The notes: a model not told the origin generated them from the letters alone. A DNA stretch of 64,000 nt from Candidatus Heimdallarchaeota archaeon (GCA_018238545.1 JABCTC010000013.1:18233-82232), one strand, 5' to 3'. Positions 1 through 64,000 are shown, numbered from the stretch's first letter. Program-made: numbers and translations.

Positions 1-205
1 ACATCCAGAAGAATCCAAAATCTCGACTTGAATCATGTTGTTCCCAATATGCATTTGATGCAATATTCTTGAGTATTAACGATAGGGAGAATAAGAAAAG
101 GCAAATTGCTATAATAATCGAAACTTGTATTATGAGTTTCTTTTTCTGTTCCTTATTCGTTGTGAGTCGATTCCTTAGTTCTGCTATATTCCCAGATTCC
201 ATCAT
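1..205 (-). CDS. Membrane protein, N-terminal part only (runs off window start)
   Basis: Manual translation: MMESGNIAELRNRLTTNKEQKKKLIIQVSIIIAICLFLFSLSLILKN...; open to the window edge; GTGAT RBS-like motif just upstream; one TM helix. Not in the ORF track. Confidence 0.7.
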   Translation of the reverse strand, partial: MMESGNIAELRNRLTTNKEQKKKLIIQVSIIIAICLFLFSLSLILKNIASNAYWEQHDSSRDFGFFWM

Positions 206-282
206 TAATCACAACAATTTTCTCTCAACAAGTATTCCAATACATTGAAAATTAATAAGTTTAATGAATAAATAGGTTATCA

Positions 283-1200
283 TCACTTTATCTCATCAGA
301 ATATTCAGTTTTAATTATCTGGTACCACTGTCTAACTGTATTAGCAAAATTTTCAAACGCAGCAAGAACATTTTCACTCTCTGTACATGAAATAAACTCC
401 GATAGTACTATTGTACCATATTCTTTCTCTAAAGATTGTCTAAAGGGTTCAACTTCTTTTGCTAAGGATGCAAGTTCATCTTCATTTTGTAAGTCAATTT
501 TATTGCCGAGAATCATTATCGGAGGACACAAGTCATATGAATACACATCTAGAAATGTATCTAGCCAATCTTGTATTTTTTCAAAGGTTGAAGGGTTGGT
601 TACATCATATACTAGGATTACACCAAAACAAGCTTTAGCGTACAGCCAATGTGGTGATCCTGAGGGGATATCTAGAATAACACTCTCAAAATCTATATTG
701 AAAGCCTCTGAAGCACGAACAATCTTCCCAAAAAACACTCCAGGGGCAGGTTGATTTGGTGTTTCTCCTGACAAAGCATATACAAATGATTGTTTTCCAA
801 CTCTTTCTTCGCCTAATAGAATTATCCTTGCAGAAAATGATTGTATTATTCCTCCCTTCGGTTTTGTCTGAGGTATGACTGGTATTTTTGAAACGTCAAG
901 CGCCCCGGCCCCTTCCTCCCAAGCAAGTTCACTATGACTTGGAACAGTATACAAATACCACTTCCAAAACGAATCATGTATCTTATCAAGACATAATCGA
1001 ATCAGTTCATGGGCAAAAATTATTCTTTTTCCTTCCTTTAAGAAGCCTGTTCGATCACTCTGTTGTAAAAAATAATTCTTAACTTGGTTAGATGACAAGT
1101 TTATCTTATTGGATAGTTTCTCTTCATTCAAGTACGAATTGCCAAATAGATGCTCATCTAGAATTTTAAGTAACTCCTCTTTCTGCATATAAAAATTCAA
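283..1200 (-). CDS. Divergent Ras/Rab-like small GTPase with ~120-aa N-terminal extension
   Basis: G1 GEERVGKQS, VYDVT, G4 GNKID, G5 ISC; G3 degenerate (LDIPS). Confidence 0.8.
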   Translation of the reverse strand: MNFYMQKEELLKILDEHLFGNSYLNEEKLSNKINLSSNQVKNYFLQQSDRTGFLKEGKRIIFAHELIRLCLDKIHDSFWKWYLYTVPSHSELAWEEGAGALDVSKIPVIPQTKPKGGIIQSFSARIILLGEERVGKQSFVYALSGETPNQPAPGVFFGKIVRASEAFNIDFESVILDIPSGSPHWLYAKACFGVILVYDVTNPSTFEKIQDWLDTFLDVYSYDLCPPIMILGNKIDLQNEDELASLAKEVEPFRQSLEKEYGTIVLSEFISCTESENVLAAFENFANTVRQWYQIIKTEYSDEIK

Positions 1201-1257
1201 TCCTTTTGAAAGGCATTTTGAGAATAATGCTTTGTTTACAAAAGGGAAAATATAATA

Positions 1258-1695
1258 TTAAAATCTGCTTGTATTCTTAGTGTGACTTGGGGAAGGAATT
1301 GTTTTGAAGCGAGAATATGATTTTTCAGCTGATTTAAATGAGCTTTGTAGTAAACCAATTTCTTCATTATTTAGACCTGCTTTTCTCAATTCTTCTAAGA
1401 AACTATCAGGAGCAATTATGAATCTTTTCCAATTACCTTCTCCGCGCAATAATGTTTCCATCTTCCTCCGCATATTGAAAAGATATGGACGGTTTTTGAA
1501 ATGGATGAGAGCTTTTCTGATTTCTCCTCTTACAATTTCAGCATCTTCAAGAGGAACCCTTGTTTCACTGTCTTCTAAGAAATGTGTTATTTCTTTCAAT
1601 ATCTGGGGCTCTATCTCTTCTGTAGATGGGAATATACTATTCAATGCAATATTAATGAATTCGTCAACATCATCATATTCACTAGCTATCATCAA
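1258..1695 (-). CDS. Hypothetical protein
   Basis: 145-aa ORF co-oriented with neighbours, natural-looking helical composition. Confidence 0.6.
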   Translation of the reverse strand: MMIASEYDDVDEFINIALNSIFPSTEEIEPQILKEITHFLEDSETRVPLEDAEIVRGEIRKALIHFKNRPYLFNMRRKMETLLRGEGNWKRFIIAPDSFLEELRKAGLNNEEIGLLQSSFKSAEKSYSRFKTIPSPSHTKNTSRF

Positions 1696-1806
1696 AGAAA
1701 GTTTCTATCCTTCAATCATAAGACCACATGAGACTGAGATATGATTGTAAACTTATACCGGGTATTACACTTTGATGAAAGTGGAGATAATTTACAAAAA
1801 GATTCA

Positions 1807-4353
1807 CTAAACATATGCTTGATATTCATTGTAATTCTCAATTAATTCTAATCTCATTGTTTTTAGCAATTTTATAGCTTCAATAGCTCCTTTCTTATTC
1901 AGAGGTTGATTGTTATTTCCACACTGATAAGAATAGGTACATCGAGGACAACCATCTATTGTTTTGCAGGTACATCCCTCAAGAATTTTCAATGATCTTT
2001 CAAAACCATCCTCTAATCTATCATAAAGCAATTTGACTAACCCACTCCCACCTTTTGCAGCATCATAAACAAAAATAGCTCCCGAGCTACCCATCGAAAT
2101 TCCACCTATTTCCGCACTACCTCCCCCAGTTAGCATAGAACTCGATTCAATCAAAACGTGTTCAAGAGCATGGAAAGTTCCACTCATTAGGATTTCTTCC
2201 GATAGATTAGGATATTCAGATAAAATCATAGTTGGTTGCGGTGCAGTAAAAACAAATCCTTTTGTTTGAAATGAATAAACAATGGGTTCATTCAGTTCTT
2301 TAATCGCCTTTAGTTTGTTGGTGTAAATTTCACTTATTTTGTAACCTATAACGTATTCAGTTATTTTCAAATCGCAATATGCAACTTCTGTTCCCAACAC
2401 TCGTTTCCTTTCGTTTATCTTAATTATAGTAGGTACCGCATATCGCGTTGCTGAAGTTTTGAGATTAAGTGCTTCGATTTTTTCTAGCGTTATTTCTCCA
2501 CCACCAAATCTAGAATCATATTTGAAAGATGTAGATCGATAATGCTTTCCTCCAAGCAAATAAATTGCCCCAGGAAATAGTTCTCTAGCGGCCATGGGCA
2601 TAGATCTTTCACCCATTCTAATTCCCTTATCGCTCTTGATTAAAACGGTGTCTCCAATTCCTCGAATAGAATATGACCGTAGTAAATTAAGAATTTCTTT
2701 TCTATTTACTGGTCGATAAAGGTTTTCTGAGGTTCTTCGAATAAGATTGTTTTCTTCCATCATTTTAAGCATAGAAATGTGTTCAGGGAATTCTTTCTCT
2801 TGTAAAGGTTTTTCCAATATAGAAGCTAAAAGTTGATAATATGAAACAATTTCATTTCTTGGTTCAACATAACCTTTTCTTACATCATCGAAATATGTCT
2901 CAGGGTATAAACTGTAAAACGTACTAATTGGATCATCGTTTCTAAGTATAAGAGCACCAACAGATTCTTGTCCCTTCCTACCAGCTCTACCAATTCGTTG
3001 TATGAAACTAGTTATATCAACAATTGAAGACACAACACCATCTACGTCCCCAATATCGATTCCTAGTTCGAGAGTAGGTGTTGAAACTAAGGCTTGAAGG
3101 TCTCCTCCTTTGAAACGAGTTTCTACTTGATCTCGAAATTCTTTAGTTAGACCAGCACGATGAACAGATGATTTAATTCTAGCAGATTGTAAAAGTAAAT
3201 TCACAATTTCAGCATTTTTATGACTGTTTTGGAAACATAATGTTTTATGACCTGAGGACACCAATTGACGAGCAATCTCTGATGTAATTGTATATTGACT
3301 TACCCCCCATGGTAGAATTATTAGTAAATGTGTTGGAGCTTTTCTTGCATCTTTAACAGCAATTTCTTTTACATCGGTGTCAAACAAGTTACTTGCGAAT
3401 TCTTTTGCGTTTCCAATTGTAGCTGAAGAACCAATAAATTGTACCTTGTTTTTAATAATTCTTTGTAATCTTTTTAGAATGAAAAATAGATTAGAACCAA
3501 ATGCGCCAACCGCTACATGAATTTCATCAATAATAACGAATTTTACTGATCGAATTATGTCTTTGAAACTGTGATTTTTCATGTGAATGTGAAGCATGTC
3601 TGGGTTAGTTATCAGAATATTTGGCGGATATTCCATAATTCTTGTTCTTGTCTTTTGTGGAGTATCACCATCATAAACTTCACATGTTATACCCAATTTT
3701 TTGCCATATCGTAATATCTTCCTTTGTTGATCTTTTGCCAATGCTTTGGTAGGATAAATTATAATCGCAAATAGACCTCGTCTCATAAGAGGGTGAGGAG
3801 ATTCCTCTAGAATCTCTGCTAAAATTGGCAGAACAAACGCTTCTGTCTTTCCGGTTCCCGTAGGAGCTACGATTACAATGTCCTCACCTTCGCTAATAGC
3901 TTCAAATGATTCTGATTGGAAAGAATATAATTGGTTTATTCCGAGTTCCTTCAAGTAAAGCTGGAAATCTGTTGGCAAATTAACGTCAATTTTAGCTAGG
4001 GGTGGTTTGTTTTGTTTTAAGAATTTATAATAAATGAGTTCAATATTAGGGTTGTTGATTATTTTATTTACAGATGAAGGAAGTTTTTTTGGATCGTATC
4101 CGCCTCTTTCAATCATTTTCGTTATTTCTTCATCTGTTTTTCGCTTAAATGAAAATTCCAACATTTTATCTTTTCTTCTAGAAGGAGGTAGCATCTCCTT
4201 TCTTGTCGTCCTTTTCTTGATTAGTTTATTATAAGCATCGTTTATGTTTCCTGTTTGGATTTTTTCAGCAAACCCACAAAAACCGCAGTGAAAGCTTACA
4301 AGGGAAGTCTTTCCGTCTACAGTTAAAGGTTTATCACAGTCAGGACACTTCAT
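1807..4353 (-). CDS. DEAD/DEAH-box helicase with C-terminal DUF1998 (Hrq1/MrfA/SftH-like) and N-terminal Zn ribbon
   Basis: APTGTGKT, DEIH, SAT, TLELGIDIG, QRIGRAGR; C-terminal CxC-x4-CPRC-x5-C-GNNN; N-terminal CPDC...CGFC. Confidence 0.92.
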   Translation of the reverse strand: MKCPDCDKPLTVDGKTSLVSFHCGFCGFAEKIQTGNINDAYNKLIKKRTTRKEMLPPSRRKDKMLEFSFKRKTDEEITKMIERGGYDPKKLPSSVNKIINNPNIELIYYKFLKQNKPPLAKIDVNLPTDFQLYLKELGINQLYSFQSESFEAISEGEDIVIVAPTGTGKTEAFVLPILAEILEESPHPLMRRGLFAIIIYPTKALAKDQQRKILRYGKKLGITCEVYDGDTPQKTRTRIMEYPPNILITNPDMLHIHMKNHSFKDIIRSVKFVIIDEIHVAVGAFGSNLFFILKRLQRIIKNKVQFIGSSATIGNAKEFASNLFDTDVKEIAVKDARKAPTHLLIILPWGVSQYTITSEIARQLVSSGHKTLCFQNSHKNAEIVNLLLQSARIKSSVHRAGLTKEFRDQVETRFKGGDLQALVSTPTLELGIDIGDVDGVVSSIVDITSFIQRIGRAGRKGQESVGALILRNDDPISTFYSLYPETYFDDVRKGYVEPRNEIVSYYQLLASILEKPLQEKEFPEHISMLKMMEENNLIRRTSENLYRPVNRKEILNLLRSYSIRGIGDTVLIKSDKGIRMGERSMPMAARELFPGAIYLLGGKHYRSTSFKYDSRFGGGEITLEKIEALNLKTSATRYAVPTIIKINERKRVLGTEVAYCDLKITEYVIGYKISEIYTNKLKAIKELNEPIVYSFQTKGFVFTAPQPTMILSEYPNLSEEILMSGTFHALEHVLIESSSMLTGGGSAEIGGISMGSSGAIFVYDAAKGGSGLVKLLYDRLEDGFERSLKILEGCTCKTIDGCPRCTYSYQCGNNNQPLNKKGAIEAIKLLKTMRLELIENYNEYQAYV

Positions 4354-4480
4354 TCTAGTTTCTATGCACCTAATTTGTTAATCATTAATAAAGTTGCAGT
4401 GTGAGCATCATATATCAGTCGAAATGCCTTCAGAAAGGATATATTTAAAATAGTTTTAACTCTATTCGAAACAAGCTAAG

Positions 4481-4747
4481 GTGAAAAAAATGTCTACTCC
4501 ACGCGCATGTAAATGGAAACAAAGTGTTTCAGGTAAAGCACCTGATGGTTCAATACAGAAAGTCAATTTCCCCTGTAGATTTCCAGACGAAGAACTTACA
4601 ACTGATTTATGTTCTCTTTGTCTTCAAGGAGATTTATTCTCAATGTTTTACGCTCAGATGATGAGTATGAAACAAGGTGCTAATATGCAAGAAGAGATTA
4701 TGGCTTTTCTCAAAAATTTCACGTCTGAAGATTTTGACATGAGGTAA
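4481..4747 (+). CDS. Small Cys-motif hypothetical protein (probable start ATG 4490)
   Basis: GGTGA RBS before MSTPRAC; C-x21-C-x11-C-x2-C pattern; divergent from helicase. Confidence 0.7.
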   Translation: MKKMSTPRACKWKQSVSGKAPDGSIQKVNFPCRFPDEELTTDLCSLCLQGDLFSMFYAQMMSMKQGANMQEEIMAFLKNFTSEDFDMR

Positions 4748-4789
4748 ACATACCTGATCAATGTATTCAAAACAGTGATCTAAATGTCT

Positions 4790-7700
4790 CTATTTATTTC
4801 TTAACTTTGATATAATCATAGCAATCGACAAAGTGATGGTAATCACTGCTACACTAACCAGAGGATAGAATAAAGGTAATGAAGAGTAAGTAATTCTTTC
4901 ATATGCACCAGATATGGGTATATTTATTGTAAAGAGGCTGGAGAAAGTCGACCATATAAAATAGTTTTGAGAATCTTCATTTATTGTTGATGGAGACAGT
5001 TTCATGGATAGTGGAATCTCTAGTGTTGTCGATGGATTTTCTTGCGTTTCTATAGATTGAAAATCTGTTGTAAGTATTTCATAAAGTGATAAGTAATTTA
5101 CTATTAGTGGAGGTACAGTAAAATTATCTGGTAAGTCAGTGCCAGTAATAGTGATGACGATTTTGTCTCCGGGGTAAAGAGTCATCGTAGCATAAGTTAC
5201 CTTTACAGTTCCAAATACTACTGATGTTTCAATTATTAGTTCTGATTCGACTTCGTTGTGAATATACTGCACATTAGCTTCAAATGAATCTAGTAAAGAT
5301 TGATCAATAAATTGGAATAGTGAAATATTTGCAGGAGACATTCCTTTGTTCTCTATTTTATATTGCAGAAACAATGAACTATCTTCTTCAGTGACTTCAA
5401 ACATTGATTCTACAGTTATTTCAGGTAGTGGAAAAGCTTGTTTTGCTTGATTCTCAAGCGAAGGTGGAGGCAATAAGATTCCAAATGTTAATGTTGAACT
5501 AACGAGATTTCTTGCCTCTCCTCCATAAATCCAAGAGATTGTATTACCAGTCCATGGATTAATTATTTCAACTATACCTTGGTCTTTGTCTGACGTGAAG
5601 CTAATAAGCGCTATATAGGTATTGAGACCTATGTAACTGTTTGCGATTATTGAAAATTCATGTGATAATTCTTCACCAATAAGTATCTCATCGATATCAA
5701 AGGATTTTACCTTCACGATACCTGTTGGTTGCCAGAGAAAATCAAGTTTTAAGTTTACAATATCCACGTGTATATCAGAGGCATCTAAAGAACCAAAATT
5801 AGTGATATTCAAATTAAAATTAATTTGCTCACCAACCCTATAGATTGATTCTTCTAGGGTAAGTAAACTTTCCAAAACAGCTTCATCATCTCCAATCTGC
5901 AAATTTAATCCATTTGTTAGACCGTAATATTCTTGCCCATTTATATCCGAATAGCTGTATCTACTACCTAAGGAGATGAAAGAGCTTGTGACCTCATCAA
6001 AGGTACTAAGGAAGCGTCCAGCACTGTTAATTACAGCAAAAAGTGTTAGCATCAAATCCTTGTAATCACTTTCTACAGTTCGAAATACAGCATATTCACA
6101 AAAACCACTATATTCAGGATAAACAGAGAAAGCCCCGAATTTATCTGAAGATGTAGGGATATTGGAAATTTGCCAAGAGAAATCCACAGTTTCATTAACC
6201 TCCAAACTTGGGATAACAAATTCAAGATAATCACCAAAAATTCCGGTTTTATTTGAAAAATCAGCTGATTCAAATTGGAATAAAGTCTTGTTTTTATAAA
6301 ACTTAGAGAAAACAGTATCGTATGTATTGCTTATTGCGTTTGTAAGTTTAGTCTGAAGTGTTGATCTATAATTGGCAAGGTTTAAAAATATTATTTCAGA
6401 ACCGACAGATTCTATAAATGGGAGAATTTCCTGTTCAACCTCATAGTATAAATCAGAAGATAAACCAGAGGAACAATAGATTGTAGCATATTCGTCGAGA
6501 ATAATTTCCGTATCATTTCGCCATCCTTCAAACTGTGAGGTTATAGTATTTTGATACCAACCCCGAATATCAAGAATCGAGATATTGGCTGAATAAACAC
6601 CATAATTAAAATATAGGTAAATAAAAGATGAAAAAGTTTCGTTTATTGTTAAATAATCTTTCATTACAGGTATCTCTGCACCATTATAGATGAATGATGC
6701 TAACTCAGGAGGGATTGGCATTTTGATAGAAGTATCTAAGGCAACATCTGTACCAATGTTTGTAGCTCTGTAAGTCATGTTGAGCACTCCTTCATCTTCA
6801 AGAATTTGATCTGAGTATGAGTTTGTAACAACAACTTGAGGATATGTAAAATCAGCCAATGAGGAGGGGTGATATGAGATTTCTGCGTTAAAATTAGGAT
6901 AACGTGTGATATTGGAATACTTCAATAACCATTCAAATGAACCAGTAATACTTGCTCCAACATTATCAGGTACAGGATTAATAGAGGTAATATTGGCAAT
7001 GAACGGGATCCTGAAAGAAGCTCTTGATATAAACGCTTCTGGGTTGGGAGAAATTATTTCTCCAAAAGTGTTTTCTAGATTGAAAGTGTAGATACCGTTA
7101 ATCAAAGATATCTTATCTGCAAGTGAAACCATAGCTCCTCTAGTTATTTTGTTTACTGACCACAAATTCTTCTGGATAGAATACCCAAAAGCATAGATGT
7201 CAGGAGATTGATTGATAGCTTCTTCCATTAAAACTACCGAGTTACCATGTAGAATATCATCATATGGAGAGAAAATATCGCTAAAAAGAGACAATGCTAT
7301 CTCAGGAGTGATTGGAGCTAACAAAGAAATCAGTGTTTCTGTATAAGAAATAGATTGTACTGAATATAAACTTAAATTTAAATTATAATTTTGTTCGACT
7401 AGAGTTATAATATTATTTGAAATTGCTTCTAAACGAGATACTGTGGTAGTTCGTGTTTTTATTCGAACAACCAGACCATCAGGGACTCGCCATAATGGAT
7501 TAGACCAAACATTTGAGAATTGAGATTGGTTTGAAACAATAAAATCAATTTGAGTAACTGGTGACAAAGCTATAGATGTAAGGTCAAACGGTGTCTCAAT
7601 TTGTCCTCCATTTAGCTCTAATGAGGCTATTATTGAATTATCTCTTCCGGCAATGAGATCCAGTTTTTCTTGGTAAAAGTCAAGTTCTTCTAAAACCATT

Positions 7701-7858
7701 GGCTGCATTAAAGAACCATTATTTCCTACAAAAGTGGAAGAAACAAGATTATTTGGAGACATAAGAATGGAAGAGAGGAAAATCAAGAGTACCAAAATTG
7801 TTTGAGGATAATTTGGGGCTATTCTATTCCTAAGACGGAGAAGTTTTTTGATACTCAT
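4790..7858 (-). CDS. Large secreted/surface glycoprotein with Ig-like (CARDB-type) domains and C-terminal TM anchor
   Basis: N-terminal signal/TM, repeated (I/A)xNxG motifs (ATNIG, ITNFG, IENKG), many N-x-S/T sequons, C-terminal hydrophobic helix followed by KLRNK. Confidence 0.75.
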   Translation of the reverse strand: MSIKKLLRLRNRIAPNYPQTILVLLIFLSSILMSPNNLVSSTFVGNNGSLMQPMVLEELDFYQEKLDLIAGRDNSIIASLELNGGQIETPFDLTSIALSPVTQIDFIVSNQSQFSNVWSNPLWRVPDGLVVRIKTRTTTVSRLEAISNNIITLVEQNYNLNLSLYSVQSISYTETLISLLAPITPEIALSLFSDIFSPYDDILHGNSVVLMEEAINQSPDIYAFGYSIQKNLWSVNKITRGAMVSLADKISLINGIYTFNLENTFGEIISPNPEAFISRASFRIPFIANITSINPVPDNVGASITGSFEWLLKYSNITRYPNFNAEISYHPSSLADFTYPQVVVTNSYSDQILEDEGVLNMTYRATNIGTDVALDTSIKMPIPPELASFIYNGAEIPVMKDYLTINETFSSFIYLYFNYGVYSANISILDIRGWYQNTITSQFEGWRNDTEIILDEYATIYCSSGLSSDLYYEVEQEILPFIESVGSEIIFLNLANYRSTLQTKLTNAISNTYDTVFSKFYKNKTLFQFESADFSNKTGIFGDYLEFVIPSLEVNETVDFSWQISNIPTSSDKFGAFSVYPEYSGFCEYAVFRTVESDYKDLMLTLFAVINSAGRFLSTFDEVTSSFISLGSRYSYSDINGQEYYGLTNGLNLQIGDDEAVLESLLTLEESIYRVGEQINFNLNITNFGSLDASDIHVDIVNLKLDFLWQPTGIVKVKSFDIDEILIGEELSHEFSIIANSYIGLNTYIALISFTSDKDQGIVEIINPWTGNTISWIYGGEARNLVSSTLTFGILLPPPSLENQAKQAFPLPEITVESMFEVTEEDSSLFLQYKIENKGMSPANISLFQFIDQSLLDSFEANVQYIHNEVESELIIETSVVFGTVKVTYATMTLYPGDKIVITITGTDLPDNFTVPPLIVNYLSLYEILTTDFQSIETQENPSTTLEIPLSMKLSPSTINEDSQNYFIWSTFSSLFTINIPISGAYERITYSSLPLFYPLVSVAVITITLSIAMIISKLRNK

Positions 7859-7955
7859 GAAGCATTTCCCTCATAATTCATTATGTTTTTCACTCTTGAT
7901 AAGATTTTATTTCTACAAAGTTTAAAGTATTCAGTTCTATTTTTCTCGAACATCA

Positions 7956-8798
7956 TCATATAGTGACCTCCAGAAGGTTCATAATCAAAAATGCTAACCC
8001 GTTTAGAATAAAAACCACAAATAGTGTGGCTAATCCAGCCTTCTCAACCCTTAATTCCTTAATAACAACAATTGACTCAGTCAAAAGTCCTACGAATATT
8101 AATTGTGTAAACATTAGCAACACGATCACCCAGATATCCATCTGTAAAGGTGAAATGGGATATTCAAAATCAAAAACAAGTGCTTCAAGTATACAAAATA
8201 AAACCAACGGTATTTGAGCAAATATAGCGCTTTGAAATAGGGCTAACTTCCCCGCTTTTCTTTTGTAAATAACCGACACAAATAGCTCAGTTAACAGATA
8301 TGTAACGATTGTAGATACTAAGAAGAATATTGGAGCAAAGAAATCAGGAACAATGAAAGAAGGAAATAAGAAAATGGGAGCAAATGAAAGGAAGTATGTG
8401 GCAACCCCTAACCCAACAAAAAGCAAGATAGAGAATCCTAATGACCTAACAGGATCATTTTCTATAAAACGAAAGACGGGCCTTAAGAAAACCGAATGTA
8501 GAAATGACATTTTCCCATATGTGGGTAAACTAGGTGCAGAAATATCTAATTCATCCTCAATCAGTGCATATGATCTTCTTCCCTTCTCTGTTAACAGATA
8601 TTTCTTAGTAGAATCTTGAGTTATAAGCTCTCCAAGAGTATCAAGGTGATGATAAAGTGTTCCAACTTTCATATGAAAACGTTCTTGAATTTCAGTAAAA
8701 GAAACAACCATTTTTTCACCAATAAAACAAAGTAAATCCCTTCGAATTTTATTCGAAAGTGCCTTCCAAATTTCAGGTGGTTGTTTCTTCGAATTCAT
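7956..8798 (-). CDS. ArsR-like winged-helix regulator fused to a multi-pass membrane domain
   Basis: ALSNKIRRDLL...SFTEI...GTLYHHLDTL...YLLTEKG, followed by ~5-6 TM helices. Confidence 0.82.
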   Translation of the reverse strand: MNSKKQPPEIWKALSNKIRRDLLCFIGEKMVVSFTEIQERFHMKVGTLYHHLDTLGELITQDSTKKYLLTEKGRRSYALIEDELDISAPSLPTYGKMSFLHSVFLRPVFRFIENDPVRSLGFSILLFVGLGVATYFLSFAPIFLFPSFIVPDFFAPIFFLVSTIVTYLLTELFVSVIYKRKAGKLALFQSAIFAQIPLVLFCILEALVFDFEYPISPLQMDIWVIVLLMFTQLIFVGLLTESIVVIKELRVEKAGLATLFVVFILNGLAFLIMNLLEVTI

Positions 8799-8846
8799 AG
8801 AACTAAACTATAGTTGACAAACTCAAATTTAAAACTTGGCTTTCTA

Positions 8847-9989
8847 TTAATGGGTCTTGAGTATGTTGTAAAGAGTGTCTCTCTGAGCAGGAATTCTATT
8901 GGCATCACGAATTAAATCAATAAATTCCTCTGCTGTTTTCTCTTCACCATGTGTTCCACCCGCACTTTTGGTAATACTCTCATAAAACAATGTTCCACCC
9001 ACATCATTAACCCCAGCATTAAGCGAGATTTGTGAGAATTTTGAGCCTAGTTTTACCCAAGAAGTCTGAATGTTTGAAAAAAGCTCGCCCAGATATAACC
9101 TTGCGGTACTAAAAAGAGCTAAATCATGCATTCCTGTACTACCGGGTCTCGCACCTAGATATTTATACAAAACGGTTTTGTTGTGTATAAAAGGCAAAGG
9201 TACAAATTCTGTAAAACCTTTTGAAATTTCTTGCATATGTTTTAGTAAAACTAGATGTTCAGCTTCATTTTCCAGAGTTTCTACATGTCCATACATCATC
9301 GTTGATGTAGATTTTAAACCCAAACTATGTCCAGTTAGTACGATGTTTACCCATTGATTTGTAGATATTTTTTCTGGGCAAATCACTTGTCGGATTTCAT
9401 CTACTAGAATTTCTGCGGCTGTTCCTGGAAAAGAATCTAGTCCATTCCTAAAGAGCTCCTTGAACACATCCTCCACTGTTTCACCAGAAATTCGTGACAT
9501 ATAAGCAATCTCAGAGGGAGAGAAAGCGTGTATATGGATATTAGGTGCGGTGGTTTTTACTAATTTTAAAAGGTCTAGATAAAATTCGTAATTTATTTCT
9601 GGATCTAGACCTCCTTGAATGCATAACTCAGTACAGCCTCTTGCTACAGCTTTTTCCGTTTCTAGTCGTATATCATCAAGAGAGAGTCTTATAGATTTGA
9701 TGTTATTTTTGTTATTTGTATAGTTAAACGAACAAAATCTGCAGGAACCAATGCAATGATTTGAAAAATTAATGTTCTGATTAACTACGTATGTGACTTT
9801 ATCTCCAACCTGTTGATGTCTTAAATCATCAGCCAAAGCTGTTTGGACCCATAACTCCTTTCCGCGTTTTTTTAGTAGTGAAGTTACTTCTTTTATTTCA
9901 CGAGTATTTGATTTGCTAAAAGCAGTAAAATCAACTATTTCATCGATTTTTGGGGGAGATAATTTCTTCATTCCTATACTTATCCTCAA
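8847..9989 (-). CDS. cofH: FO synthase subunit 2 (radical SAM); probable start 9968
   Basis: TYVVNQNINFSNHCIGSCRFC, ELCIQGG, HIHAFSPSE, PGTAAEIL, NIQTSWVKLG, NDVGGTL. Confidence 0.92.
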   Translation of the reverse strand: MRISIGMKKLSPPKIDEIVDFTAFSKSNTREIKEVTSLLKKRGKELWVQTALADDLRHQQVGDKVTYVVNQNINFSNHCIGSCRFCSFNYTNNKNNIKSIRLSLDDIRLETEKAVARGCTELCIQGGLDPEINYEFYLDLLKLVKTTAPNIHIHAFSPSEIAYMSRISGETVEDVFKELFRNGLDSFPGTAAEILVDEIRQVICPEKISTNQWVNIVLTGHSLGLKSTSTMMYGHVETLENEAEHLVLLKHMQEISKGFTEFVPLPFIHNKTVLYKYLGARPGSTGMHDLALFSTARLYLGELFSNIQTSWVKLGSKFSQISLNAGVNDVGGTLFYESITKSAGGTHGEEKTAEEFIDLIRDANRIPAQRDTLYNILKTH

Positions 9990-11046
9990 TTATTTTGCGA
10001 ATTTTTTTGTTTAAATACTTTTCATAAGGAGGGTACACGGGCAATCTTTGTTTCAAAAAGAACCCTTCAGATTCCAAGTTCTTCCCCAAATTACTCTCTT
10101 CCTGCCAAGTCATATTTGGATTGATATAATCAATGGTTGCAGATGAAATTCCTCCCAAATCATTTGCTCCATAGTCTAAAAGAGTAATTATTCTATCTCT
10201 ATTAAGATTAGGAGGTGCTTGAATATTAACATTAGAACCCATAATCATGCGCGAAAGGGCAATTGTTAACAGAACATCCTCTTCTTCAGGAGGGGGATAA
10301 TCTTGCATAGGTGTTCCTTTTTGAGGGTTAAAATTCTGTATAATTATTTCTTGTATGTGTCGATATTTCTTATTGATATTTTGTAAATACAACAGAGATT
10401 CTATTCGCTCTTCTTTTGTTTCCCCAATCCCTATAAGCAAACCTGAAGTAAATGGTATTCTTAGTCTTCCTGCATTTTCAATGACCTCAAGTCTCAATTT
10501 TGGATCTTTTGTGGGAGAAAGGTAGTGAGCTTCGTCTTTGTCTAATAAACGAGTACTTGAGGATTCTAACATTAAACCTAGACTAGCATTGGAATCTTTT
10601 AGATTTTTAAGCTCCTCAAAAGTAATTACTCCTGGATTAGAATGAGGCAATAAATTTTCATCTAGGGCAAGCTCGCAGAACATTTTCACATAGTCTACAG
10701 TTGAATTGCAGCTGTATCGTCGTAAAAATTCTCTAGCAGTCTCATATTTCTCCTCAGGTTTTTCCCCCAAAGTTAGAAGAATTTCAGAACATTTTTCCGA
10801 TTTTGCTTTCTTTAATAAAGATTGAAATGAATCAGGAGTGATCCAACTTTTAACATCATCTGAAACGAAACTACAATAACCACAACGATTTCTACATTGA
10901 TGAGTGATTGGCACAAAAAAATTCCGTGAATAAGTTATAGTCTGACCATATAAATTTCTTGCTTTTTCATTTGCTAGACTCTGTAGTTCTTTAGGTTCGT
11001 TGTTTAACAAGGAAAGATAATAGTCGAAACTCATTTTGTGCATCAC
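9940..11046 (-). CDS. cofG: FO synthase subunit 1 (radical SAM)
   Basis: ITYSRNFFVPITHQCRNRCGYC, LLPHSNPG, SLGLMLE, IPFTSGLLIGIGE, QAPPNL, NDLGGIS. Confidence 0.93.
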   Translation of the reverse strand: MMHKMSFDYYLSLLNNEPKELQSLANEKARNLYGQTITYSRNFFVPITHQCRNRCGYCSFVSDDVKSWITPDSFQSLLKKAKSEKCSEILLTLGEKPEEKYETAREFLRRYSCNSTVDYVKMFCELALDENLLPHSNPGVITFEELKNLKDSNASLGLMLESSSTRLLDKDEAHYLSPTKDPKLRLEVIENAGRLRIPFTSGLLIGIGETKEERIESLLYLQNINKKYRHIQEIIIQNFNPQKGTPMQDYPPPEEEDVLLTIALSRMIMGSNVNIQAPPNLNRDRIITLLDYGANDLGGISSATIDYINPNMTWQEESNLGKNLESEGFFLKQRLPVYPPYEKYLNKKIRKIIEDKYRNEEIISPKNR

Positions 11047-11053
11047 TTGCTTA

Positions 11054-11743
11054 TTATTTATTATCTATGTTCTTAATTGGAGTAAGTGTCACCAAAATAC
11101 CTTCATCTAATTTTGTAATCTCCGCTGCTTTAAACATCAAAGCACCTTGGACATCTTGAACTAATAAATCATCATACAAATTCTTACCTCCCTTATTTCC
11201 AACAAATACAAACCTGTAAAAGATATGTAAAACATCAACCAGTTGGTTTTTTAGTAATTGTGTTATCATTGTTGAACCTCCCTCTACTAATACTCGAGAT
11301 ACAAAATACTTCGTACGAAGTACTTTCAAAACTGTTTTCATATCCAAAAATTTTCTATCATCTTTTTCCTCAATAAGTTCGACTTTTACCCCCAAACGCT
11401 GTAGTTTACTTCTTTTTACTTCAGAGCTTTGGTGAGATGTAAAAATAATTGTTGGGATCATGTGTTGATCTTGTATAATTTTAGAATCTAAATGAATTCG
11501 ACACTTTGAATCCAAAACAACTCTAAGTGGATGAGGAGATTTAGGTTCCGTATATCGAACAGTTAGAAGCGGATTATCACTAATAACTGTATTAATACCA
11601 ATAAGAATTGCATCAACTGAATTTCTCAATTTATGTACTCTAATCCAATCTTCTTTTGTTGACAAAGAAAGAGCACCTTCTTCTGAGCCTATTATCCCAT
11701 CAAGAGAGCTTGCAACATTTATAATTACTTCTGGTTTTTCCAT
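11054..11743 (-). CDS. arfC: 2,5-diamino-6-ribosylamino-4(3H)-pyrimidinone 5'-phosphate reductase (RibD C-terminal family)
   Basis: ASSLDG, VHKLRNSVDAILIGINTVISDNPLLTVR, RVVLDS, VLVEGG; no deaminase domain. Confidence 0.85.
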   Translation of the reverse strand: MEKPEVIINVASSLDGIIGSEEGALSLSTKEDWIRVHKLRNSVDAILIGINTVISDNPLLTVRYTEPKSPHPLRVVLDSKCRIHLDSKIIQDQHMIPTIIFTSHQSSEVKRSKLQRLGVKVELIEEKDDRKFLDMKTVLKVLRTKYFVSRVLVEGGSTMITQLLKNQLVDVLHIFYRFVFVGNKGGKNLYDDLLVQDVQGALMFKAAEITKLDEGILVTLTPIKNIDNK

Positions 11744-12903
11744 TTTACTAACCTACCTTTGTACATTTGAAAATCTATATCAATGGGTGTAGCTCGCATG
11801 GTTAATGCCGCATAAACATCTTTTGAGAAACTGAGATTGGGGTTATTTAAGTCAAATCCTAGAAAATCACCGCTATATCCCACAGATAATTGCCCAATTT
11901 TTCGTTGGATTATTAAGCCAGGGTTAACAGTTAAAGCTTTGAGTATGTCTTTTGGGGAGATAAGCTGTTTAGTGGAGCGAGCATTGTAAAGCGAAAAGGC
12001 CATTAATCTGAAAGGGTCTGGGTTACAGCAAAAAACATTATCTGACCCTAATCCTAGAAGTATCCCTTCGTCAATAATGGCCTTTAAGGGAGGAAAATCT
12101 AGACCATTATAGAGATTGGAAAGAGGGCAACACACAACACTAATATTGTTTTTTTTCAAAGATTGGAGATCGTTCTCATCTGCATAAGTCGCATGGATAA
12201 CGAAGTCCAAATCTAATTGATCAATTGCTACTTCGATATCCCTTTTACCAAAAGTTGCTAAAGATCGAGAAATAACTTCTAAAGATTCTGAGACATGAAT
12301 CGCACACAAATGACCAACTTTATTTTCTTTCAAAATATTTGCTTCCTCGCAAAGCACGTCATCTAAAGAAAAGACATCTGGAAACCCAGTACCATCACTT
12401 TGTTGACTAATTTCTACTAATGGGTCTTTATTATCTGGACGTCCTAAAATCAAACCACGAATAGGAAAATCCACAAGAGATTCTTTCAACAAATTGATTC
12501 CCTGTAAACCTCCTTCTCTAAAATCTATGAAGCTTGTAAAACCATTGTTGACTTGCATTTCCAATGAGTTTCTTATACTGGAAATTTTTTCTTCAGTTGT
12601 ACTGGAACTTAGTTTCTTGTATTTTACTCCAGTAGGACCCACAGCCTCGTCAAGAGATAATCCATAAGTGTGATCCTTAAGATATGCATCACCAACGTGA
12701 ACATGAGCATTTACAAATCCTGGAATTAGCAAGTAAGATGAGGGTAAAACGTATTCAGCTGGTTTTTCTTCTTCTGAAATATCTATTATGGTACCATCAC
12801 TATCAACTTGGAACCGTACATTTTCAACAAACTCCAAATCTGGACCAACCAAAGCATTGGCACGAACGGCTACCATGGCTCTCTTATGAAAATTTGTGAG
12901 CAA
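11725..12903 (-). CDS. Metal-dependent amidohydrolase (Atz/Trz-like deaminase family)
   Basis: PGFVNAHVH, HVSE, HA, LGSDN motifs; overlaps arfC. Confidence 0.85.
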   Translation of the reverse strand: MLTNFHKRAMVAVRANALVGPDLEFVENVRFQVDSDGTIIDISEEEKPAEYVLPSSYLLIPGFVNAHVHVGDAYLKDHTYGLSLDEAVGPTGVKYKKLSSSTTEEKISSIRNSLEMQVNNGFTSFIDFREGGLQGINLLKESLVDFPIRGLILGRPDNKDPLVEISQQSDGTGFPDVFSLDDVLCEEANILKENKVGHLCAIHVSESLEVISRSLATFGKRDIEVAIDQLDLDFVIHATYADENDLQSLKKNNISVVCCPLSNLYNGLDFPPLKAIIDEGILLGLGSDNVFCCNPDPFRLMAFSLYNARSTKQLISPKDILKALTVNPGLIIQRKIGQLSVGYSGDFLGFDLNNPNLSFSKDVYAALTMRATPIDIDFQMYKGRLVKWKNQK

Positions 12904-13057
12904 GTATTAAGATTTTACGGAAAAAGCGCATTCATGTTTAAAGGACAGATTGCAAGCAAAAAAAAAGAATGTTTACACTTTAATCTTTCAATTAAAAAAC
13001 ATTAGAATCAGTATATTTATAATTCAACCTTAAAATTTAGCGTCAAAGCAGATTTAT

Positions 13058-15283
13058 GTGATAAAGATGGTTCGAGTAAAGAATCCAGATGAAATCCGAG
13101 AGATGATTAAAAGTCATCCTATGAACTTGCGTAGAGTATTCTCTATTGCAGCTCATATAGATCATGGAAAAACAACAACTAGTGATTATCTCCTGCGTAA
13201 AGCTGGTCTGATGTCAGATGCAGATGCAGGAAAGAAAGTAATGATGGATAGTGATGATGAAGAACAAGAAAGAGGAATCACTATTTTTACAAGTGTAGTA
13301 ATGTTATCCTACGAATTCGAAGGTGAAACATATCTATGTGAAATTAATGACACTCCAGGACATATTTCCTTTACTGGAGAAGTAAGTAGAGCACTTCGAG
13401 GAAGTGATGGTGTTGTTATATTAGTAGATGCGCTTGAAGGGGTTATGACCCAGACTGAAACCAACATAAGACTAAGTTTAGCTGAAAAATGCAAACCAGT
13501 TCTTTTCATTAATAAGGTAGACAGACTTATTTCTGAACTAAGGCTTGCTCCCAAAGATGTTTTTGCAAAAATTGATACAATTGTTGAAGGTGTTAAAAAA
13601 CTAATCAAAGATAACGCTCCTAAAGGTTCAGTTAAAGACTGGATGGTATCTTTCCAAGAAGGATCAGTTACAATAGGTAGTGCTAAAGATGGCTGGGCTT
13701 TTAACATGTCAACTCTTCAAAGATTAAAGATTACACCCCAAGATGTTTTTGCAAAATATGATGAAGATGACAAAGATTGGTTAAGAGAGAATTTACCACT
13801 TGAAGAACCAATATTAGAGATGGTTATCAAGCACTTACCTGACCCTGTTGAAGGACAAAAAGTTAAGATCCCAGCAATTTGGAGCGGAGATTTAGAAAGT
13901 CCTGAAGGTCAAGCTCTTTTGAATTGTGATAGAGATGGACCATTAATGGGCATGATCACAAAGATATTTATTGAACCAAAGTCTAAAAGACCTACTCTTA
14001 TTGGAAGAGTATACTCAGGTACGTTAAAGAAAACAGATTCTCTATTTCTAGTTGGAAAGAAAACCAAAGCAACCATTAAACGACTAGGAGTTATGGAAAT
14101 TACTGACATTCTTGATGTAGATGAAGTTCCAGCAGGGAATCTTTTCGCTATTTACGGCTTTATTACTCCAGCTGGAGAGACTTTTGTGAGAGAAGGAGAT
14201 GAAAAGAGGTTAACGCCTTTTGAAGAAATTTCTTATGCTTCAGATCCAGTTGTTAGCAGAACAATTAAACCAAAAGATCCCCAAGATATTGCTAAATTGG
14301 GTGAAGTGGTATCAAAATGGATAATGGCTGACCCAACTGCTACTTTCAGACATGACCAAGAATCTAAGACATATGTTTTATCAGGTATTGATCCTTTGCA
14401 AATAGAAATTCTAGTTACAAGAATTCAAGAGCAAGTACAGATTGATGTAAGTGATCCAATTATTGTATACAGAGAAACTCCATCTAAAATAGGTATTACT
14501 GTTCATGCCAAATCTCCAAATGGACATAACAGATTAATGGTACATGTTGAGAAATTAAACGCCGAATCACAGGCATTGTTCAAATCTGGTAAGATCCATA
14601 ATGATATGGATCGTAGAGAAAGAGCAAATCAACTTCAAGAAGAAGCAGGATGGATTGCTAAGCAAGCTAGAAGAATCTGGTATATTAAAGATACAAATGT
14701 ACTCGTTGATGCAACCTCAGGTGTTCAAAGATTAGATAATATTAAAGCATATGTTATCCAAGTTTTCAATGATTTCTGTGAAGGAGCCACATTAGCAAAA
14801 GAACCATTAATGGGTTCAAAGTGGATGATCACAGATGCTACTGTTCATGTAGATCCAGCTCATACAGGGTTTACAGAAATATTCCAAATGTGTTTAGCAG
14901 CATATCATACATCCTTCTTGACCAGTGACCCACACTTAGTTGAACCAATGCAAATTATAGACATTAAGGTTCCTAGCAGTTATGTAGGAAATATGTCAAA
15001 AGTAATTACCCAAAATAGAGGAGTAATTCAAGATATGACCCAAGAAGGAGAGAATACCAACATAAGAGGAAGGATACCAACAGCCGAAACTATTGATCTT
15101 GCAGATGAGATACGAGGTAATAGTTCAGGTAGAGCATTCTTTGGTTATGTCTTCGATGGATTTGATCCCGTTCCTACTAATTTGGAAAAAGAAGTGATAG
15201 AAGCTATTCGTACTCGAAAAGGCCTTTCTCCACAAGTTCCTGAAGTATCCAATTGGGAACGGTTCATGTATAAGAGAACATAA
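13058..15283 (+). CDS. Archaeal elongation factor 2 family GTPase (aEF-2 or the paralog aEF-2p); probable start 13067
   Basis: AHIDHGKTT, ERGITI, DTPGH, NKVD, KSPNGHNR; diphthamide loop reads HVDPAHTGFTE. Confidence 0.9.
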   Translation: MIKMVRVKNPDEIREMIKSHPMNLRRVFSIAAHIDHGKTTTSDYLLRKAGLMSDADAGKKVMMDSDDEEQERGITIFTSVVMLSYEFEGETYLCEINDTPGHISFTGEVSRALRGSDGVVILVDALEGVMTQTETNIRLSLAEKCKPVLFINKVDRLISELRLAPKDVFAKIDTIVEGVKKLIKDNAPKGSVKDWMVSFQEGSVTIGSAKDGWAFNMSTLQRLKITPQDVFAKYDEDDKDWLRENLPLEEPILEMVIKHLPDPVEGQKVKIPAIWSGDLESPEGQALLNCDRDGPLMGMITKIFIEPKSKRPTLIGRVYSGTLKKTDSLFLVGKKTKATIKRLGVMEITDILDVDEVPAGNLFAIYGFITPAGETFVREGDEKRLTPFEEISYASDPVVSRTIKPKDPQDIAKLGEVVSKWIMADPTATFRHDQESKTYVLSGIDPLQIEILVTRIQEQVQIDVSDPIIVYRETPSKIGITVHAKSPNGHNRLMVHVEKLNAESQALFKSGKIHNDMDRRERANQLQEEAGWIAKQARRIWYIKDTNVLVDATSGVQRLDNIKAYVIQVFNDFCEGATLAKEPLMGSKWMITDATVHVDPAHTGFTEIFQMCLAAYHTSFLTSDPHLVEPMQIIDIKVPSSYVGNMSKVITQNRGVIQDMTQEGENTNIRGRIPTAETIDLADEIRGNSSGRAFFGYVFDGFDPVPTNLEKEVIEAIRTRKGLSPQVPEVSNWERFMYKRT

Positions 15284-15374
15284 AATCTCTTTTTTCTCTC
15301 TTTTTACTTTTATTTCTCAATCTAAATTTGAGTGTATATTTAAAAAATAAAGGAAAAGTGATGAAGAAAAATTT
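15284..15374. terminator. Probable bidirectional oligo-T archaeal terminator region between convergent genes
   Basis: CTCTTTTTTCTCTCTTTTTACTTTT directly after the EF-2 stop; A-runs (T-runs on the - strand) after the convergent gene. Confidence 0.5.
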
Positions 15375-16898
15375 CTAATCGCCTGAGTCTTCATCAAACT
15401 CTGCAGATAACTGTTCATAAAACAGGTCTTCTTCCGAAACTGGAGCAACATCTTCTTCAGTTATTATTCTTGATCTGTCGTCCTCCAAATATTCCATATC
15501 TTCTAGAATTGGTTCCAGTTCTTCTTCTACTCTTGCAGAGAATTTCTCTTGTATAAAACCAAGAAGAGAGGTAAACAATAGGATAAATATTACCAGTGGA
15601 ATTAAGAGAAGAACTACACCTTCTGGTTCTAACATCTCAAGCGAGTTATAAATGGAAGGAGGATATCGTAAGAAGAATAATAAGATGTCTGGATTTAAGA
15701 TAGCGTATAGTCCCCCAAGCATTATTCCCACTCGGAATATAACTGATATTCCAACATACATGAGAGTTTTGAAAGGAGTTATAGCTATTGATGCACCTAC
15801 CAGCTTATCATCTACTTTTGGATCACTATGAATCAAACCATCATGATACCTTTGCAATCTAGCGGTCAGTTTGTCTTTTTGACCACCAGGACGAGCAAAC
15901 AGAGAATCTGAAGCTTTTTCCATGAAATAAGTTAATCCGGCTAAACCAAATTTTCTCCTGATAGAACTACTCGCACCCGTAATTGAGCTACCAGATTTTT
16001 TATCTCCACTGTCATCTGTTTCTGCTCCTTCTTCAGCTTCTCCTACCACAGGCATAGCTCGAGAGCTAGTAATCCCTAAACGGAATTCTTTCAATCTGTC
16101 CAAAGCTCTTAAAACTCTTTCTTGTCTACTCTGAGCAGGGTTAAGAATCTTCGTCATATATGATATCTGTAAGGCTATCTCAAGGAACAGATATGAGGCA
16201 AGCGCAATTAATACTACTTCGTTCGTGATAAGTTCTCCGAAGTTACGTGTGGGGGAAAATGAGAACCCTGGTTTGAAGAGTAACTTAACACTTCCGTAGT
16301 AGACCACTAACTGGATACAAACAAACGCAGCAGTTGCTGAGCGCATGTCTGCTCTTAATAGAAATGCAGCAACTGATACTGAAAATAGAATTACGAATAA
16401 TATTAAAATAGATGCTCTATTTGCAACTTTTAAGGTGCCTAAATTGGTGAAGTAATAAGCAAATGGAGAGAACAGTGCGTTTACAGCAGAATCACCTACA
16501 CCATATAGTCCTGATGTAGTCATCTCACCCGGAGGGGAAACATTATTGAATAAATCCACTGTAATAAATGCTCTCGCACCTAAAAGAATAGCATTTGCAT
16601 CTGTCCCTGAGATAAGTAGAAATATCATCAAAGGAAGAGAGAAAAGTACAAGAGCTATATTCTCAAAGAAAATGAATAGCAGAGTTAAGCTATCTAATAA
16701 ATGACCATCTGGAAATTTTTCTGTGTTTGTAAAATCAATTAAATCTGCAAATTGAAGCGCAACCCAAACAACAGCTCCTATAGCGAACAATCGTCCAATT
16801 AAATTAGTAATTGTAGTTTGAATCTTTGCTCCTCGGATTCTACGTTGAACTCCTCGGATTCCAAGTTCGATAGATTGTGTGTCTCCTAACGATTCCAT
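15375..16898 (-). CDS. Polytopic membrane protein with acidic C-terminal tail, last gene of MoxR cassette A
   Basis: ~8 hydrophobic segments, central cytoplasmic loop, D/E-rich tail. Confidence 0.75.
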   Translation of the reverse strand: MESLGDTQSIELGIRGVQRRIRGAKIQTTITNLIGRLFAIGAVVWVALQFADLIDFTNTEKFPDGHLLDSLTLLFIFFENIALVLFSLPLMIFLLISGTDANAILLGARAFITVDLFNNVSPPGEMTTSGLYGVGDSAVNALFSPFAYYFTNLGTLKVANRASILILFVILFSVSVAAFLLRADMRSATAAFVCIQLVVYYGSVKLLFKPGFSFSPTRNFGELITNEVVLIALASYLFLEIALQISYMTKILNPAQSRQERVLRALDRLKEFRLGITSSRAMPVVGEAEEGAETDDSGDKKSGSSITGASSSIRRKFGLAGLTYFMEKASDSLFARPGGQKDKLTARLQRYHDGLIHSDPKVDDKLVGASIAITPFKTLMYVGISVIFRVGIMLGGLYAILNPDILLFFLRYPPSIYNSLEMLEPEGVVLLLIPLVIFILLFTSLLGFIQEKFSARVEEELEPILEDMEYLEDDRSRIITEEDVAPVSEEDLFYEQLSAEFDEDSGD

Positions 16899-16905
16899 TT
16901 TTTTA

Positions 16906-18360
16906 TCACCCTTGACGTTGCATGCGGTTAAACTGTGCCATTATTGTAGGCAAGAAGTCATCTGGACCTACTGAGATAGATACCGCATCATATCTTCTTA
17001 GAAGCTTGAAAAGATTCTGTCGTTCGCCTAATTGTTTCTCAACCATAGCATGTCCTACCATTTGTTCTACTGGTGAAAGTTGATGTGAAACAATTTCAAA
17101 CCATGGTCCAAAGGGAGAGATAACAGTGATATTATGCTTCCTTGCTCTAGCTCTTCTGATAGCTTTAATAATTCTATCAGGATGAGATTCTAAATCTGAA
17201 ATTATTACGATGTAAGATGCACGTTTCACTCTTTGCAATAAATAGTCGATTGCAACTTCCAAGTCTGCCTCTCCTTGAGGTTTAGCGTGAGCAAGCGACT
17301 CTAGAAACTGAAATAGACGAGATCTCACTGAAGTGATATCAACCCAATTCCTTATTTTATCATCATAAATACATAGACCTACAAGATCCTTTTTCTCGAA
17401 TGCAAGATGTATAAGAAGAACAGCACTTCGGATAGCGTACTCTAGCTTAGTATTGCGAGGTAAACCTGCACCCATGCTTACTGAAGAATCTACCAATACA
17501 ATCACACGTATATTCTCTTCAGATTCATATTCTCTAACCATCATCTTTCCTGACCGCGAGAAAGCTTTCCAATCTATGAATTTGAAAGGATCGCCCACCT
17601 GGTATTTTCGTATACCCCAGAAATCTGAACCCATACCTTTGATTTTCGTTCTATGAAAACCAAACAGCACGCCTAGTTGTCTCTTCTTACCAATCATTTC
17701 CAATTTCTTGATATCTTCATAACTTGGATAAACTAAGATCTCTGTTTTTGTAATTATCTCTCCTTCTGTTGCGTAAAATCCCATTCGATCTCTTATAATC
17801 ACTTTAGTAGGACCTATCTCAAAAACCCCTCTTATTGGGATTCTAACGACATATCCATAAGTTATTGTTTGTCTTGGATTCAGCTGTGTAACGATAAAGT
17901 TTTCACCTAGAATTAAATCGAAAACTTCTGGTATTGCATCATAAATCTCAACGGTTGGCAACTGATTTACAGATTTGTTCCTAGCAGTTACTTCTATGTA
18001 TACATAATCTCCTGCGAAAGCCTTGGGTTTTGAAACTTTTCTTGTAATTTCAATTGACTTGGGGTTAGCTCCTAGTCGGTAAAATGGCAATCCCAAAAGA
18101 ACTGAAAAGATTAACATTACTCCACCGAGTATGAAAAACCAGATTAGAGTGCCTTCTGTGTCAAGATAGAAATGTAAGAAATCCATTATCCCTATACCTT
18201 GATTATCAGCAGGAACTCCAGTCGTTGTGGAGTTTACTTGGGGGCTTACACCAAATGAATCTAACATGGTATTTAATGATAAGTAACCCATTAATGCAAA
18301 GCCTATGCTAATCATTATGATTCCACCAAAGACTAAAAAACCGCCTCGACGTGTGAACAC
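16906..18360 (-). CDS. DUF58 family vWA-domain membrane protein
   Basis: GMGSDFWGIRKYQVGDPFKFIDWKAFSR, VREYESE, MIDAS-like DSSVSM, IISDLE. Confidence 0.92.
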   Translation of the reverse strand: MFTRRGGFLVFGGIIMISIGFALMGYLSLNTMLDSFGVSPQVNSTTTGVPADNQGIGIMDFLHFYLDTEGTLIWFFILGGVMLIFSVLLGLPFYRLGANPKSIEITRKVSKPKAFAGDYVYIEVTARNKSVNQLPTVEIYDAIPEVFDLILGENFIVTQLNPRQTITYGYVVRIPIRGVFEIGPTKVIIRDRMGFYATEGEIITKTEILVYPSYEDIKKLEMIGKKRQLGVLFGFHRTKIKGMGSDFWGIRKYQVGDPFKFIDWKAFSRSGKMMVREYESEENIRVIVLVDSSVSMGAGLPRNTKLEYAIRSAVLLIHLAFEKKDLVGLCIYDDKIRNWVDITSVRSRLFQFLESLAHAKPQGEADLEVAIDYLLQRVKRASYIVIISDLESHPDRIIKAIRRARARKHNITVISPFGPWFEIVSHQLSPVEQMVGHAMVEKQLGERQNLFKLLRRYDAVSISVGPDDFLPTIMAQFNRMQRQG

Positions 18361-18388
18361 TATATTACACCTAATTTGCTCGTTTCAT

Positions 18389-19402
18389 TTATACTGGAAC
18401 AGGTAAGTTTCGAAGTATTTCACTTACAACGATAGTTCCAGTGGTTCCTTCTAATTCTGCTTCTGGTTTCATCATTAATCTATGAGCTGTTGCTACTCTG
18501 GCAACTCTTTTCACATCATCGGGGATAACGTAATCTCTGCCTCTCATAGCTGCTACAGATTTACAGGCATTTAGAAGAGCTATACTACATCTTGGACTAC
18601 CGCCCAATGTTAGTCTAGGATCTGTTCGAGTTGCCATGACCATATCCCGGATATAATTCAGAATATCTTCATGAACAAATATCTGTGTCGCAATGCATTC
18701 TTTCATTTTAGTTATAGTCATAGGTGTTGTCACTCTGCGAACTGACTGTCGAATCTGTTTATGCTTTAATAGTATGATGTCCAACTCTTCTTCACGGGAA
18801 GGCAAGCCTACTAAAAGCTTAAACATGAACCTATCGACTTGAGCCTCGGGTAGAGGATATGTTCCTTCTTGTTCGATTGGGTTTTGGGTAGCTATAACCA
18901 AAAATGGGTCATCTAGTTTGAAAGTGGTTCCTTCTACTGTAACCTGTTTTTCTGCCATTGCTTCAAGCAATGCTGCTTGAGTTTTTGGTGGGCTTCTGTT
19001 GATTTCATCAGCCAACAAGATATTTGTGAATATTGGCCCTTTTCTCATCTTGAATGTTCCAGCTTTTGGATCATAAATGGTAGTTCCTACCACATCTGAT
19101 GGCAGAAGATCTGGAGTAAATTGAACTCTTTTGAATTCACATCCAAGTGTTAGAGCAAAGCTGTTAGCCATTACAGTTTTTGCAATACCTGGAACGCCCT
19201 CTAGTAGACAATGTCCTCCACCGAGTAGAGCTATAAACATGTCTTCTAGAACATCGACTTTCCCAATAATTACTCGTCGCAATTCGCTATATATTTCTTC
19301 CCAGACTCTTTTAATATCCTTTGGGGTAACAACTGCTTCTGTTGTTGTCTTTGCTTTAGCTTTTCCTTTTGCTTCACTATTTTCTTCACTCATTTTTTTC
19401 AC
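18389..19402 (-). CDS. moxR: MoxR family AAA+ ATPase
   Basis: GHCLLEGVPGIAKT, RVQFTPDLLPSD, LADEINRSPPKTQAALLEAM, ATQNPIEQEGTYPLPEAQVDRF. Confidence 0.96.
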   Translation of the reverse strand: MKKMSEENSEAKGKAKAKTTTEAVVTPKDIKRVWEEIYSELRRVIIGKVDVLEDMFIALLGGGHCLLEGVPGIAKTVMANSFALTLGCEFKRVQFTPDLLPSDVVGTTIYDPKAGTFKMRKGPIFTNILLADEINRSPPKTQAALLEAMAEKQVTVEGTTFKLDDPFLVIATQNPIEQEGTYPLPEAQVDRFMFKLLVGLPSREEELDIILLKHKQIRQSVRRVTTPMTITKMKECIATQIFVHEDILNYIRDMVMATRTDPRLTLGGSPRCSIALLNACKSVAAMRGRDYVIPDDVKRVARVATAHRLMMKPEAELEGTTGTIVVSEILRNLPVPV

Positions 19403-19435
19403 TTTTCCTTATATTATTTTTTTTTCCTTGTAATC

Positions 19436-21244
19436 TTACAATCTATCAATTAATCCTTTAATAAATGTCATATATCTCATGAACACAAATTCGGGGATGA
19501 ACTTTGGTCTATTAAGATATTCGTTTATTCTTACTAATTCATCATAAAGATCTTTAAATCTTAAGGAAGGAATTTTTGTGCTTAAGTATTCAGCTATTTC
19601 TTCTGGTGACGACATTGATTGTCTTGACACTTTTCTTAAGCCCCTTACCATCGATCTATATAGAAGACCAACAGCTTCACTATAGGCACCTGAATCAACG
19701 ATTCGCCGTATTTCTCTGTCAAACCTTGATGTCCCTTCTTCTCCTCTAACCTTAGTCCATAACACTGGAGACAATCTTGTTTTCTTTGGTATCAATGGAT
19801 AAGCTATTACTGCAAACAGGATAGGTATAAAGGGCGAATAAAGTGGGAACATTGACATTTCTGTGATAAACTTCATTATTGCCATTGAATATACGGAAGC
19901 GCTGTAAAACTTCTGATGAGCATGGCCTTCATCAAAGATTATAGGGATAGCTGTTCCTGCTGTTAGATTCATATCGCTTCCTAAATAATTAAACAAGTTC
20001 CTACTAAATATTAAATTATCATTTTCTTCTGGTTTGTCAATCCATTTGTTAATGAAAATATCAGGATCACCAATCATTACTATTTTACCGCGACCAATTG
20101 GTAAAGTCATAATTGGAGCAAACATAACATTTCCCCATTCATCAGCATCTGGAAAGGCATTACCTTCTTTTGCTGATTGGAAATCAGATTCCATCCAAGC
20201 CGATCTCGATGTGTAGAACGGAAGGAAGGGGAGAAACATATCTTCTATTTCAAAACCAAATATTTCCAATGAAATAGCTTGTAGAGGCATCCAATCGGTT
20301 CTATAAACCTCTTCGCCACTTACATTTTCAGAGTGTCTGATAGCTAAACTCAAAACTGTTCCAAACTCCATTTGCAAACCTTTGGATATACCATCAGTCA
20401 GAGGGTTTGATGTTTCCATATTTCTCAGAAGAGGTTGAGCAGGATTTGTTGTGTATGTTTCAGCATCCATTAGAACTGATCCATTAAAGGCAAAACCTTT
20501 CAGCATTCCCAACATACTAAAGATTAATGTCTCAGGACCTGCTGTTTGATTTTCTCCACCAAATCCAAACAAATCTAATAGAGAGGGTATTGATCCGTTA
20601 CTTATTTCAGCTATATCATCCCAAGCATTAAGGAGAGAGAAGAATGGATCAAAAATCTGCGCTCCCGTACCAAAATCGTCAGCTATGACCAAACTACCGC
20701 CCTTTGCTAGGAATGTAACCAAAGATATTGTATCTATGGTGTCGTAATTTGCTGCTGGACCAATAATTGCAACTATTCCAGGATCAGGATAACGGTTAAG
20801 TATTGCTAGAGATGACATACCATTTGAAATGTTATATCCTTCGTTTTCTAAGTTAACCCTTAAACTTGATAATCCATCCCAACCTTCATTATAGATGCTG
20901 AATTTTGTTCCATATCCAGCTAAACCAACGACTCCTAGTAAAATAGGCACCACTATAATCATAAAAAGTATGAACATTGCAATGGAGTATTTTGAGAAAT
21001 TTCTAACGAATTCAGACATCAAGTATAAAATCAGAATTACTATAGTTACCACTATCATCATAGCTCCAATTTCTCGAGAAAATATGTAAGCTACGATTGT
21101 TCCTACAATAGCCAAGACTTCGGCAACTATGAAGAGAACTAATTTTTTTGGAGATATTTGTATGTTTATTCTCTTCTTCTTAGCCTCTGGACTTGATCTT
21201 CTTTCTCTTGACTTGTTTCTTTGTTTGTTGTCTTGCTGGCTCAA
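19436..21244 (-). CDS. DUF4350-like membrane-anchored protein
   Basis: FSIYNEGWDGLSSL, GGSLVIADDFG, GKIVMIGDPDIFIN, IIFDEGH; 3 N-terminal TMs plus a further TM. Confidence 0.8.
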   Translation of the reverse strand: MSQQDNKQRNKSRERRSSPEAKKKRINIQISPKKLVLFIVAEVLAIVGTIVAYIFSREIGAMMIVVTIVILILYLMSEFVRNFSKYSIAMFILFMIIVVPILLGVVGLAGYGTKFSIYNEGWDGLSSLRVNLENEGYNISNGMSSLAILNRYPDPGIVAIIGPAANYDTIDTISLVTFLAKGGSLVIADDFGTGAQIFDPFFSLLNAWDDIAEISNGSIPSLLDLFGFGGENQTAGPETLIFSMLGMLKGFAFNGSVLMDAETYTTNPAQPLLRNMETSNPLTDGISKGLQMEFGTVLSLAIRHSENVSGEEVYRTDWMPLQAISLEIFGFEIEDMFLPFLPFYTSRSAWMESDFQSAKEGNAFPDADEWGNVMFAPIMTLPIGRGKIVMIGDPDIFINKWIDKPEENDNLIFSRNLFNYLGSDMNLTAGTAIPIIFDEGHAHQKFYSASVYSMAIMKFITEMSMFPLYSPFIPILFAVIAYPLIPKKTRLSPVLWTKVRGEEGTSRFDREIRRIVDSGAYSEAVGLLYRSMVRGLRKVSRQSMSSPEEIAEYLSTKIPSLRFKDLYDELVRINEYLNRPKFIPEFVFMRYMTFIKGLIDRL

Positions 21245-21632
21245 CTAATTCTACACCTTGTTCTCTTATTCCACGGAAACATATATCTAATCTCTGGATG
21301 GCTTCTTGATAGTCATCATATTGAATTTCCGTGTCAGTATATCTAGCAATTTCAAAGGATGTAAGATACTCGTCCATAACTTCTGTGGAGATGTTAGCTC
21401 TATTAGCAACTGAAAAACCAAATTCTCTTCCAGTTTCATATGGTGCACGGGACATATCTAGTAACCCGTGAGCAATGTTGGCTAATCCTCCAAAGGAAGC
21501 TATAACGGCACCTTTGTAATCTTGTCTTTGCTCAAATATTCTTACATCTGCCATAACAGATGTAAACATCTGGTTTAATGATTTCACTTGTTTTCTTTTC
21601 TTGAAGAACCCAAATATACCTCTATGACTCAA
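21180..21632 (-). CDS. Stand-alone DUF4129-like protein
   Basis: RAPYETGREF...FEIARY motif. Confidence 0.72.
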   Translation of the reverse strand: MSHRGIFGFFKKRKQVKSLNQMFTSVMADVRIFEQRQDYKGAVIASFGGLANIAHGLLDMSRAPYETGREFGFSVANRANISTEVMDEYLTSFEIARYTDTEIQYDDYQEAIQRLDICFRGIREQGVELVEPARQQTKKQVKRKKIKSRG

Positions 21633-24600
21633 TTTTCATTTCACCTACTTCTATTTTATCTACTATTTTTAATAATGCACGTAATCCGGAATTGAAGTCA
21701 TTTTCTGTAATTTCTTCATGTCCGTATCGTGCTTTTTCGAAATACGAGAGAAGTGTGTACATTATCTCTCGTTCAATTTTACCTTTTTCTGAAAGCAATC
21801 GCGAAAACTCCCAAGGAGTTTGACTCTTATATCTTGGTAAGTCGAAGAATTCTCGACCAATACCTTCTACCACTGTCCAAGTTTTTAGTAACCCTTCTTG
21901 ATATCTTCCTTCCAATCCGTCTCTTTTAATATCTTCTATTATCTCTTTTAGATAATCACGTAATCGTCTTCTGAAAGTTTGTTTCTTTGCATAAGTTTGC
22001 AGAGAGTGTCTATTAAACCACAAGAAAAGAAGTGCTACAACTGCCACAATACCTCCTATAACACCTCCAATTATTGCTCCAATACTACCTGTTATTCCCC
22101 CTGGCGGAGGAGCTGTAGGACTAGCATTGATAATAACTAAATTCACTGGAGTTGTGGATCTTGAATTTTCAACAGCATCCACTGCTTCAATATTATATTC
22201 CAAATTATAATTACCATAATCGGGTAGTTCTATATCTGAGAGATCAAATGTTGCTTCAAATACATCAGAGACTCCAACGCGGGTCATAGTGATATCATAA
22301 TCTACTTCATTGTAAGTAATATGTAATATCACCTCAGATACTGAAGTAAGAATATCTGTCACTGTTGCAGAGAATTCAAGTGTCGTATCAGGGGTTATAT
22401 ATGAGATGTTTCCCGCTACAGCTACATTACTAATAGATGGTGCATCATTATCAACAGCTTGCACAGTCTGCATTGGACCCGTGAGAGAATTTTTTGTTGG
22501 TATTGCCGTATCATAGGCAATATAATACCACTCATAGTGGTAATTATACTGAAGCGTAAGTTGATAGAACCATTCATTGGTACTGGGAACATTTATCATC
22601 GAAGCCACTATATAATCGGTCTGATTTTCAAGTGTAACTAAATTGTGACTATTAACATGGAGTGTGACATTGTACATACCGCTCCAAACAATACTATCAT
22701 TGATGAATACGGTAATGTTGATATACGGGGTTAGGGGGTTGCCAGAGGGGATAATAGTCGGCACTTGCTCCTCAAATGGTTCAACAAAATCTCCTAACTG
22801 GAATTCATTGGGAGAAGATTGTGAATATAATAAGCCTTCCCAACCAAAGTTAGCATCATAGTAAAGAGGAACAACAGTCTGTTTAGCACCGAATTCATCT
22901 AGTCCATGACCTGCGAAATCTATTATTTTAATATAATATAAGACATAATATTTTGATTCTGAAACTGTAGCATTGAGAATACCTCTGTACTGATCCCCAC
23001 CAACATGCCATAGCGCAAAAGATTGCCACCCACCAATTGATGTGTTACCTACAGGTTCTAAATACTCAAAGAAAAACTCAACTGATCTAATTCCTGTTCC
23101 AACATCAGTAACATAAATATCAAATTGAATATTGAAATATGGATCGTGAATTCCCGGATCGTAAGGATCAGGTGTTACAACCTCACCTGTAACAATAGGT
23201 ACGTTGTTATCTGGTCCATAAATATCTAGTGTATGAGTTATGGTAGTAGCTGGGGCATAATCACCACCAGAAGCTACTAACGACAGACCTGGATATGCAT
23301 GAGTGTCCTGAAGTATTGTTAGAAAATTAAGGGCAGTAAAATCAACCCAATTCTTCGTTGAAGTGATTAGGAGATTGGATGTTTCAACATCGCCACCATT
23401 TGTAAGTGTAAGGAAAATATTAACCTTTTCTGGTAATCTTAACCATTGGTCAGTAACCGTCAGAGTATAATTGTGAGTTGCATCAAGAGCTCCCCAGAAA
23501 GTACTGTTAAATACAGTAGATGTTGTGCCATCTAAAATATTTGCTCCACTAGGATCTGTTAGAGTTAATATTAGTGCAAAATAAGTGTTGAACACAGAAT
23601 TATTTAAAGCTCCAGCAGCAACAGCATAACGGTAATCTGCTCCTGAAACAGCTAGAGCTGTAACAGTTATTGTTTTTGTTTGTGTCTCATTAGTAGAATA
23701 ATCTGGAATGACAGTTTCAATGTGTCTGGATCCTGTTGCAACAGAATAAGGTTGAACGATTGAATCAGGGAAGTTCAGTTGGAAACTAGAAGATTGAGCA
23801 ACATTGCTATATTCGTCATATAATGCAACGGTATAACCTATAGTATTCCCAGTTGTATAATATCTCACATTATCATCCAAATCCAGATCAATTCTAGTTA
23901 TATTAACTGCCAAATGTCCTTCTAAACTATCATGAGTTAAAGTTGATCCAACAAATTCATCTCCGTTAGGATCTATTAAGAAACTAAACAGTAACGCATC
24001 TGTTATGTCAGATATGTTGTTACCATCAAAGTAAAATGTGTCTTGAATCTCAGCAGTAGGATTAGATGTTACATAATCATTTGTATAAATGGTCCCCTCA
24101 CCTGCTCCAGAGATTGTTAATCTGATAGTTGAATCAGGTTCTAAGCCCGATTGTGAAGTTAGATTTGCATAAACTGTAACATATGTACCTCCAATGATTT
24201 CAGTTGGTATGTTTATTTTACTTGGTCCCACTATGAAGTAAGCATCAACAACTACTTGATTCTCTGTAGCATCTACAATAATTTCATGGATCAACCTATC
24301 ATTTTGAATGTCACTAGTTCCTTCGTCTGCAAAGAAATTAAATCCTAGTTGACTAATATCATAATACGCTTCATATGTGACACCATCAACTAAAACAGGG
24401 GCAGTATTTGTATACAGGTCTTGATTAGAGGCAAATGTTCTGTTAGTATCAATATGCGTGCCATCAGCGTCCCAGTTGACCTTAAGAGTGTATTCTGTTC
24501 CAGTTGGATCTATAACTGTATCATTATCAAATAAAATGCGAGTGTTAAATGAATAAGAGGCGCTTGGATTTGTAACATCAACAGTTACATCTAATTTAAT

Positions 24601-25299
24601 TTGACCGAAATAAAATACATTTACGTCTCCTGGGCTTCCGGCTCCTCTTCCCATACCTGGGTTACCATAAAACCAAGCAAGAAGGGTAATTTCTCCAATT
24701 TTAGAGAAGGGGTCTATAGAAAGAGCAGAAGTAGTTAATGCAATGGAAAATTGACCTAATGCATTAGTTGAAGCGCTTCCAACCTGATATTGAGGTGTTT
24801 CATAGGTTGCAGGACTAGCAATAAATTGACTTTCAGTAACATTGTAGAAAAGCCAAACAGTTTCACCGTTCCAGTAATCTCCTACAACAATACCTTGCAA
24901 AACACCCTCTACATTAATGAGAGTATCTCTAAAAATATACGCAGATGGTGTTGGAGATGTTATACTTTTCATTATAGTTGGCATGGTTTGAATTTCTGTG
25001 TCAACACCTTGAACAGTTAAATCACTGTTTTTAGGGGAATAAATTATTTTGTTTTCAGATTCAATTTCTGGTTGAACAGAATCTTCAGCAATGTCTGGAA
25101 AATACTCATACCTAGTTGGTGCATAAGTATTGTCAACAATAGTTTGTGACCCTTGCCCAAATATATAATTTGGAGAGTTAATCTCACAATTTTGGTTGTC
25201 CAAAGTATTTTGTGTTTGAACTATAACCGCAGTAGACATCTGCATGATGAGTATTAGAAAGAAAATCATCCCTGTTAGTTTTGTTTTAATACTCTTCAT
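21622..25299 (-). CDS. Giant surface glycoprotein with Ig-like repeats, TM helix and cytoplasmic DUF4129-like domain
   Basis: Signal peptide; DxxxP-initiated repeats (DNNVP, DFVEP, DNDAP); TM IGAIIGGVIGGIVAVVALLFLWF; RYKSQTPWEF...FEKARYG. Confidence 0.8.
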   Translation of the reverse strand: MKSIKTKLTGMIFFLILIMQMSTAVIVQTQNTLDNQNCEINSPNYIFGQGSQTIVDNTYAPTRYEYFPDIAEDSVQPEIESENKIIYSPKNSDLTVQGVDTEIQTMPTIMKSITSPTPSAYIFRDTLINVEGVLQGIVVGDYWNGETVWLFYNVTESQFIASPATYETPQYQVGSASTNALGQFSIALTTSALSIDPFSKIGEITLLAWFYGNPGMGRGAGSPGDVNVFYFGQIKLDVTVDVTNPSASYSFNTRILFDNDTVIDPTGTEYTLKVNWDADGTHIDTNRTFASNQDLYTNTAPVLVDGVTYEAYYDISQLGFNFFADEGTSDIQNDRLIHEIIVDATENQVVVDAYFIVGPSKINIPTEIIGGTYVTVYANLTSQSGLEPDSTIRLTISGAGEGTIYTNDYVTSNPTAEIQDTFYFDGNNISDITDALLFSFLIDPNGDEFVGSTLTHDSLEGHLAVNITRIDLDLDDNVRYYTTGNTIGYTVALYDEYSNVAQSSSFQLNFPDSIVQPYSVATGSRHIETVIPDYSTNETQTKTITVTALAVSGADYRYAVAAGALNNSVFNTYFALILTLTDPSGANILDGTTSTVFNSTFWGALDATHNYTLTVTDQWLRLPEKVNIFLTLTNGGDVETSNLLITSTKNWVDFTALNFLTILQDTHAYPGLSLVASGGDYAPATTITHTLDIYGPDNNVPIVTGEVVTPDPYDPGIHDPYFNIQFDIYVTDVGTGIRSVEFFFEYLEPVGNTSIGGWQSFALWHVGGDQYRGILNATVSESKYYVLYYIKIIDFAGHGLDEFGAKQTVVPLYYDANFGWEGLLYSQSSPNEFQLGDFVEPFEEQVPTIIPSGNPLTPYINITVFINDSIVWSGMYNVTLHVNSHNLVTLENQTDYIVASMINVPSTNEWFYQLTLQYNYHYEWYYIAYDTAIPTKNSLTGPMQTVQAVDNDAPSISNVAVAGNISYITPDTTLEFSATVTDILTSVSEVILHITYNEVDYDITMTRVGVSDVFEATFDLSDIELPDYGNYNLEYNIEAVDAVENSRSTTPVNLVIINASPTAPPPGGITGSIGAIIGGVIGGIVAVVALLFLWFNRHSLQTYAKKQTFRRRLRDYLKEIIEDIKRDGLEGRYQEGLLKTWTVVEGIGREFFDLPRYKSQTPWEFSRLLSEKGKIEREIMYTLLSYFEKARYGHEEITENDFNSGLRALLKIVDKIEVGEMKIES

Positions 25300-28200
25300 A
25301 GATAATATCGCTCCTTAATTGTAGCAAAATTGTGATTACACGTTTGAATAGTAATGTAAACTATTGACTGTAAGATTATTGATAATGATAACATGTTCTC
25401 AATATTAGTTATACTAATTACCGAGAAACTAATGCTCATATGTATAGGATCACTGCGAATCTGATTCATAGCTACAGCAAAACTTGCTGGAGGAGTTGAA
25501 ATGAAAACAGATGCAGATGCATTCCATCTATCTAAATAGAAAGTTAAGAAGACAAATGATCCCGCCCCATGGTTTCTAGCATCAATTACTATTGTAGTAT
25601 TAACAAAACCACTTGCATCTGTCACTCCATTATACATTATTTTGTTATATGGGATAGAAGCGTTCAAAGTAGATGCAAGCTCAGATTTATAGGTTGCTAC
25701 ATCCTTAACACCTGTATATGCCTCATAATCTGATTCTTGTATGAACCATACTTCTATTGCTTCTCCATCTATTGCTGTTGGAGCACCCAATGGAGGTTGC
25801 ATGTAAAGAAAGAAATCAAAACCTTCCCACAAGAAATATCCATCGACACCCACATCAAGAAATGTATCATTTAACGTTGTATCAGATCTTAGATAATCGA
25901 TTAGTAACATAACTGAAAATGTATAATTCTGACCATAATTTGCAACTAAGTAGTACGTTGTATCTTCGGGTAAGGCAAAATAATCTGTTATTCCATCATT
26001 TGAATATACTGTTGATGTCCCACCACCATTGGTTAAGCCATCACCAATTTTAGTAACATCTTCAGGACCAATTATACCTAATTGCAACTGTTGAAGCTCA
26101 TCAGCCGTTAAAATATAATAAGACACATATCTTCCAGATAAGGGCGTTATTAACCCGGGTTCTGCGTAAAGAGTTGTGCTTAAAGAATACGTGAACCCTC
26201 TTTGAGCAATATAATAATTATAAAATGTTCCAGGGTCTTCTGGACTCGGTAAGTATTGTGTTGTTGCATTCATCGAAACAGATGTCAAATACCCCTCAGG
26301 GAGAATTATGAACCCTGTACCATTCAAAGAAGTAAAACTAACATATGCAAAAACTATATACGTTGTACTATCCGGATCAGAAGGATTAAACACTGGATAT
26401 GCCGTGCTATTAAATGTTGGATATACTTCTGCTCTTCCAATCACATTTGTTGCTTCTTCTCCCAAATTATCAGCGATATCAAGAAGTTGGGCTGGATTGG
26501 ATTGATAAGTTTGATAATCTGCAGAGGTCACCGCTTTGAAATTAACTATAGCTCCATCTACAGGAGAACCTTCACTTGAAATATCTGCTCTTACTACATA
26601 TTGTAGATTATCTATAACATACACTTCATCGCTCCCCACAACTTGCGTTGGAAGATTATTGTATGTTGGATACTCATACATCGATACATCTACATCATAA
26701 GAAGTATAGAGAGTATTTTCACAATAAACCAGATCACTTCCACTAGGATAGGGACCTACTTGAAATTGTCCCCAACGGTATACAGGGTCAATACCACCTT
26801 CATCTATAGGAAGGAGAGCTTCTATCCAACCATAAAGATTAGCAAATGTCAATGTTCTATTATTTGGGTCTCCACCATTTGGGCTACCTATAGCAAATCC
26901 AAAAACAGGTCTTGCAGGGATTCCATTCAAACGCATAGCCATAACAGCTAAAGAAAGAAAAGCAGAGATTGAGAAATCTGTTCTTTCAGTAAGAAGTTGT
27001 GCTCTATCCCTACCCCCATTGTCAGTTTGGTCAGCTGTGGGTGTTCCATAATCAAGTAACATCTTGTCAATTATGTAAGCAGCACGTTCATAATATGTAT
27101 GGCCTGCAGGAGTTGATACATCGTCGACATCATTTGCGAACTTTATAACACCAGAAGAAGTTGTGTCATAATTTGTAGGAATTTGGAGAAATCTTTGAAC
27201 CGCTGTATCAGTAGCGTAACCGGGAACATAAGCATCTGTACAATCATTAATTATTGTTTGAGTATCATCTTGAACAAAATAAGTTGAATAGTGATATGTA
27301 CCAACATAACCTAATATTTCAGCTGCAGATTGTAGTAATAATTGATCTCTTAGTGTATAAACAATATCTGTTGAACCATCCACTGCTACATTTGTACCGT
27401 TTTCATCAAATAGGTAATCATCCCAATCTGTGCTGGAACTTCCTGTATCAAGAGAATATTCACTAAGATGAGGATAATTATATGAACTCCAAGTTGTAAG
27501 TAATGGAGTGGTAACTGTTGTAGTAGCGGAATAGGCTAATTGCTTGATATCCATACCAATCGCCGTGGGACCTGGTGGTCCATAATCCGAACCATCTTGG
27601 AGGGCATTAGTTACAGCGTCGTTTGAGATGAATTCCCACGTTGTAGAATCGTAATAATCGTGAACCTCCCACCTATAAAGGAAATCACCTAAATCACCAT
27701 TCGAACCATCCGTAAAAACTTCCGCCATCTCTTGATTAGCGAAACTATCATTGAAATCTAGAGCATCTAAAAGATCCAGTAAACCATCAATGTAAAAGGG
27801 AGCAGAACCTTGGAAATTCGCATTGAACCAATCAGGATCAATAAGTTGTTCATCAATAACTCCTGGAGGTAAGTCACGATATTTATCTAACATGCTCAGA
27901 TAAGGACCCATGAATGACATCAAGAGAATATAAATTGTAAAACCTGTAAAGAGAATCCTCCAGACATTATGTCTAGAATGCCATTTAAAAAGTACAAATG
28001 GCCAAGATATTATGGGGAGGAGTATATACAAAAAGAGTGCAGCAATAATTCGCAAAGCTGTAGGTTTGAATTCAACCCTATAAGTTTCAAACGCTGTTAG
28101 CAATAAAAATATGTTTACTCCAATCGCTATATAAAACAGAGTTGATGTTACAAAGGTAGGTAATCCTGCAATCTGTAAATCACTAAAAATAAATGTCATT

Positions 28201-28403
28201 ACGATTGTAGCTACTAATGATGCACCAAAAATAATTGTAAAAACAATATTTACTGGTTTGATCTTTTTTTCTGCCATCATTTCTGTAGCAAACTTACCTT
28301 GCTTTTTCTTTAGTTTTCTCTGCTTGGGGACAACGGCAGCTCGTGTCTTCAGTTTACTACCACTCTTTAGTTGCTTAACTTTTGTTGATTTTTTCTCAGA
28401 CAT
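25296..28403 (-). CDS. Membrane-anchored transglutaminase-like protein, catalytic triad apparently lost
   Basis: 4 N-terminal TMs; AMRLNGIPARPVFGF...YGWIEALLP...WGQFQVGP matches the TGase core RxxGIPARxVxGF...HAWxE...WxxxDPT. Confidence 0.82.
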   Translation of the reverse strand: MSEKKSTKVKQLKSGSKLKTRAAVVPKQRKLKKKQGKFATEMMAEKKIKPVNIVFTIIFGASLVATIVMTFIFSDLQIAGLPTFVTSTLFYIAIGVNIFLLLTAFETYRVEFKPTALRIIAALFLYILLPIISWPFVLFKWHSRHNVWRILFTGFTIYILLMSFMGPYLSMLDKYRDLPPGVIDEQLIDPDWFNANFQGSAPFYIDGLLDLLDALDFNDSFANQEMAEVFTDGSNGDLGDFLYRWEVHDYYDSTTWEFISNDAVTNALQDGSDYGPPGPTAIGMDIKQLAYSATTTVTTPLLTTWSSYNYPHLSEYSLDTGSSSTDWDDYLFDENGTNVAVDGSTDIVYTLRDQLLLQSAAEILGYVGTYHYSTYFVQDDTQTIINDCTDAYVPGYATDTAVQRFLQIPTNYDTTSSGVIKFANDVDDVSTPAGHTYYERAAYIIDKMLLDYGTPTADQTDNGGRDRAQLLTERTDFSISAFLSLAVMAMRLNGIPARPVFGFAIGSPNGGDPNNRTLTFANLYGWIEALLPIDEGGIDPVYRWGQFQVGPYPSGSDLVYCENTLYTSYDVDVSMYEYPTYNNLPTQVVGSDEVYVIDNLQYVVRADISSEGSPVDGAIVNFKAVTSADYQTYQSNPAQLLDIADNLGEEATNVIGRAEVYPTFNSTAYPVFNPSDPDSTTYIVFAYVSFTSLNGTGFIILPEGYLTSVSMNATTQYLPSPEDPGTFYNYYIAQRGFTYSLSTTLYAEPGLITPLSGRYVSYYILTADELQQLQLGIIGPEDVTKIGDGLTNGGGTSTVYSNDGITDYFALPEDTTYYLVANYGQNYTFSVMLLIDYLRSDTTLNDTFLDVGVDGYFLWEGFDFFLYMQPPLGAPTAIDGEAIEVWFIQESDYEAYTGVKDVATYKSELASTLNASIPYNKIMYNGVTDASGFVNTTIVIDARNHGAGSFVFLTFYLDRWNASASVFISTPPASFAVAMNQIRSDPIHMSISFSVISITNIENMLSLSIILQSIVYITIQTCNHNFATIKERYYL

Positions 28404-28728
28404 GGTTTTTCCTCATGCTAATAGAAGGTTTACTGCACACCAGATGGTTACCCTATTAACGTTATACAACCACTTTATTCAAAAACTTTTTGTGATATGT
28501 AATGACATTATTTCTGCAAGACATAAAAAGAAAGATAGTTTTTCTGATCATCGATTTCTTTAACTTAATATAATTTGATTTTAAATTATTACTATTATAA
28601 TATCACAATAGTATAATAACAGCTAGAGTTAACTTCAAAAACGGATGTCATACATTCATTAAAAAACAAGTTGAAAATAGTTTCATTTAGTACTATAATA
28701 ATTATAATATTAGTAAAGTAAAACTAAG

Positions 28729-30516
28729 GTGATCATCATCCAAGTTAAATTAATTTCTTACCCTGAAGAAGCAGAGTTAATAGCAAAAATGGCCGGGTTA
28801 ATATGCTATTCCGGCGAGAAGGTTTTCGAAGAGATAAAGGATAAAGCTGCCCTTAAAACTGATGAGTATCTTGAAGCAATAATAAAATCTGGTCACTTAT
28901 CAATATTAGAACACAATGTTTTTGTTTTCTATGTTACAGGAATAAGTAGAGCTTGCTACGATAAGAAAACGGAAGTATATACTAAGGATGGGTGGAAGTT
29001 CTTTGAGAATCTAAAGAAAGAAGATTTGTTTCTGACACGTGATATAAATGGATCTGTCGAGTTTCAAAGTGCAGAAAGATTCATTAAATACAAGTATCAT
29101 GGAAAAATGCATCATTACACATCACAAAATTTCGATTTGGTTGTTACACCAGATCACAATCTACTCTTAAGGAGATACGAACTCAAAAAAGGTGAGAATA
29201 GAGAGTTTAAGCTACAAAAATCAAATGATTTTCCACAGCAGAGAATGACTATGGACAAAAGGATTCGTCATACTGTAGAAATGGATGATTATTTTATAGT
29301 TAAGGGATACAACTATGTCAGAAAAAACAAAATAGGTAAGGATTATACAGTATCGACCCCAGATTTAATGCTAAAACGAAAGTACTTCATGCAGTTTTTA
29401 GCTTGGTATTTATCCGAAGGTAGCTTATATTACAATCCTAAAGAGAACAGTTACCGTATCGTAATATCCCAATCATCCGCAAAAAAGTCGAATCGTAAAG
29501 AAATTGAGGATGTAATTAGGAAATTAGGTTGTACTCCAACTATTTTACAAAATCAAATTGCTTTTAAAAATCAGACACTTGGAAAATTTCTGAAGGTTCT
29601 AGGAAAAAGTTTTGAGAAATATATTCCTTTGAATTTGTTCGAAGAATTCAATGATAAATATGCAAAACTATTTTTGGAAACTTATGTTAAAGGGGATGGT
29701 ACAAAAGAAAAAAATGGACATATGCGTATATATACAACTTCAACGAAGCTTGCGAATCAGATTCAAATCTTATGTTTCATAGCAGGGTATACGGGTAGCA
29801 TCTGGATTGACGATAGAATAGGATTAAAAAGGACTATTGGGAAAATTCACTTTGAAAATAAGAGAATATGTTATATCGTTTCTATATCCAAAGGAAAAAG
29901 AAATCGAACGCCTGTACTAAAGATGAACAAGCATTTCTCTGAAGTTTCCTATAATGATTATGTGTACTGTGTAGAAGTTCCTAAATTTAACACATTATTT
30001 GTAAGAAGGAATGGATTAGCTATTTGGTGTGGTAATTGTTCTCATCAATTGGTAAGAAAGAGAATAGCTAGTTTTTCACAGCAATCACAGAGATATGTTA
30101 ATGCGGAAAATTTTGAATATATCATTCCAGACGAAATCAATAAGTCAACTTTTGGAGAAAGATATAAGGAAATTGTAAATCAAACTCATGAACTTTATCA
30201 AGAGATGGTTAACAATGGCGTTCCAAAAGAGGACGCGAGATACATTTTACCTAATGCAACTTCCACCCAGCTAATAGTTTCTATGAATGGTCATTCACTA
30301 ATTGATTTACTAGTAAGAAGGATTTGTGAAAGAAGCCAGTGGGAGATTCGTGAGTTAGCGGAGAGGATGTTAGAGGAAGTAAAAAAGGTTGCTCCAGCAA
30401 TCTTCAAAAATCTTGGTGCATTTTGTGATTTCTATGGGTATTGCCCAGAAAATAGTCATTCGTGCGGAAGAATGCCTACAATAGATGAATTAAAAGAAAA
30501 AGCTTCTCTTAAATAG
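28729..30516 (+). CDS. thyX: Flavin-dependent thymidylate synthase, intein-containing precursor
   Basis: GHLSILEH, GISRA|CSHQLVRKRIASFSQQSQRY, EDARYILPNA, SQWEIR; exteins total 234 aa. Confidence 0.92.
   Translation: MIIIQVKLISYPEEAELIAKMAGLICYSGEKVFEEIKDKAALKTDEYLEAIIKSGHLSILEHNVFVFYVTGISRACYDKKTEVYTKDGWKFFENLKKEDLFLTRDINGSVEFQSAERFIKYKYHGKMHHYTSQNFDLVVTPDHNLLLRRYELKKGENREFKLQKSNDFPQQRMTMDKRIRHTVEMDDYFIVKGYNYVRKNKIGKDYTVSTPDLMLKRKYFMQFLAWYLSEGSLYYNPKENSYRIVISQSSAKKSNRKEIEDVIRKLGCTPTILQNQIAFKNQTLGKFLKVLGKSFEKYIPLNLFEEFNDKYAKLFLETYVKGDGTKEKNGHMRIYTTSTKLANQIQILCFIAGYTGSIWIDDRIGLKRTIGKIHFENKRICYIVSISKGKRNRTPVLKMNKHFSEVSYNDYVYCVEVPKFNTLFVRRNGLAIWCGNCSHQLVRKRIASFSQQSQRYVNAENFEYIIPDEINKSTFGERYKEIVNQTHELYQEMVNNGVPKEDARYILPNATSTQLIVSMNGHSLIDLLVRRICERSQWEIRELAERMLEEVKKVAPAIFKNLGAFCDFYGYCPENSHSCGRMPTIDELKEKASLK
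28954..30036 (+). mobile_element. Intein with LAGLIDADG homing endonuclease (361 aa) in thyX
   Basis: Starts CYDKKTEVYTKDGW; block B VTPDH; endonuclease blocks LAWYLSEG and YVKGDG; ends VYCVEVP...IWCGN followed by Cys+1. Confidence 0.93.
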
Positions 30517-30521
30517 TGTTA

Positions 30522-31355
30522 TCAACTGATGTTTTCGATGCCATCTTCAGTTGCTTCTGTATCAGAGTTTTTCTCTTGTTGTCGATTATCTTGTGTATCC
30601 ACATCCACAATCTTAGGTAGAATTGCGTTGGTTCTAATTAATAAAACAGAATATATTATGGCTACTAAGATCAAAGAAGGACGAATTATATATTCAGCTA
30701 AGGAATCTTCAGGGATGAGATAAAAGATCATTAAAGCATAAAGGGCAGCAAGGGCAGCGAAAATAATCAATAGCATAAAGGGCCACAACATCCTTCTAAA
30801 TAATACAATCCATTTTTGCAATGTTTTTATTCCTTCAGGAGATATGTATTCAAAATCAGTTTTTATCAAATTGTCCTTATATTGCTGCACTTGTTCTCTT
30901 GTATACTTACTCCTTGTTTTTACAAATGGATGGTCTTGTTCTAAGTATTCCATATAATAAAATGTAGACAGAAAACGTAGACCTATACATAATCCTGCTA
31001 AGGATTGATATATTATGATATCAACTCTACCCAGAGTAGCGGGGAAAAACATTGAGTTTGGGTTAGCTAAAAGAAGAGATAATATTGTACCAAATATGAA
31101 GAAAAGTCCAAAAGTAACTTCAGAGGACAATTTCATTTGAGTTCCTTTGAAAAAATCTGTCATTAATATTACTACACCAAGAACCAACCAAATTGCGAAG
31201 ATGTAGATATTCAAACTAAAAGCTGATTGGATAATAATTAAACTGACAGCTAAAGCTCCGAAGAGATGATGGGCACCTGCGATGAAAGTGGAGCCTAGAG
31301 CTGTCAAAGAAGTTAGTTCCCAATCTTCTTCAAATACTTTATCTCTTATTCTCAT
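30522..31355 (-). CDS. Polytopic membrane protein, last gene of MoxR cassette B
   Basis: ~6 TM segments, acidic tail; ATGA overlap with the DUF58 gene. Confidence 0.72.
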   Translation of the reverse strand: MRIRDKVFEEDWELTSLTALGSTFIAGAHHLFGALAVSLIIIQSAFSLNIYIFAIWLVLGVVILMTDFFKGTQMKLSSEVTFGLFFIFGTILSLLLANPNSMFFPATLGRVDIIIYQSLAGLCIGLRFLSTFYYMEYLEQDHPFVKTRSKYTREQVQQYKDNLIKTDFEYISPEGIKTLQKWIVLFRRMLWPFMLLIIFAALAALYALMIFYLIPEDSLAEYIIRPSLILVAIIYSVLLIRTNAILPKIVDVDTQDNRQQEKNSDTEATEDGIENIS

Positions 31356-32734
31356 GATGCTCGCCTCATTGCTTCTTGAACCAGTCTCTGTGTTGGAGAA
31401 TATTTTTTCATTAATCTGAATAATGATAGGATGATATTATCGTCATATCCAAATACATCCACATAATCTCCACGAATTGAATACAGGAGTTGACGTAATT
31501 CAATTTCCCTCTTTCTATATTCATCACTCACAATACTTGGAAAAACATCTTGTAATATTTCTCCATAATTCATATCTTCTGTCCTATCCAACATCCAATC
31601 TTGTGAGGATAAGATATTGAAATGCATGGTAGCAAAATTAACAAAAATCACCCTACTCCCCATGGTTTGGAGAAGATGTATGCCTTGCAGTTTTTTTACT
31701 AAATCTCCTTCTAAATCCGAAAATATTATAGCGATAGAATGCAAAACATTATTGTTTTTGGTAAATTTAACAGCGTTAAGGAAACTACTATGAACACCAG
31801 TAGCTTCAATATCATATAGGTTGAGCATAAGTCTTAGCTCATGTTTTCCTACTTGTGGTATTATGTATTTTTGCACATTTTCGGAATAAGCAACCACGGC
31901 CAAATCATGATTGGTGCCTTTAATCAGCGAACATAATTCTACTACTGAAGATAACGCGTACTCGAACTTGGGTCCAAACATTGTACTGCTAAGATCCAGA
32001 TAAATCAAGAAGTGCAAGTTTCTTTGGTCTTCAAATTCTCTTGAAATCAATTTATCATGTCTCGCAGTTGCATACCAATCAATATGTTTTAGTTGATCTC
32101 CGGGTAAATAATCTCGAAGCGCAAAAAATTCATCACCTCGTCCCTTTACTCTTTGAGCAAATTCATGAACCATTTTCAACAATAGTTCTTTCTTTGTCTT
32201 CCATGGAATATTAATACGCGGCCTCTGTGGCAGTATCTTGATTTGTTGTGTATCTTTCAGTATTCGCTTATGTTTGAAGAGATACTGGAATGAACCAACG
32301 GAAATTTCAATAGGACCAATTTCTCCATTTCCTCTTCTAGAGGCAAGCAATAACCAAACAATTTTCGTCTTCTTTTGTGGAAGTAATTTGATTAGTATTG
32401 TCTCTGGTTTGTCTATACTCTTAAAATGGAATGAAAAACGAAGACTAATTTTCGTGAGAATTGTTCTTCTAGATGGGTTTGTCAATTCAACTGCTACAGC
32501 TAATAAACCTCTACTTCTCATAAAATCCTTTGAACAACTCATTTTTGTATTGAAAGAATAAGTATGTGAAAATATGAAAGAAATAAAAGTGGAAGTAATA
32601 ACTACTAAGAATAAAACACCAGGAACTATAAGAAGTAAAGTATCTATTGCTAAGCCTATTATCACAAATAGACTACCGAATAGAATGAAAATTTTACCAT
32701 TCTTTGTAAGTTCAAAGTGTCTTTCTTCTTCCAT
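31352..32734 (-). CDS. DUF58 family vWA-domain membrane protein
   Basis: GRGDEFFALRDYLPGDQLKHIDWYATAR, SREFED, DLSSTM, IFSDLE. Confidence 0.9.
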   Translation of the reverse strand: MEEERHFELTKNGKIFILFGSLFVIIGLAIDTLLLIVPGVLFLVVITSTFISFIFSHTYSFNTKMSCSKDFMRSRGLLAVAVELTNPSRRTILTKISLRFSFHFKSIDKPETILIKLLPQKKTKIVWLLLASRRGNGEIGPIEISVGSFQYLFKHKRILKDTQQIKILPQRPRINIPWKTKKELLLKMVHEFAQRVKGRGDEFFALRDYLPGDQLKHIDWYATARHDKLISREFEDQRNLHFLIYLDLSSTMFGPKFEYALSSVVELCSLIKGTNHDLAVVAYSENVQKYIIPQVGKHELRLMLNLYDIEATGVHSSFLNAVKFTKNNNVLHSIAIIFSDLEGDLVKKLQGIHLLQTMGSRVIFVNFATMHFNILSSQDWMLDRTEDMNYGEILQDVFPSIVSDEYRKREIELRQLLYSIRGDYVDVFGYDDNIILSLFRLMKKYSPTQRLVQEAMRRAS

Positions 32735-32755
32735 TTGAAATCTCTGCCTTTTGTT

Positions 32756-33700
32756 TCATATCACAACTTCTACATCTGAAAGAATATTTTCAATAATCTC
32801 AGAAATTCGGATTTGTTCGATTTCTGCCTCTGGAGAGAGCATCAATCTATGGTTCATAACAGGATAGAATATAGATTTGATATCATCAGGTTCAACAAAA
32901 TCTCTCCCCCTAATTGCAGCAATAGACCGACTCAAAGTAAGTAAAGCTATTGAACCCCTTGGACTTGCTCCAAGTGCTAAGGAAGGAATCGAACGTGTTG
33001 CAATTACTAGTTTTGCAATATACTCAAGAATCTGGTTACTTACAGTTACGTTTTTCTCAATTTCTGTTATTAATTTGAGAATGGTTTTTTGATCAGTAAC
33101 TATCTCAATATCTGCAAACATCTTTTCTCTCTTTTTAACAAGCATCTCAACTTCTCCATTAAGAGAAGGAGGATAAACAGGAATCTTAACTAAAAATCTA
33201 TCAATCTGAGCTTCTGGAAGAGGATAGACTCCTGTACTTTCGATTGGGTTCTGAGTTGCTATAACCATAAATGGTTCCGGAAGCTTGAACGTTTGATTAC
33301 CTGAAGAAACTTGTTTCTCCTGCATTGCTTCTAACAAAGCTGATTGTGTTTTGGGTGGCGCTCTGTTTATTTCATCTGTAAGTAGTATACTGGTGAAAAC
33401 TGGTCCTTCAATGAATCTAAAGGAACTTGTTTCTCTTTCGTATATGTTACCTCCTGTGATATCAGCTGGCATCAAATCGCTTGTAAACTGAATTCTTTTG
33501 AAACCCATTTTGATAACTTCAGCTAAAGTACTAGCCATCAATGTTTTTGCTATTCCCGGGACACCTTCTAGCAGAACGTGTCCTTCACTTAGAAGAGAAG
33601 CAAACATCAGTTCGATAACATTTTCATTACCCACTATTCGTTTTTTCATTTGTTCCATTATTTTTTCAAAAATATCTTTTGCTTCTTGCACTTTTGTCAT
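32756..33700 (-). CDS. moxR: MoxR family AAA+ ATPase (second copy)
   Basis: GHVLLEGVPGIAKT, RIQFTSDLMPAD, DEINRAPPKTQSALLEAMQE, YPLPEAQIDRF. Confidence 0.96.
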   Translation of the reverse strand: MTKVQEAKDIFEKIMEQMKKRIVGNENVIELMFASLLSEGHVLLEGVPGIAKTLMASTLAEVIKMGFKRIQFTSDLMPADITGGNIYERETSSFRFIEGPVFTSILLTDEINRAPPKTQSALLEAMQEKQVSSGNQTFKLPEPFMVIATQNPIESTGVYPLPEAQIDRFLVKIPVYPPSLNGEVEMLVKKREKMFADIEIVTDQKTILKLITEIEKNVTVSNQILEYIAKLVIATRSIPSLALGASPRGSIALLTLSRSIAAIRGRDFVEPDDIKSIFYPVMNHRLMLSPEAEIEQIRISEIIENILSDVEVVI

Positions 33701-34983
33701 TTAAATCGTCCTCTTTTTTGTATCTCTTCAAGCATTTTGAAGAGTGAAAGGAAAGTTTTTTGATCTAATTTCCTTTTAAACGCTATTTCGAATAACTCTT
33801 TTTCCTCCTCTGTGAATTTCTCCAATTGAATATAACTTGCCTTTTTTGTAAGATAATACTGATACGCTTTCTTAGGATAAAGCTCATACTGGAAATACAA
33901 GTTTGATAGAAACTGTTCTTCAATCGTTGGTTTTATTGGAGATCCATAAGTATCGTACAACTCCCTCTCCCTTGACCAGATCCTATCTGATAAAAATTTC
34001 TTATAAGTTTCCTTTGGTTTGAATGTTTCTCTAAATCTTGGAGTGAAATAATATAATGTTAAAACAACCAAAACAAGTAAGAAAATAAAGACTTGTGTTT
34101 TTGATAACAGAATTATTGTTCCATAAGATTGGTTAATCATCCCCTCAGTTGTTGAAAAGGGCCATCTTTTATGACTTTCCTCAAAACAGACAAGTCTTTC
34201 TTCTCCTGAAGAATAATACCCAATAAGATAGAGTGCGAGATTAATATTCCCAAAACCTTGACTATAAAGATCGTTAGTTAGAAAACTTGGAGAAGAAATA
34301 ACAATAACGAATCCAAGCCCTCTTTTGAGAACTGTACCTACTTGCAAACTTGCTGTAGGTTCAGAATCAATATTCCAAATACCATCTTGGCTCTCGTCTA
34401 GAAATGCGGTGCTATAGGTACTTATCCCAAGGAGTTCTGTCTGTGTTGAACTCTCTGCTATAAAAGACAGTTCTCTAGCTTCTATCATGCATAGGCTAGT
34501 GTTTGTTTCAATTGGTGAATTTAACATTATTATTTCTGGTGTTTTATAATAATAGGTTGTTTCTAATATGGTTGAACTAGAAAGAAAAACTCCGAAGTGT
34601 TTTGCTAGAATATTGGTAGGACCAGAGCCAGCCAATATTACTGCTAAACCCCCCTGTAAAATAAAACCATCTATTGCTAATATTTCTGAATCCCGATAGT
34701 TCTTTGAGCCCCCAGCTATAATAAGAGTTGATGATTTTGGAAGTTTAATAATAGGGTCTGTTGATAATATCGTTCTTGTAGTATTGTAACCAGATTCAAG
34801 AAGTAAACTATTGAAATATGACATTCCACCAGGTCCTGTATTGTTTATAGAATATGGAGGTTGTCCGCTTGTGATGTTGATACTAAGGGGGAGAATGATT
34901 ACTAAGAATATTAGTAAGGTTTGGATAAGCATTTTGAACAATGGAGAATATTTCTTTGAAAATATAACAGGTGTAAGCTTCAT
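33697..34983 (-). CDS. DUF4350-like membrane-anchored protein
   Basis: YSINNTGPGGMSYF, FILQGG, VISSPSFLTN, VCFEESH; N- and C-terminal TMs. Confidence 0.75.
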   Translation of the reverse strand: MKLTPVIFSKKYSPLFKMLIQTLLIFLVIILPLSINITSGQPPYSINNTGPGGMSYFNSLLLESGYNTTRTILSTDPIIKLPKSSTLIIAGGSKNYRDSEILAIDGFILQGGLAVILAGSGPTNILAKHFGVFLSSSTILETTYYYKTPEIIMLNSPIETNTSLCMIEARELSFIAESSTQTELLGISTYSTAFLDESQDGIWNIDSEPTASLQVGTVLKRGLGFVIVISSPSFLTNDLYSQGFGNINLALYLIGYYSSGEERLVCFEESHKRWPFSTTEGMINQSYGTIILLSKTQVFIFLLVLVVLTLYYFTPRFRETFKPKETYKKFLSDRIWSRERELYDTYGSPIKPTIEEQFLSNLYFQYELYPKKAYQYYLTKKASYIQLEKFTEEEKELFEIAFKRKLDQKTFLSLFKMLEEIQKRGRFK

Positions 34984-35774
34984 TGTTCATCTTCCTCGCT
35001 AATTCGTTGAATAATTTCGATATCTGTTTGAGCCGCACTCAAACCTTTTACTGCTTCAAGATCTCTGATGAAATCCAACAAATCTTTCCTTTTCATCTGT
35101 TGTTTTTTATATCTTGCAACATAGAAAGTTTGTATCATTGAATTTAAGTAGGGAAGAATATTTGGCAAATCAAGTGACTTTGCAAATTCCTTGGGTGTAA
35201 GGTAAGTTTCTCTGCTTATCCCTAGAATTTTCTTCATGTTCTCATCAAGTTGATGATAACCGAAAATTATACCTTCCGTATATTTTCCTTCTCTCAAATA
35301 TTCTCTAAGTACTTCCGTAAGTGTTCTTATTTGTGTTCTGAATTTTTCTCTTCGAGATTGAAGTGTACTTCCTGTAACAATGGATCTAGGCGCAGACCTA
35401 GTTTCCTCAGTCTTTCTTCTAAGAAATAGAAAAACGATTATGAGTACTATAATTACTGCAACAGTTATGGGAATAACTTGAGCGGGGACAAGTCCCTCAC
35501 TTCCACCTTGTGGATTATTGGGTGGAACAGTAGGAGTATTAGTTGGATATGGGGGAGTAGAGGGGTCAGTTGTAAGAGGGTCTGTTGTGGGGGCAGGAGG
35601 AGAGAAAGAAGTGGTAGAAAGCGTACTTATAGAATAATCATCGATACCGTAGTATGTTTCTTGAGTACTGTTTACTAAGATAAATATTAGTATACAAGCG
35701 AGAATTATAAACAACCTAATATTAATAAATTTCTTGAAATCAATCTTCACTTGTATCACCTTTTTGAACTTCAT
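34980..35774 (-). CDS. Membrane protein with Pro/Thr linker and cytoplasmic DUF4129-like domain
   Basis: PPAPTTDPLTTDPSTPP linker, TM, RETYLTPKEF...FYVARY. Confidence 0.75.
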   Translation of the reverse strand: MKFKKVIQVKIDFKKFINIRLFIILACILIFILVNSTQETYYGIDDYSISTLSTTSFSPPAPTTDPLTTDPSTPPYPTNTPTVPPNNPQGGSEGLVPAQVIPITVAVIIVLIIVFLFLRRKTEETRSAPRSIVTGSTLQSRREKFRTQIRTLTEVLREYLREGKYTEGIIFGYHQLDENMKKILGISRETYLTPKEFAKSLDLPNILPYLNSMIQTFYVARYKKQQMKRKDLLDFIRDLEAVKGLSAAQTDIEIIQRISEEDEQ

Positions 35775-36744
35775 CTATTACTAGTTTGCTTTGACGAAGG
35801 AAAGCGTAAATTTTGCACAAAGGCCAATATCTGCTTATGCACACTTGATACTTATGAGCTGCTGTAAGATATCCCAAATAAGCGCATCTTCCATCTTCAT
35901 AATATATACAAGTATCAGTTTTTACTCTCCTTAGGATTAAATTAACTGTTCTATTCAGATAGACCATCGATAAAGCACTAAATTGTCTTTCGCTTCTTTT
36001 TGGAGGTTCGTCCAGATCGAAGATTGTTTTAACAGACAATGGCATATCTGGCAAAAGAAGATGTGAGTAAGACACCTTTGAACCTTTCTTGGTCGTTGAT
36101 ATACCAGATAGAAGTTTACCTAACTGAATACCAATTGCACCTCCAAGTCCACTTACTATTGTTAGCGAAAATGCAAAGATGATCAGAAAGCCTAAGAAGT
36201 AATTACTTGCGAAGAATGCGGAGACATTTGTAGAGCCTAATGAAGTAAATAGAACTATTTGAGAGAGGTAAAGAAGAATAAAAAAGAGAAGAGAAAAAAC
36301 AACAGTTGGAATGATGAGATCGTGAGCTTCTTCTCTCCACATAATTCCTACAATTATACCAGAAAGGAGAAAGGGGATGAAAGCTGTAATCATATAATTT
36401 GTGATTAATTCGAAAGCGTCTGTTCCTTCAAACGCAAATGTAAAGGGTAGAATCAAAATGGTATCAGGAGACCAAATAACAGTAGTTATAGTGAAAAGCT
36501 TCTGGAGTATATGATAAAGGACACCAAAAAATATCGAAAAACCATATCCAATTGCCATGTAAGTTGAGATTCTTAGAATAAGTTTTGTGATATACTCACG
36601 TTTTCCGCTATTTTTTAGATGAGGAAAAACCAATTTGAACATTACTCCCCTTAAAGTCATCTTGAGGGGAGGGGTACCTCCTTCAACCTTTGGACCACGA
36701 TCAACAGGAAGGGGAGGGCGTCGGCTAATTACCATATTATTCAC
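35740..36744 (-). CDS. Multi-pass membrane protein with C-terminal four-Cys motif
   Basis: 4-5 TMs; CIYYEDGRC...CISRYWPLC. Confidence 0.72.
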   Translation of the reverse strand: MNNMVISRRPPLPVDRGPKVEGGTPPLKMTLRGVMFKLVFPHLKNSGKREYITKLILRISTYMAIGYGFSIFFGVLYHILQKLFTITTVIWSPDTILILPFTFAFEGTDAFELITNYMITAFIPFLLSGIIVGIMWREEAHDLIIPTVVFSLLFFILLYLSQIVLFTSLGSTNVSAFFASNYFLGFLIIFAFSLTIVSGLGGAIGIQLGKLLSGISTTKKGSKVSYSHLLLPDMPLSVKTIFDLDEPPKRSERQFSALSMVYLNRTVNLILRRVKTDTCIYYEDGRCAYLGYLTAAHKYQVCISRYWPLCKIYAFLRQSKLVIDEVQKGDTSED

Positions 36745-38445
36745 CTATAAAATTACCAATCTTACTCCTTTTGATGTTTTTAATAGGAAGTAAACACTTG
36801 CAGAAACTAATACAAGTGTGCATAACATACCTATGATTCCATAGACCATATGTAAGATAGTGATTATCAAAAGTAATGAAAAAACTATCATATACAAAGA
36901 GGTCACGATTATTGATATAGCGACAATTGAAAGAAGGTTTATTGAACTTATAATAGCTTTCACTCTATTCTTTTTGTATCTGTGCCATACCACGGTTACG
37001 AATATTGCAATTATAATAGAAAGTAAGAATAGAGTATAACCAAGGAAAGATACTGTATCTTCAATAGTTGCAAATGTAAAAATAAAACTTATTAACATCC
37101 CAACAGCCAGAATACGAGTAAACCCAACTGCGATTGATGAGTAAAATGGTGGAGAGGAGGAACTCATCTTTTCATATAATGCATCAACTTCTGTTCCACA
37201 GGACCAGCAAATACGTGTAAATGACGGCAGTACTTGATTGCAATTTCGACACTGTATTTTAGGGAAGGACCAACAATTCAGACAAAATTGACCATTATAT
37301 ACTGGTGTTCGGCATTGTGAACACACCATTAAATTAGTTTTTTCATCATAAAGAGGTTCTATTTCTTTCATTTTCTCAAGATTTTCCTTTGAATGATGTA
37401 ACTGAGATGAAGTATCTGAACATTCTTTCCCAATGTGTTGAGTAAAACATTTAGGACAAAAGCTAGGGACATAAAAAATTACCACCAAAATAAATATCCC
37501 AAACAAAGCATAAGATAAAATCCCTAGGATGGAATAGATTAGCGACACGGTTTCCACATTTGTGTTAAATTTTGTATTGTAATTCCACAAACTATGGATA
37601 AAAATGCTTAGAGCTAGAAACAGTATAACTACTATAGCTCTCGTGAATTTTGGAAGCTTATTGCGATATAAGAATGCCAACCCTAAACCTGTAGCAGCCA
37701 ACATAGTTGTTACAGTGTGTAAAGGGTAGATGCATCGTTTAAGAACTAATAAATCAATAACTGTTTCAGGTGAAGAAGATCGAGAATAGGAAAGAAATTG
37801 TTCAAATAAATCAAACCAAGCTCCAAAAAAACCACCTACAATAACAAAAATTCTGAATGAGGGGGTAAGCCTAGTGTGAATCGATCGTTTAGAGTTGAGA
37901 TTCAATCTTACATAGTTTCCTAGCAAGATAATTATGGGGAAAATCTTAGCTATTTCTTCAACTATAGGGATAATAAATACGTAGAAGATATAATGTATGA
38001 TATGATACACTTCAGGAAATGAATCTATCGATGAGAAAAACCCAGAAATAATGGAAACTAGAGTAAAAGACTTGTTCTCTATGACTACAGCAAAATAAGC
38101 TGAAAGAACCCCCATCACCAAGAGAAGAGAAAAGAGTTTCTTAATTAATTTGGTTTCAAGTTGAGTGCTTGTTATACTAAATAGTAAATAAAGGCAGGCT
38201 ACCCAAAGAATGAAGAATACAATAATTAGGAGAATTATAAGAATTGGAAAATAGATAGAAGTTTCATATTTAATAACAAAAGTTACTAGGAAATAAGCCA
38301 GAATTGCTATTACAGCTAAAATTGAGATTTTAGCTAGTGTTGAGAAACTCAAGATGCGTTTGTGTATTGGTTCAACAATTAACAAATCTTCAACTGAAGG
38401 AACTGATTTTTTTTTCTTAGCTGAAATATGAATCATTGTTTCCAA
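36745..38445 (-). CDS. PrsW-family intramembrane glutamic protease fused to zinc ribbons and extra TMs
   Basis: VEEIAK, FDLFE, LH, IHSLWN motifs; CPKC, CSQC/CLNC, CRNC/CWSC. Confidence 0.85.
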   Translation of the reverse strand: METMIHISAKKKKSVPSVEDLLIVEPIHKRILSFSTLAKISILAVIAILAYFLVTFVIKYETSIYFPILIILLIIVFFILWVACLYLLFSITSTQLETKLIKKLFSLLLVMGVLSAYFAVVIENKSFTLVSIISGFFSSIDSFPEVYHIIHYIFYVFIIPIVEEIAKIFPIIILLGNYVRLNLNSKRSIHTRLTPSFRIFVIVGGFFGAWFDLFEQFLSYSRSSSPETVIDLLVLKRCIYPLHTVTTMLAATGLGLAFLYRNKLPKFTRAIVVILFLALSIFIHSLWNYNTKFNTNVETVSLIYSILGILSYALFGIFILVVIFYVPSFCPKCFTQHIGKECSDTSSQLHHSKENLEKMKEIEPLYDEKTNLMVCSQCRTPVYNGQFCLNCWSFPKIQCRNCNQVLPSFTRICWSCGTEVDALYEKMSSSSPPFYSSIAVGFTRILAVGMLISFIFTFATIEDTVSFLGYTLFLLSIIIAIFVTVVWHRYKKNRVKAIISSINLLSIVAISIIVTSLYMIVFSLLLIITILHMVYGIIGMLCTLVLVSASVYFLLKTSKGVRLVIL

Positions 38446-38604
38446 CTCTTTTTCTTTTATAGGTTCATAGCTTATTTAGAGAAATGTCATCTTCGCGTCT
38501 AAGGTCAGTAATATTAAACACTTAAAACCTTTTATGCAAATCATAGCTATCACTAAGAAAATAAAAATAGGTAGAAGAACTAGTTCGTCTTCTTATCATT
38601 TTGT

Positions 38605-38853
38605 TTATTCTATTAATGCTGCTTCTGTTATATCACCTATTCCTTTGAAAAGGAAGAATATGAATATAATTGCTGCAGCTACGAAGATGCCTAACAGTGC
38701 AAACACTGGTAGTGGGCCATCGGCGTAGGCTATGCCCCCTGGCACTTGTCGTAAATCTGCTAATGATAACGAAAGAAGCATTGCTCCCATTGATATTGTC
38801 AATGGAACAAAATAGAATAAAGTTATTTTTAGAGCTTGTAGTATTTTTACCAA
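38605..38853 (-). CDS. Small 2-TM membrane protein
   Basis: Two hydrophobic helices; GAGG upstream. Confidence 0.6.
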   Translation of the reverse strand: MVKILQALKITLFYFVPLTISMGAMLLSLSLADLRQVPGGIAYADGPLPVFALLGIFVAAAIIFIFFLFKGIGDITEAALIE

Positions 38854-38992
38854 TTTAACGGCCTCTGGATAATCGTTATTATTTTTTCTCTTTTTATCTT
38901 TTAAACCTTTTTTTAATTCCCTAAAGGAAACAATTCATCATATCATTTGAATTGGCTAATGATAAAAGCTAAAGACGAATGAAAAGGAACAA

Positions 38993-39715
38993 TCAACTGT
39001 GTTTCTCTGTAAGAATTCTCATTTTTTCCTTAACTTCTTCAATTCTTCCTTGAGATCCTGCTAATTGATAATTTTGAAGGGCTTCAGAATAATGTTTCAA
39101 AGCTAGTTGAGGTTTCTCATCTTCAACAAAAAGAGCATTATAATAAGCTAGATGGGCTTTAATGACTGGTTTGTCAGAACCTCTTTCTCCCATGAGTTCA
39201 ACCGCTTTTTTAAGAAAAACTTTTCTTCCGGAAATATTTTTCTCTGCTGCTGCACGAGAGATATATGATTTTGCTTTGCAATCAAGTTCTTCAGCCTTAT
39301 TATCGATTCGTTGATAAGCAATTGCAGCTTGTTCAAAATGAGATGCAGCTTCAACAAAACGTTTTTCCTTCATAAGTTGTCCAGCAATTACTCGCAAGAT
39401 TTTTGCTTGTTGATGGAAAATTCTCTGATATTCCGCAATCAGACCTAAGCGATGGTAAAATCCACCTGATCTTCCTAAGTAATTCGCTGCTTCTAGCGCC
39501 TTGTTAAACTTAATAGCATCCATACCAAGATATTCATAGTGTAAAGCTTTTGCTAAATCTATCTGCTTTCTGTTCTCGTTTTGTTTGAAAATTTCTATAG
39601 CTTTTTCGGCATGTTCAGATGCTTCGCCATATTTTTTCTGTTGAGCCGCTAAACGTGCTTTTCCTAAACATTCGTTGGCTTTTTCGGCAGTAGATTTCTT
39701 TAACCCTTTAAACAA
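38993..39715 (-). CDS. TPR-like alpha-helical repeat protein
   Basis: Repeated (E/L)A-x2-H/Y-x3-A helices (YGEASEHAEKA, FVEAASHFEQAA, ALKHYSEALQNY); GAGGTG RBS. Confidence 0.75.
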   Translation of the reverse strand: MFKGLKKSTAEKANECLGKARLAAQQKKYGEASEHAEKAIEIFKQNENRKQIDLAKALHYEYLGMDAIKFNKALEAANYLGRSGGFYHRLGLIAEYQRIFHQQAKILRVIAGQLMKEKRFVEAASHFEQAAIAYQRIDNKAEELDCKAKSYISRAAAEKNISGRKVFLKKAVELMGERGSDKPVIKAHLAYYNALFVEDEKPQLALKHYSEALQNYQLAGSQGRIEEVKEKMRILTEKHS

Positions 39716-39874
39716 AGAATTGCACCTCTCTGGTCTTAGTTGAGCAGCTGAAATATATCGCGGACAACTAATCTAGTTAAAAAACAGAAGAATATAAACG
39801 TTTGTTTAGTTTAAACCTAACCTAGTTAATCTTTGATTTCTGGTTCTTAAACAGCATTATTAAGACATTAACTA

Positions 39875-42131
39875 TTGAAATAATCTACGCACGTTATGAA
39901 ACTTGGTTAGACTTGCCAAAGGCTTTCTAGCCGTCGTTTAAGTGTGTCCCCTCACATGCGTTGAGGGGAAGGAATCGTAGGAAAGGAGTGTACCAGTAAG
40001 GGAAGCGATATTCTTAGCTGCATTTGCATGAGAATCAACTCGCCGTCCACACTTCTTGCAGGGCGCAACATCATACTGACCAGATTGACGAGTAAGAACA
40101 CCTTCACAACCATAATGGAGTTTGCTGGTGTAATAGGGAAGAACAGACTCTAACTGTACATCATAACCTAACTCCAAGGAAGCCAACCATACAGCTTTCT
40201 TGTAGATGAACAAACTATCGGGCATGGTGTAGATGGCCTTAGCTGAAGCACCTTTAGTACCAGTAGAGGATCAACTGTGAGATGTTCAATCTTCAATTTT
40301 TTACACTTTTTTTTCACCATCACAGCTGCAAGAAAGTGAGGGAGAAGACGAGTAAGCTCGCGAAGAATCCTGTGACGGCGAGTATAGACGCGATTGAGTT
40401 CTCCTTTCAGTTTGCAACATCCGTGAACATCATACTCTTTACGTTTACGAAGTAATCCCCTGGTAAGTTCGGGAAGGACTTTATCACTAAGGTGAGTATA
40501 CTGTTCAGCCAATTGTAGTAAATCCTGAGGGAGAGGAATGGGTGTGTTAAACGCAACCATATACTGTCCTAAACAATTAATGTCTACTCCAAGAATAGAT
40601 AATGTTTTTCTAGGAACTTGTGCAACATAACGGTGAAGAAACATAGAAGAATGGAAACAAATATGTGTTCCTTCTAGTACCACATCTATCCTAGGTTTTA
40701 AACTAGGTTTTTGTCCACTACTTACTTGGAACACTTTGATGTGAGCACCATTCCTGATGTATTCATTAACCTTAGATGGATAGTGAACCTGAGCATAAAG
40801 CTTCTTTTTTCCTTTTTGTGGAAAACCTAATTCTGTCCACCCTTGCTTTTTTATTTGTTTAGTTAACTCTTCTGCATTCCCTTGTCGGGTGATAACATAA
40901 TCTTTTTTCATTAACAATTTTATTGGTATTCTTCCTTTCCTTTTTCGTTTAAATGGGAGGGGAACAACCTTAACTACAAGAAGACCTTTGAGTAACTGAG
41001 GGACACTCTGCATATAATGATCAAAGAGTGTGAAAACTATAATCAACCTAACTGCTGAAAAGAGTTTTCGGGAAGGCTTTCCTATTAGTTTAGCTAGTTG
41101 TTCGGAGAGAGACTTGAGACTTTTCCATCGAGACTTATGTGAACTGTTAATCCATGAGGTGAGAAATGGGACAACTGTCTTTTGTTCTTTCTTTAAGAGT
41201 TGAAGTTTGGCTAGAAATGCTTTCTGATTCTCTGTAAGCTGAGCTAAGAGGGGAAATTCATGGTTGTAGTAAGACAGTGCATCGTCAATTGCTTGGAGAA
41301 CTTCAAGCTGAGTACATGTGGGGAGGAGAGCATTAAATTGTAAGAAGTCAGCGAAATAACTTATCTTGTGCTTCTTTCTCCAATAAGCGCCTGCTTGTAA
41401 TCTAGTACTGGTAAGCAAGTTGATGATATACCTTCTTTTTAGTTGCCAATATTTCTCTAAACTACTTTCTGTATAAGGGGAACGACCAAAAGTCACCCAT
41501 TCTATCAATTGTTGAGGGTTCTTTACAAGAAAATTGAGTAAACCTTGAACTTTCTGTTCCTTATCTATCTTACCCTTAATAGCTATGTATAGCCAATGGA
41601 AGGCACTTTCGGCTATATTTGGGCTTTTTCCCACTTCTTTACAGAGTTGGCGAGTGAAGAATCCTTCTTTAGGATTTGTTCTATATAGTTCCACTGCTTT
41701 CTTTAAAACTTTGGGAGTAAGGAGAATATGTTGCCTTTCTTCAAGAGTTCTTATCCTCTGATTAATCTCTTCTCGTTGGGATTGATCAACACATTTAAGC
41801 ACTACTTGATAACTTCTCATCACTCTCTTTGAAGTGGAAGGAGAAAATTGTTTGTGGTTTGATGGTTGTTTGTGTGACCAATATCTCTCAGTTAGTATAT
41901 CTGTAGAATGGTATTTAAACACGAAGAAAATTTTCATGCAAGTGAGGTATTTCCATTCTCTGCTGTCTATGGGTGCTTCCTGTAAAGAAGGTGACGAGAG
42001 CGATTGTTTTTCTCAGTATTGCAATAAACCAATTTTTTTGTAAATTAGGAAAGCAAAAGAATTCCTACTTCAAACAGCAAAGAAGAAAATTGTAGGCTTC
42101 TGATTAGAAGCCCCGTTTTCAATAATTGAAA
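39875..42131 (-). mobile_element. IS200/IS605-type (IS1341-like, TnpB-only) element; boundaries approximate
   Basis: tnpB-like gene flanked by related GGCT...AGCC hairpins (42095-42112 and 39921-39932) and an 8-bp hairpin at 39947-39969; no tnpA seen. Confidence 0.6.
39938..41820 (-). pseudogene. tnpB: Large TnpB/Cas12-like RuvC protein, frameshifted (2-bp CT duplication at ~40264-40267)
   Basis: RuvC-I LGVDIN, RuvC-II KIEHL, then a frame change to TSK, HYGC..CKKC Zn finger and VDSHANAAKNI; removing 2 nt gives ...VDPTGTKGA... and ~626 aa from MRSYQ. Confidence 0.8.
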
Positions 42132-42153
42132 CATTCAAATTACAGGAGCTAAT

Positions 42154-42480
42154 TTAATAAACTGCAATATTAACACTTTGTAGAAGTTCTATTCCCTTAA
42201 AACCGTTTTTTATCTCATTATTTGCAATAATTATTGTCCCTACATTAACTTCTTCAATTTGTATACCTATACCATTGTGGGTGTTTTTACAATTTCTTAT
42301 TATGTAGAAGCTCGTTGTATAAGCTATTCTTATTCCAGATTTTTCACCATTAATGTTCTTGTTTTCAATAATAAAGGTTGACTGCTGTTCCATTTCTGAT
42401 TCATTTTGTATACAATTTTGTAAACTTAAATTCCAAGAGTAATAATCTATTGTAATGGGAATGGATGCTGATTATATTGT
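42154..42480 (-). pseudogene. Decayed fragment of a NosD/right-handed beta-helix surface protein gene
   Basis: FIIENKNINGEKSGIRIAYTTSFYIIRNC...GIQI...IANNEI; the preceding NGTAVN motif (GxGTxxxPyIIEN consensus) lies in another frame; premature stop; no signal peptide. Confidence 0.6.
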
Positions 42481-42582
42481 GAGTAGTGTCACTAGGAATT
42501 TCAATGGTATTTTTCTTCGTTTTCCCATCTCTTCAAGAACTTGAAGAGATTCTTATTAGTTCTTCTGCCCTTCCTATTCTTA

Positions 42583-43419
42583 CTAGTATTTTACCTTTTC
42601 ATTTCTTTTTTGTTGAAGAAGATTGTTCTCAATTCCCTTTCTCTCTTTGCTAAGATTGGATAAGATTTCACGCTTCAGTAGAATACGGTCATCTTCAAAC
42701 TGAAGTTCCTCAATATCCGAAACAATTGATCGTTGTTTTAATCCCTTTATTATTGCAACAGGTATCATCTCTCCAGCTTGACCCATCACTAGTTCAGCTG
42801 CCGAACACACTTCATCAGCCAAAGCCACAATTGTTGATTTAAGCTTGTACCCAAAAATATCATCTCTTCCTTTCGCATCATCTATAACTGAAAAATTGTA
42901 GGAGCCAATTGCTACGTTGATTGCTCCACGCCTTAAGGCTCTACCATGAGTATCGGCTATTAATAAAGATAGATTTTTTTGAAAAGTTTCAGATAATTTC
43001 TTACCAATGAAAGTTGCTGATTTACTAGAATCAATTGGAAGAATCACAGCACAGTTAGGTTGGGCATTTGATTGATCTACTGCAGAGTTAGCACAAATCC
43101 ATCCTTGTTTGGTTTTTGTTATGATGACATTATTTCTTACTTTTAGAATCTTTGAAGCTTCTGATAATATAAGCTCAACAAGAGAGGGATCTTTGCCTGT
43201 TTTTCTTGCAATCAATTCAGCAATGGGTGAAGGGTTAAGGGAGGGCAGATAAAATTCCATGCCTTCAGCTCTAGAGATTATTGTATGGGCAATTACTATT
43301 ATGTCACCATCTGATATTTGAATGGTTGTTTTCTGAATGGAATCAACAATAAGATCCGCTATATCATCGTCTTTCTTAATTATTGGTAATTCCAATGGAA
43401 TGATCTCAATATGGTGCAT
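42583..43419 (-). CDS. cofE: Coenzyme F420-0:L-glutamate ligase
   Basis: DGDIIVIAHTIISRAEG, ICANSAVDQSN, IADTHGRALRRG, ADEVCSAAELVMGQ. Confidence 0.92.
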   Translation of the reverse strand: MHHIEIIPLELPIIKKDDDIADLIVDSIQKTTIQISDGDIIVIAHTIISRAEGMEFYLPSLNPSPIAELIARKTGKDPSLVELILSEASKILKVRNNVIITKTKQGWICANSAVDQSNAQPNCAVILPIDSSKSATFIGKKLSETFQKNLSLLIADTHGRALRRGAINVAIGSYNFSVIDDAKGRDDIFGYKLKSTIVALADEVCSAAELVMGQAGEMIPVAIIKGLKQRSIVSDIEELQFEDDRILLKREILSNLSKERKGIENNLLQQKRNEKVKY

Positions 43420-43440
43420 TTAATTCACCGATGATGGAAG

Positions 43441-44496
43441 TTATGCCGATTCTATGGGAGCTAAGGATTTAGCTATTTTTCTTTTTAATGATGATAATTT
43501 GACAGCAGGAGCTAATGTTTCTTCCCATTTACTTTTATCAATTTTCTTTACATCTAACAGATTTTCTTTAAGAGCGAATTCGAATAACTCTTTTCCCGCT
43601 TTGGTTCTTAATAGAATGATGTTGCTATCATCATCAACACCAATATTACCAATTGAGATATCTGCAAATTCTGCAGCAAAATCTTGGCAATATTTACATC
43701 CCTCTGCTTTAGCAGCACCACATTCTTTGATTTTTATGTCTGTTCTGCCATCAGGATGTTCAAAAAAGAATTTCCCACGAGCACAATCGGTTTTTGTAAG
43801 ATCGGGTGCAGAGAGACCCAAACTGCTAGAAATAATATCTCTAAAACCAACTGGATCATAGCTGCTCATACAGAACAAGCCTATTTTGTATTTTACTCTA
43901 AAATCTGCTCCAAGATTTTTCATTTCCATTATATTAGTTAAAGTTTCATTATGACAAGGTAAACCAACTGCTGCAACTTTTTTCTTGTTACTTAGTTTAA
44001 TAGATGGAAGTTTTATCAGAACCGGATTAAGAGTATATTTAGATTTTGATGATTTTCGGATATCGAACTCAGAAAGTGCTAACATTGGCACGGGGCTTAA
44101 TAGATCACTTCCATGAGCGGTCACTAGCGAGCTATCAATTTTTCCCTTCTTCATAGCTGTTAAGAGCAAAGTAGTTACAATACCACCATTTTGTGATCTA
44201 GAATGAATTTCTTCATCTTTAGTTTTTCCTGTATAAACCTCCAAAATAGGTCCAATCTCCTCTGCAGGGTAGGTTGGTTGTTCAACTTTTTGTTTAAATC
44301 GTAAACATATATCTACACAAGCTCCACAAGAAATACAAGCTCCAACAAGCTTTGGTTTTAGTTGCTCAATTGCAATAACATAAACAGGACAAACTGCCTC
44401 ACACCCTCCACATGAAACACAATAACCTGGCTTAATTACTTCACGGTTTAGCATTGCAAAATTTCTCTTTCTTTTTCTTGGCTCTTTATCGCTCAT
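43441..44496 (-). CDS. FrhB/FdhB/FpoF-family F420-binding subunit with N-terminal 2x[4Fe-4S] ferredoxin
   Basis: CVSCGGCEAVCP, CISCGACVDIC, SQNGGIVT, VGLPC, IGLFC, CKYCQDFAAEFADISIG. Confidence 0.88.
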   Translation of the reverse strand: MSDKEPRKRKRNFAMLNREVIKPGYCVSCGGCEAVCPVYVIAIEQLKPKLVGACISCGACVDICLRFKQKVEQPTYPAEEIGPILEVYTGKTKDEEIHSRSQNGGIVTTLLLTAMKKGKIDSSLVTAHGSDLLSPVPMLALSEFDIRKSSKSKYTLNPVLIKLPSIKLSNKKKVAAVGLPCHNETLTNIMEMKNLGADFRVKYKIGLFCMSSYDPVGFRDIISSSLGLSAPDLTKTDCARGKFFFEHPDGRTDIKIKECGAAKAEGCKYCQDFAAEFADISIGNIGVDDDSNIILLRTKAGKELFEFALKENLLDVKKIDKSKWEETLAPAVKLSSLKRKIAKSLAPIESA

Positions 44497-44613
44497 TTCA
44501 AATCATCTCTAGTAAAGATTAAACTGAATTGGATTAATCCATTTTTAAACTATGCGAGAGGGATATGTACAAAAAATAGAAGAAAATAGATGAAAAATTA
44601 AGAAAATAGGAAA

Positions 44614-45774
44614 TTAAACTTCTTCCAATTCATCAAGAAGATATCTTTCGCTACCAGATTGTCTGGATTGTATCGCTAATTCCCTTTCAGAGATAATTTC
44701 TCTTTCAAGTCTATCTAGGGCTACGGCATGTGCACTAAAGACTCCATAGCCTTCTGCTTTAGCTACATAAGTGTAGCCTTTGTCTGTGGATATTCTCAAT
44801 CTTATCTGATAGAGAACAAAACCTCTAAACTTCTTCTTTGGTATAGATTTAGCGTGGATAAATAATTGCCCAGAATTACCAATCACTGAAGCAAATTTCT
44901 TTACAAGATCTACTCCCATCTCAACGATTGGTTCCATATCTTCGTCATCAACATCTCCAATTACTCTCACATAGTATCCTTCAGTCTTAGGCGGGATACT
45001 TACTGTTTCGAGAAGGTCTGTAGTTGTTAAAACTCCAACGGGGTGATTTTCTTCATTTATTATTATTAGTGTTTTATGATTAGTTTTGAAAAGCTTACTT
45101 ATAGCTTCAAGAACCAGCTCGTTCTCTTTACAACTAACCACTTCTTCAGTCATAATATCTTTAATTGGAGCAATAAGTGGCGTATGTTGTAAAGCTGACC
45201 TATCACCCCTAGTTTGTTTAGTGGGAAAAGTAGGAATTAGAAGCTCAGCCATATCATGAGGACTAACAATGCCTAATAAGTAATTATTTTCATCTACAAC
45301 AGGTGCCCTAGAAATATTATTTGTCCTAGATATTGCGATTAATCTTGCTGCCGTAGTATCAGGACTTACACATATGGGATTTGGTGTCATTACATCTTTC
45401 ACAGTGTTATCTTTAAATAAAACAGCAGAGACCCTAATGACATCGATATCCCTATAGACACCAATGATTTTTCCCTCGTCTTCGATAGGAACGGTATTTA
45501 TCTTTGCGGATAAAAGAGCTCTTGCTATATCATCAACAGAGGAGTTTTTCTTAACGGTGGGGACTTTTTGGAGTAAGTTGGATACTTTAGTATCAGGTTG
45601 TATTCTAGATTGTCTAGTTATATTTTTCTTTGTAAGATAGCCAAAGAAAGTGCCCTTTTCATCAAAAACTAGAAGTTCACGTATATTTTCCTTAAAATAT
45701 TCAAACACTTTTGATATTGGTTCATCAAGATTGATTGAAGTATACTCAGAAACAATTGATAACTCAGTACTCAT
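44614..45774 (-). CDS. Four-CBS-domain protein with C-terminal HPF/RaiA-like domain (candidate ribosome hibernation factor)
   Basis: CBS repeats (VKDVMTPNP, IKDIMTEEV); C-terminus QIRLRISTDKGYTYVAKAEGYGVFSAHAVALDRLEREI. Confidence 0.75.
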   Translation of the reverse strand: MSTELSIVSEYTSINLDEPISKVFEYFKENIRELLVFDEKGTFFGYLTKKNITRQSRIQPDTKVSNLLQKVPTVKKNSSVDDIARALLSAKINTVPIEDEGKIIGVYRDIDVIRVSAVLFKDNTVKDVMTPNPICVSPDTTAARLIAISRTNNISRAPVVDENNYLLGIVSPHDMAELLIPTFPTKQTRGDRSALQHTPLIAPIKDIMTEEVVSCKENELVLEAISKLFKTNHKTLIIINEENHPVGVLTTTDLLETVSIPPKTEGYYVRVIGDVDDEDMEPIVEMGVDLVKKFASVIGNSGQLFIHAKSIPKKKFRGFVLYQIRLRISTDKGYTYVAKAEGYGVFSAHAVALDRLEREIISERELAIQSRQSGSERYLLDELEEV

Positions 45775-45850
45775 AAGCTAATATAAGTTTTTATGATTAT
45801 AAAAGATTCTTATTAGTTGAAGGAAAGCAGAAAAAATGGAGGAAGTCTTT

Positions 45851-46438
45851 CTAAAGTATGTATTCCATTCTAAATTTAAGGTGTTCTTCGCTAAATTGCT
45901 TTCCCAACCTCCCAGCATGGTAAAATAGTTTATCCACGTTATGTGCTGAAAGTGCAGATGTTTCTACATAGTCGAATCTGTGTAGTTTTGCAAAAGCTAT
46001 AGCATCATCGCGGGATACTGCTCTCGCATCTTTCAGGTCATATTTGTTTCCACATAGAATAATAGGGATGTCAGGCACTCTTGAAAGAACTTCATTTGTC
46101 CAGATATCAACATCATCAAAGGAATTTTGATTTGTTATATCAAAAACAATGATTGCACAGGTAGCACCTACATAATATTTAGGACGAAGATAAGTGAACA
46201 TTTCTTGACCACCTGTATCCCAACAACTAAGTCTAATAGTTTCAGGATCAGTATATATTTTCTTTTGCATATTCTCATTCAACAATTCTGGTGTAAAAGT
46301 TAATGTTTTTGTTAACCAACTTACACCTAGCGTTGGTATGTAACTGTGAATAAATGTATTTAGCGTAAATCTTCTTGCTAATGAAGTCTTTCCAACAAAT
46401 GCTGAACCCACACATATTATTTTTTGTAACTGCTTCAT
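45851..46438 (-). CDS. Rab-like small GTPase
   Basis: GSAFVGKTS, PTLG, WDTGGQE, LRPKYYVGA, VFDIT, GNKYD, ETSA. Confidence 0.93.
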   Translation of the reverse strand: MKQLQKIICVGSAFVGKTSLARRFTLNTFIHSYIPTLGVSWLTKTLTFTPELLNENMQKKIYTDPETIRLSCWDTGGQEMFTYLRPKYYVGATCAIIVFDITNQNSFDDVDIWTNEVLSRVPDIPIILCGNKYDLKDARAVSRDDAIAFAKLHRFDYVETSALSAHNVDKLFYHAGRLGKQFSEEHLKFRMEYIL

Positions 46439-46442
46439 TTTT

Positions 46443-47294
46443 TTATCTCCACACTACATCTAATAAATCTTGAATCAAACCTAATCCATCCAATCTCTGC
46501 CATTCTACTTTCATTGCCACAGGCACTCTCTGAGCAATTATGTACCTTAATCCTTCTTCTCCCATCTCTTTTTGTAAACAATCTAGCATATTCCTAAGAA
46601 AATATATGAATTCTCTCTTAATCTCACTTGTTGTAATTTTCTTTATATCAGCTTCATGGATATCAAATCCCTCTTCAAGTGTCAGAGAATAAACTTCCTT
46701 TAGATAAGAATGGTTTTCATCTAAATATGCTTGTAAATTTTTACTGAACTTCTTATAAAAATCTTCTATTTTTATTGAGTCTCTTTCATCAATATATCTT
46801 TTTATCCCAATCCAGATAGAATTTAAGATGTTTTCAAACACCTCTACAAGATTCCTTTTATCAATATCCTCAATATGAAGATCTAAAACATTCCACAACA
46901 AAAATGAGTGAGAAAGTGACTCTGATACTTCACGTCTCCTAATCCCTTCTAATTCTTGTAAAAACTCATTTGAACTATTTTCATCTTTAACTTCAAATGC
47001 ATTCAAAAAAAGTTTCATAAAGAAAAACAATTGGGAAGAAACCATTTCCAATGAATAATTTGGAGGGCTAAGCAAGATAAACAAGAATGAGTATTTACAC
47101 ATAAACAGAATTTGTGTATTACCAAATTTCAAAACTTGAAGTTCTTCTAAATTAGGGTTATTTTCAGCTTCAGAATAAAATTGAAGTAAAAATTTAACTA
47201 TGTCGTCTACGTCTTGATCCTCTTTTTGAATCGCGTGGGGACGACAAAAAAGCACTTCCATTTCATCTTTGTTTATTACGTAGAAGCCAATCAT
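46443..47294 (-). CDS. Hypothetical protein with probable N-terminal longin-like domain
   Basis: MIGFYVINK...VLFCR, helix, three short hydrophobic strands, helix ending FLNAF; 4 bp upstream of the Rab-like gene. Confidence 0.55.
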   Translation of the reverse strand: MIGFYVINKDEMEVLFCRPHAIQKEDQDVDDIVKFLLQFYSEAENNPNLEELQVLKFGNTQILFMCKYSFLFILLSPPNYSLEMVSSQLFFFMKLFLNAFEVKDENSSNEFLQELEGIRRREVSESLSHSFLLWNVLDLHIEDIDKRNLVEVFENILNSIWIGIKRYIDERDSIKIEDFYKKFSKNLQAYLDENHSYLKEVYSLTLEEGFDIHEADIKKITTSEIKREFIYFLRNMLDCLQKEMGEEGLRYIIAQRVPVAMKVEWQRLDGLGLIQDLLDVVWR

Positions 47295-47418
47295 ATAGCA
47301 TTACAACCCTACAATATTATAATTAGCTCAATACGCTTAAAAATCTATTTTAAGTATCATATCAAGATGATTAAGGAAATTGTTATAACACAAAAGAAAG
47401 GAAAAAGAGAGGGATTAC

Positions 47419-49605
47419 TTAAGTGTAACCAATCTTTGGACTTGTAATTTGACTTGGTCGCTTGAACTTTTCACTGATTTTTTCGTAGTACTTAATAACA
47501 TCAGCTGTAACAGTGGGGTGTATTCTTTCAAGAGCACTATTGAAATGATCCATAGTTACAGTTTCAATTTCAAAACTTTCTCGAAGAGCAAGCATGCCAG
47601 ATTCCCTGCATAATGCTTCAATATCACTACCAACAAAACCTTCGGTTACTGATGCTAATTCTTTCAGTGAAACGGAAGATGCGAGTGGCATATCTCGAGT
47701 ATAAACCTTGAAAATTTGCAATCTACCTTTTTGATTAGGAGGATTTACAAAAATCAATCTGTCAAATCTACCAGGTCTCAAAACTGCTGGATCGACTATG
47801 TCGGGTCTATTTGTAGCTGCAAGAACTACTATATCCTTCAACTCTTCCAATCCATCTAATTCTGTTAATAATTGACTGATAACTCTCTCTGTTACATTAC
47901 TGTCAGAAGATGTTCCTCTCACAGGAATTAAAGAATCAATTTCATCGAAGAAAATTATTGAGGGTGCTGCAAGTCGGGCTTTACGAAAAACTTCACGAAT
48001 AGCTTTCTCGCTCTCACCTACCCATTTTGAAAGTACTTCAGGACCTTTAATAGAGATGAAATTAGCTTCAGATTCTGTAGCAACGGCTTTTGCGAGAAGA
48101 GTCTTTCCGCAACCAGGAGGTCCATAAAGCAATATTCCTCTTGGAGGTTTGATACCAATTCTTTTGAAAGCATCTTTTTGTGTAAGGGGCCATTCTATAG
48201 CTTCTCGGATATCAATTACTACTTGTTTAAGACCACCAACATCAGACCATGGAACGTTAGGTGATTCTACATAAACTTCTCTTATTGCTGTTGGAGTAAT
48301 TTCCTTATAACCGGATAAAAAGTCATCATGTGTAACTTCAAGTTGGTCTAGAACCTCGGAGGGTATACTTCCTTCACTAAGATTAACAGAAGGCAAAACC
48401 CTTCTTAGAGTTTTCATTGCAGCTTCACGAGCTAGAGCTTCTAAATCTGCACCAACATAACCGTGAGTAATATTTGCTAGTATTTTTAAATCAACGTCTT
48501 GAGTTAAAGGCATTCCACGAGTATGGATAAGAAGAATCTCTTCTCTACTATCTCTATCTGGAACATGTATTTCGATTTCTCGATCAAAACGTCCTGGACG
48601 ACGAAGAGCAGGATCAACTGCATTGGGACGATTAGTTGCGCCTATAACAATTACTTGTCCACGGGCTACTAAACCATCCATTAATGCTAATAGTTGTGCA
48701 ACTACTCTTCTTTCAACCTCACCTGTAACGTCTTCTCGTTTTGGTGCTATAGCATCTAATTCATCTATGAATACAATGCTTGGAGAATTGTCTTCAGCAT
48801 CTTTGAAAATACTTCGTAAGCGTTGTTCTGATTCCCCATAAAACTTTGACATGATTTCAGGACCATTAATAACAATGAAGTGAGCCTCTGATTCATTTGC
48901 GACAGCTCGAGCTACTAAGGTTTTTCCACAGCCAGGAGGTCCATGAAGTAATACACCTTTAGGAGGATCAATTCCTAGTTTCTCGAAAAGTTGTGGGAAT
49001 TTAAGTGGGAGTTCTACCATCTCTCGTATCTTCAGAATTTCTTGGTGTAAACCTCCAATATCTTCATAAGAAATACTAGGAGCAGTTTTTTCTCCCTCAA
49101 GCAATGGCTTTTCAGCTACTTTGAGCTGTGTACTTTCAGTAACAACTACAATCCCCGAAGGAACCGTAGTAACAACATTGAAAGGAATTGCTCTACCAAG
49201 AATTGGTATTAAGACCGTATCTTTTCTTGAAAGCGGTTGACCAAGGAGCTTTCTTTTAACAAAATTTTCAAAACTAAAATCAATATTTACTGACATTTGT
49301 TCAGGAGCTAAAGTAACTTGTCTAGCAACACTCACCTTTGCTTTTTTGACATCTACTTTATCTCCTAAAGATACACCAGCATTTCTCCTAATCACGCCAT
49401 CACAACGGACTATTTCTTTTTTCAAATCTTCAGGATAGGAAGGCCATGCTACTGCAGTAGTAGAACGTTTACCAACAATTTCAACAATGTCTCCTGTTGA
49501 AACACCAATTTTTGACATTGCCATACTATCTAAACGTACTTTGCCTCTTCCAACATCTCGTTGCTTTGCTTCAGCAACTCTTAATGTAATTTCTTTATCG
49601 GCCAT
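47419..49605 (-). CDS. cdc48: CDC48/VCP (VAT) AAA+ ATPase
   Basis: N-domain [14 protein letters not shown]; two AAA modules (GPPGCGKT x2, IDELD/FDEID, RPGRFDR x2). Confidence 0.97.
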
Positions 49606-49778
49606 TTTAACTCCTCAGACAATCTTGACCATATTTTACGCTTATTTTTTCTAAAACTTCTGACTTTATAATGGTTTGTTTTATACCCTATTTTACATAG
49701 ATAATTGGGAGATTTGGGTATTTAATACCTATGAAATGATTTTGACATAATTCAAAATAGAAGAGATTATTGTTATAC

Positions 49779-50105
49779 TCAATCTTCTCCAACAGCTAAG
49801 AAGTCCATGTCTTTTGTCATTTTGTGTATTCTTCTACGCTTTTTTGAAATCCAACTAACGTGAATCAAACCCTGATTTTCAAGAGTCATTAGTGCTTTAT
49901 TTAGCTCAGAGTCACTGAAATCGCCGTACATATCTCTAAGGGGATTTTCCAAATCACCTTCTAGAAGCACTCCACCCCTTTTGTCTAATATTGTCAATAT
50001 GCAAGATTTCAAAGGTGTAACTTTCCACATTTTGTCAGAATTCATAGTGGACATAGAAGAGTTGAACTTTAAATGAGTTTTGATTGATAAAATTATCACA
50101 CTCAT
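49779..50105 (-). CDS. Small winged-helix protein upstream of cdc48 (true start probably ~50054)
   Basis: ILTILDKRGG...FSDSELNKALMTLENQGLIHV. Confidence 0.7.
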   Translation of the reverse strand: MSVIILSIKTHLKFNSSMSTMNSDKMWKVTPLKSCILTILDKRGGVLLEGDLENPLRDMYGDFSDSELNKALMTLENQGLIHVSWISKKRRRIHKMTKDMDFLAVGED

Positions 50106-50192
50106 TTCATCAATTAGATAATTTAATTAATCGAGGCAGATATTTCTAATTTAAAGATATATTCAAAGCAAAGTTTTTAATACGTATTTTTT

Positions 50193-50396
50193 TTGATGTC
50201 TTCAGTTATCATGAACACTCGAAGTAGGATATACGTGATATTCTTTTTGTCTATTGGATTAATTTTCTTATTAATCGCTATCGTACAAAACCAGATTGAC
50301 CATTATGCCGCTATTCAAACATTTACTCAAGCTAACATTATAGACTTTCTGGATACTTATACTACAGGTTTTCCAAGACCACCACCATTTACATAA
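50193..50396 (+). CDS. Small single-TM protein preceding the polyferredoxin
   Basis: One TM helix; 12 bp before the next gene. Confidence 0.55.
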   Translation: MMSSVIMNTRSRIYVIFFLSIGLIFLLIAIVQNQIDHYAAIQTFTQANIIDFLDTYTTGFPRPPPFT

Positions 50397-50408
50397 TCTA
50401 ATGGAGTT

Positions 50409-51344
50409 ATGACTATGGCAACAAAGCAAAAAAAGAATAAGATTTCAGTGGCTCTTCGTCCAATAAGCGAACACAGGATACGAATAATGAGGGTTTTAGT
50501 TCAAGTCATAAGCTTTGGGCTGATAAATGGTGCTGTTTTTGGTTTAGGAAGAATGGCAGTAATATTACCCATAGAATATCCTACTGGGGGGCCATTTTCA
50601 ACAGTATGGAATGCGTTTGAAGCTCTACAATATGCAATAACATTTGGAATGTTCCCATATCTTGCAATTTCAATTTTCATTCTTGTAGGTACCATTTTCG
50701 GAAAAACAACTTGTGGATGGATATGTCCCTTTGGTGCAGTTCAAGATATGTTCAGTTATATCCCGATTAAAAACAAAAAGGTTTCAAGACCTACAAACAA
50801 AAGTTTAGGTAAAGTAGGATTAGTATTAGTTATCTTCATAGTGTTAATGTCAATTGTTATTGGTGCCTCATGGGCCAACTCTGATCCTCACACAAAAACT
50901 GCTTGGGGAGCAGGAAGAGATATGCCATTTAGTACTATTGACCCTGTATCAACTATTTTCGCAACACTCTATTATTATCTTAAATGGGGAATTCAAGCTG
51001 AAACTGTTGGCGCAGAGATAGGTCAATGGGGGTTCTTGTTTTTCCTGAGATTAGCTATACTACTTTTTGTTGTGGTTATGATCACTTTGTACCCAAGAGC
51101 CTACTGTAGATGGTTCTGTCCAACAGGAGTTATTCTAGGGTTCTTTAGCAAATTCAGCCTTTTGGGATTAAAAATAAACAAAAATAGATGTACAAGTGGT
51201 TGTAATGATTGTGAAAAAGCCTGTCCAGTGCAAGTGCCAATACTGTCATATGACAATAATATAACGGATAAGTCTTGTACAAATTGTGGAGAATGTATAG
51301 ACGCTTGTAAGGAAGGAGCGCTAAAAATAACACTAAGGTTTTAA
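50409..51344 (+). CDS. NapH/MauN-type membrane polyferredoxin
   Basis: CGWICPFG, YCRWFCPTG, CxxxCxxCxxxCP and CTNCGECIDAC. Confidence 0.88.
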   Translation: MTMATKQKKNKISVALRPISEHRIRIMRVLVQVISFGLINGAVFGLGRMAVILPIEYPTGGPFSTVWNAFEALQYAITFGMFPYLAISIFILVGTIFGKTTCGWICPFGAVQDMFSYIPIKNKKVSRPTNKSLGKVGLVLVIFIVLMSIVIGASWANSDPHTKTAWGAGRDMPFSTIDPVSTIFATLYYYLKWGIQAETVGAEIGQWGFLFFLRLAILLFVVVMITLYPRAYCRWFCPTGVILGFFSKFSLLGLKINKNRCTSGCNDCEKACPVQVPILSYDNNITDKSCTNCGECIDACKEGALKITLRF

Positions 51345-51371
51345 TTCAATCTCTCTACACTTTCTTTTATT

Positions 51372-52619
51372 TTATTTATTTTCAAAAATAAATAATTTTC
51401 TTGCGATAACATTATGTTTTCGCCCTATTTCAACAGGGAATTTTATATTGAAAAATTTGCTTTCTTCTAAAACTGTTAAACCAGTTTTTTCACATATTGA
51501 TTTAACATTAGGATATACAGATCTCTTTAGAGGGTAATTATATTCAGGCATGATAAATAATATTTTAGCTCCATTTTTAAGCAAAGTTTTACATTCAGCT
51601 AAAACTCTAGTATAGAGCCGTTCTAAGTTTCTCATTATGAATTGTGCTTCTTCAATTTGAGGTAGGTGTTTGAAAAAGGGGCCCAAAAATGGTTCAGTAA
51701 CAACACCATCAACCTTTTTCCTGACGGCATCTGTTAGTTTCCGCGAATCGCTTAAGTGAATTCTCCACTTCTCTTTCATTTTCTCACGACTTGGGTACTT
51801 CTCAGAAAAATGATGTAGATTTGTTTTTGAAGAACGAACACATTTTTGATCTTTATCAACACCAATAACTTTCAATCCTTGCTTTAAACCTTCAATAAGT
51901 ATAGTTCCTGTACCACAGAAAGGATCTAACATTACACCATCAAACGGGATATTAGCTAATGTTACTAATGTACGAGATAATTTGATTGAAGTTCCATGGG
52001 TGAAGAAACGCACAGGTCGTTCCTCATCCTGTTTAATGTCCTTAAACGGATTAGTTACCCATCTTGTAGGACCGAAATAGATTTGTGATTTTATGACAAA
52101 TAAATTGAGTTCAACACCTCTTGAGGGAAGATTCTCTTTATTGTAATCAAATGGTGTAAGCTCATAAGCTACTTTTTTCGTTGGTAGAATTTTTACAGGA
52201 AAACTGTTTTTTTGAGAGATAGTACGTATGATTTTCCTAGTTTCTTCACTTAATTCTGATTTTTGAGTTTCATCACTAGTTCGAATGTTTAAAGATAATT
52301 TCAATTGTCTTTGCCGTTTAGGGAAATATTTTACAAAAATTTCATCAATAAATTTTATTAGGTTATCTTTCAATTCTTTTTTCTCAGAAGCTCCAACTTT
52401 AAACACAAGATTACCAAACTTGATTACACTACCCGTTTGTTCTAGCTTTTTTACAAGTTTCTTCTGAGCATTTTTCCCTAAATTCAAAAGAAGATAATCT
52501 TTCCAATCTTGATATTTGACTTGTTCAATTTTTAAAGAGTCTAAAATCTGAGAAAGTTCTGCTTTTGACAGATTTCTATTTGAACCTAGTTTAATGAAAG
52601 AATTGAATGAAATAGACAT
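51372..52619 (-). CDS. Trm11/TrmG10-like SAM-dependent (tRNA) methyltransferase
   Basis: LSRTLVTLA, LDPFCGTGTILIE, VTEPFLGP. Confidence 0.75.
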   Translation of the reverse strand: MSISFNSFIKLGSNRNLSKAELSQILDSLKIEQVKYQDWKDYLLLNLGKNAQKKLVKKLEQTGSVIKFGNLVFKVGASEKKELKDNLIKFIDEIFVKYFPKRQRQLKLSLNIRTSDETQKSELSEETRKIIRTISQKNSFPVKILPTKKVAYELTPFDYNKENLPSRGVELNLFVIKSQIYFGPTRWVTNPFKDIKQDEERPVRFFTHGTSIKLSRTLVTLANIPFDGVMLDPFCGTGTILIEGLKQGLKVIGVDKDQKCVRSSKTNLHHFSEKYPSREKMKEKWRIHLSDSRKLTDAVRKKVDGVVTEPFLGPFFKHLPQIEEAQFIMRNLERLYTRVLAECKTLLKNGAKILFIMPEYNYPLKRSVYPNVKSICEKTGLTVLEESKFFNIKFPVEIGRKHNVIARKLFIFENK

Positions 52620-52627
52620 TAAAAACC

Positions 52628-53665
52628 TTAACCGAAGAAAGCATCTAAACTTTTCTGCTTAAGAGCAGAATCTTGTCCTTTTCTAGCTTCGTTCAAAGTT
52701 TTTACTACACGATCCTTATTGAAACCACGCTCTTCGCATAAAAATTCAGTAACACCCTCTACATCAATTGGTTTGAAATTAATCGTGTAATCTTCATTAA
52801 TTTCAGGGTTTAAGAAAATATTTCGGATAGCATCAATATCTACATCAAGTACAGCCGATTCCTCATTAGAAATAACATCCTCCAACGTTCCGTGTTTGGT
52901 GATAAATTTGTAAGCAGTTTTGGGTCCTATCCCTTTCACACCATCTGGATTGAAATCGGTTCCTATTAGTATGGACATGTCGACTAGCTGTTCTTTGGTT
53001 AACTTCAAGGCTTGAAGCAATTCATGTTGGTGAAAAACTTCTACATTTACTGTAATATATCGATTTGATCTTGGCAACTTCCTTCTTCCTGAAAGAGTTA
53101 GATTTCTTACAAGTATAGGAGATCCAAATAATAAACTATCATAATCTTGAGAAGCTACTGCCCAAACTTTCTTCTTCTGAACTAAATATGCAGCTTGAGC
53201 CTCTCCTTCTGTTGGAGCTTCAATAACAGGAATACCCATAAGTCTCAACAGTTTCTTGCTATCGTCTATCATTGATGAAGTAAGAACGCTAGTTCGTTGT
53301 GCTACAACTTTAGCCCGAGCCATATCTCCTCTTTCCAATGCCTCCTCCAGTTCTTCTCTGGCTTTGCGCTTAACTTCAGCTCTTCTCTTTATTTCTTCTC
53401 TTTTTAGCTTGGAAGGTTTGCCGTCGAATACATATGAAAGTTGAATGCCCTTTTCTAAGAGCCTAGCATTTCTATATAGAAGCCCTGATAAATGACTTGT
53501 TACAAAACCTTCTGAATCAGAAAGAAGGCTGCCATCATATCCTCTAATTGAAGCCAAAAACTGATAAATAATATTTAATGCATCAACAGCTAGTTTCTTT
53601 TGTCTTAATTGTTCTAGCTCAATTGGAGTTCCTTTAAACAAATCACTTATTTTCTTTACACCCAT
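52628..53665 (-). CDS. fen: Flap endonuclease 1
   Basis: MGV, AVDALNIIYQFL, EGEAQAA, SQDYDSLLFG, GIGPKTA, C-terminal PIP box QKSLDAFF. Confidence 0.97.
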   Translation of the reverse strand: MGVKKISDLFKGTPIELEQLRQKKLAVDALNIIYQFLASIRGYDGSLLSDSEGFVTSHLSGLLYRNARLLEKGIQLSYVFDGKPSKLKREEIKRRAEVKRKAREELEEALERGDMARAKVVAQRTSVLTSSMIDDSKKLLRLMGIPVIEAPTEGEAQAAYLVQKKKVWAVASQDYDSLLFGSPILVRNLTLSGRRKLPRSNRYITVNVEVFHQHELLQALKLTKEQLVDMSILIGTDFNPDGVKGIGPKTAYKFITKHGTLEDVISNEESAVLDVDIDAIRNIFLNPEINEDYTINFKPIDVEGVTEFLCEERGFNKDRVVKTLNEARKGQDSALKQKSLDAFFG

Positions 53666-53730
53666 ATGTTAAACAACCTAGCAATAGTAATTATATTTTG
53701 AGATTTAAAAACTTGTTTTCGATAAATGAA

Positions 53731-54456
53731 TTAACCATATTTCCCTGTGAGAGGGACAAAAGCAACTCCCCCGAGATTCTTTTCAGAGAAACTTCCATCT
53801 TTTTCCTTTGTCATCAAAATAAGCTCTTGATAGAAATGCCTACCAACTGGTAACACCATTTTTCCGCCAATAGCAACTTGTTCAAGAAGAGGAGGAGGAA
53901 TCTTCTTACTTGCAGCTGCAATAGAAATAACTTCATATGGAGCATGTTCATGAAGACCAATCCCCCCATCACCTCCAATTATAGTAACTCTATCAGTATA
54001 TCCTGTTCTTGTGATATTTTCTTTTGCAAATTCAACAAGTTCAGGTACAATCTCGATAGCATAAACATGTCCTAGGTTTTCACAACCTTCTGGAGCAACC
54101 ATTTCAGCAAACATAGCTGCATTATACCCACTCCCAGCACCTATTTCAAGTATTTTATCTCCAATTTGGGGATCAGTGCAGTGAGGTGAGATATAAATCA
54201 TAACCATATGAATCGCGCTAATAGTTTGTCCTGCAAGAATAGGAAGAGGAGTATCAACATAAGCACTCTCTCTATGTTTTTGAAGAACAAATTCTTCACG
54301 AGGAACCTTTAGAAATGCTTGTTTCATCCTCTCAGTTAAACCAACTTTGTGATATCTCAATCTCGAAAGAACATTGATTTTTTCTAGTGAAGCCTTATCG
54401 TCTTGCATTGTCAACAACACAATTTTTTGTTCTATATATGTACAATATAAGGACAT
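53731..54456 (-). CDS. pcm: Protein-L-isoaspartate O-methyltransferase
   Basis: VPREEFV, AYVDTPL, GQTISAIHM, LEIGAGSGY, GGKMVLPVG, VAFVPL. Confidence 0.93.
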   Translation of the reverse strand: MSLYCTYIEQKIVLLTMQDDKASLEKINVLSRLRYHKVGLTERMKQAFLKVPREEFVLQKHRESAYVDTPLPILAGQTISAIHMVMIYISPHCTDPQIGDKILEIGAGSGYNAAMFAEMVAPEGCENLGHVYAIEIVPELVEFAKENITRTGYTDRVTIIGGDGGIGLHEHAPYEVISIAAASKKIPPPLLEQVAIGGKMVLPVGRHFYQELILMTKEKDGSFSEKNLGGVAFVPLTGKYG

Positions 54457-54664
54457 CTTTAATTAAATCTTATTGAAAAATAATATTGGATAATTTCTTG
54501 ATGTCATGTCTACAATTATAGTTGTAAACAAATCAGAATATTATCTAGATACTGCGGAAACTATCATAAGTTTTTAAAAACACAATGTTCTAAATATATA
54601 ACAGCCTTAATAAGTTATAAAAAGGAGTTACCATAAAGATAGCTGTATTAAAGGAGATTATTGA

Positions 54665-54967
54665 ATGATATCACAAAAACAATTTGAAGAGACACTTAAA
54701 TCTCTCGAATCACATCCCGGAGTTAGAGGCGTGATTATTACCAGTAATGATGGTTTACCAATATCAAGCACACAAAACCTTAGTATGGAAATGAGAGAAA
54801 ATGTTTCAGCTCTTGTTGCTTCACTTGTAGGTCGTGCTAAAGCAGTAGTAACAGAACTAGAAGAAGGTCACTTAAACTTCTTCACACTAGATACAAGTCA
54901 TGGGGAGATTTTGGTTGCACCCGAAAATGAGTATGTATTGATAGTGTTAAGAGAAAAAAGGAAATAA
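54665..54967 (+). CDS. Roadblock/LC7 (MglB-like) protein
   Basis: GVRGVIITSNDGLPISS...SALVASL...GEILVAP. Confidence 0.9.
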   Translation: MISQKQFEETLKSLESHPGVRGVIITSNDGLPISSTQNLSMEMRENVSALVASLVGRAKAVVTELEEGHLNFFTLDTSHGEILVAPENEYVLIVLREKRK

Positions 54968-55008
54968 GGAAGAAAATAACGCAGATACAATATAGCACAT
55001 AATACATC

Positions 55009-55596
55009 ATGCGAAGAAGGCAAAACAAGATGAGAAAAGACGCTTCTGGAAAAATGCATTTTAAAATGGTCTTTGTGGGACCAAGCCTTGCTGGAAAGAC
55101 TACGCTACTTAGAAGACTACATACTGATGTAACAGGAATTAAGAAGGGGGGTTTAAATAGCATTGAAGATCCTTCAGGAAGAACAATCTATTTTGATTTT
55201 AGTCCTTTTATGGCAACATCTTCTGTCATTCTAGATATATACACCGTTGCAGGACAAAGAAGACACAGACATCAAAGATCTCTAGTTTTGAAAGGTGTAG
55301 ATGGGTTGTTATTTGTTGCAGATTCATCGAGAGCTATGTTAGCTGATAATATAGAATCTGCAGAGGAATTAAAACAGGAGTTGGGAGACAAGATTGGAGG
55401 AGAAATCCCAATCGTTATAGCTTTAAATAAAAGAGACGCTCCAGATGCGATGGACAAAAGGGAATTAGTAGATGCCTTAGATTTAGGTATGAATATCCCA
55501 ATATATGAAACAATTGCAGTTGAGGGTATTGGAGTAAAAAGATGTTTCCAATCTTTAGCCAGAGAAGTGCTGCTAAAGAAAGTATATGCAGTATGA
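55009..55596 (+). CDS. MglA-like small GTPase (probable start 55030)
   Basis: GPSLAGKTT, RTIYFDF, YTVAGQ, LKGVDGLLFVADS, NKRD, ETIA. Confidence 0.9.
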   Translation: MRRRQNKMRKDASGKMHFKMVFVGPSLAGKTTLLRRLHTDVTGIKKGGLNSIEDPSGRTIYFDFSPFMATSSVILDIYTVAGQRRHRHQRSLVLKGVDGLLFVADSSRAMLADNIESAEELKQELGDKIGGEIPIVIALNKRDAPDAMDKRELVDALDLGMNIPIYETIAVEGIGVKRCFQSLAREVLLKKVYAV

Positions 55597-55639
55597 AGTA
55601 ATGGATCAAATCAGTTATTTTTAAAGAATAACGAAGAAT

Positions 55640-56698
55640 TTATTCAAAAGCTTTTCTCAGTTTTTCTACTTCAAATTCATAATACTTCAGAGGACTTTTT
55701 ACTCTGAAATTCATACGAGTATTAATAGATAACATTGCTTCGTTTGTAATAGCATTTGATGTTTCGATGAATTTTGCCTTAGGGTATTTATCTTTCATGA
55801 AGTATAGAAGTTCTGCTTTCAATGCTTTTCCCAATCCTCGTTTTCTATATTCTTGCTTAACTCCAGTTAACATCTGATGAACTATATCAGGTTGTTCTGG
55901 GTTGTACAAAAATTCACTTAAGCCACTAATTTTTCCATTTTTTTCTTTTGAAATTAATGTGTGCCATTTCATTCCCCCACCTATCCAGATATTTGCTCTG
56001 TTTCGCAAGGTATCTGGAGTTATTACATTTCGTAACTGCAAGGATCCTAGATCCTGGTGGTTGATTGTTTCTGTATAAAGATTAGCATATTCTTCAATAA
56101 TCTCCTCGGGAACAGCTTCAAAAAATACAAAGTCTACATTTTCTGTTGCTTCTAGAATTTCTTTTTGTTTTCTCCAGTTAGCCATCAGTTCCCAGTCTAC
56201 ATTACTAAAATCTAAAACTGATATTGTTTGTTCTAAAGCAAGCTTTGCTTCTTTACTTTCACAAAACCGACAACCTATTTCATTATTTGAACTCGCCATG
56301 AGTAACTTTACATAAGGTATTTCACTCGTTTTCTTTACTATTTCATCTAATAAAATAGAACCGATGTTCATTCTTCTGTGCTCAGGTAAAACAAAAAGGA
56401 TTAATCTAGCAATGTGCCCATTTTGTTTGTAAGAAGGTGATTGAGAATTCTTAACATGCAGGATTGCCTTACCAATGATGGGTCCTGAAATAGCATCTTT
56501 GTTTATAATCAGCCAAGTATAAACATCGACATGAGGGTTGGTAATCTGTAAACTTTTTCTTCGAAATTCTCTAGACGTTAATCCCTCATATGGTATCAAT
56601 TCCAAACCGATAATATCATCGAAATCATGGTATCTCTCGATTAATTCATCTGAAGCTGACGAGATTTCAAATTGCACTATTTCACAATCTTGATACAT
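55640..56698 (-). CDS. Tandem GNAT-family acetyltransferase
   Basis: VLPEHRRMNIG and TGVKQEYRKRGLGKALK, NEAMLSINTRMNF. Confidence 0.85.
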   Translation of the reverse strand: MYQDCEIVQFEISSASDELIERYHDFDDIIGLELIPYEGLTSREFRRKSLQITNPHVDVYTWLIINKDAISGPIIGKAILHVKNSQSPSYKQNGHIARLILFVLPEHRRMNIGSILLDEIVKKTSEIPYVKLLMASSNNEIGCRFCESKEAKLALEQTISVLDFSNVDWELMANWRKQKEILEATENVDFVFFEAVPEEIIEEYANLYTETINHQDLGSLQLRNVITPDTLRNRANIWIGGGMKWHTLISKEKNGKISGLSEFLYNPEQPDIVHQMLTGVKQEYRKRGLGKALKAELLYFMKDKYPKAKFIETSNAITNEAMLSINTRMNFRVKSPLKYYEFEVEKLRKAFE

Positions 56699-56760
56699 GA
56701 AACTTGCTCATATTAAATATTTAAAAAGATGAAGGTCACTCGAGATTTGTTTCGAGCAAC

Positions 56761-57471
56761 TTATTTTCTTCCTGGTGTCAGAAGGATATGATCAATATCA
56801 CTTGTTTCATTTTGATCAATAATCAAACGGATAGTAGTAGCAATATCAGCTGAAGAAAGCATCTTAGATCTATCAACATCTTTTCCATCAAACCATGGAG
56901 TATCAACAGAACCAGGGTTAATTGTTGCAGCTTTGACACCTGTTCCTTTTAACTCTTCACGAAGACACCACACCATTGCTTGGACAGCATGTTTAGTTGC
57001 AGCATAAAGAGAGCAACGAGCGGCAGTTTGTAATCCTAGATTGGAAGAAGTAACAATTATCTGCCCACTATTTTGACCTTTCAGAAGAGGTAAAATCATC
57101 TTCATCCATAGAAAAACTCCCCTAACATTAGTGTTAAATTGCGCATCATACTGGTCAAGAGTTAGATCTTCAAGATTACCAAAATATCCTACACCAGCAT
57201 TGGCTAATAAAACATCTACACCTCCAAGTTTTTGCTTGATTTCGTCAAACATTAAGCTAGCACTTTTTTCATCAGAAACATCTCCAACACCATAGAAAGC
57301 TTCACAACCTAAGGAATGAAGTTCAGCAACTATCTTCCGAAGCTTAACTTCATTTCGTCCAGTCAGATAGAAACGATGACCACTTTTAGCCATTTCAAAA
57401 GCAGTAGCCTCACCGATACCACTTGAACCACCAGTAATTACAATTCGAAAGGAATCCACGCTATTATTCAT
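56761..57471 (-). CDS. Short-chain dehydrogenase/reductase
   Basis: TGGSSGIG, NAG, YAATK, NPGSVDT. Confidence 0.93.
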   Translation of the reverse strand: MNNSVDSFRIVITGGSSGIGEATAFEMAKSGHRFYLTGRNEVKLRKIVAELHSLGCEAFYGVGDVSDEKSASLMFDEIKQKLGGVDVLLANAGVGYFGNLEDLTLDQYDAQFNTNVRGVFLWMKMILPLLKGQNSGQIIVTSSNLGLQTAARCSLYAATKHAVQAMVWCLREELKGTGVKAATINPGSVDTPWFDGKDVDRSKMLSSADIATTIRLIIDQNETSDIDHILLTPGRK

Positions 57472-57615
57472 GATATCAAGAAAAATATAATATTAATATG
57501 TTTTATCCCCGTAATATCCATGAAGAATAAAGAAAAAAAATTATCAGAAATCATCTGTGATGTGTATCCAGATATATAGGAAAAAAAAGAAAATCTACAA
57601 TTTCCTTCATCCAAT

Positions 57616-58089
57616 TTATTTTACAGGTTCAATTTTTCTAGCAAACCAGAGTAGTACTGTTGTTACTATTCCACCTAAGAGACCAGTATAGAAGGTTGTT
57701 CCAAAGTCCCAATCAGTTGCTTCACTTGCCATAATAGCAAAAATAATTGCAACTACAACTGTTAGACCCACAACGGCAATAGCAGCGATTATAGCAAAAA
57801 TTTCTAGAGTATTCTCAAAATCTTTTGGGAGTTTAAAGAATGGGTAAAGTTTATACAAAGAAACAAAGGCCACAAAGAGATAAACAAGTCCAAGTAAGAC
57901 AAGAATAACTTTACCAAACCAAGGAACAAATTCTCCATAAAGTGCAAAATCATAACCCCAAGAATAAGCCCCTTGCCACCAACCAAATTCAGCAAAAAAG
58001 AAAAGTATACCACCAACAAGACTGATTAGAAACGCTCCTAGATAGAGAGCGGGTTTAGTATTAGCAGAAGTTTTTTCTGTAGAATTCAT
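57616..58089 (-). CDS. 4-TM membrane protein
   Basis: Four hydrophobic helices. Confidence 0.7.
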   Translation of the reverse strand: MNSTEKTSANTKPALYLGAFLISLVGGILFFFAEFGWWQGAYSWGYDFALYGEFVPWFGKVILVLLGLVYLFVAFVSLYKLYPFFKLPKDFENTLEIFAIIAAIAVVGLTVVVAIIFAIMASEATDWDFGTTFYTGLLGGIVTTVLLWFARKIEPVK

Positions 58090-58194
58090 AAAAGAAATCG
58101 CTCAAGCTTATTTAAAAAAGGTTCTTAAGGACAAAAAGAAATGCAGTGTAAACGAAAGTTTTATTAAAAAAACAAAAGAAAACGATGAAAATTT

Positions 58195-58212
58195 ACATGG
58201 TATATATATCAA
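58195..58212 (+). promoter_or_regulatory. Putative TATA box of the giant ORF
   Basis: TATATATA at 58201-58208, ~30 bp upstream of ATG 58237, which fits a short-leader archaeal transcript. Confidence 0.4.
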
Positions 58213-58236
58213 ATTGATGATGAGTACTATAAGAGC

Positions 58237-64000: not shown

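What the first reader, a model, noticed from the sequence alone, without database searches (positions are those of the whole stretch)
15375..38445. Two syntenic, paralogous MoxR/DUF58/DUF4350/DUF4129 membrane cassettes with different front-end modules
Seen: both minus-strand clusters have seven genes and share the core order DUF4129 > DUF4350 > MoxR > DUF58(vWA) > polytopic membrane protein with acidic tail. Genes are tightly coupled (ATGA overlaps at 25296-9, 31352-5, 33697-700, 34980-3). The heads differ: cassette A (28403-15375) starts with a transglutaminase-like protein and a 1225-aa Ig-repeat surface protein, while cassette B (38445-30522) starts with a PrsW protease-Zn-ribbon protein and a Cys-motif membrane protein. 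Established: MoxR with vWA partners act as chaperone-like remodellers, and MoxR-DUF58-transglutaminase neighbourhoods are known but functionally unresolved. Inference: a modular trans-envelope machine in which a cytoplasmic AAA+/vWA motor acts through DUF4129 tails on surface or membrane clients (assembly, shedding or quality control of surface structures), duplicated and specialised here.
Basis: partly seen in the sequence, partly recalled or inferred. Interest (0 to 1): 0.75.

Follow-up and report, generated by a model that had tools for sequence, protein, structure and literature searches.

The report
Two MoxR membrane operons in Heimdallarchaeon
Two neighbouring seven-gene operons in a Heimdall-group Asgard archaeon each couple a cytoplasmic MoxR ATPase and its DUF58 partner to membrane and surface proteins; they are two old, separate versions of a gene module that has been predicted but never tested, not a local duplication, and one carries an intact PrsW membrane protease as its first gene.

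Summary
Both seven-gene minus-strand operons are real and tightly packed, with four ATGA overlaps and no gap above 33 bp.

**Homology between the two operons.** Four of the five shared positions are homologous:
- MoxR, 50% identical.
- DUF58, 23% identical.
- DUF4350, hhalign probability 99.8%.
- The DUF4129-like domain, hhalign probability 76%.
- The terminal membrane proteins are not detectably related (0.8%).

**Cassette A.** Its core (DUF4129-DUF4350-MoxR-DUF58-A7) is an Asgard-wide operon.
- The A7 membrane protein occurs in 262 of 300 sampled Asgard genomes.
- It lies directly after DUF58 in 15 of 15 loci from seven other families.
- It has almost no relatives outside Asgard.

**Cassette B.** The whole cassette, including a PrsW/zinc-ribbon head with invariant catalytic motifs, is kept across the window's order and in part of a sister family of the same class (probably Heimdallarchaeia). 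It was not found in other Asgard classes.

**Origin.** The MoxR tree and identities show an ancient A/B split, not a local duplication.

**What is known.** The kind is already predicted (Makarova 2015; Zhang and Aravind 2012), and this scan has met both cassettes on other genomes. I found no paper linking PrsW to MoxR.

**Function.** It is untested. The best guess is ATP-driven remodelling or turnover of membrane-anchored surface proteins.

The parts
25296..28403 (-). A1: 1035-aa membrane protein with 4-5 N-terminal TM segments and a transglutaminase-like core that lacks the catalytic Cys. It is a pseudo-enzyme and forms the head of cassette A.
   Evidence: Pfam PF01841 scores 23.9 bits at residues 436-528. 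An alignment of an orthologue to P. aeruginosa TgpA (6g49) places Ile at the Cys position. No Cys occurs there in any of 7 orthologues, and the His is Tyr in family f1 (six orthologues).
21622..25299 (-). A2: 1225-aa surface protein with a signal/TM segment at 9-27, an ectodomain of about 1050 aa, a TM segment at 1075-1093 and a cytoplasmic DUF4129 tail.
   Evidence: Pfam PF13559 scores 29.8 bits at residues 1153-1208. It overlaps A1 by ATGA. It evolves fast, at 40-45% identity within the genus.
21180..21632 (-). A3: 150-aa soluble stand-alone DUF4129-like protein.
   Evidence: Pfam scores 18.8 bits, below threshold; the orthologue in L026 scores 34.1 bits. Invariant residues are R62, R69, E94 and Y98. 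It is 83-87% identical across the genus. The AF2 model is a five-helix bundle with pLDDT 82.
19436..21244 (-). A4: 602-aa DUF4350 protein with N-terminal TM segments, an ectodomain, a TM segment near residue 470 and a cytoplasmic tail of about 120 aa.
   Evidence: Pfam PF14258 scores 48.6 bits. hhalign to the B4 family gives probability 99.8%.
18389..19402 (-). A5: MoxR-proper AAA+ ATPase of the Asgard-wide A type.
   Evidence: AAA_3 scores 219.6 bits and AAA_lid_2 80 bits. Walker A is GVPGIAKT and Walker B is LLADEI.
16906..18360 (-). A6: 484-aa DUF58/vWA protein with two N-terminal TM segments, a weak Ig-like (DUF11) match and a canonical MIDAS motif DxSxS.
   Evidence: Pfam PF01882 scores 120.5 bits and VWA_2 42 bits. 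The motif reads DSSVSM here, and DxSxS is kept in nearly all A-type orthologues across Asgard.
15375..16898 (-). A7: 507-aa polytopic membrane protein of a family that is Asgard-wide and almost restricted to Asgard. It always follows the A-type DUF58 gene.
   Evidence: No Pfam or NCBIfam match. A profile search of 1.84 billion representatives gives 97 hits; the named ones are Asgard, plus one Korarchaeota hit. It is present in 262 of 300 Asgard genomes. It lies next to DUF58 in 15 of 15 loci. Its conserved charged loop carries the RLQRYH motif.
36745..38445 (-). B1: 566-aa PrsW-family intramembrane metalloprotease fused to zinc ribbons and extra C-terminal TM segments. It is the head of cassette B.
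   Evidence: Pfam PF13367 scores 42.5 bits against a cut-off of 23.5. The motifs EExxK, FxxxE, RxxxPxH and HxxWN and five CxxC pairs are invariant in 8 orthologues from five families.
35740..36744 (-). B2: 334-aa membrane protein with a C-terminal Cys4 motif (C-x7-C-x14-C-x7-C).
   Evidence: Weak DUF5518 match. The Cys4 motif is conserved in six family-f1 orthologues and in L058.
34980..35774 (-). B3: 264-aa protein with a signal/TM segment, a Pro/Thr-rich stalk, a TM segment at 100-118 and a cytoplasmic DUF4129-like domain.
   Evidence: hhalign to the A3 family gives probability 76%, E 2e-5. Pfam DUF4129 is the top hit at E 0.012. The TPKEF...FYxARY motifs are invariant.
33697..34983 (-). B4: 428-aa DUF4350 protein with a signal/TM segment, an ectodomain, a TM segment at 290-308 and a cytoplasmic tail.
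   Evidence: Pfam PF14258 scores 32.6 bits. hhalign to the A4 family gives probability 99.8%.
32756..33700 (-). B5: MoxR-proper AAA+ ATPase of the B type.
   Evidence: AAA_3 scores 211.9 bits. Walker A and B motifs are intact. The B clade has 99/88 support.
31352..32734 (-). B6: 460-aa DUF58 protein of the B type, with an N-terminal TM hairpin and a degenerate MIDAS motif.
   Evidence: Pfam PF01882 scores 60.1 bits with no VWA_2 match. The motif reads DLSST here and is further eroded in other B-type orthologues. Close homologues occur only in Heimdallarchaeaceae.
30522..31355 (-). B7: 277-aa protein with about six TM segments and a conserved N-terminal MRxRD..EEDW motif. It is not homologous to A7.
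   Evidence: No family match. Homologues detectable with this single protein query lie only in family f1 (genus g1 and the g11 genome). An HMM reaches the same-position protein in family f2 at E 1.5e-5. hhalign against A7 gives probability 0.8%.

Best explanation
**What is there (shown)**

The region holds two distinct, anciently separated members of the prokaryotic MoxR-DUF58(vWA)-DUF4129-DUF4350 membrane module. They sit side by side in Heimdallarchaeaceae.
- Cassette A is the family's form of an Asgard-wide operon. Its layout is large surface protein(s), DUF4129, DUF4350, MoxR, DUF58 with an intact MIDAS motif, and the Asgard-specific A7 membrane protein. Here it is extended by a catalytically dead transglutaminase-like membrane protein.
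- Cassette B is a lineage-restricted sister system, found in the window's order and part of a sister family of the same class. Its first gene is an apparently active PrsW intramembrane metalloprotease fused to zinc ribbons. Its DUF58 has an eroded MIDAS motif.

**How it most likely works (inferred)**
1. A cytoplasmic MoxR hexamer is recruited to the membrane by DUF58, which is held there by its N-terminal TM hairpin.
2. MoxR uses ATP to pull on or remodel the cytoplasmic DUF4129 helical-bundle domains. These sit behind the TM anchors of the surface protein (A2) or stalk protein (B3), or are supplied as a soluble adaptor (A3).
3. The DUF4350 ectodomain protein and the polytopic protein (A7 or B7) form the membrane platform.
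4. The net effect is assembly, quality control or removal of membrane-anchored surface proteins.
5. The two heads are both peptidase-family membrane proteins. In A, a dead TGL domain is left as a binding module. In B, a live PrsW could cut the client within or near the membrane. This fits the earlier proposal of a membrane-proximal, AAA+-assisted degradation system, with the peptidase exchanged.

My confidence in the identity and evolutionary status is about 0.85. My confidence in the mechanism is about 0.35-0.4.
For: **Domain identities and intact motifs**
- Walker A and B motifs are intact in both MoxRs.
- The MIDAS motif is canonical in A-type DUF58 and degenerate in B-type.
- The PrsW catalytic motifs are invariant across five families.

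**Tight coupling**
- Overlaps and gaps are shown.

**Synteny**
- Genus level.
- Family level, with the two cassettes adjacent.
- Cassette A core in 7 further Asgard families: DUF58-A7 in 15 of 15 loci, MoxR in 13 of 15, DUF4350 in 12 of 15.
- A7 in 262 of 300 Asgard genomes.
- Cassette B in families f2-f5.

**Ancient split**
-.

**Inside/outside layout**
- Cytoplasmic parts are conserved and ectodomains evolve fast.
- Upstream genes in other Asgard operons encode large repeat surface proteins, some with DUF4129 tails.

**Same linkage elsewhere**
- Mycobacterium, Listeria, Thermomicrobium and Haloferax carry related arrangements.

**Published predictions of the same kind**
- Makarova et al. 2015, PMC5898192.
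- Zhang and Aravind 2012, PMC3495828.
Against: - No interaction, expression or phenotype data exist for any Asgard member.
- The orientation of the DUF58 vWA domain (cytoplasmic or external) rests on a two-TM hairpin and on the logic of partnering with MoxR. Makarova et al. read the vWA proteins as secreted.
- Most Asgard operons of the A type carry no peptidase-family gene in the loci I looked at, so degradation cannot be the universal function.
- The TGL head of cassette A is inactive.
- A7 and B7 have no recognisable fold or family, so their role as a 'platform' is a guess.
- The A7 topology could not be resolved: five hydrophobic segments lie before the charged loop.
Confidence: 0.5

Rival explanations
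1. The cassettes encode a dedicated secretion or surface-assembly system, as in the Makarova 2015 model. The DUF4350, vWA and membrane proteins would form an export or anchoring apparatus for the large Ig-like surface proteins. MoxR would serve only to assemble or regulate the complex, with no proteolysis or extraction involved.
For: - Most products are membrane or surface proteins.
- DUF4350 is GldG-like; B4 also hits ABC_transp_aux.
- Large repeat surface proteins lie upstream in many Asgard operons.
- The proposal is published.
Against: - No secretion ATPase, secretin or channel family was recognised.
- A2 and B3 have ordinary signal/TM segments that would suit Sec.
- Cassette B has no large surface client, only a stalk protein with about 65 external residues.
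- The conserved PrsW head points to cleavage rather than export.
Confidence: 0.25
2. The cassettes act as a classical MoxR-vWA maturation chaperone, in the manner of NorQ/NorD, CbbQ/CbbO and CoxD/CoxE (my own knowledge). The pair would insert a metal or otherwise activate a specific membrane enzyme or complex encoded elsewhere, and the neighbouring membrane proteins would be accessory.
For: - A-type DUF58 keeps a canonical metal-binding MIDAS motif across Asgard.
- MoxR-vWA pairs are the recurrent functional unit.
- The f3 family keeps only DUF58-MoxR-A7.
Against: - No metalloenzyme client is encoded in or beside either cassette.
- The constant partners are membrane or surface proteins.
- The B-type MIDAS motif is eroded.
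Confidence: 0.12
3. The cassettes are a conflict or defence module, like the MoxR-vWA-beta-propeller ternary systems (Kaur et al. 2020, PMC7159879). The fast-evolving surface proteins would act as sensors or decoys for viruses.
For: - Both MoxRs also match bpMoxR above its cut-off (29.7 and 46.5 bits against 27).
- The ectodomains evolve fast.
Against: - The AAA_3 matches are far stronger.
- There is no beta-propeller or effector partner.
- No PADLOC match passes the E < 0.001 filter except one borderline DolB hit (E 0.001, 16.4 bits).
- Distribution across Asgard is near-universal and usually single-copy (one or two matches per genome, the second often a split hit), with stable synteny. That is unlike patchy defence islands.
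Confidence: 0.05
4. Cassette B arose as a recent tandem duplicate of cassette A that then specialised.
For: - The two cassettes are adjacent, have the same orientation and share the same order of core genes.
Against: - Identity between the cassettes is low: MoxR 50%, DUF58 23%, and A7/B7 are unrelated.
- B-type cassettes lie at separate loci in other families.
- The MoxR tree places the B clade on the unresolved base together with bacterial MoxRs.
Confidence: 0.03

Closest known systems
[quoted passage not shown]
   Same: - Both have a DUF4350 protein with a signal peptide, an ectodomain and a C-terminal TM segment.
- Both have a MoxR ATPase and a vWA protein with an Ig-like region.
- Both have large Ig-like surface proteins and multi-TM membrane proteins in one operon.
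- The function is untested in both.
   Different: - The terminal membrane protein here (A7) belongs to a family that is almost restricted to Asgard.
- DUF4129 and a dead transglutaminase-like protein are present here but are not part of that description.
- Cassette B has a PrsW head.
- I read the DUF58 vWA domain as cytoplasmic; the paper reads it as secreted.
- Homology of A7 or B7 to the paper's 5-TM arCOGs could not be tested.
MoxR-vWA(DUF58)-YebA/TgpA transglutaminase-like operon, proposed as a membrane-proximal ATP-dependent degradation system (Zhang and Aravind 2012, PMC3495828). Examples: Listeria MoxR-DUF58-TgpA and P. aeruginosa TgpA (PMC3507681)
   Same: - MoxR, DUF58 and a polytopic TGL membrane protein lie in one operon.
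- DUF4129 is associated with the system.
   Different: - The TGL core here lacks the catalytic Cys in all orthologues, and the His as well in family f1.
- DUF4129 is not fused to the TGL protein. It sits on the surface protein's tail and on a separate small protein.
- The gene order differs: the TGL gene comes first here, not last.
- Here there are also DUF4350 and A7.
Actinobacterial, Chloroflexi-type and haloarchaeal DUF4129/MoxR/DUF58 clusters. Examples: M. marinum pMMRN DUF4129-x-MoxR-DUF58-x, Thermomicrobium MoxR-DUF58-DUF4129 and Haloferax mediterranei
   Same: - They show the same linkage of DUF4129, MoxR and DUF58.
- In Mycobacterium the order DUF4129 > x > MoxR > DUF58 > small protein is also the same.
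- Their MoxRs are 43-50% identical to A5 and B5.
   Different: - Those loci show no A7 or B7 family protein, no PrsW and no giant surface protein.
PFNA cluster of bifidobacteria (pkb2-fn3-MoxR-duf58-tgm; PMC8430577)
   Same: A large repeat (FN3) surface protein, MoxR, DUF58 and a transglutaminase-like membrane protein are co-transcribed.
   Different: - PFNA has a Ser/Thr kinase that phosphorylates MoxR.
- It has no DUF4350 and no A7.
- It is bacterial and host-associated.
PrsW site-1 protease of Bacillus subtilis, which cleaves the anti-sigma factor RsiW on envelope stress (my own knowledge; Pfam PF13367)
   Same: - B1 matches the family above its cut-off.
- B1 keeps the EExxK, FxxxE and HxxWN-type motifs in all orthologues.
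   Different: - B1 is fused to zinc ribbons and extra TM helices.
- It heads a MoxR/DUF58 operon.
- Archaea have no sigma or anti-sigma factors, so its substrate must be different.
- No paper in the library holds both PrsW and MoxR.

Membership tests
MoxR-proper AAA+ ATPases (Pfam AAA_3 PF07726 + AAA_lid_2) | Full-length AAA_3 and lid matches above the curated cut-offs | tested here: met
   A5 scores 219.6 and 80 bits. B5 scores 211.9 and 77.4 bits. The cut-offs are 27 and 22.7.
MoxR-proper AAA+ ATPases (Pfam AAA_3 PF07726 + AAA_lid_2) | Intact Walker A and Walker B motifs | tested here: met
   Both have GVPGIAKT. Walker B reads LLADEI in A5 and LLTDEI in B5.
MoxR-proper AAA+ ATPases (Pfam AAA_3 PF07726 + AAA_lid_2) | Adjacent vWA/DUF58 partner gene | tested here: met
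   DUF58 lies directly downstream in both cassettes, with gaps of 28 and 21 bp.
DUF58 (PF01882) vWA-like proteins | Pfam match above cut-off | tested here: met
   A6 scores 120.5 bits and B6 60.1 bits. The cut-off is 23.4.
DUF58 (PF01882) vWA-like proteins | Metal-binding MIDAS motif DxSxS | tested here: inconclusive
   A6 reads DSSVS, which is canonical, and the motif is kept in A-type orthologues across Asgard. B6 reads DLSST, and other B-type orthologues lose the Asp or a Ser. The feature is therefore met in A and eroded in B.
arCOG01314-associated predicted secretion/membrane-remodelling complex (Makarova 2015) | DUF4350 protein with an N-terminal signal/TM segment, an ectodomain and a C-terminal TM segment | tested here: met
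   PF14258 scores 48.6 bits in A4 and 32.6 bits in B4. TM segments flank the domain.
arCOG01314-associated predicted secretion/membrane-remodelling complex (Makarova 2015) | Operon with a COG0714 ATPase and a vWA protein | tested here: met
arCOG01314-associated predicted secretion/membrane-remodelling complex (Makarova 2015) | Ig-like or S-layer-like surface proteins in the operon | tested here: inconclusive
   A2 shows no Ig-type Pfam match at E up to 5. Positional equivalents in other Asgard operons carry CarboxypepD_reg, MG2 or Big_1 repeats. Cassette B has none.
arCOG01314-associated predicted secretion/membrane-remodelling complex (Makarova 2015) | Membrane proteins belonging to the listed arCOGs (arCOG07126, arCOG11232 and others) | not testable with these tools
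   No arCOG profiles were on hand. A7 and B7 match no Pfam or NCBIfam family.
MoxR-vWA-TGL (YebA/TgpA) operon (Zhang and Aravind 2012) | Polytopic membrane protein with a transglutaminase-like core next to MoxR and vWA | tested here: met
   A1 has PF01841 at 23.9 bits (the L026 orthologue scores 33.2) and 4-5 TM segments.
MoxR-vWA-TGL (YebA/TgpA) operon (Zhang and Aravind 2012) | Catalytic Cys-His-Asp triad | tested here: not met
   Ile or Ser occupies the Cys position in all 7 orthologues. The His is Tyr in family f1. The alignment to TgpA (6g49) was used.
MoxR-vWA-TGL (YebA/TgpA) operon (Zhang and Aravind 2012) | DUF4129 fused to the C-terminus of the TGL protein (TgpA type) | tested here: not met
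   A1 has no DUF4129 match. The domain sits on A2 and A3.
PrsW intramembrane metalloprotease (PF13367) | Pfam match above cut-off | tested here: met
   B1 scores 42.5 bits against a cut-off of 23.5.
PrsW intramembrane metalloprotease (PF13367) | Conserved Glu-Glu and His motifs of the family | tested here: met
   E163, E164, K167, F211, E215, H243, H284, W287 and N288 are invariant in 8 orthologues from 5 families. Which of these residues are catalytic rests on my own knowledge of the family.
PrsW intramembrane metalloprotease (PF13367) | Proteolytic activity on a membrane substrate | not testable with these tools
   This needs a cleavage assay.
DUF4129 (PF13559) | Pfam match above cut-off (24.8 bits) | tested here: inconclusive
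   The A2 tail scores 29.8 bits and meets the cut-off. A3 scores 18.8 bits, while its L026 orthologue scores 34.1. B3 scores 16.1 bits and is linked to A3 by hhalign at probability 76%.
MoxR-vWA-beta-propeller ternary conflict systems (Kaur et al. 2020) | Beta-propeller partner and effector genes | tested here: not met
   No such domains occur in any of the 14 products. There is no PADLOC match beyond one borderline hit.

The most novel reading that the evidence does not exclude
Cassette B is an AAA+-powered regulated intramembrane proteolysis pathway. On this reading, the MoxR/DUF58 pair unfolds or extracts a membrane-anchored client, which could be the DUF4129-tailed stalk protein B3, the Cys4-tailed B2 or B7. 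The zinc-ribbon PrsW then cleaves it. This would give Heimdallarchaeia, the closest known relatives of eukaryotes, a signalling or turnover route in which a dynein/midasin-like ATPase is coupled to a membrane protease. Cassette A would be the Asgard-wide, protease-free or dead-protease form of the same machine, acting on giant surface proteins.
Probability: 0.15. Interest if true: 0.75.

Novelty: new variant of a known kind. Interest (0 to 1): 0.45.

Why it matters
**The module is common but unexplained.** MoxR-DUF58-DUF4129-DUF4350 clusters are among the most widespread conserved gene modules in prokaryotes with no known function.

**Two things stand out in Asgard archaea.**
- The A-type operon is nearly universal and includes a membrane protein family (A7) found almost nowhere else. 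It is probably part of how these cells build or maintain their unusual surfaces.
- The B-type operon ties the module to an intact intramembrane protease. This gives a concrete hypothesis, cleavage of an operon-encoded membrane protein, that could be tested in a heterologous host.

**A possible link to eukaryotes.** MoxR is the closest prokaryotic relative of the dynein and midasin AAA+ domains (Zhang and Aravind 2012). A vertically inherited MoxR-vWA(MIDAS) pair in Asgard is therefore also relevant to the origin of those eukaryotic machines. I did not test this.

**Limits.** The kind of system is already predicted, the scan has seen both cassettes in other genomes, and nothing here fixes the function.

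Tried and rejected
**Homology of the terminal membrane proteins (rejected)**
- BLAST finds nothing.
- hhalign gives probability 0.8%.

**Recent local duplication (rejected)**

**Family or fold for A7 (nothing found)**
- Pfam and NCBIfam give no match.
- The AF2 model has pLDDT 66, and Foldseek against the PDB finds no match at E up to 0.001.
- A profile search of PDB sequences gives nothing.
- The ESM Atlas returns only unnamed Asgard-type clusters at scores up to 0.83.

**Family for B7 (nothing found)**
- The Atlas returns unnamed clusters at scores up to 0.85, which are leads only.

**DUF4129 fold (not established)**
- The model is a five-helix bundle with pLDDT 82.
- HEPN-domain chains recur among the best matches (Foldseek E 0.05; VIA Z about 10). 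This is within the range expected for any helical bundle, and the HEPN Rx4-6H motif is absent. I do not call it HEPN.

**Is the cytoplasmic tail of A4 a DUF4129 domain? (inconclusive)**
- hhalign gives probability 25%.

**Defence system (no support)**
- PADLOC gives no match apart from one borderline DolB hit at E 0.001.

Context in metagenome contigs was therefore replaced by the genome search and the fetch from genomes.
Whether PrsW is linked to MoxR outside Asgard was not tested.
- Phmmer of the A1 TGase region against the PDB found nothing. The orthologue in L026 gave the weak TgpA alignment that was used to place the catalytic residues.

Full report
**Organism and setting**

The window is contig C4 (bases 18233-82232) of a 3.6-Mb genome that is 92% complete. 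Close homologues of its proteins are labelled Candidatus Heimdallarchaeaceae or Heimdallarchaeota. GC content is about 34%.

**The observation**

ORF listing gives two runs of seven minus-strand genes. I label them A1 to A7 and B1 to B7 in order of transcription.

Cassette A, 28403 down to 15375:

| Gene | Product |
|---|---|
| A1 | Transglutaminase-like membrane protein |
| A2 | 1225-aa protein with a C-terminal DUF4129 domain |
| A3 | 150-aa DUF4129-like protein |
| A4 | DUF4350 |
| A5 | MoxR (AAA_3 plus lid) |
| A6 | DUF58/VWA_2 |
| A7 | 507-aa polytopic protein, no family match |

Cassette B, 38445 down to 30522:

| Gene | Product |
|---|---|
| B1 | PrsW plus double zinc ribbon |
| B2 | Membrane protein with a Cys4 tail |
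| B3 | 264-aa protein |
| B4 | DUF4350 |
| B5 | MoxR |
| B6 | DUF58 |
| B7 | 277-aa polytopic protein, no family match |

- Several starts are preceded by GGTG-type motifs.
- A thyX gene on the opposite strand (28729-30516) separates the cassettes. It is interrupted here by a LAGLIDADG intein and is intein-free in a relative.

**Which parts are really shared**

| Position | Result |
|---|---|
| MoxR (A5/B5) | 50% identical |
| DUF58 (A6/B6) | 23% identical |
| DUF4350 (A4/B4) | Alike only near the N-terminus by BLAST; profiles built from orthologues align over about 300 columns at probability 99.8% |
| DUF4129-like (A3/B3) | The cytoplasmic end of B3 aligns with the A3 family at probability 76% (E 2e-5). 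The motif pattern R-x-x-x-x-T-P/x-K/R-E-F ... F-x-x-A-R-Y is shared, and DUF4129 is its best, sub-threshold, Pfam hit |
| Terminal protein (A7/B7) | Unrelated, probability 0.8% |

- A7 and B7 share only a general layout: a basic N-terminus, a charged central loop, a final TM hairpin and a charged tail.

**Cassette A is the local form of an Asgard-wide operon**

- A profile of 15 A7 orthologues found only 97 representatives among 1.84 billion proteins.
- The named hits are Heimdall, Wukong, Hod, Thor, Odin, Hel, Freya/Jord and Ran archaea, plus one Korarchaeota hit.
- In a sample of 300 Asgard genomes the family is present in 262. It is in 82 of the 89 high-quality genomes and in 59 of 70 genera, usually as one copy.
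- I fetched 15 loci from seven other Asgard families:
  - A7 follows an A-type DUF58 in 15 of 15.
  - MoxR precedes DUF58 in 13.
  - DUF4350 precedes MoxR in 12.
  - Small DUF4129 proteins or DUF4129-tailed giants lie further upstream.
- The upstream giants carry CarboxypepD_reg, MG2 or Big_1 repeats.
- The transglutaminase-like head plus giant protein is shared with family f4.
- Family f3 keeps only DUF58-MoxR-A7, with the first two genes swapped.
- The TGL core lacks the catalytic Cys in all seven orthologues, and the His is Tyr in family f1 (six orthologues). It is therefore a pseudo-enzyme.
- A-type DUF58 keeps a canonical MIDAS motif DxSxS in nearly all A-type orthologues across Asgard.
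- Across the genus, conservation differs sharply by compartment:
  - Cytoplasmic parts: MoxR 84-88%, A3 83-87%, A6 84-87% identical.
  - Surface parts: A1 38-44%, A2 40-45% identical.

**Cassette B is a separate, lineage-restricted system**

- All seven genes are syntenic across the genus.
- The cassette lies next to cassette A in all five genera of the family.
- Diverged but collinear cassettes lie at separate loci in families f2, f3 and f4, and in family f5 of the same class. Their order is PrsW, a protein of about 250-290 aa, DUF4129-like, DUF4350-like, B-type MoxR, B-type DUF58, and a membrane protein of about 250-290 aa. In f4 the order is rearranged.
- A B-type DUF58 profile gives strong full-length matches only in families f1 to f5. 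Other Asgard classes show only their A-type gene.
- The PrsW motifs (EExxK, FxxxE, RxxxPxH, HxxWN) and five CxxC pairs are invariant across eight orthologues that are only 20% identical overall. The protease is therefore under selection and probably active.
- The B-type MIDAS motif is degenerate. It reads DLSST here and is eroded further in other orthologues.
- The B7 family evolves fast, but an HMM reaches the f2 protein (E 1.5e-5), and an N-terminal MRxD....W motif recurs in most of them.

**Duplication or separate lineages?**

- A5 is 46-50% identical, and B5 43-48% identical, to MoxRs of haloarchaea, actinobacteria and Listeria. That is about as close as A5 and B5 are to each other.
- In a maximum-likelihood tree the B sequences form a clade (99/88). 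It arises from an unresolved base that also holds three Asgard A-type clades and the bacterial and haloarchaeal sequences.
- The two cassettes are therefore ancient relatives that were brought side by side in Heimdallarchaeaceae. They are not a local duplication.
- A third MoxR/DUF58 locus with other partners lies on contig C82.

**Comparison with what is known**

- Makarova et al. 2015 described DUF4350 (arCOG01314) operons with a COG0714 ATPase, a vWA protein, Ig-like or S-layer-like proteins and multi-TM proteins. They proposed a new secretion or membrane-remodelling complex.
- Zhang and Aravind 2012 described the very common MoxR-vWA-YebA(TGL) operon and proposed a membrane-proximal degradation system: vWA recruits, MoxR unfolds and TGL cuts.
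- Bacterial and haloarchaeal records show the same linkages.
- The bifidobacterial PFNA cluster adds a repeat surface protein.
- No paper in the library holds both PrsW and MoxR, and none describes Asgard MoxR systems.
- This scan has already noted the A-type operon in many Asgard genomes, and the twin arrangement with PrsW in other Heimdall genomes. My results agree with those follow-ups.

**Mechanism**

What is shown:
- Both MoxRs have intact ATPase motifs.
- The membrane layout and the conservation patterns are as described above.

What is inferred:
1. MoxR, docked by DUF58, works on cytoplasmic DUF4129 helical bundles. The AF2 model of A3 has pLDDT 82.
2. These bundles sit behind the TM anchors of surface or stalk proteins, or are supplied as a soluble adaptor.
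3. The DUF4350 protein and the polytopic protein form the membrane platform.
4. Both heads belong to peptidase families, dead TGL in A and live PrsW in B. This fits the degradation idea with the peptidase exchanged.
5. Most Asgard A-type operons lack any peptidase, however, so remodelling or assembly is the safer general statement.

Rivals considered: a secretion system, a metal-insertion chaperone and a defence system. I found no support for defence.

**Verdict**

This is a real, strongly conserved pair of operons. The kind is known and its function untested. Cassette B, with its PrsW head, is a new variant and offers a directly testable cleavage hypothesis.

Noticed in passing
window 28729-30516 (+): The thyX gene (Thy1) between the two cassettes is interrupted by a LAGLIDADG intein. 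The matches are Thy1 in two stretches, LAGLIDADG_3 and Intein_splicing. The same-position thyX in relative L062 (11438-12148) is 236 aa and has no intein.
   Followed up: partly
G000 contig C82, locus L001 8914-18160: A third MoxR/DUF58 locus has a different make-up: an HTH regulator, MoxR, three proteins of unknown family (735, 245 and 530 aa), DUF58/VWA_2, and a 620-aa CARDB surface protein.
   Followed up: partly
window 25296-28403 (-), residues about 470-530: The transglutaminase-like core of A1 has no catalytic Cys in any of 7 orthologues. In family f1 (six orthologues) the His is replaced by Tyr, while the f4 orthologue keeps it.
   Followed up: yes
window 21180-21632 (-); model m237c09c1853a: The DUF4129 domain models as a five-helix bundle. 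Its best structural neighbours are repeatedly HEPN-domain proteins (VIA Z about 10). This is within the noise range for helical bundles, and the Rx4-6H motif is absent.
   Followed up: partly
window 15375-16898 (-), C-terminal 50 residues; alignment A1: The C-terminal tail of A7 flips charge between lineages. It is strongly acidic in Heimdallarchaeaceae and strongly basic (KRKRRRKK) in the other families of the order.
   Followed up: partly
L022, L023, L027, L029 (family f3): In family f3 the A-type unit is reduced to DUF58-MoxR-A7, with MoxR and DUF58 in swapped order. No DUF4350, DUF4129 or TGL gene is detected upstream. In three of the four listed loci (and in L028, same family) two nucleotidyl-transferase-like genes follow on the same strand.
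   Followed up: partly
window 31352-32734 (-) and B-type orthologues (L058-L061): The MIDAS motif of the B-type DUF58 is eroded in different ways in different lineages (DLSST, DLGST, DASLF, QGGAS). The A type keeps DxSxS across Asgard.
   Followed up: yes
window 19436-21244 (-), residues 512-602: The cytoplasmic tail of the DUF4350 protein A4 aligns weakly, but over its full length, with the DUF4129 profile (hhalign probability 25%, E 7.6e-4). It may be a diverged copy of the same helical domain.
   Followed up: partly
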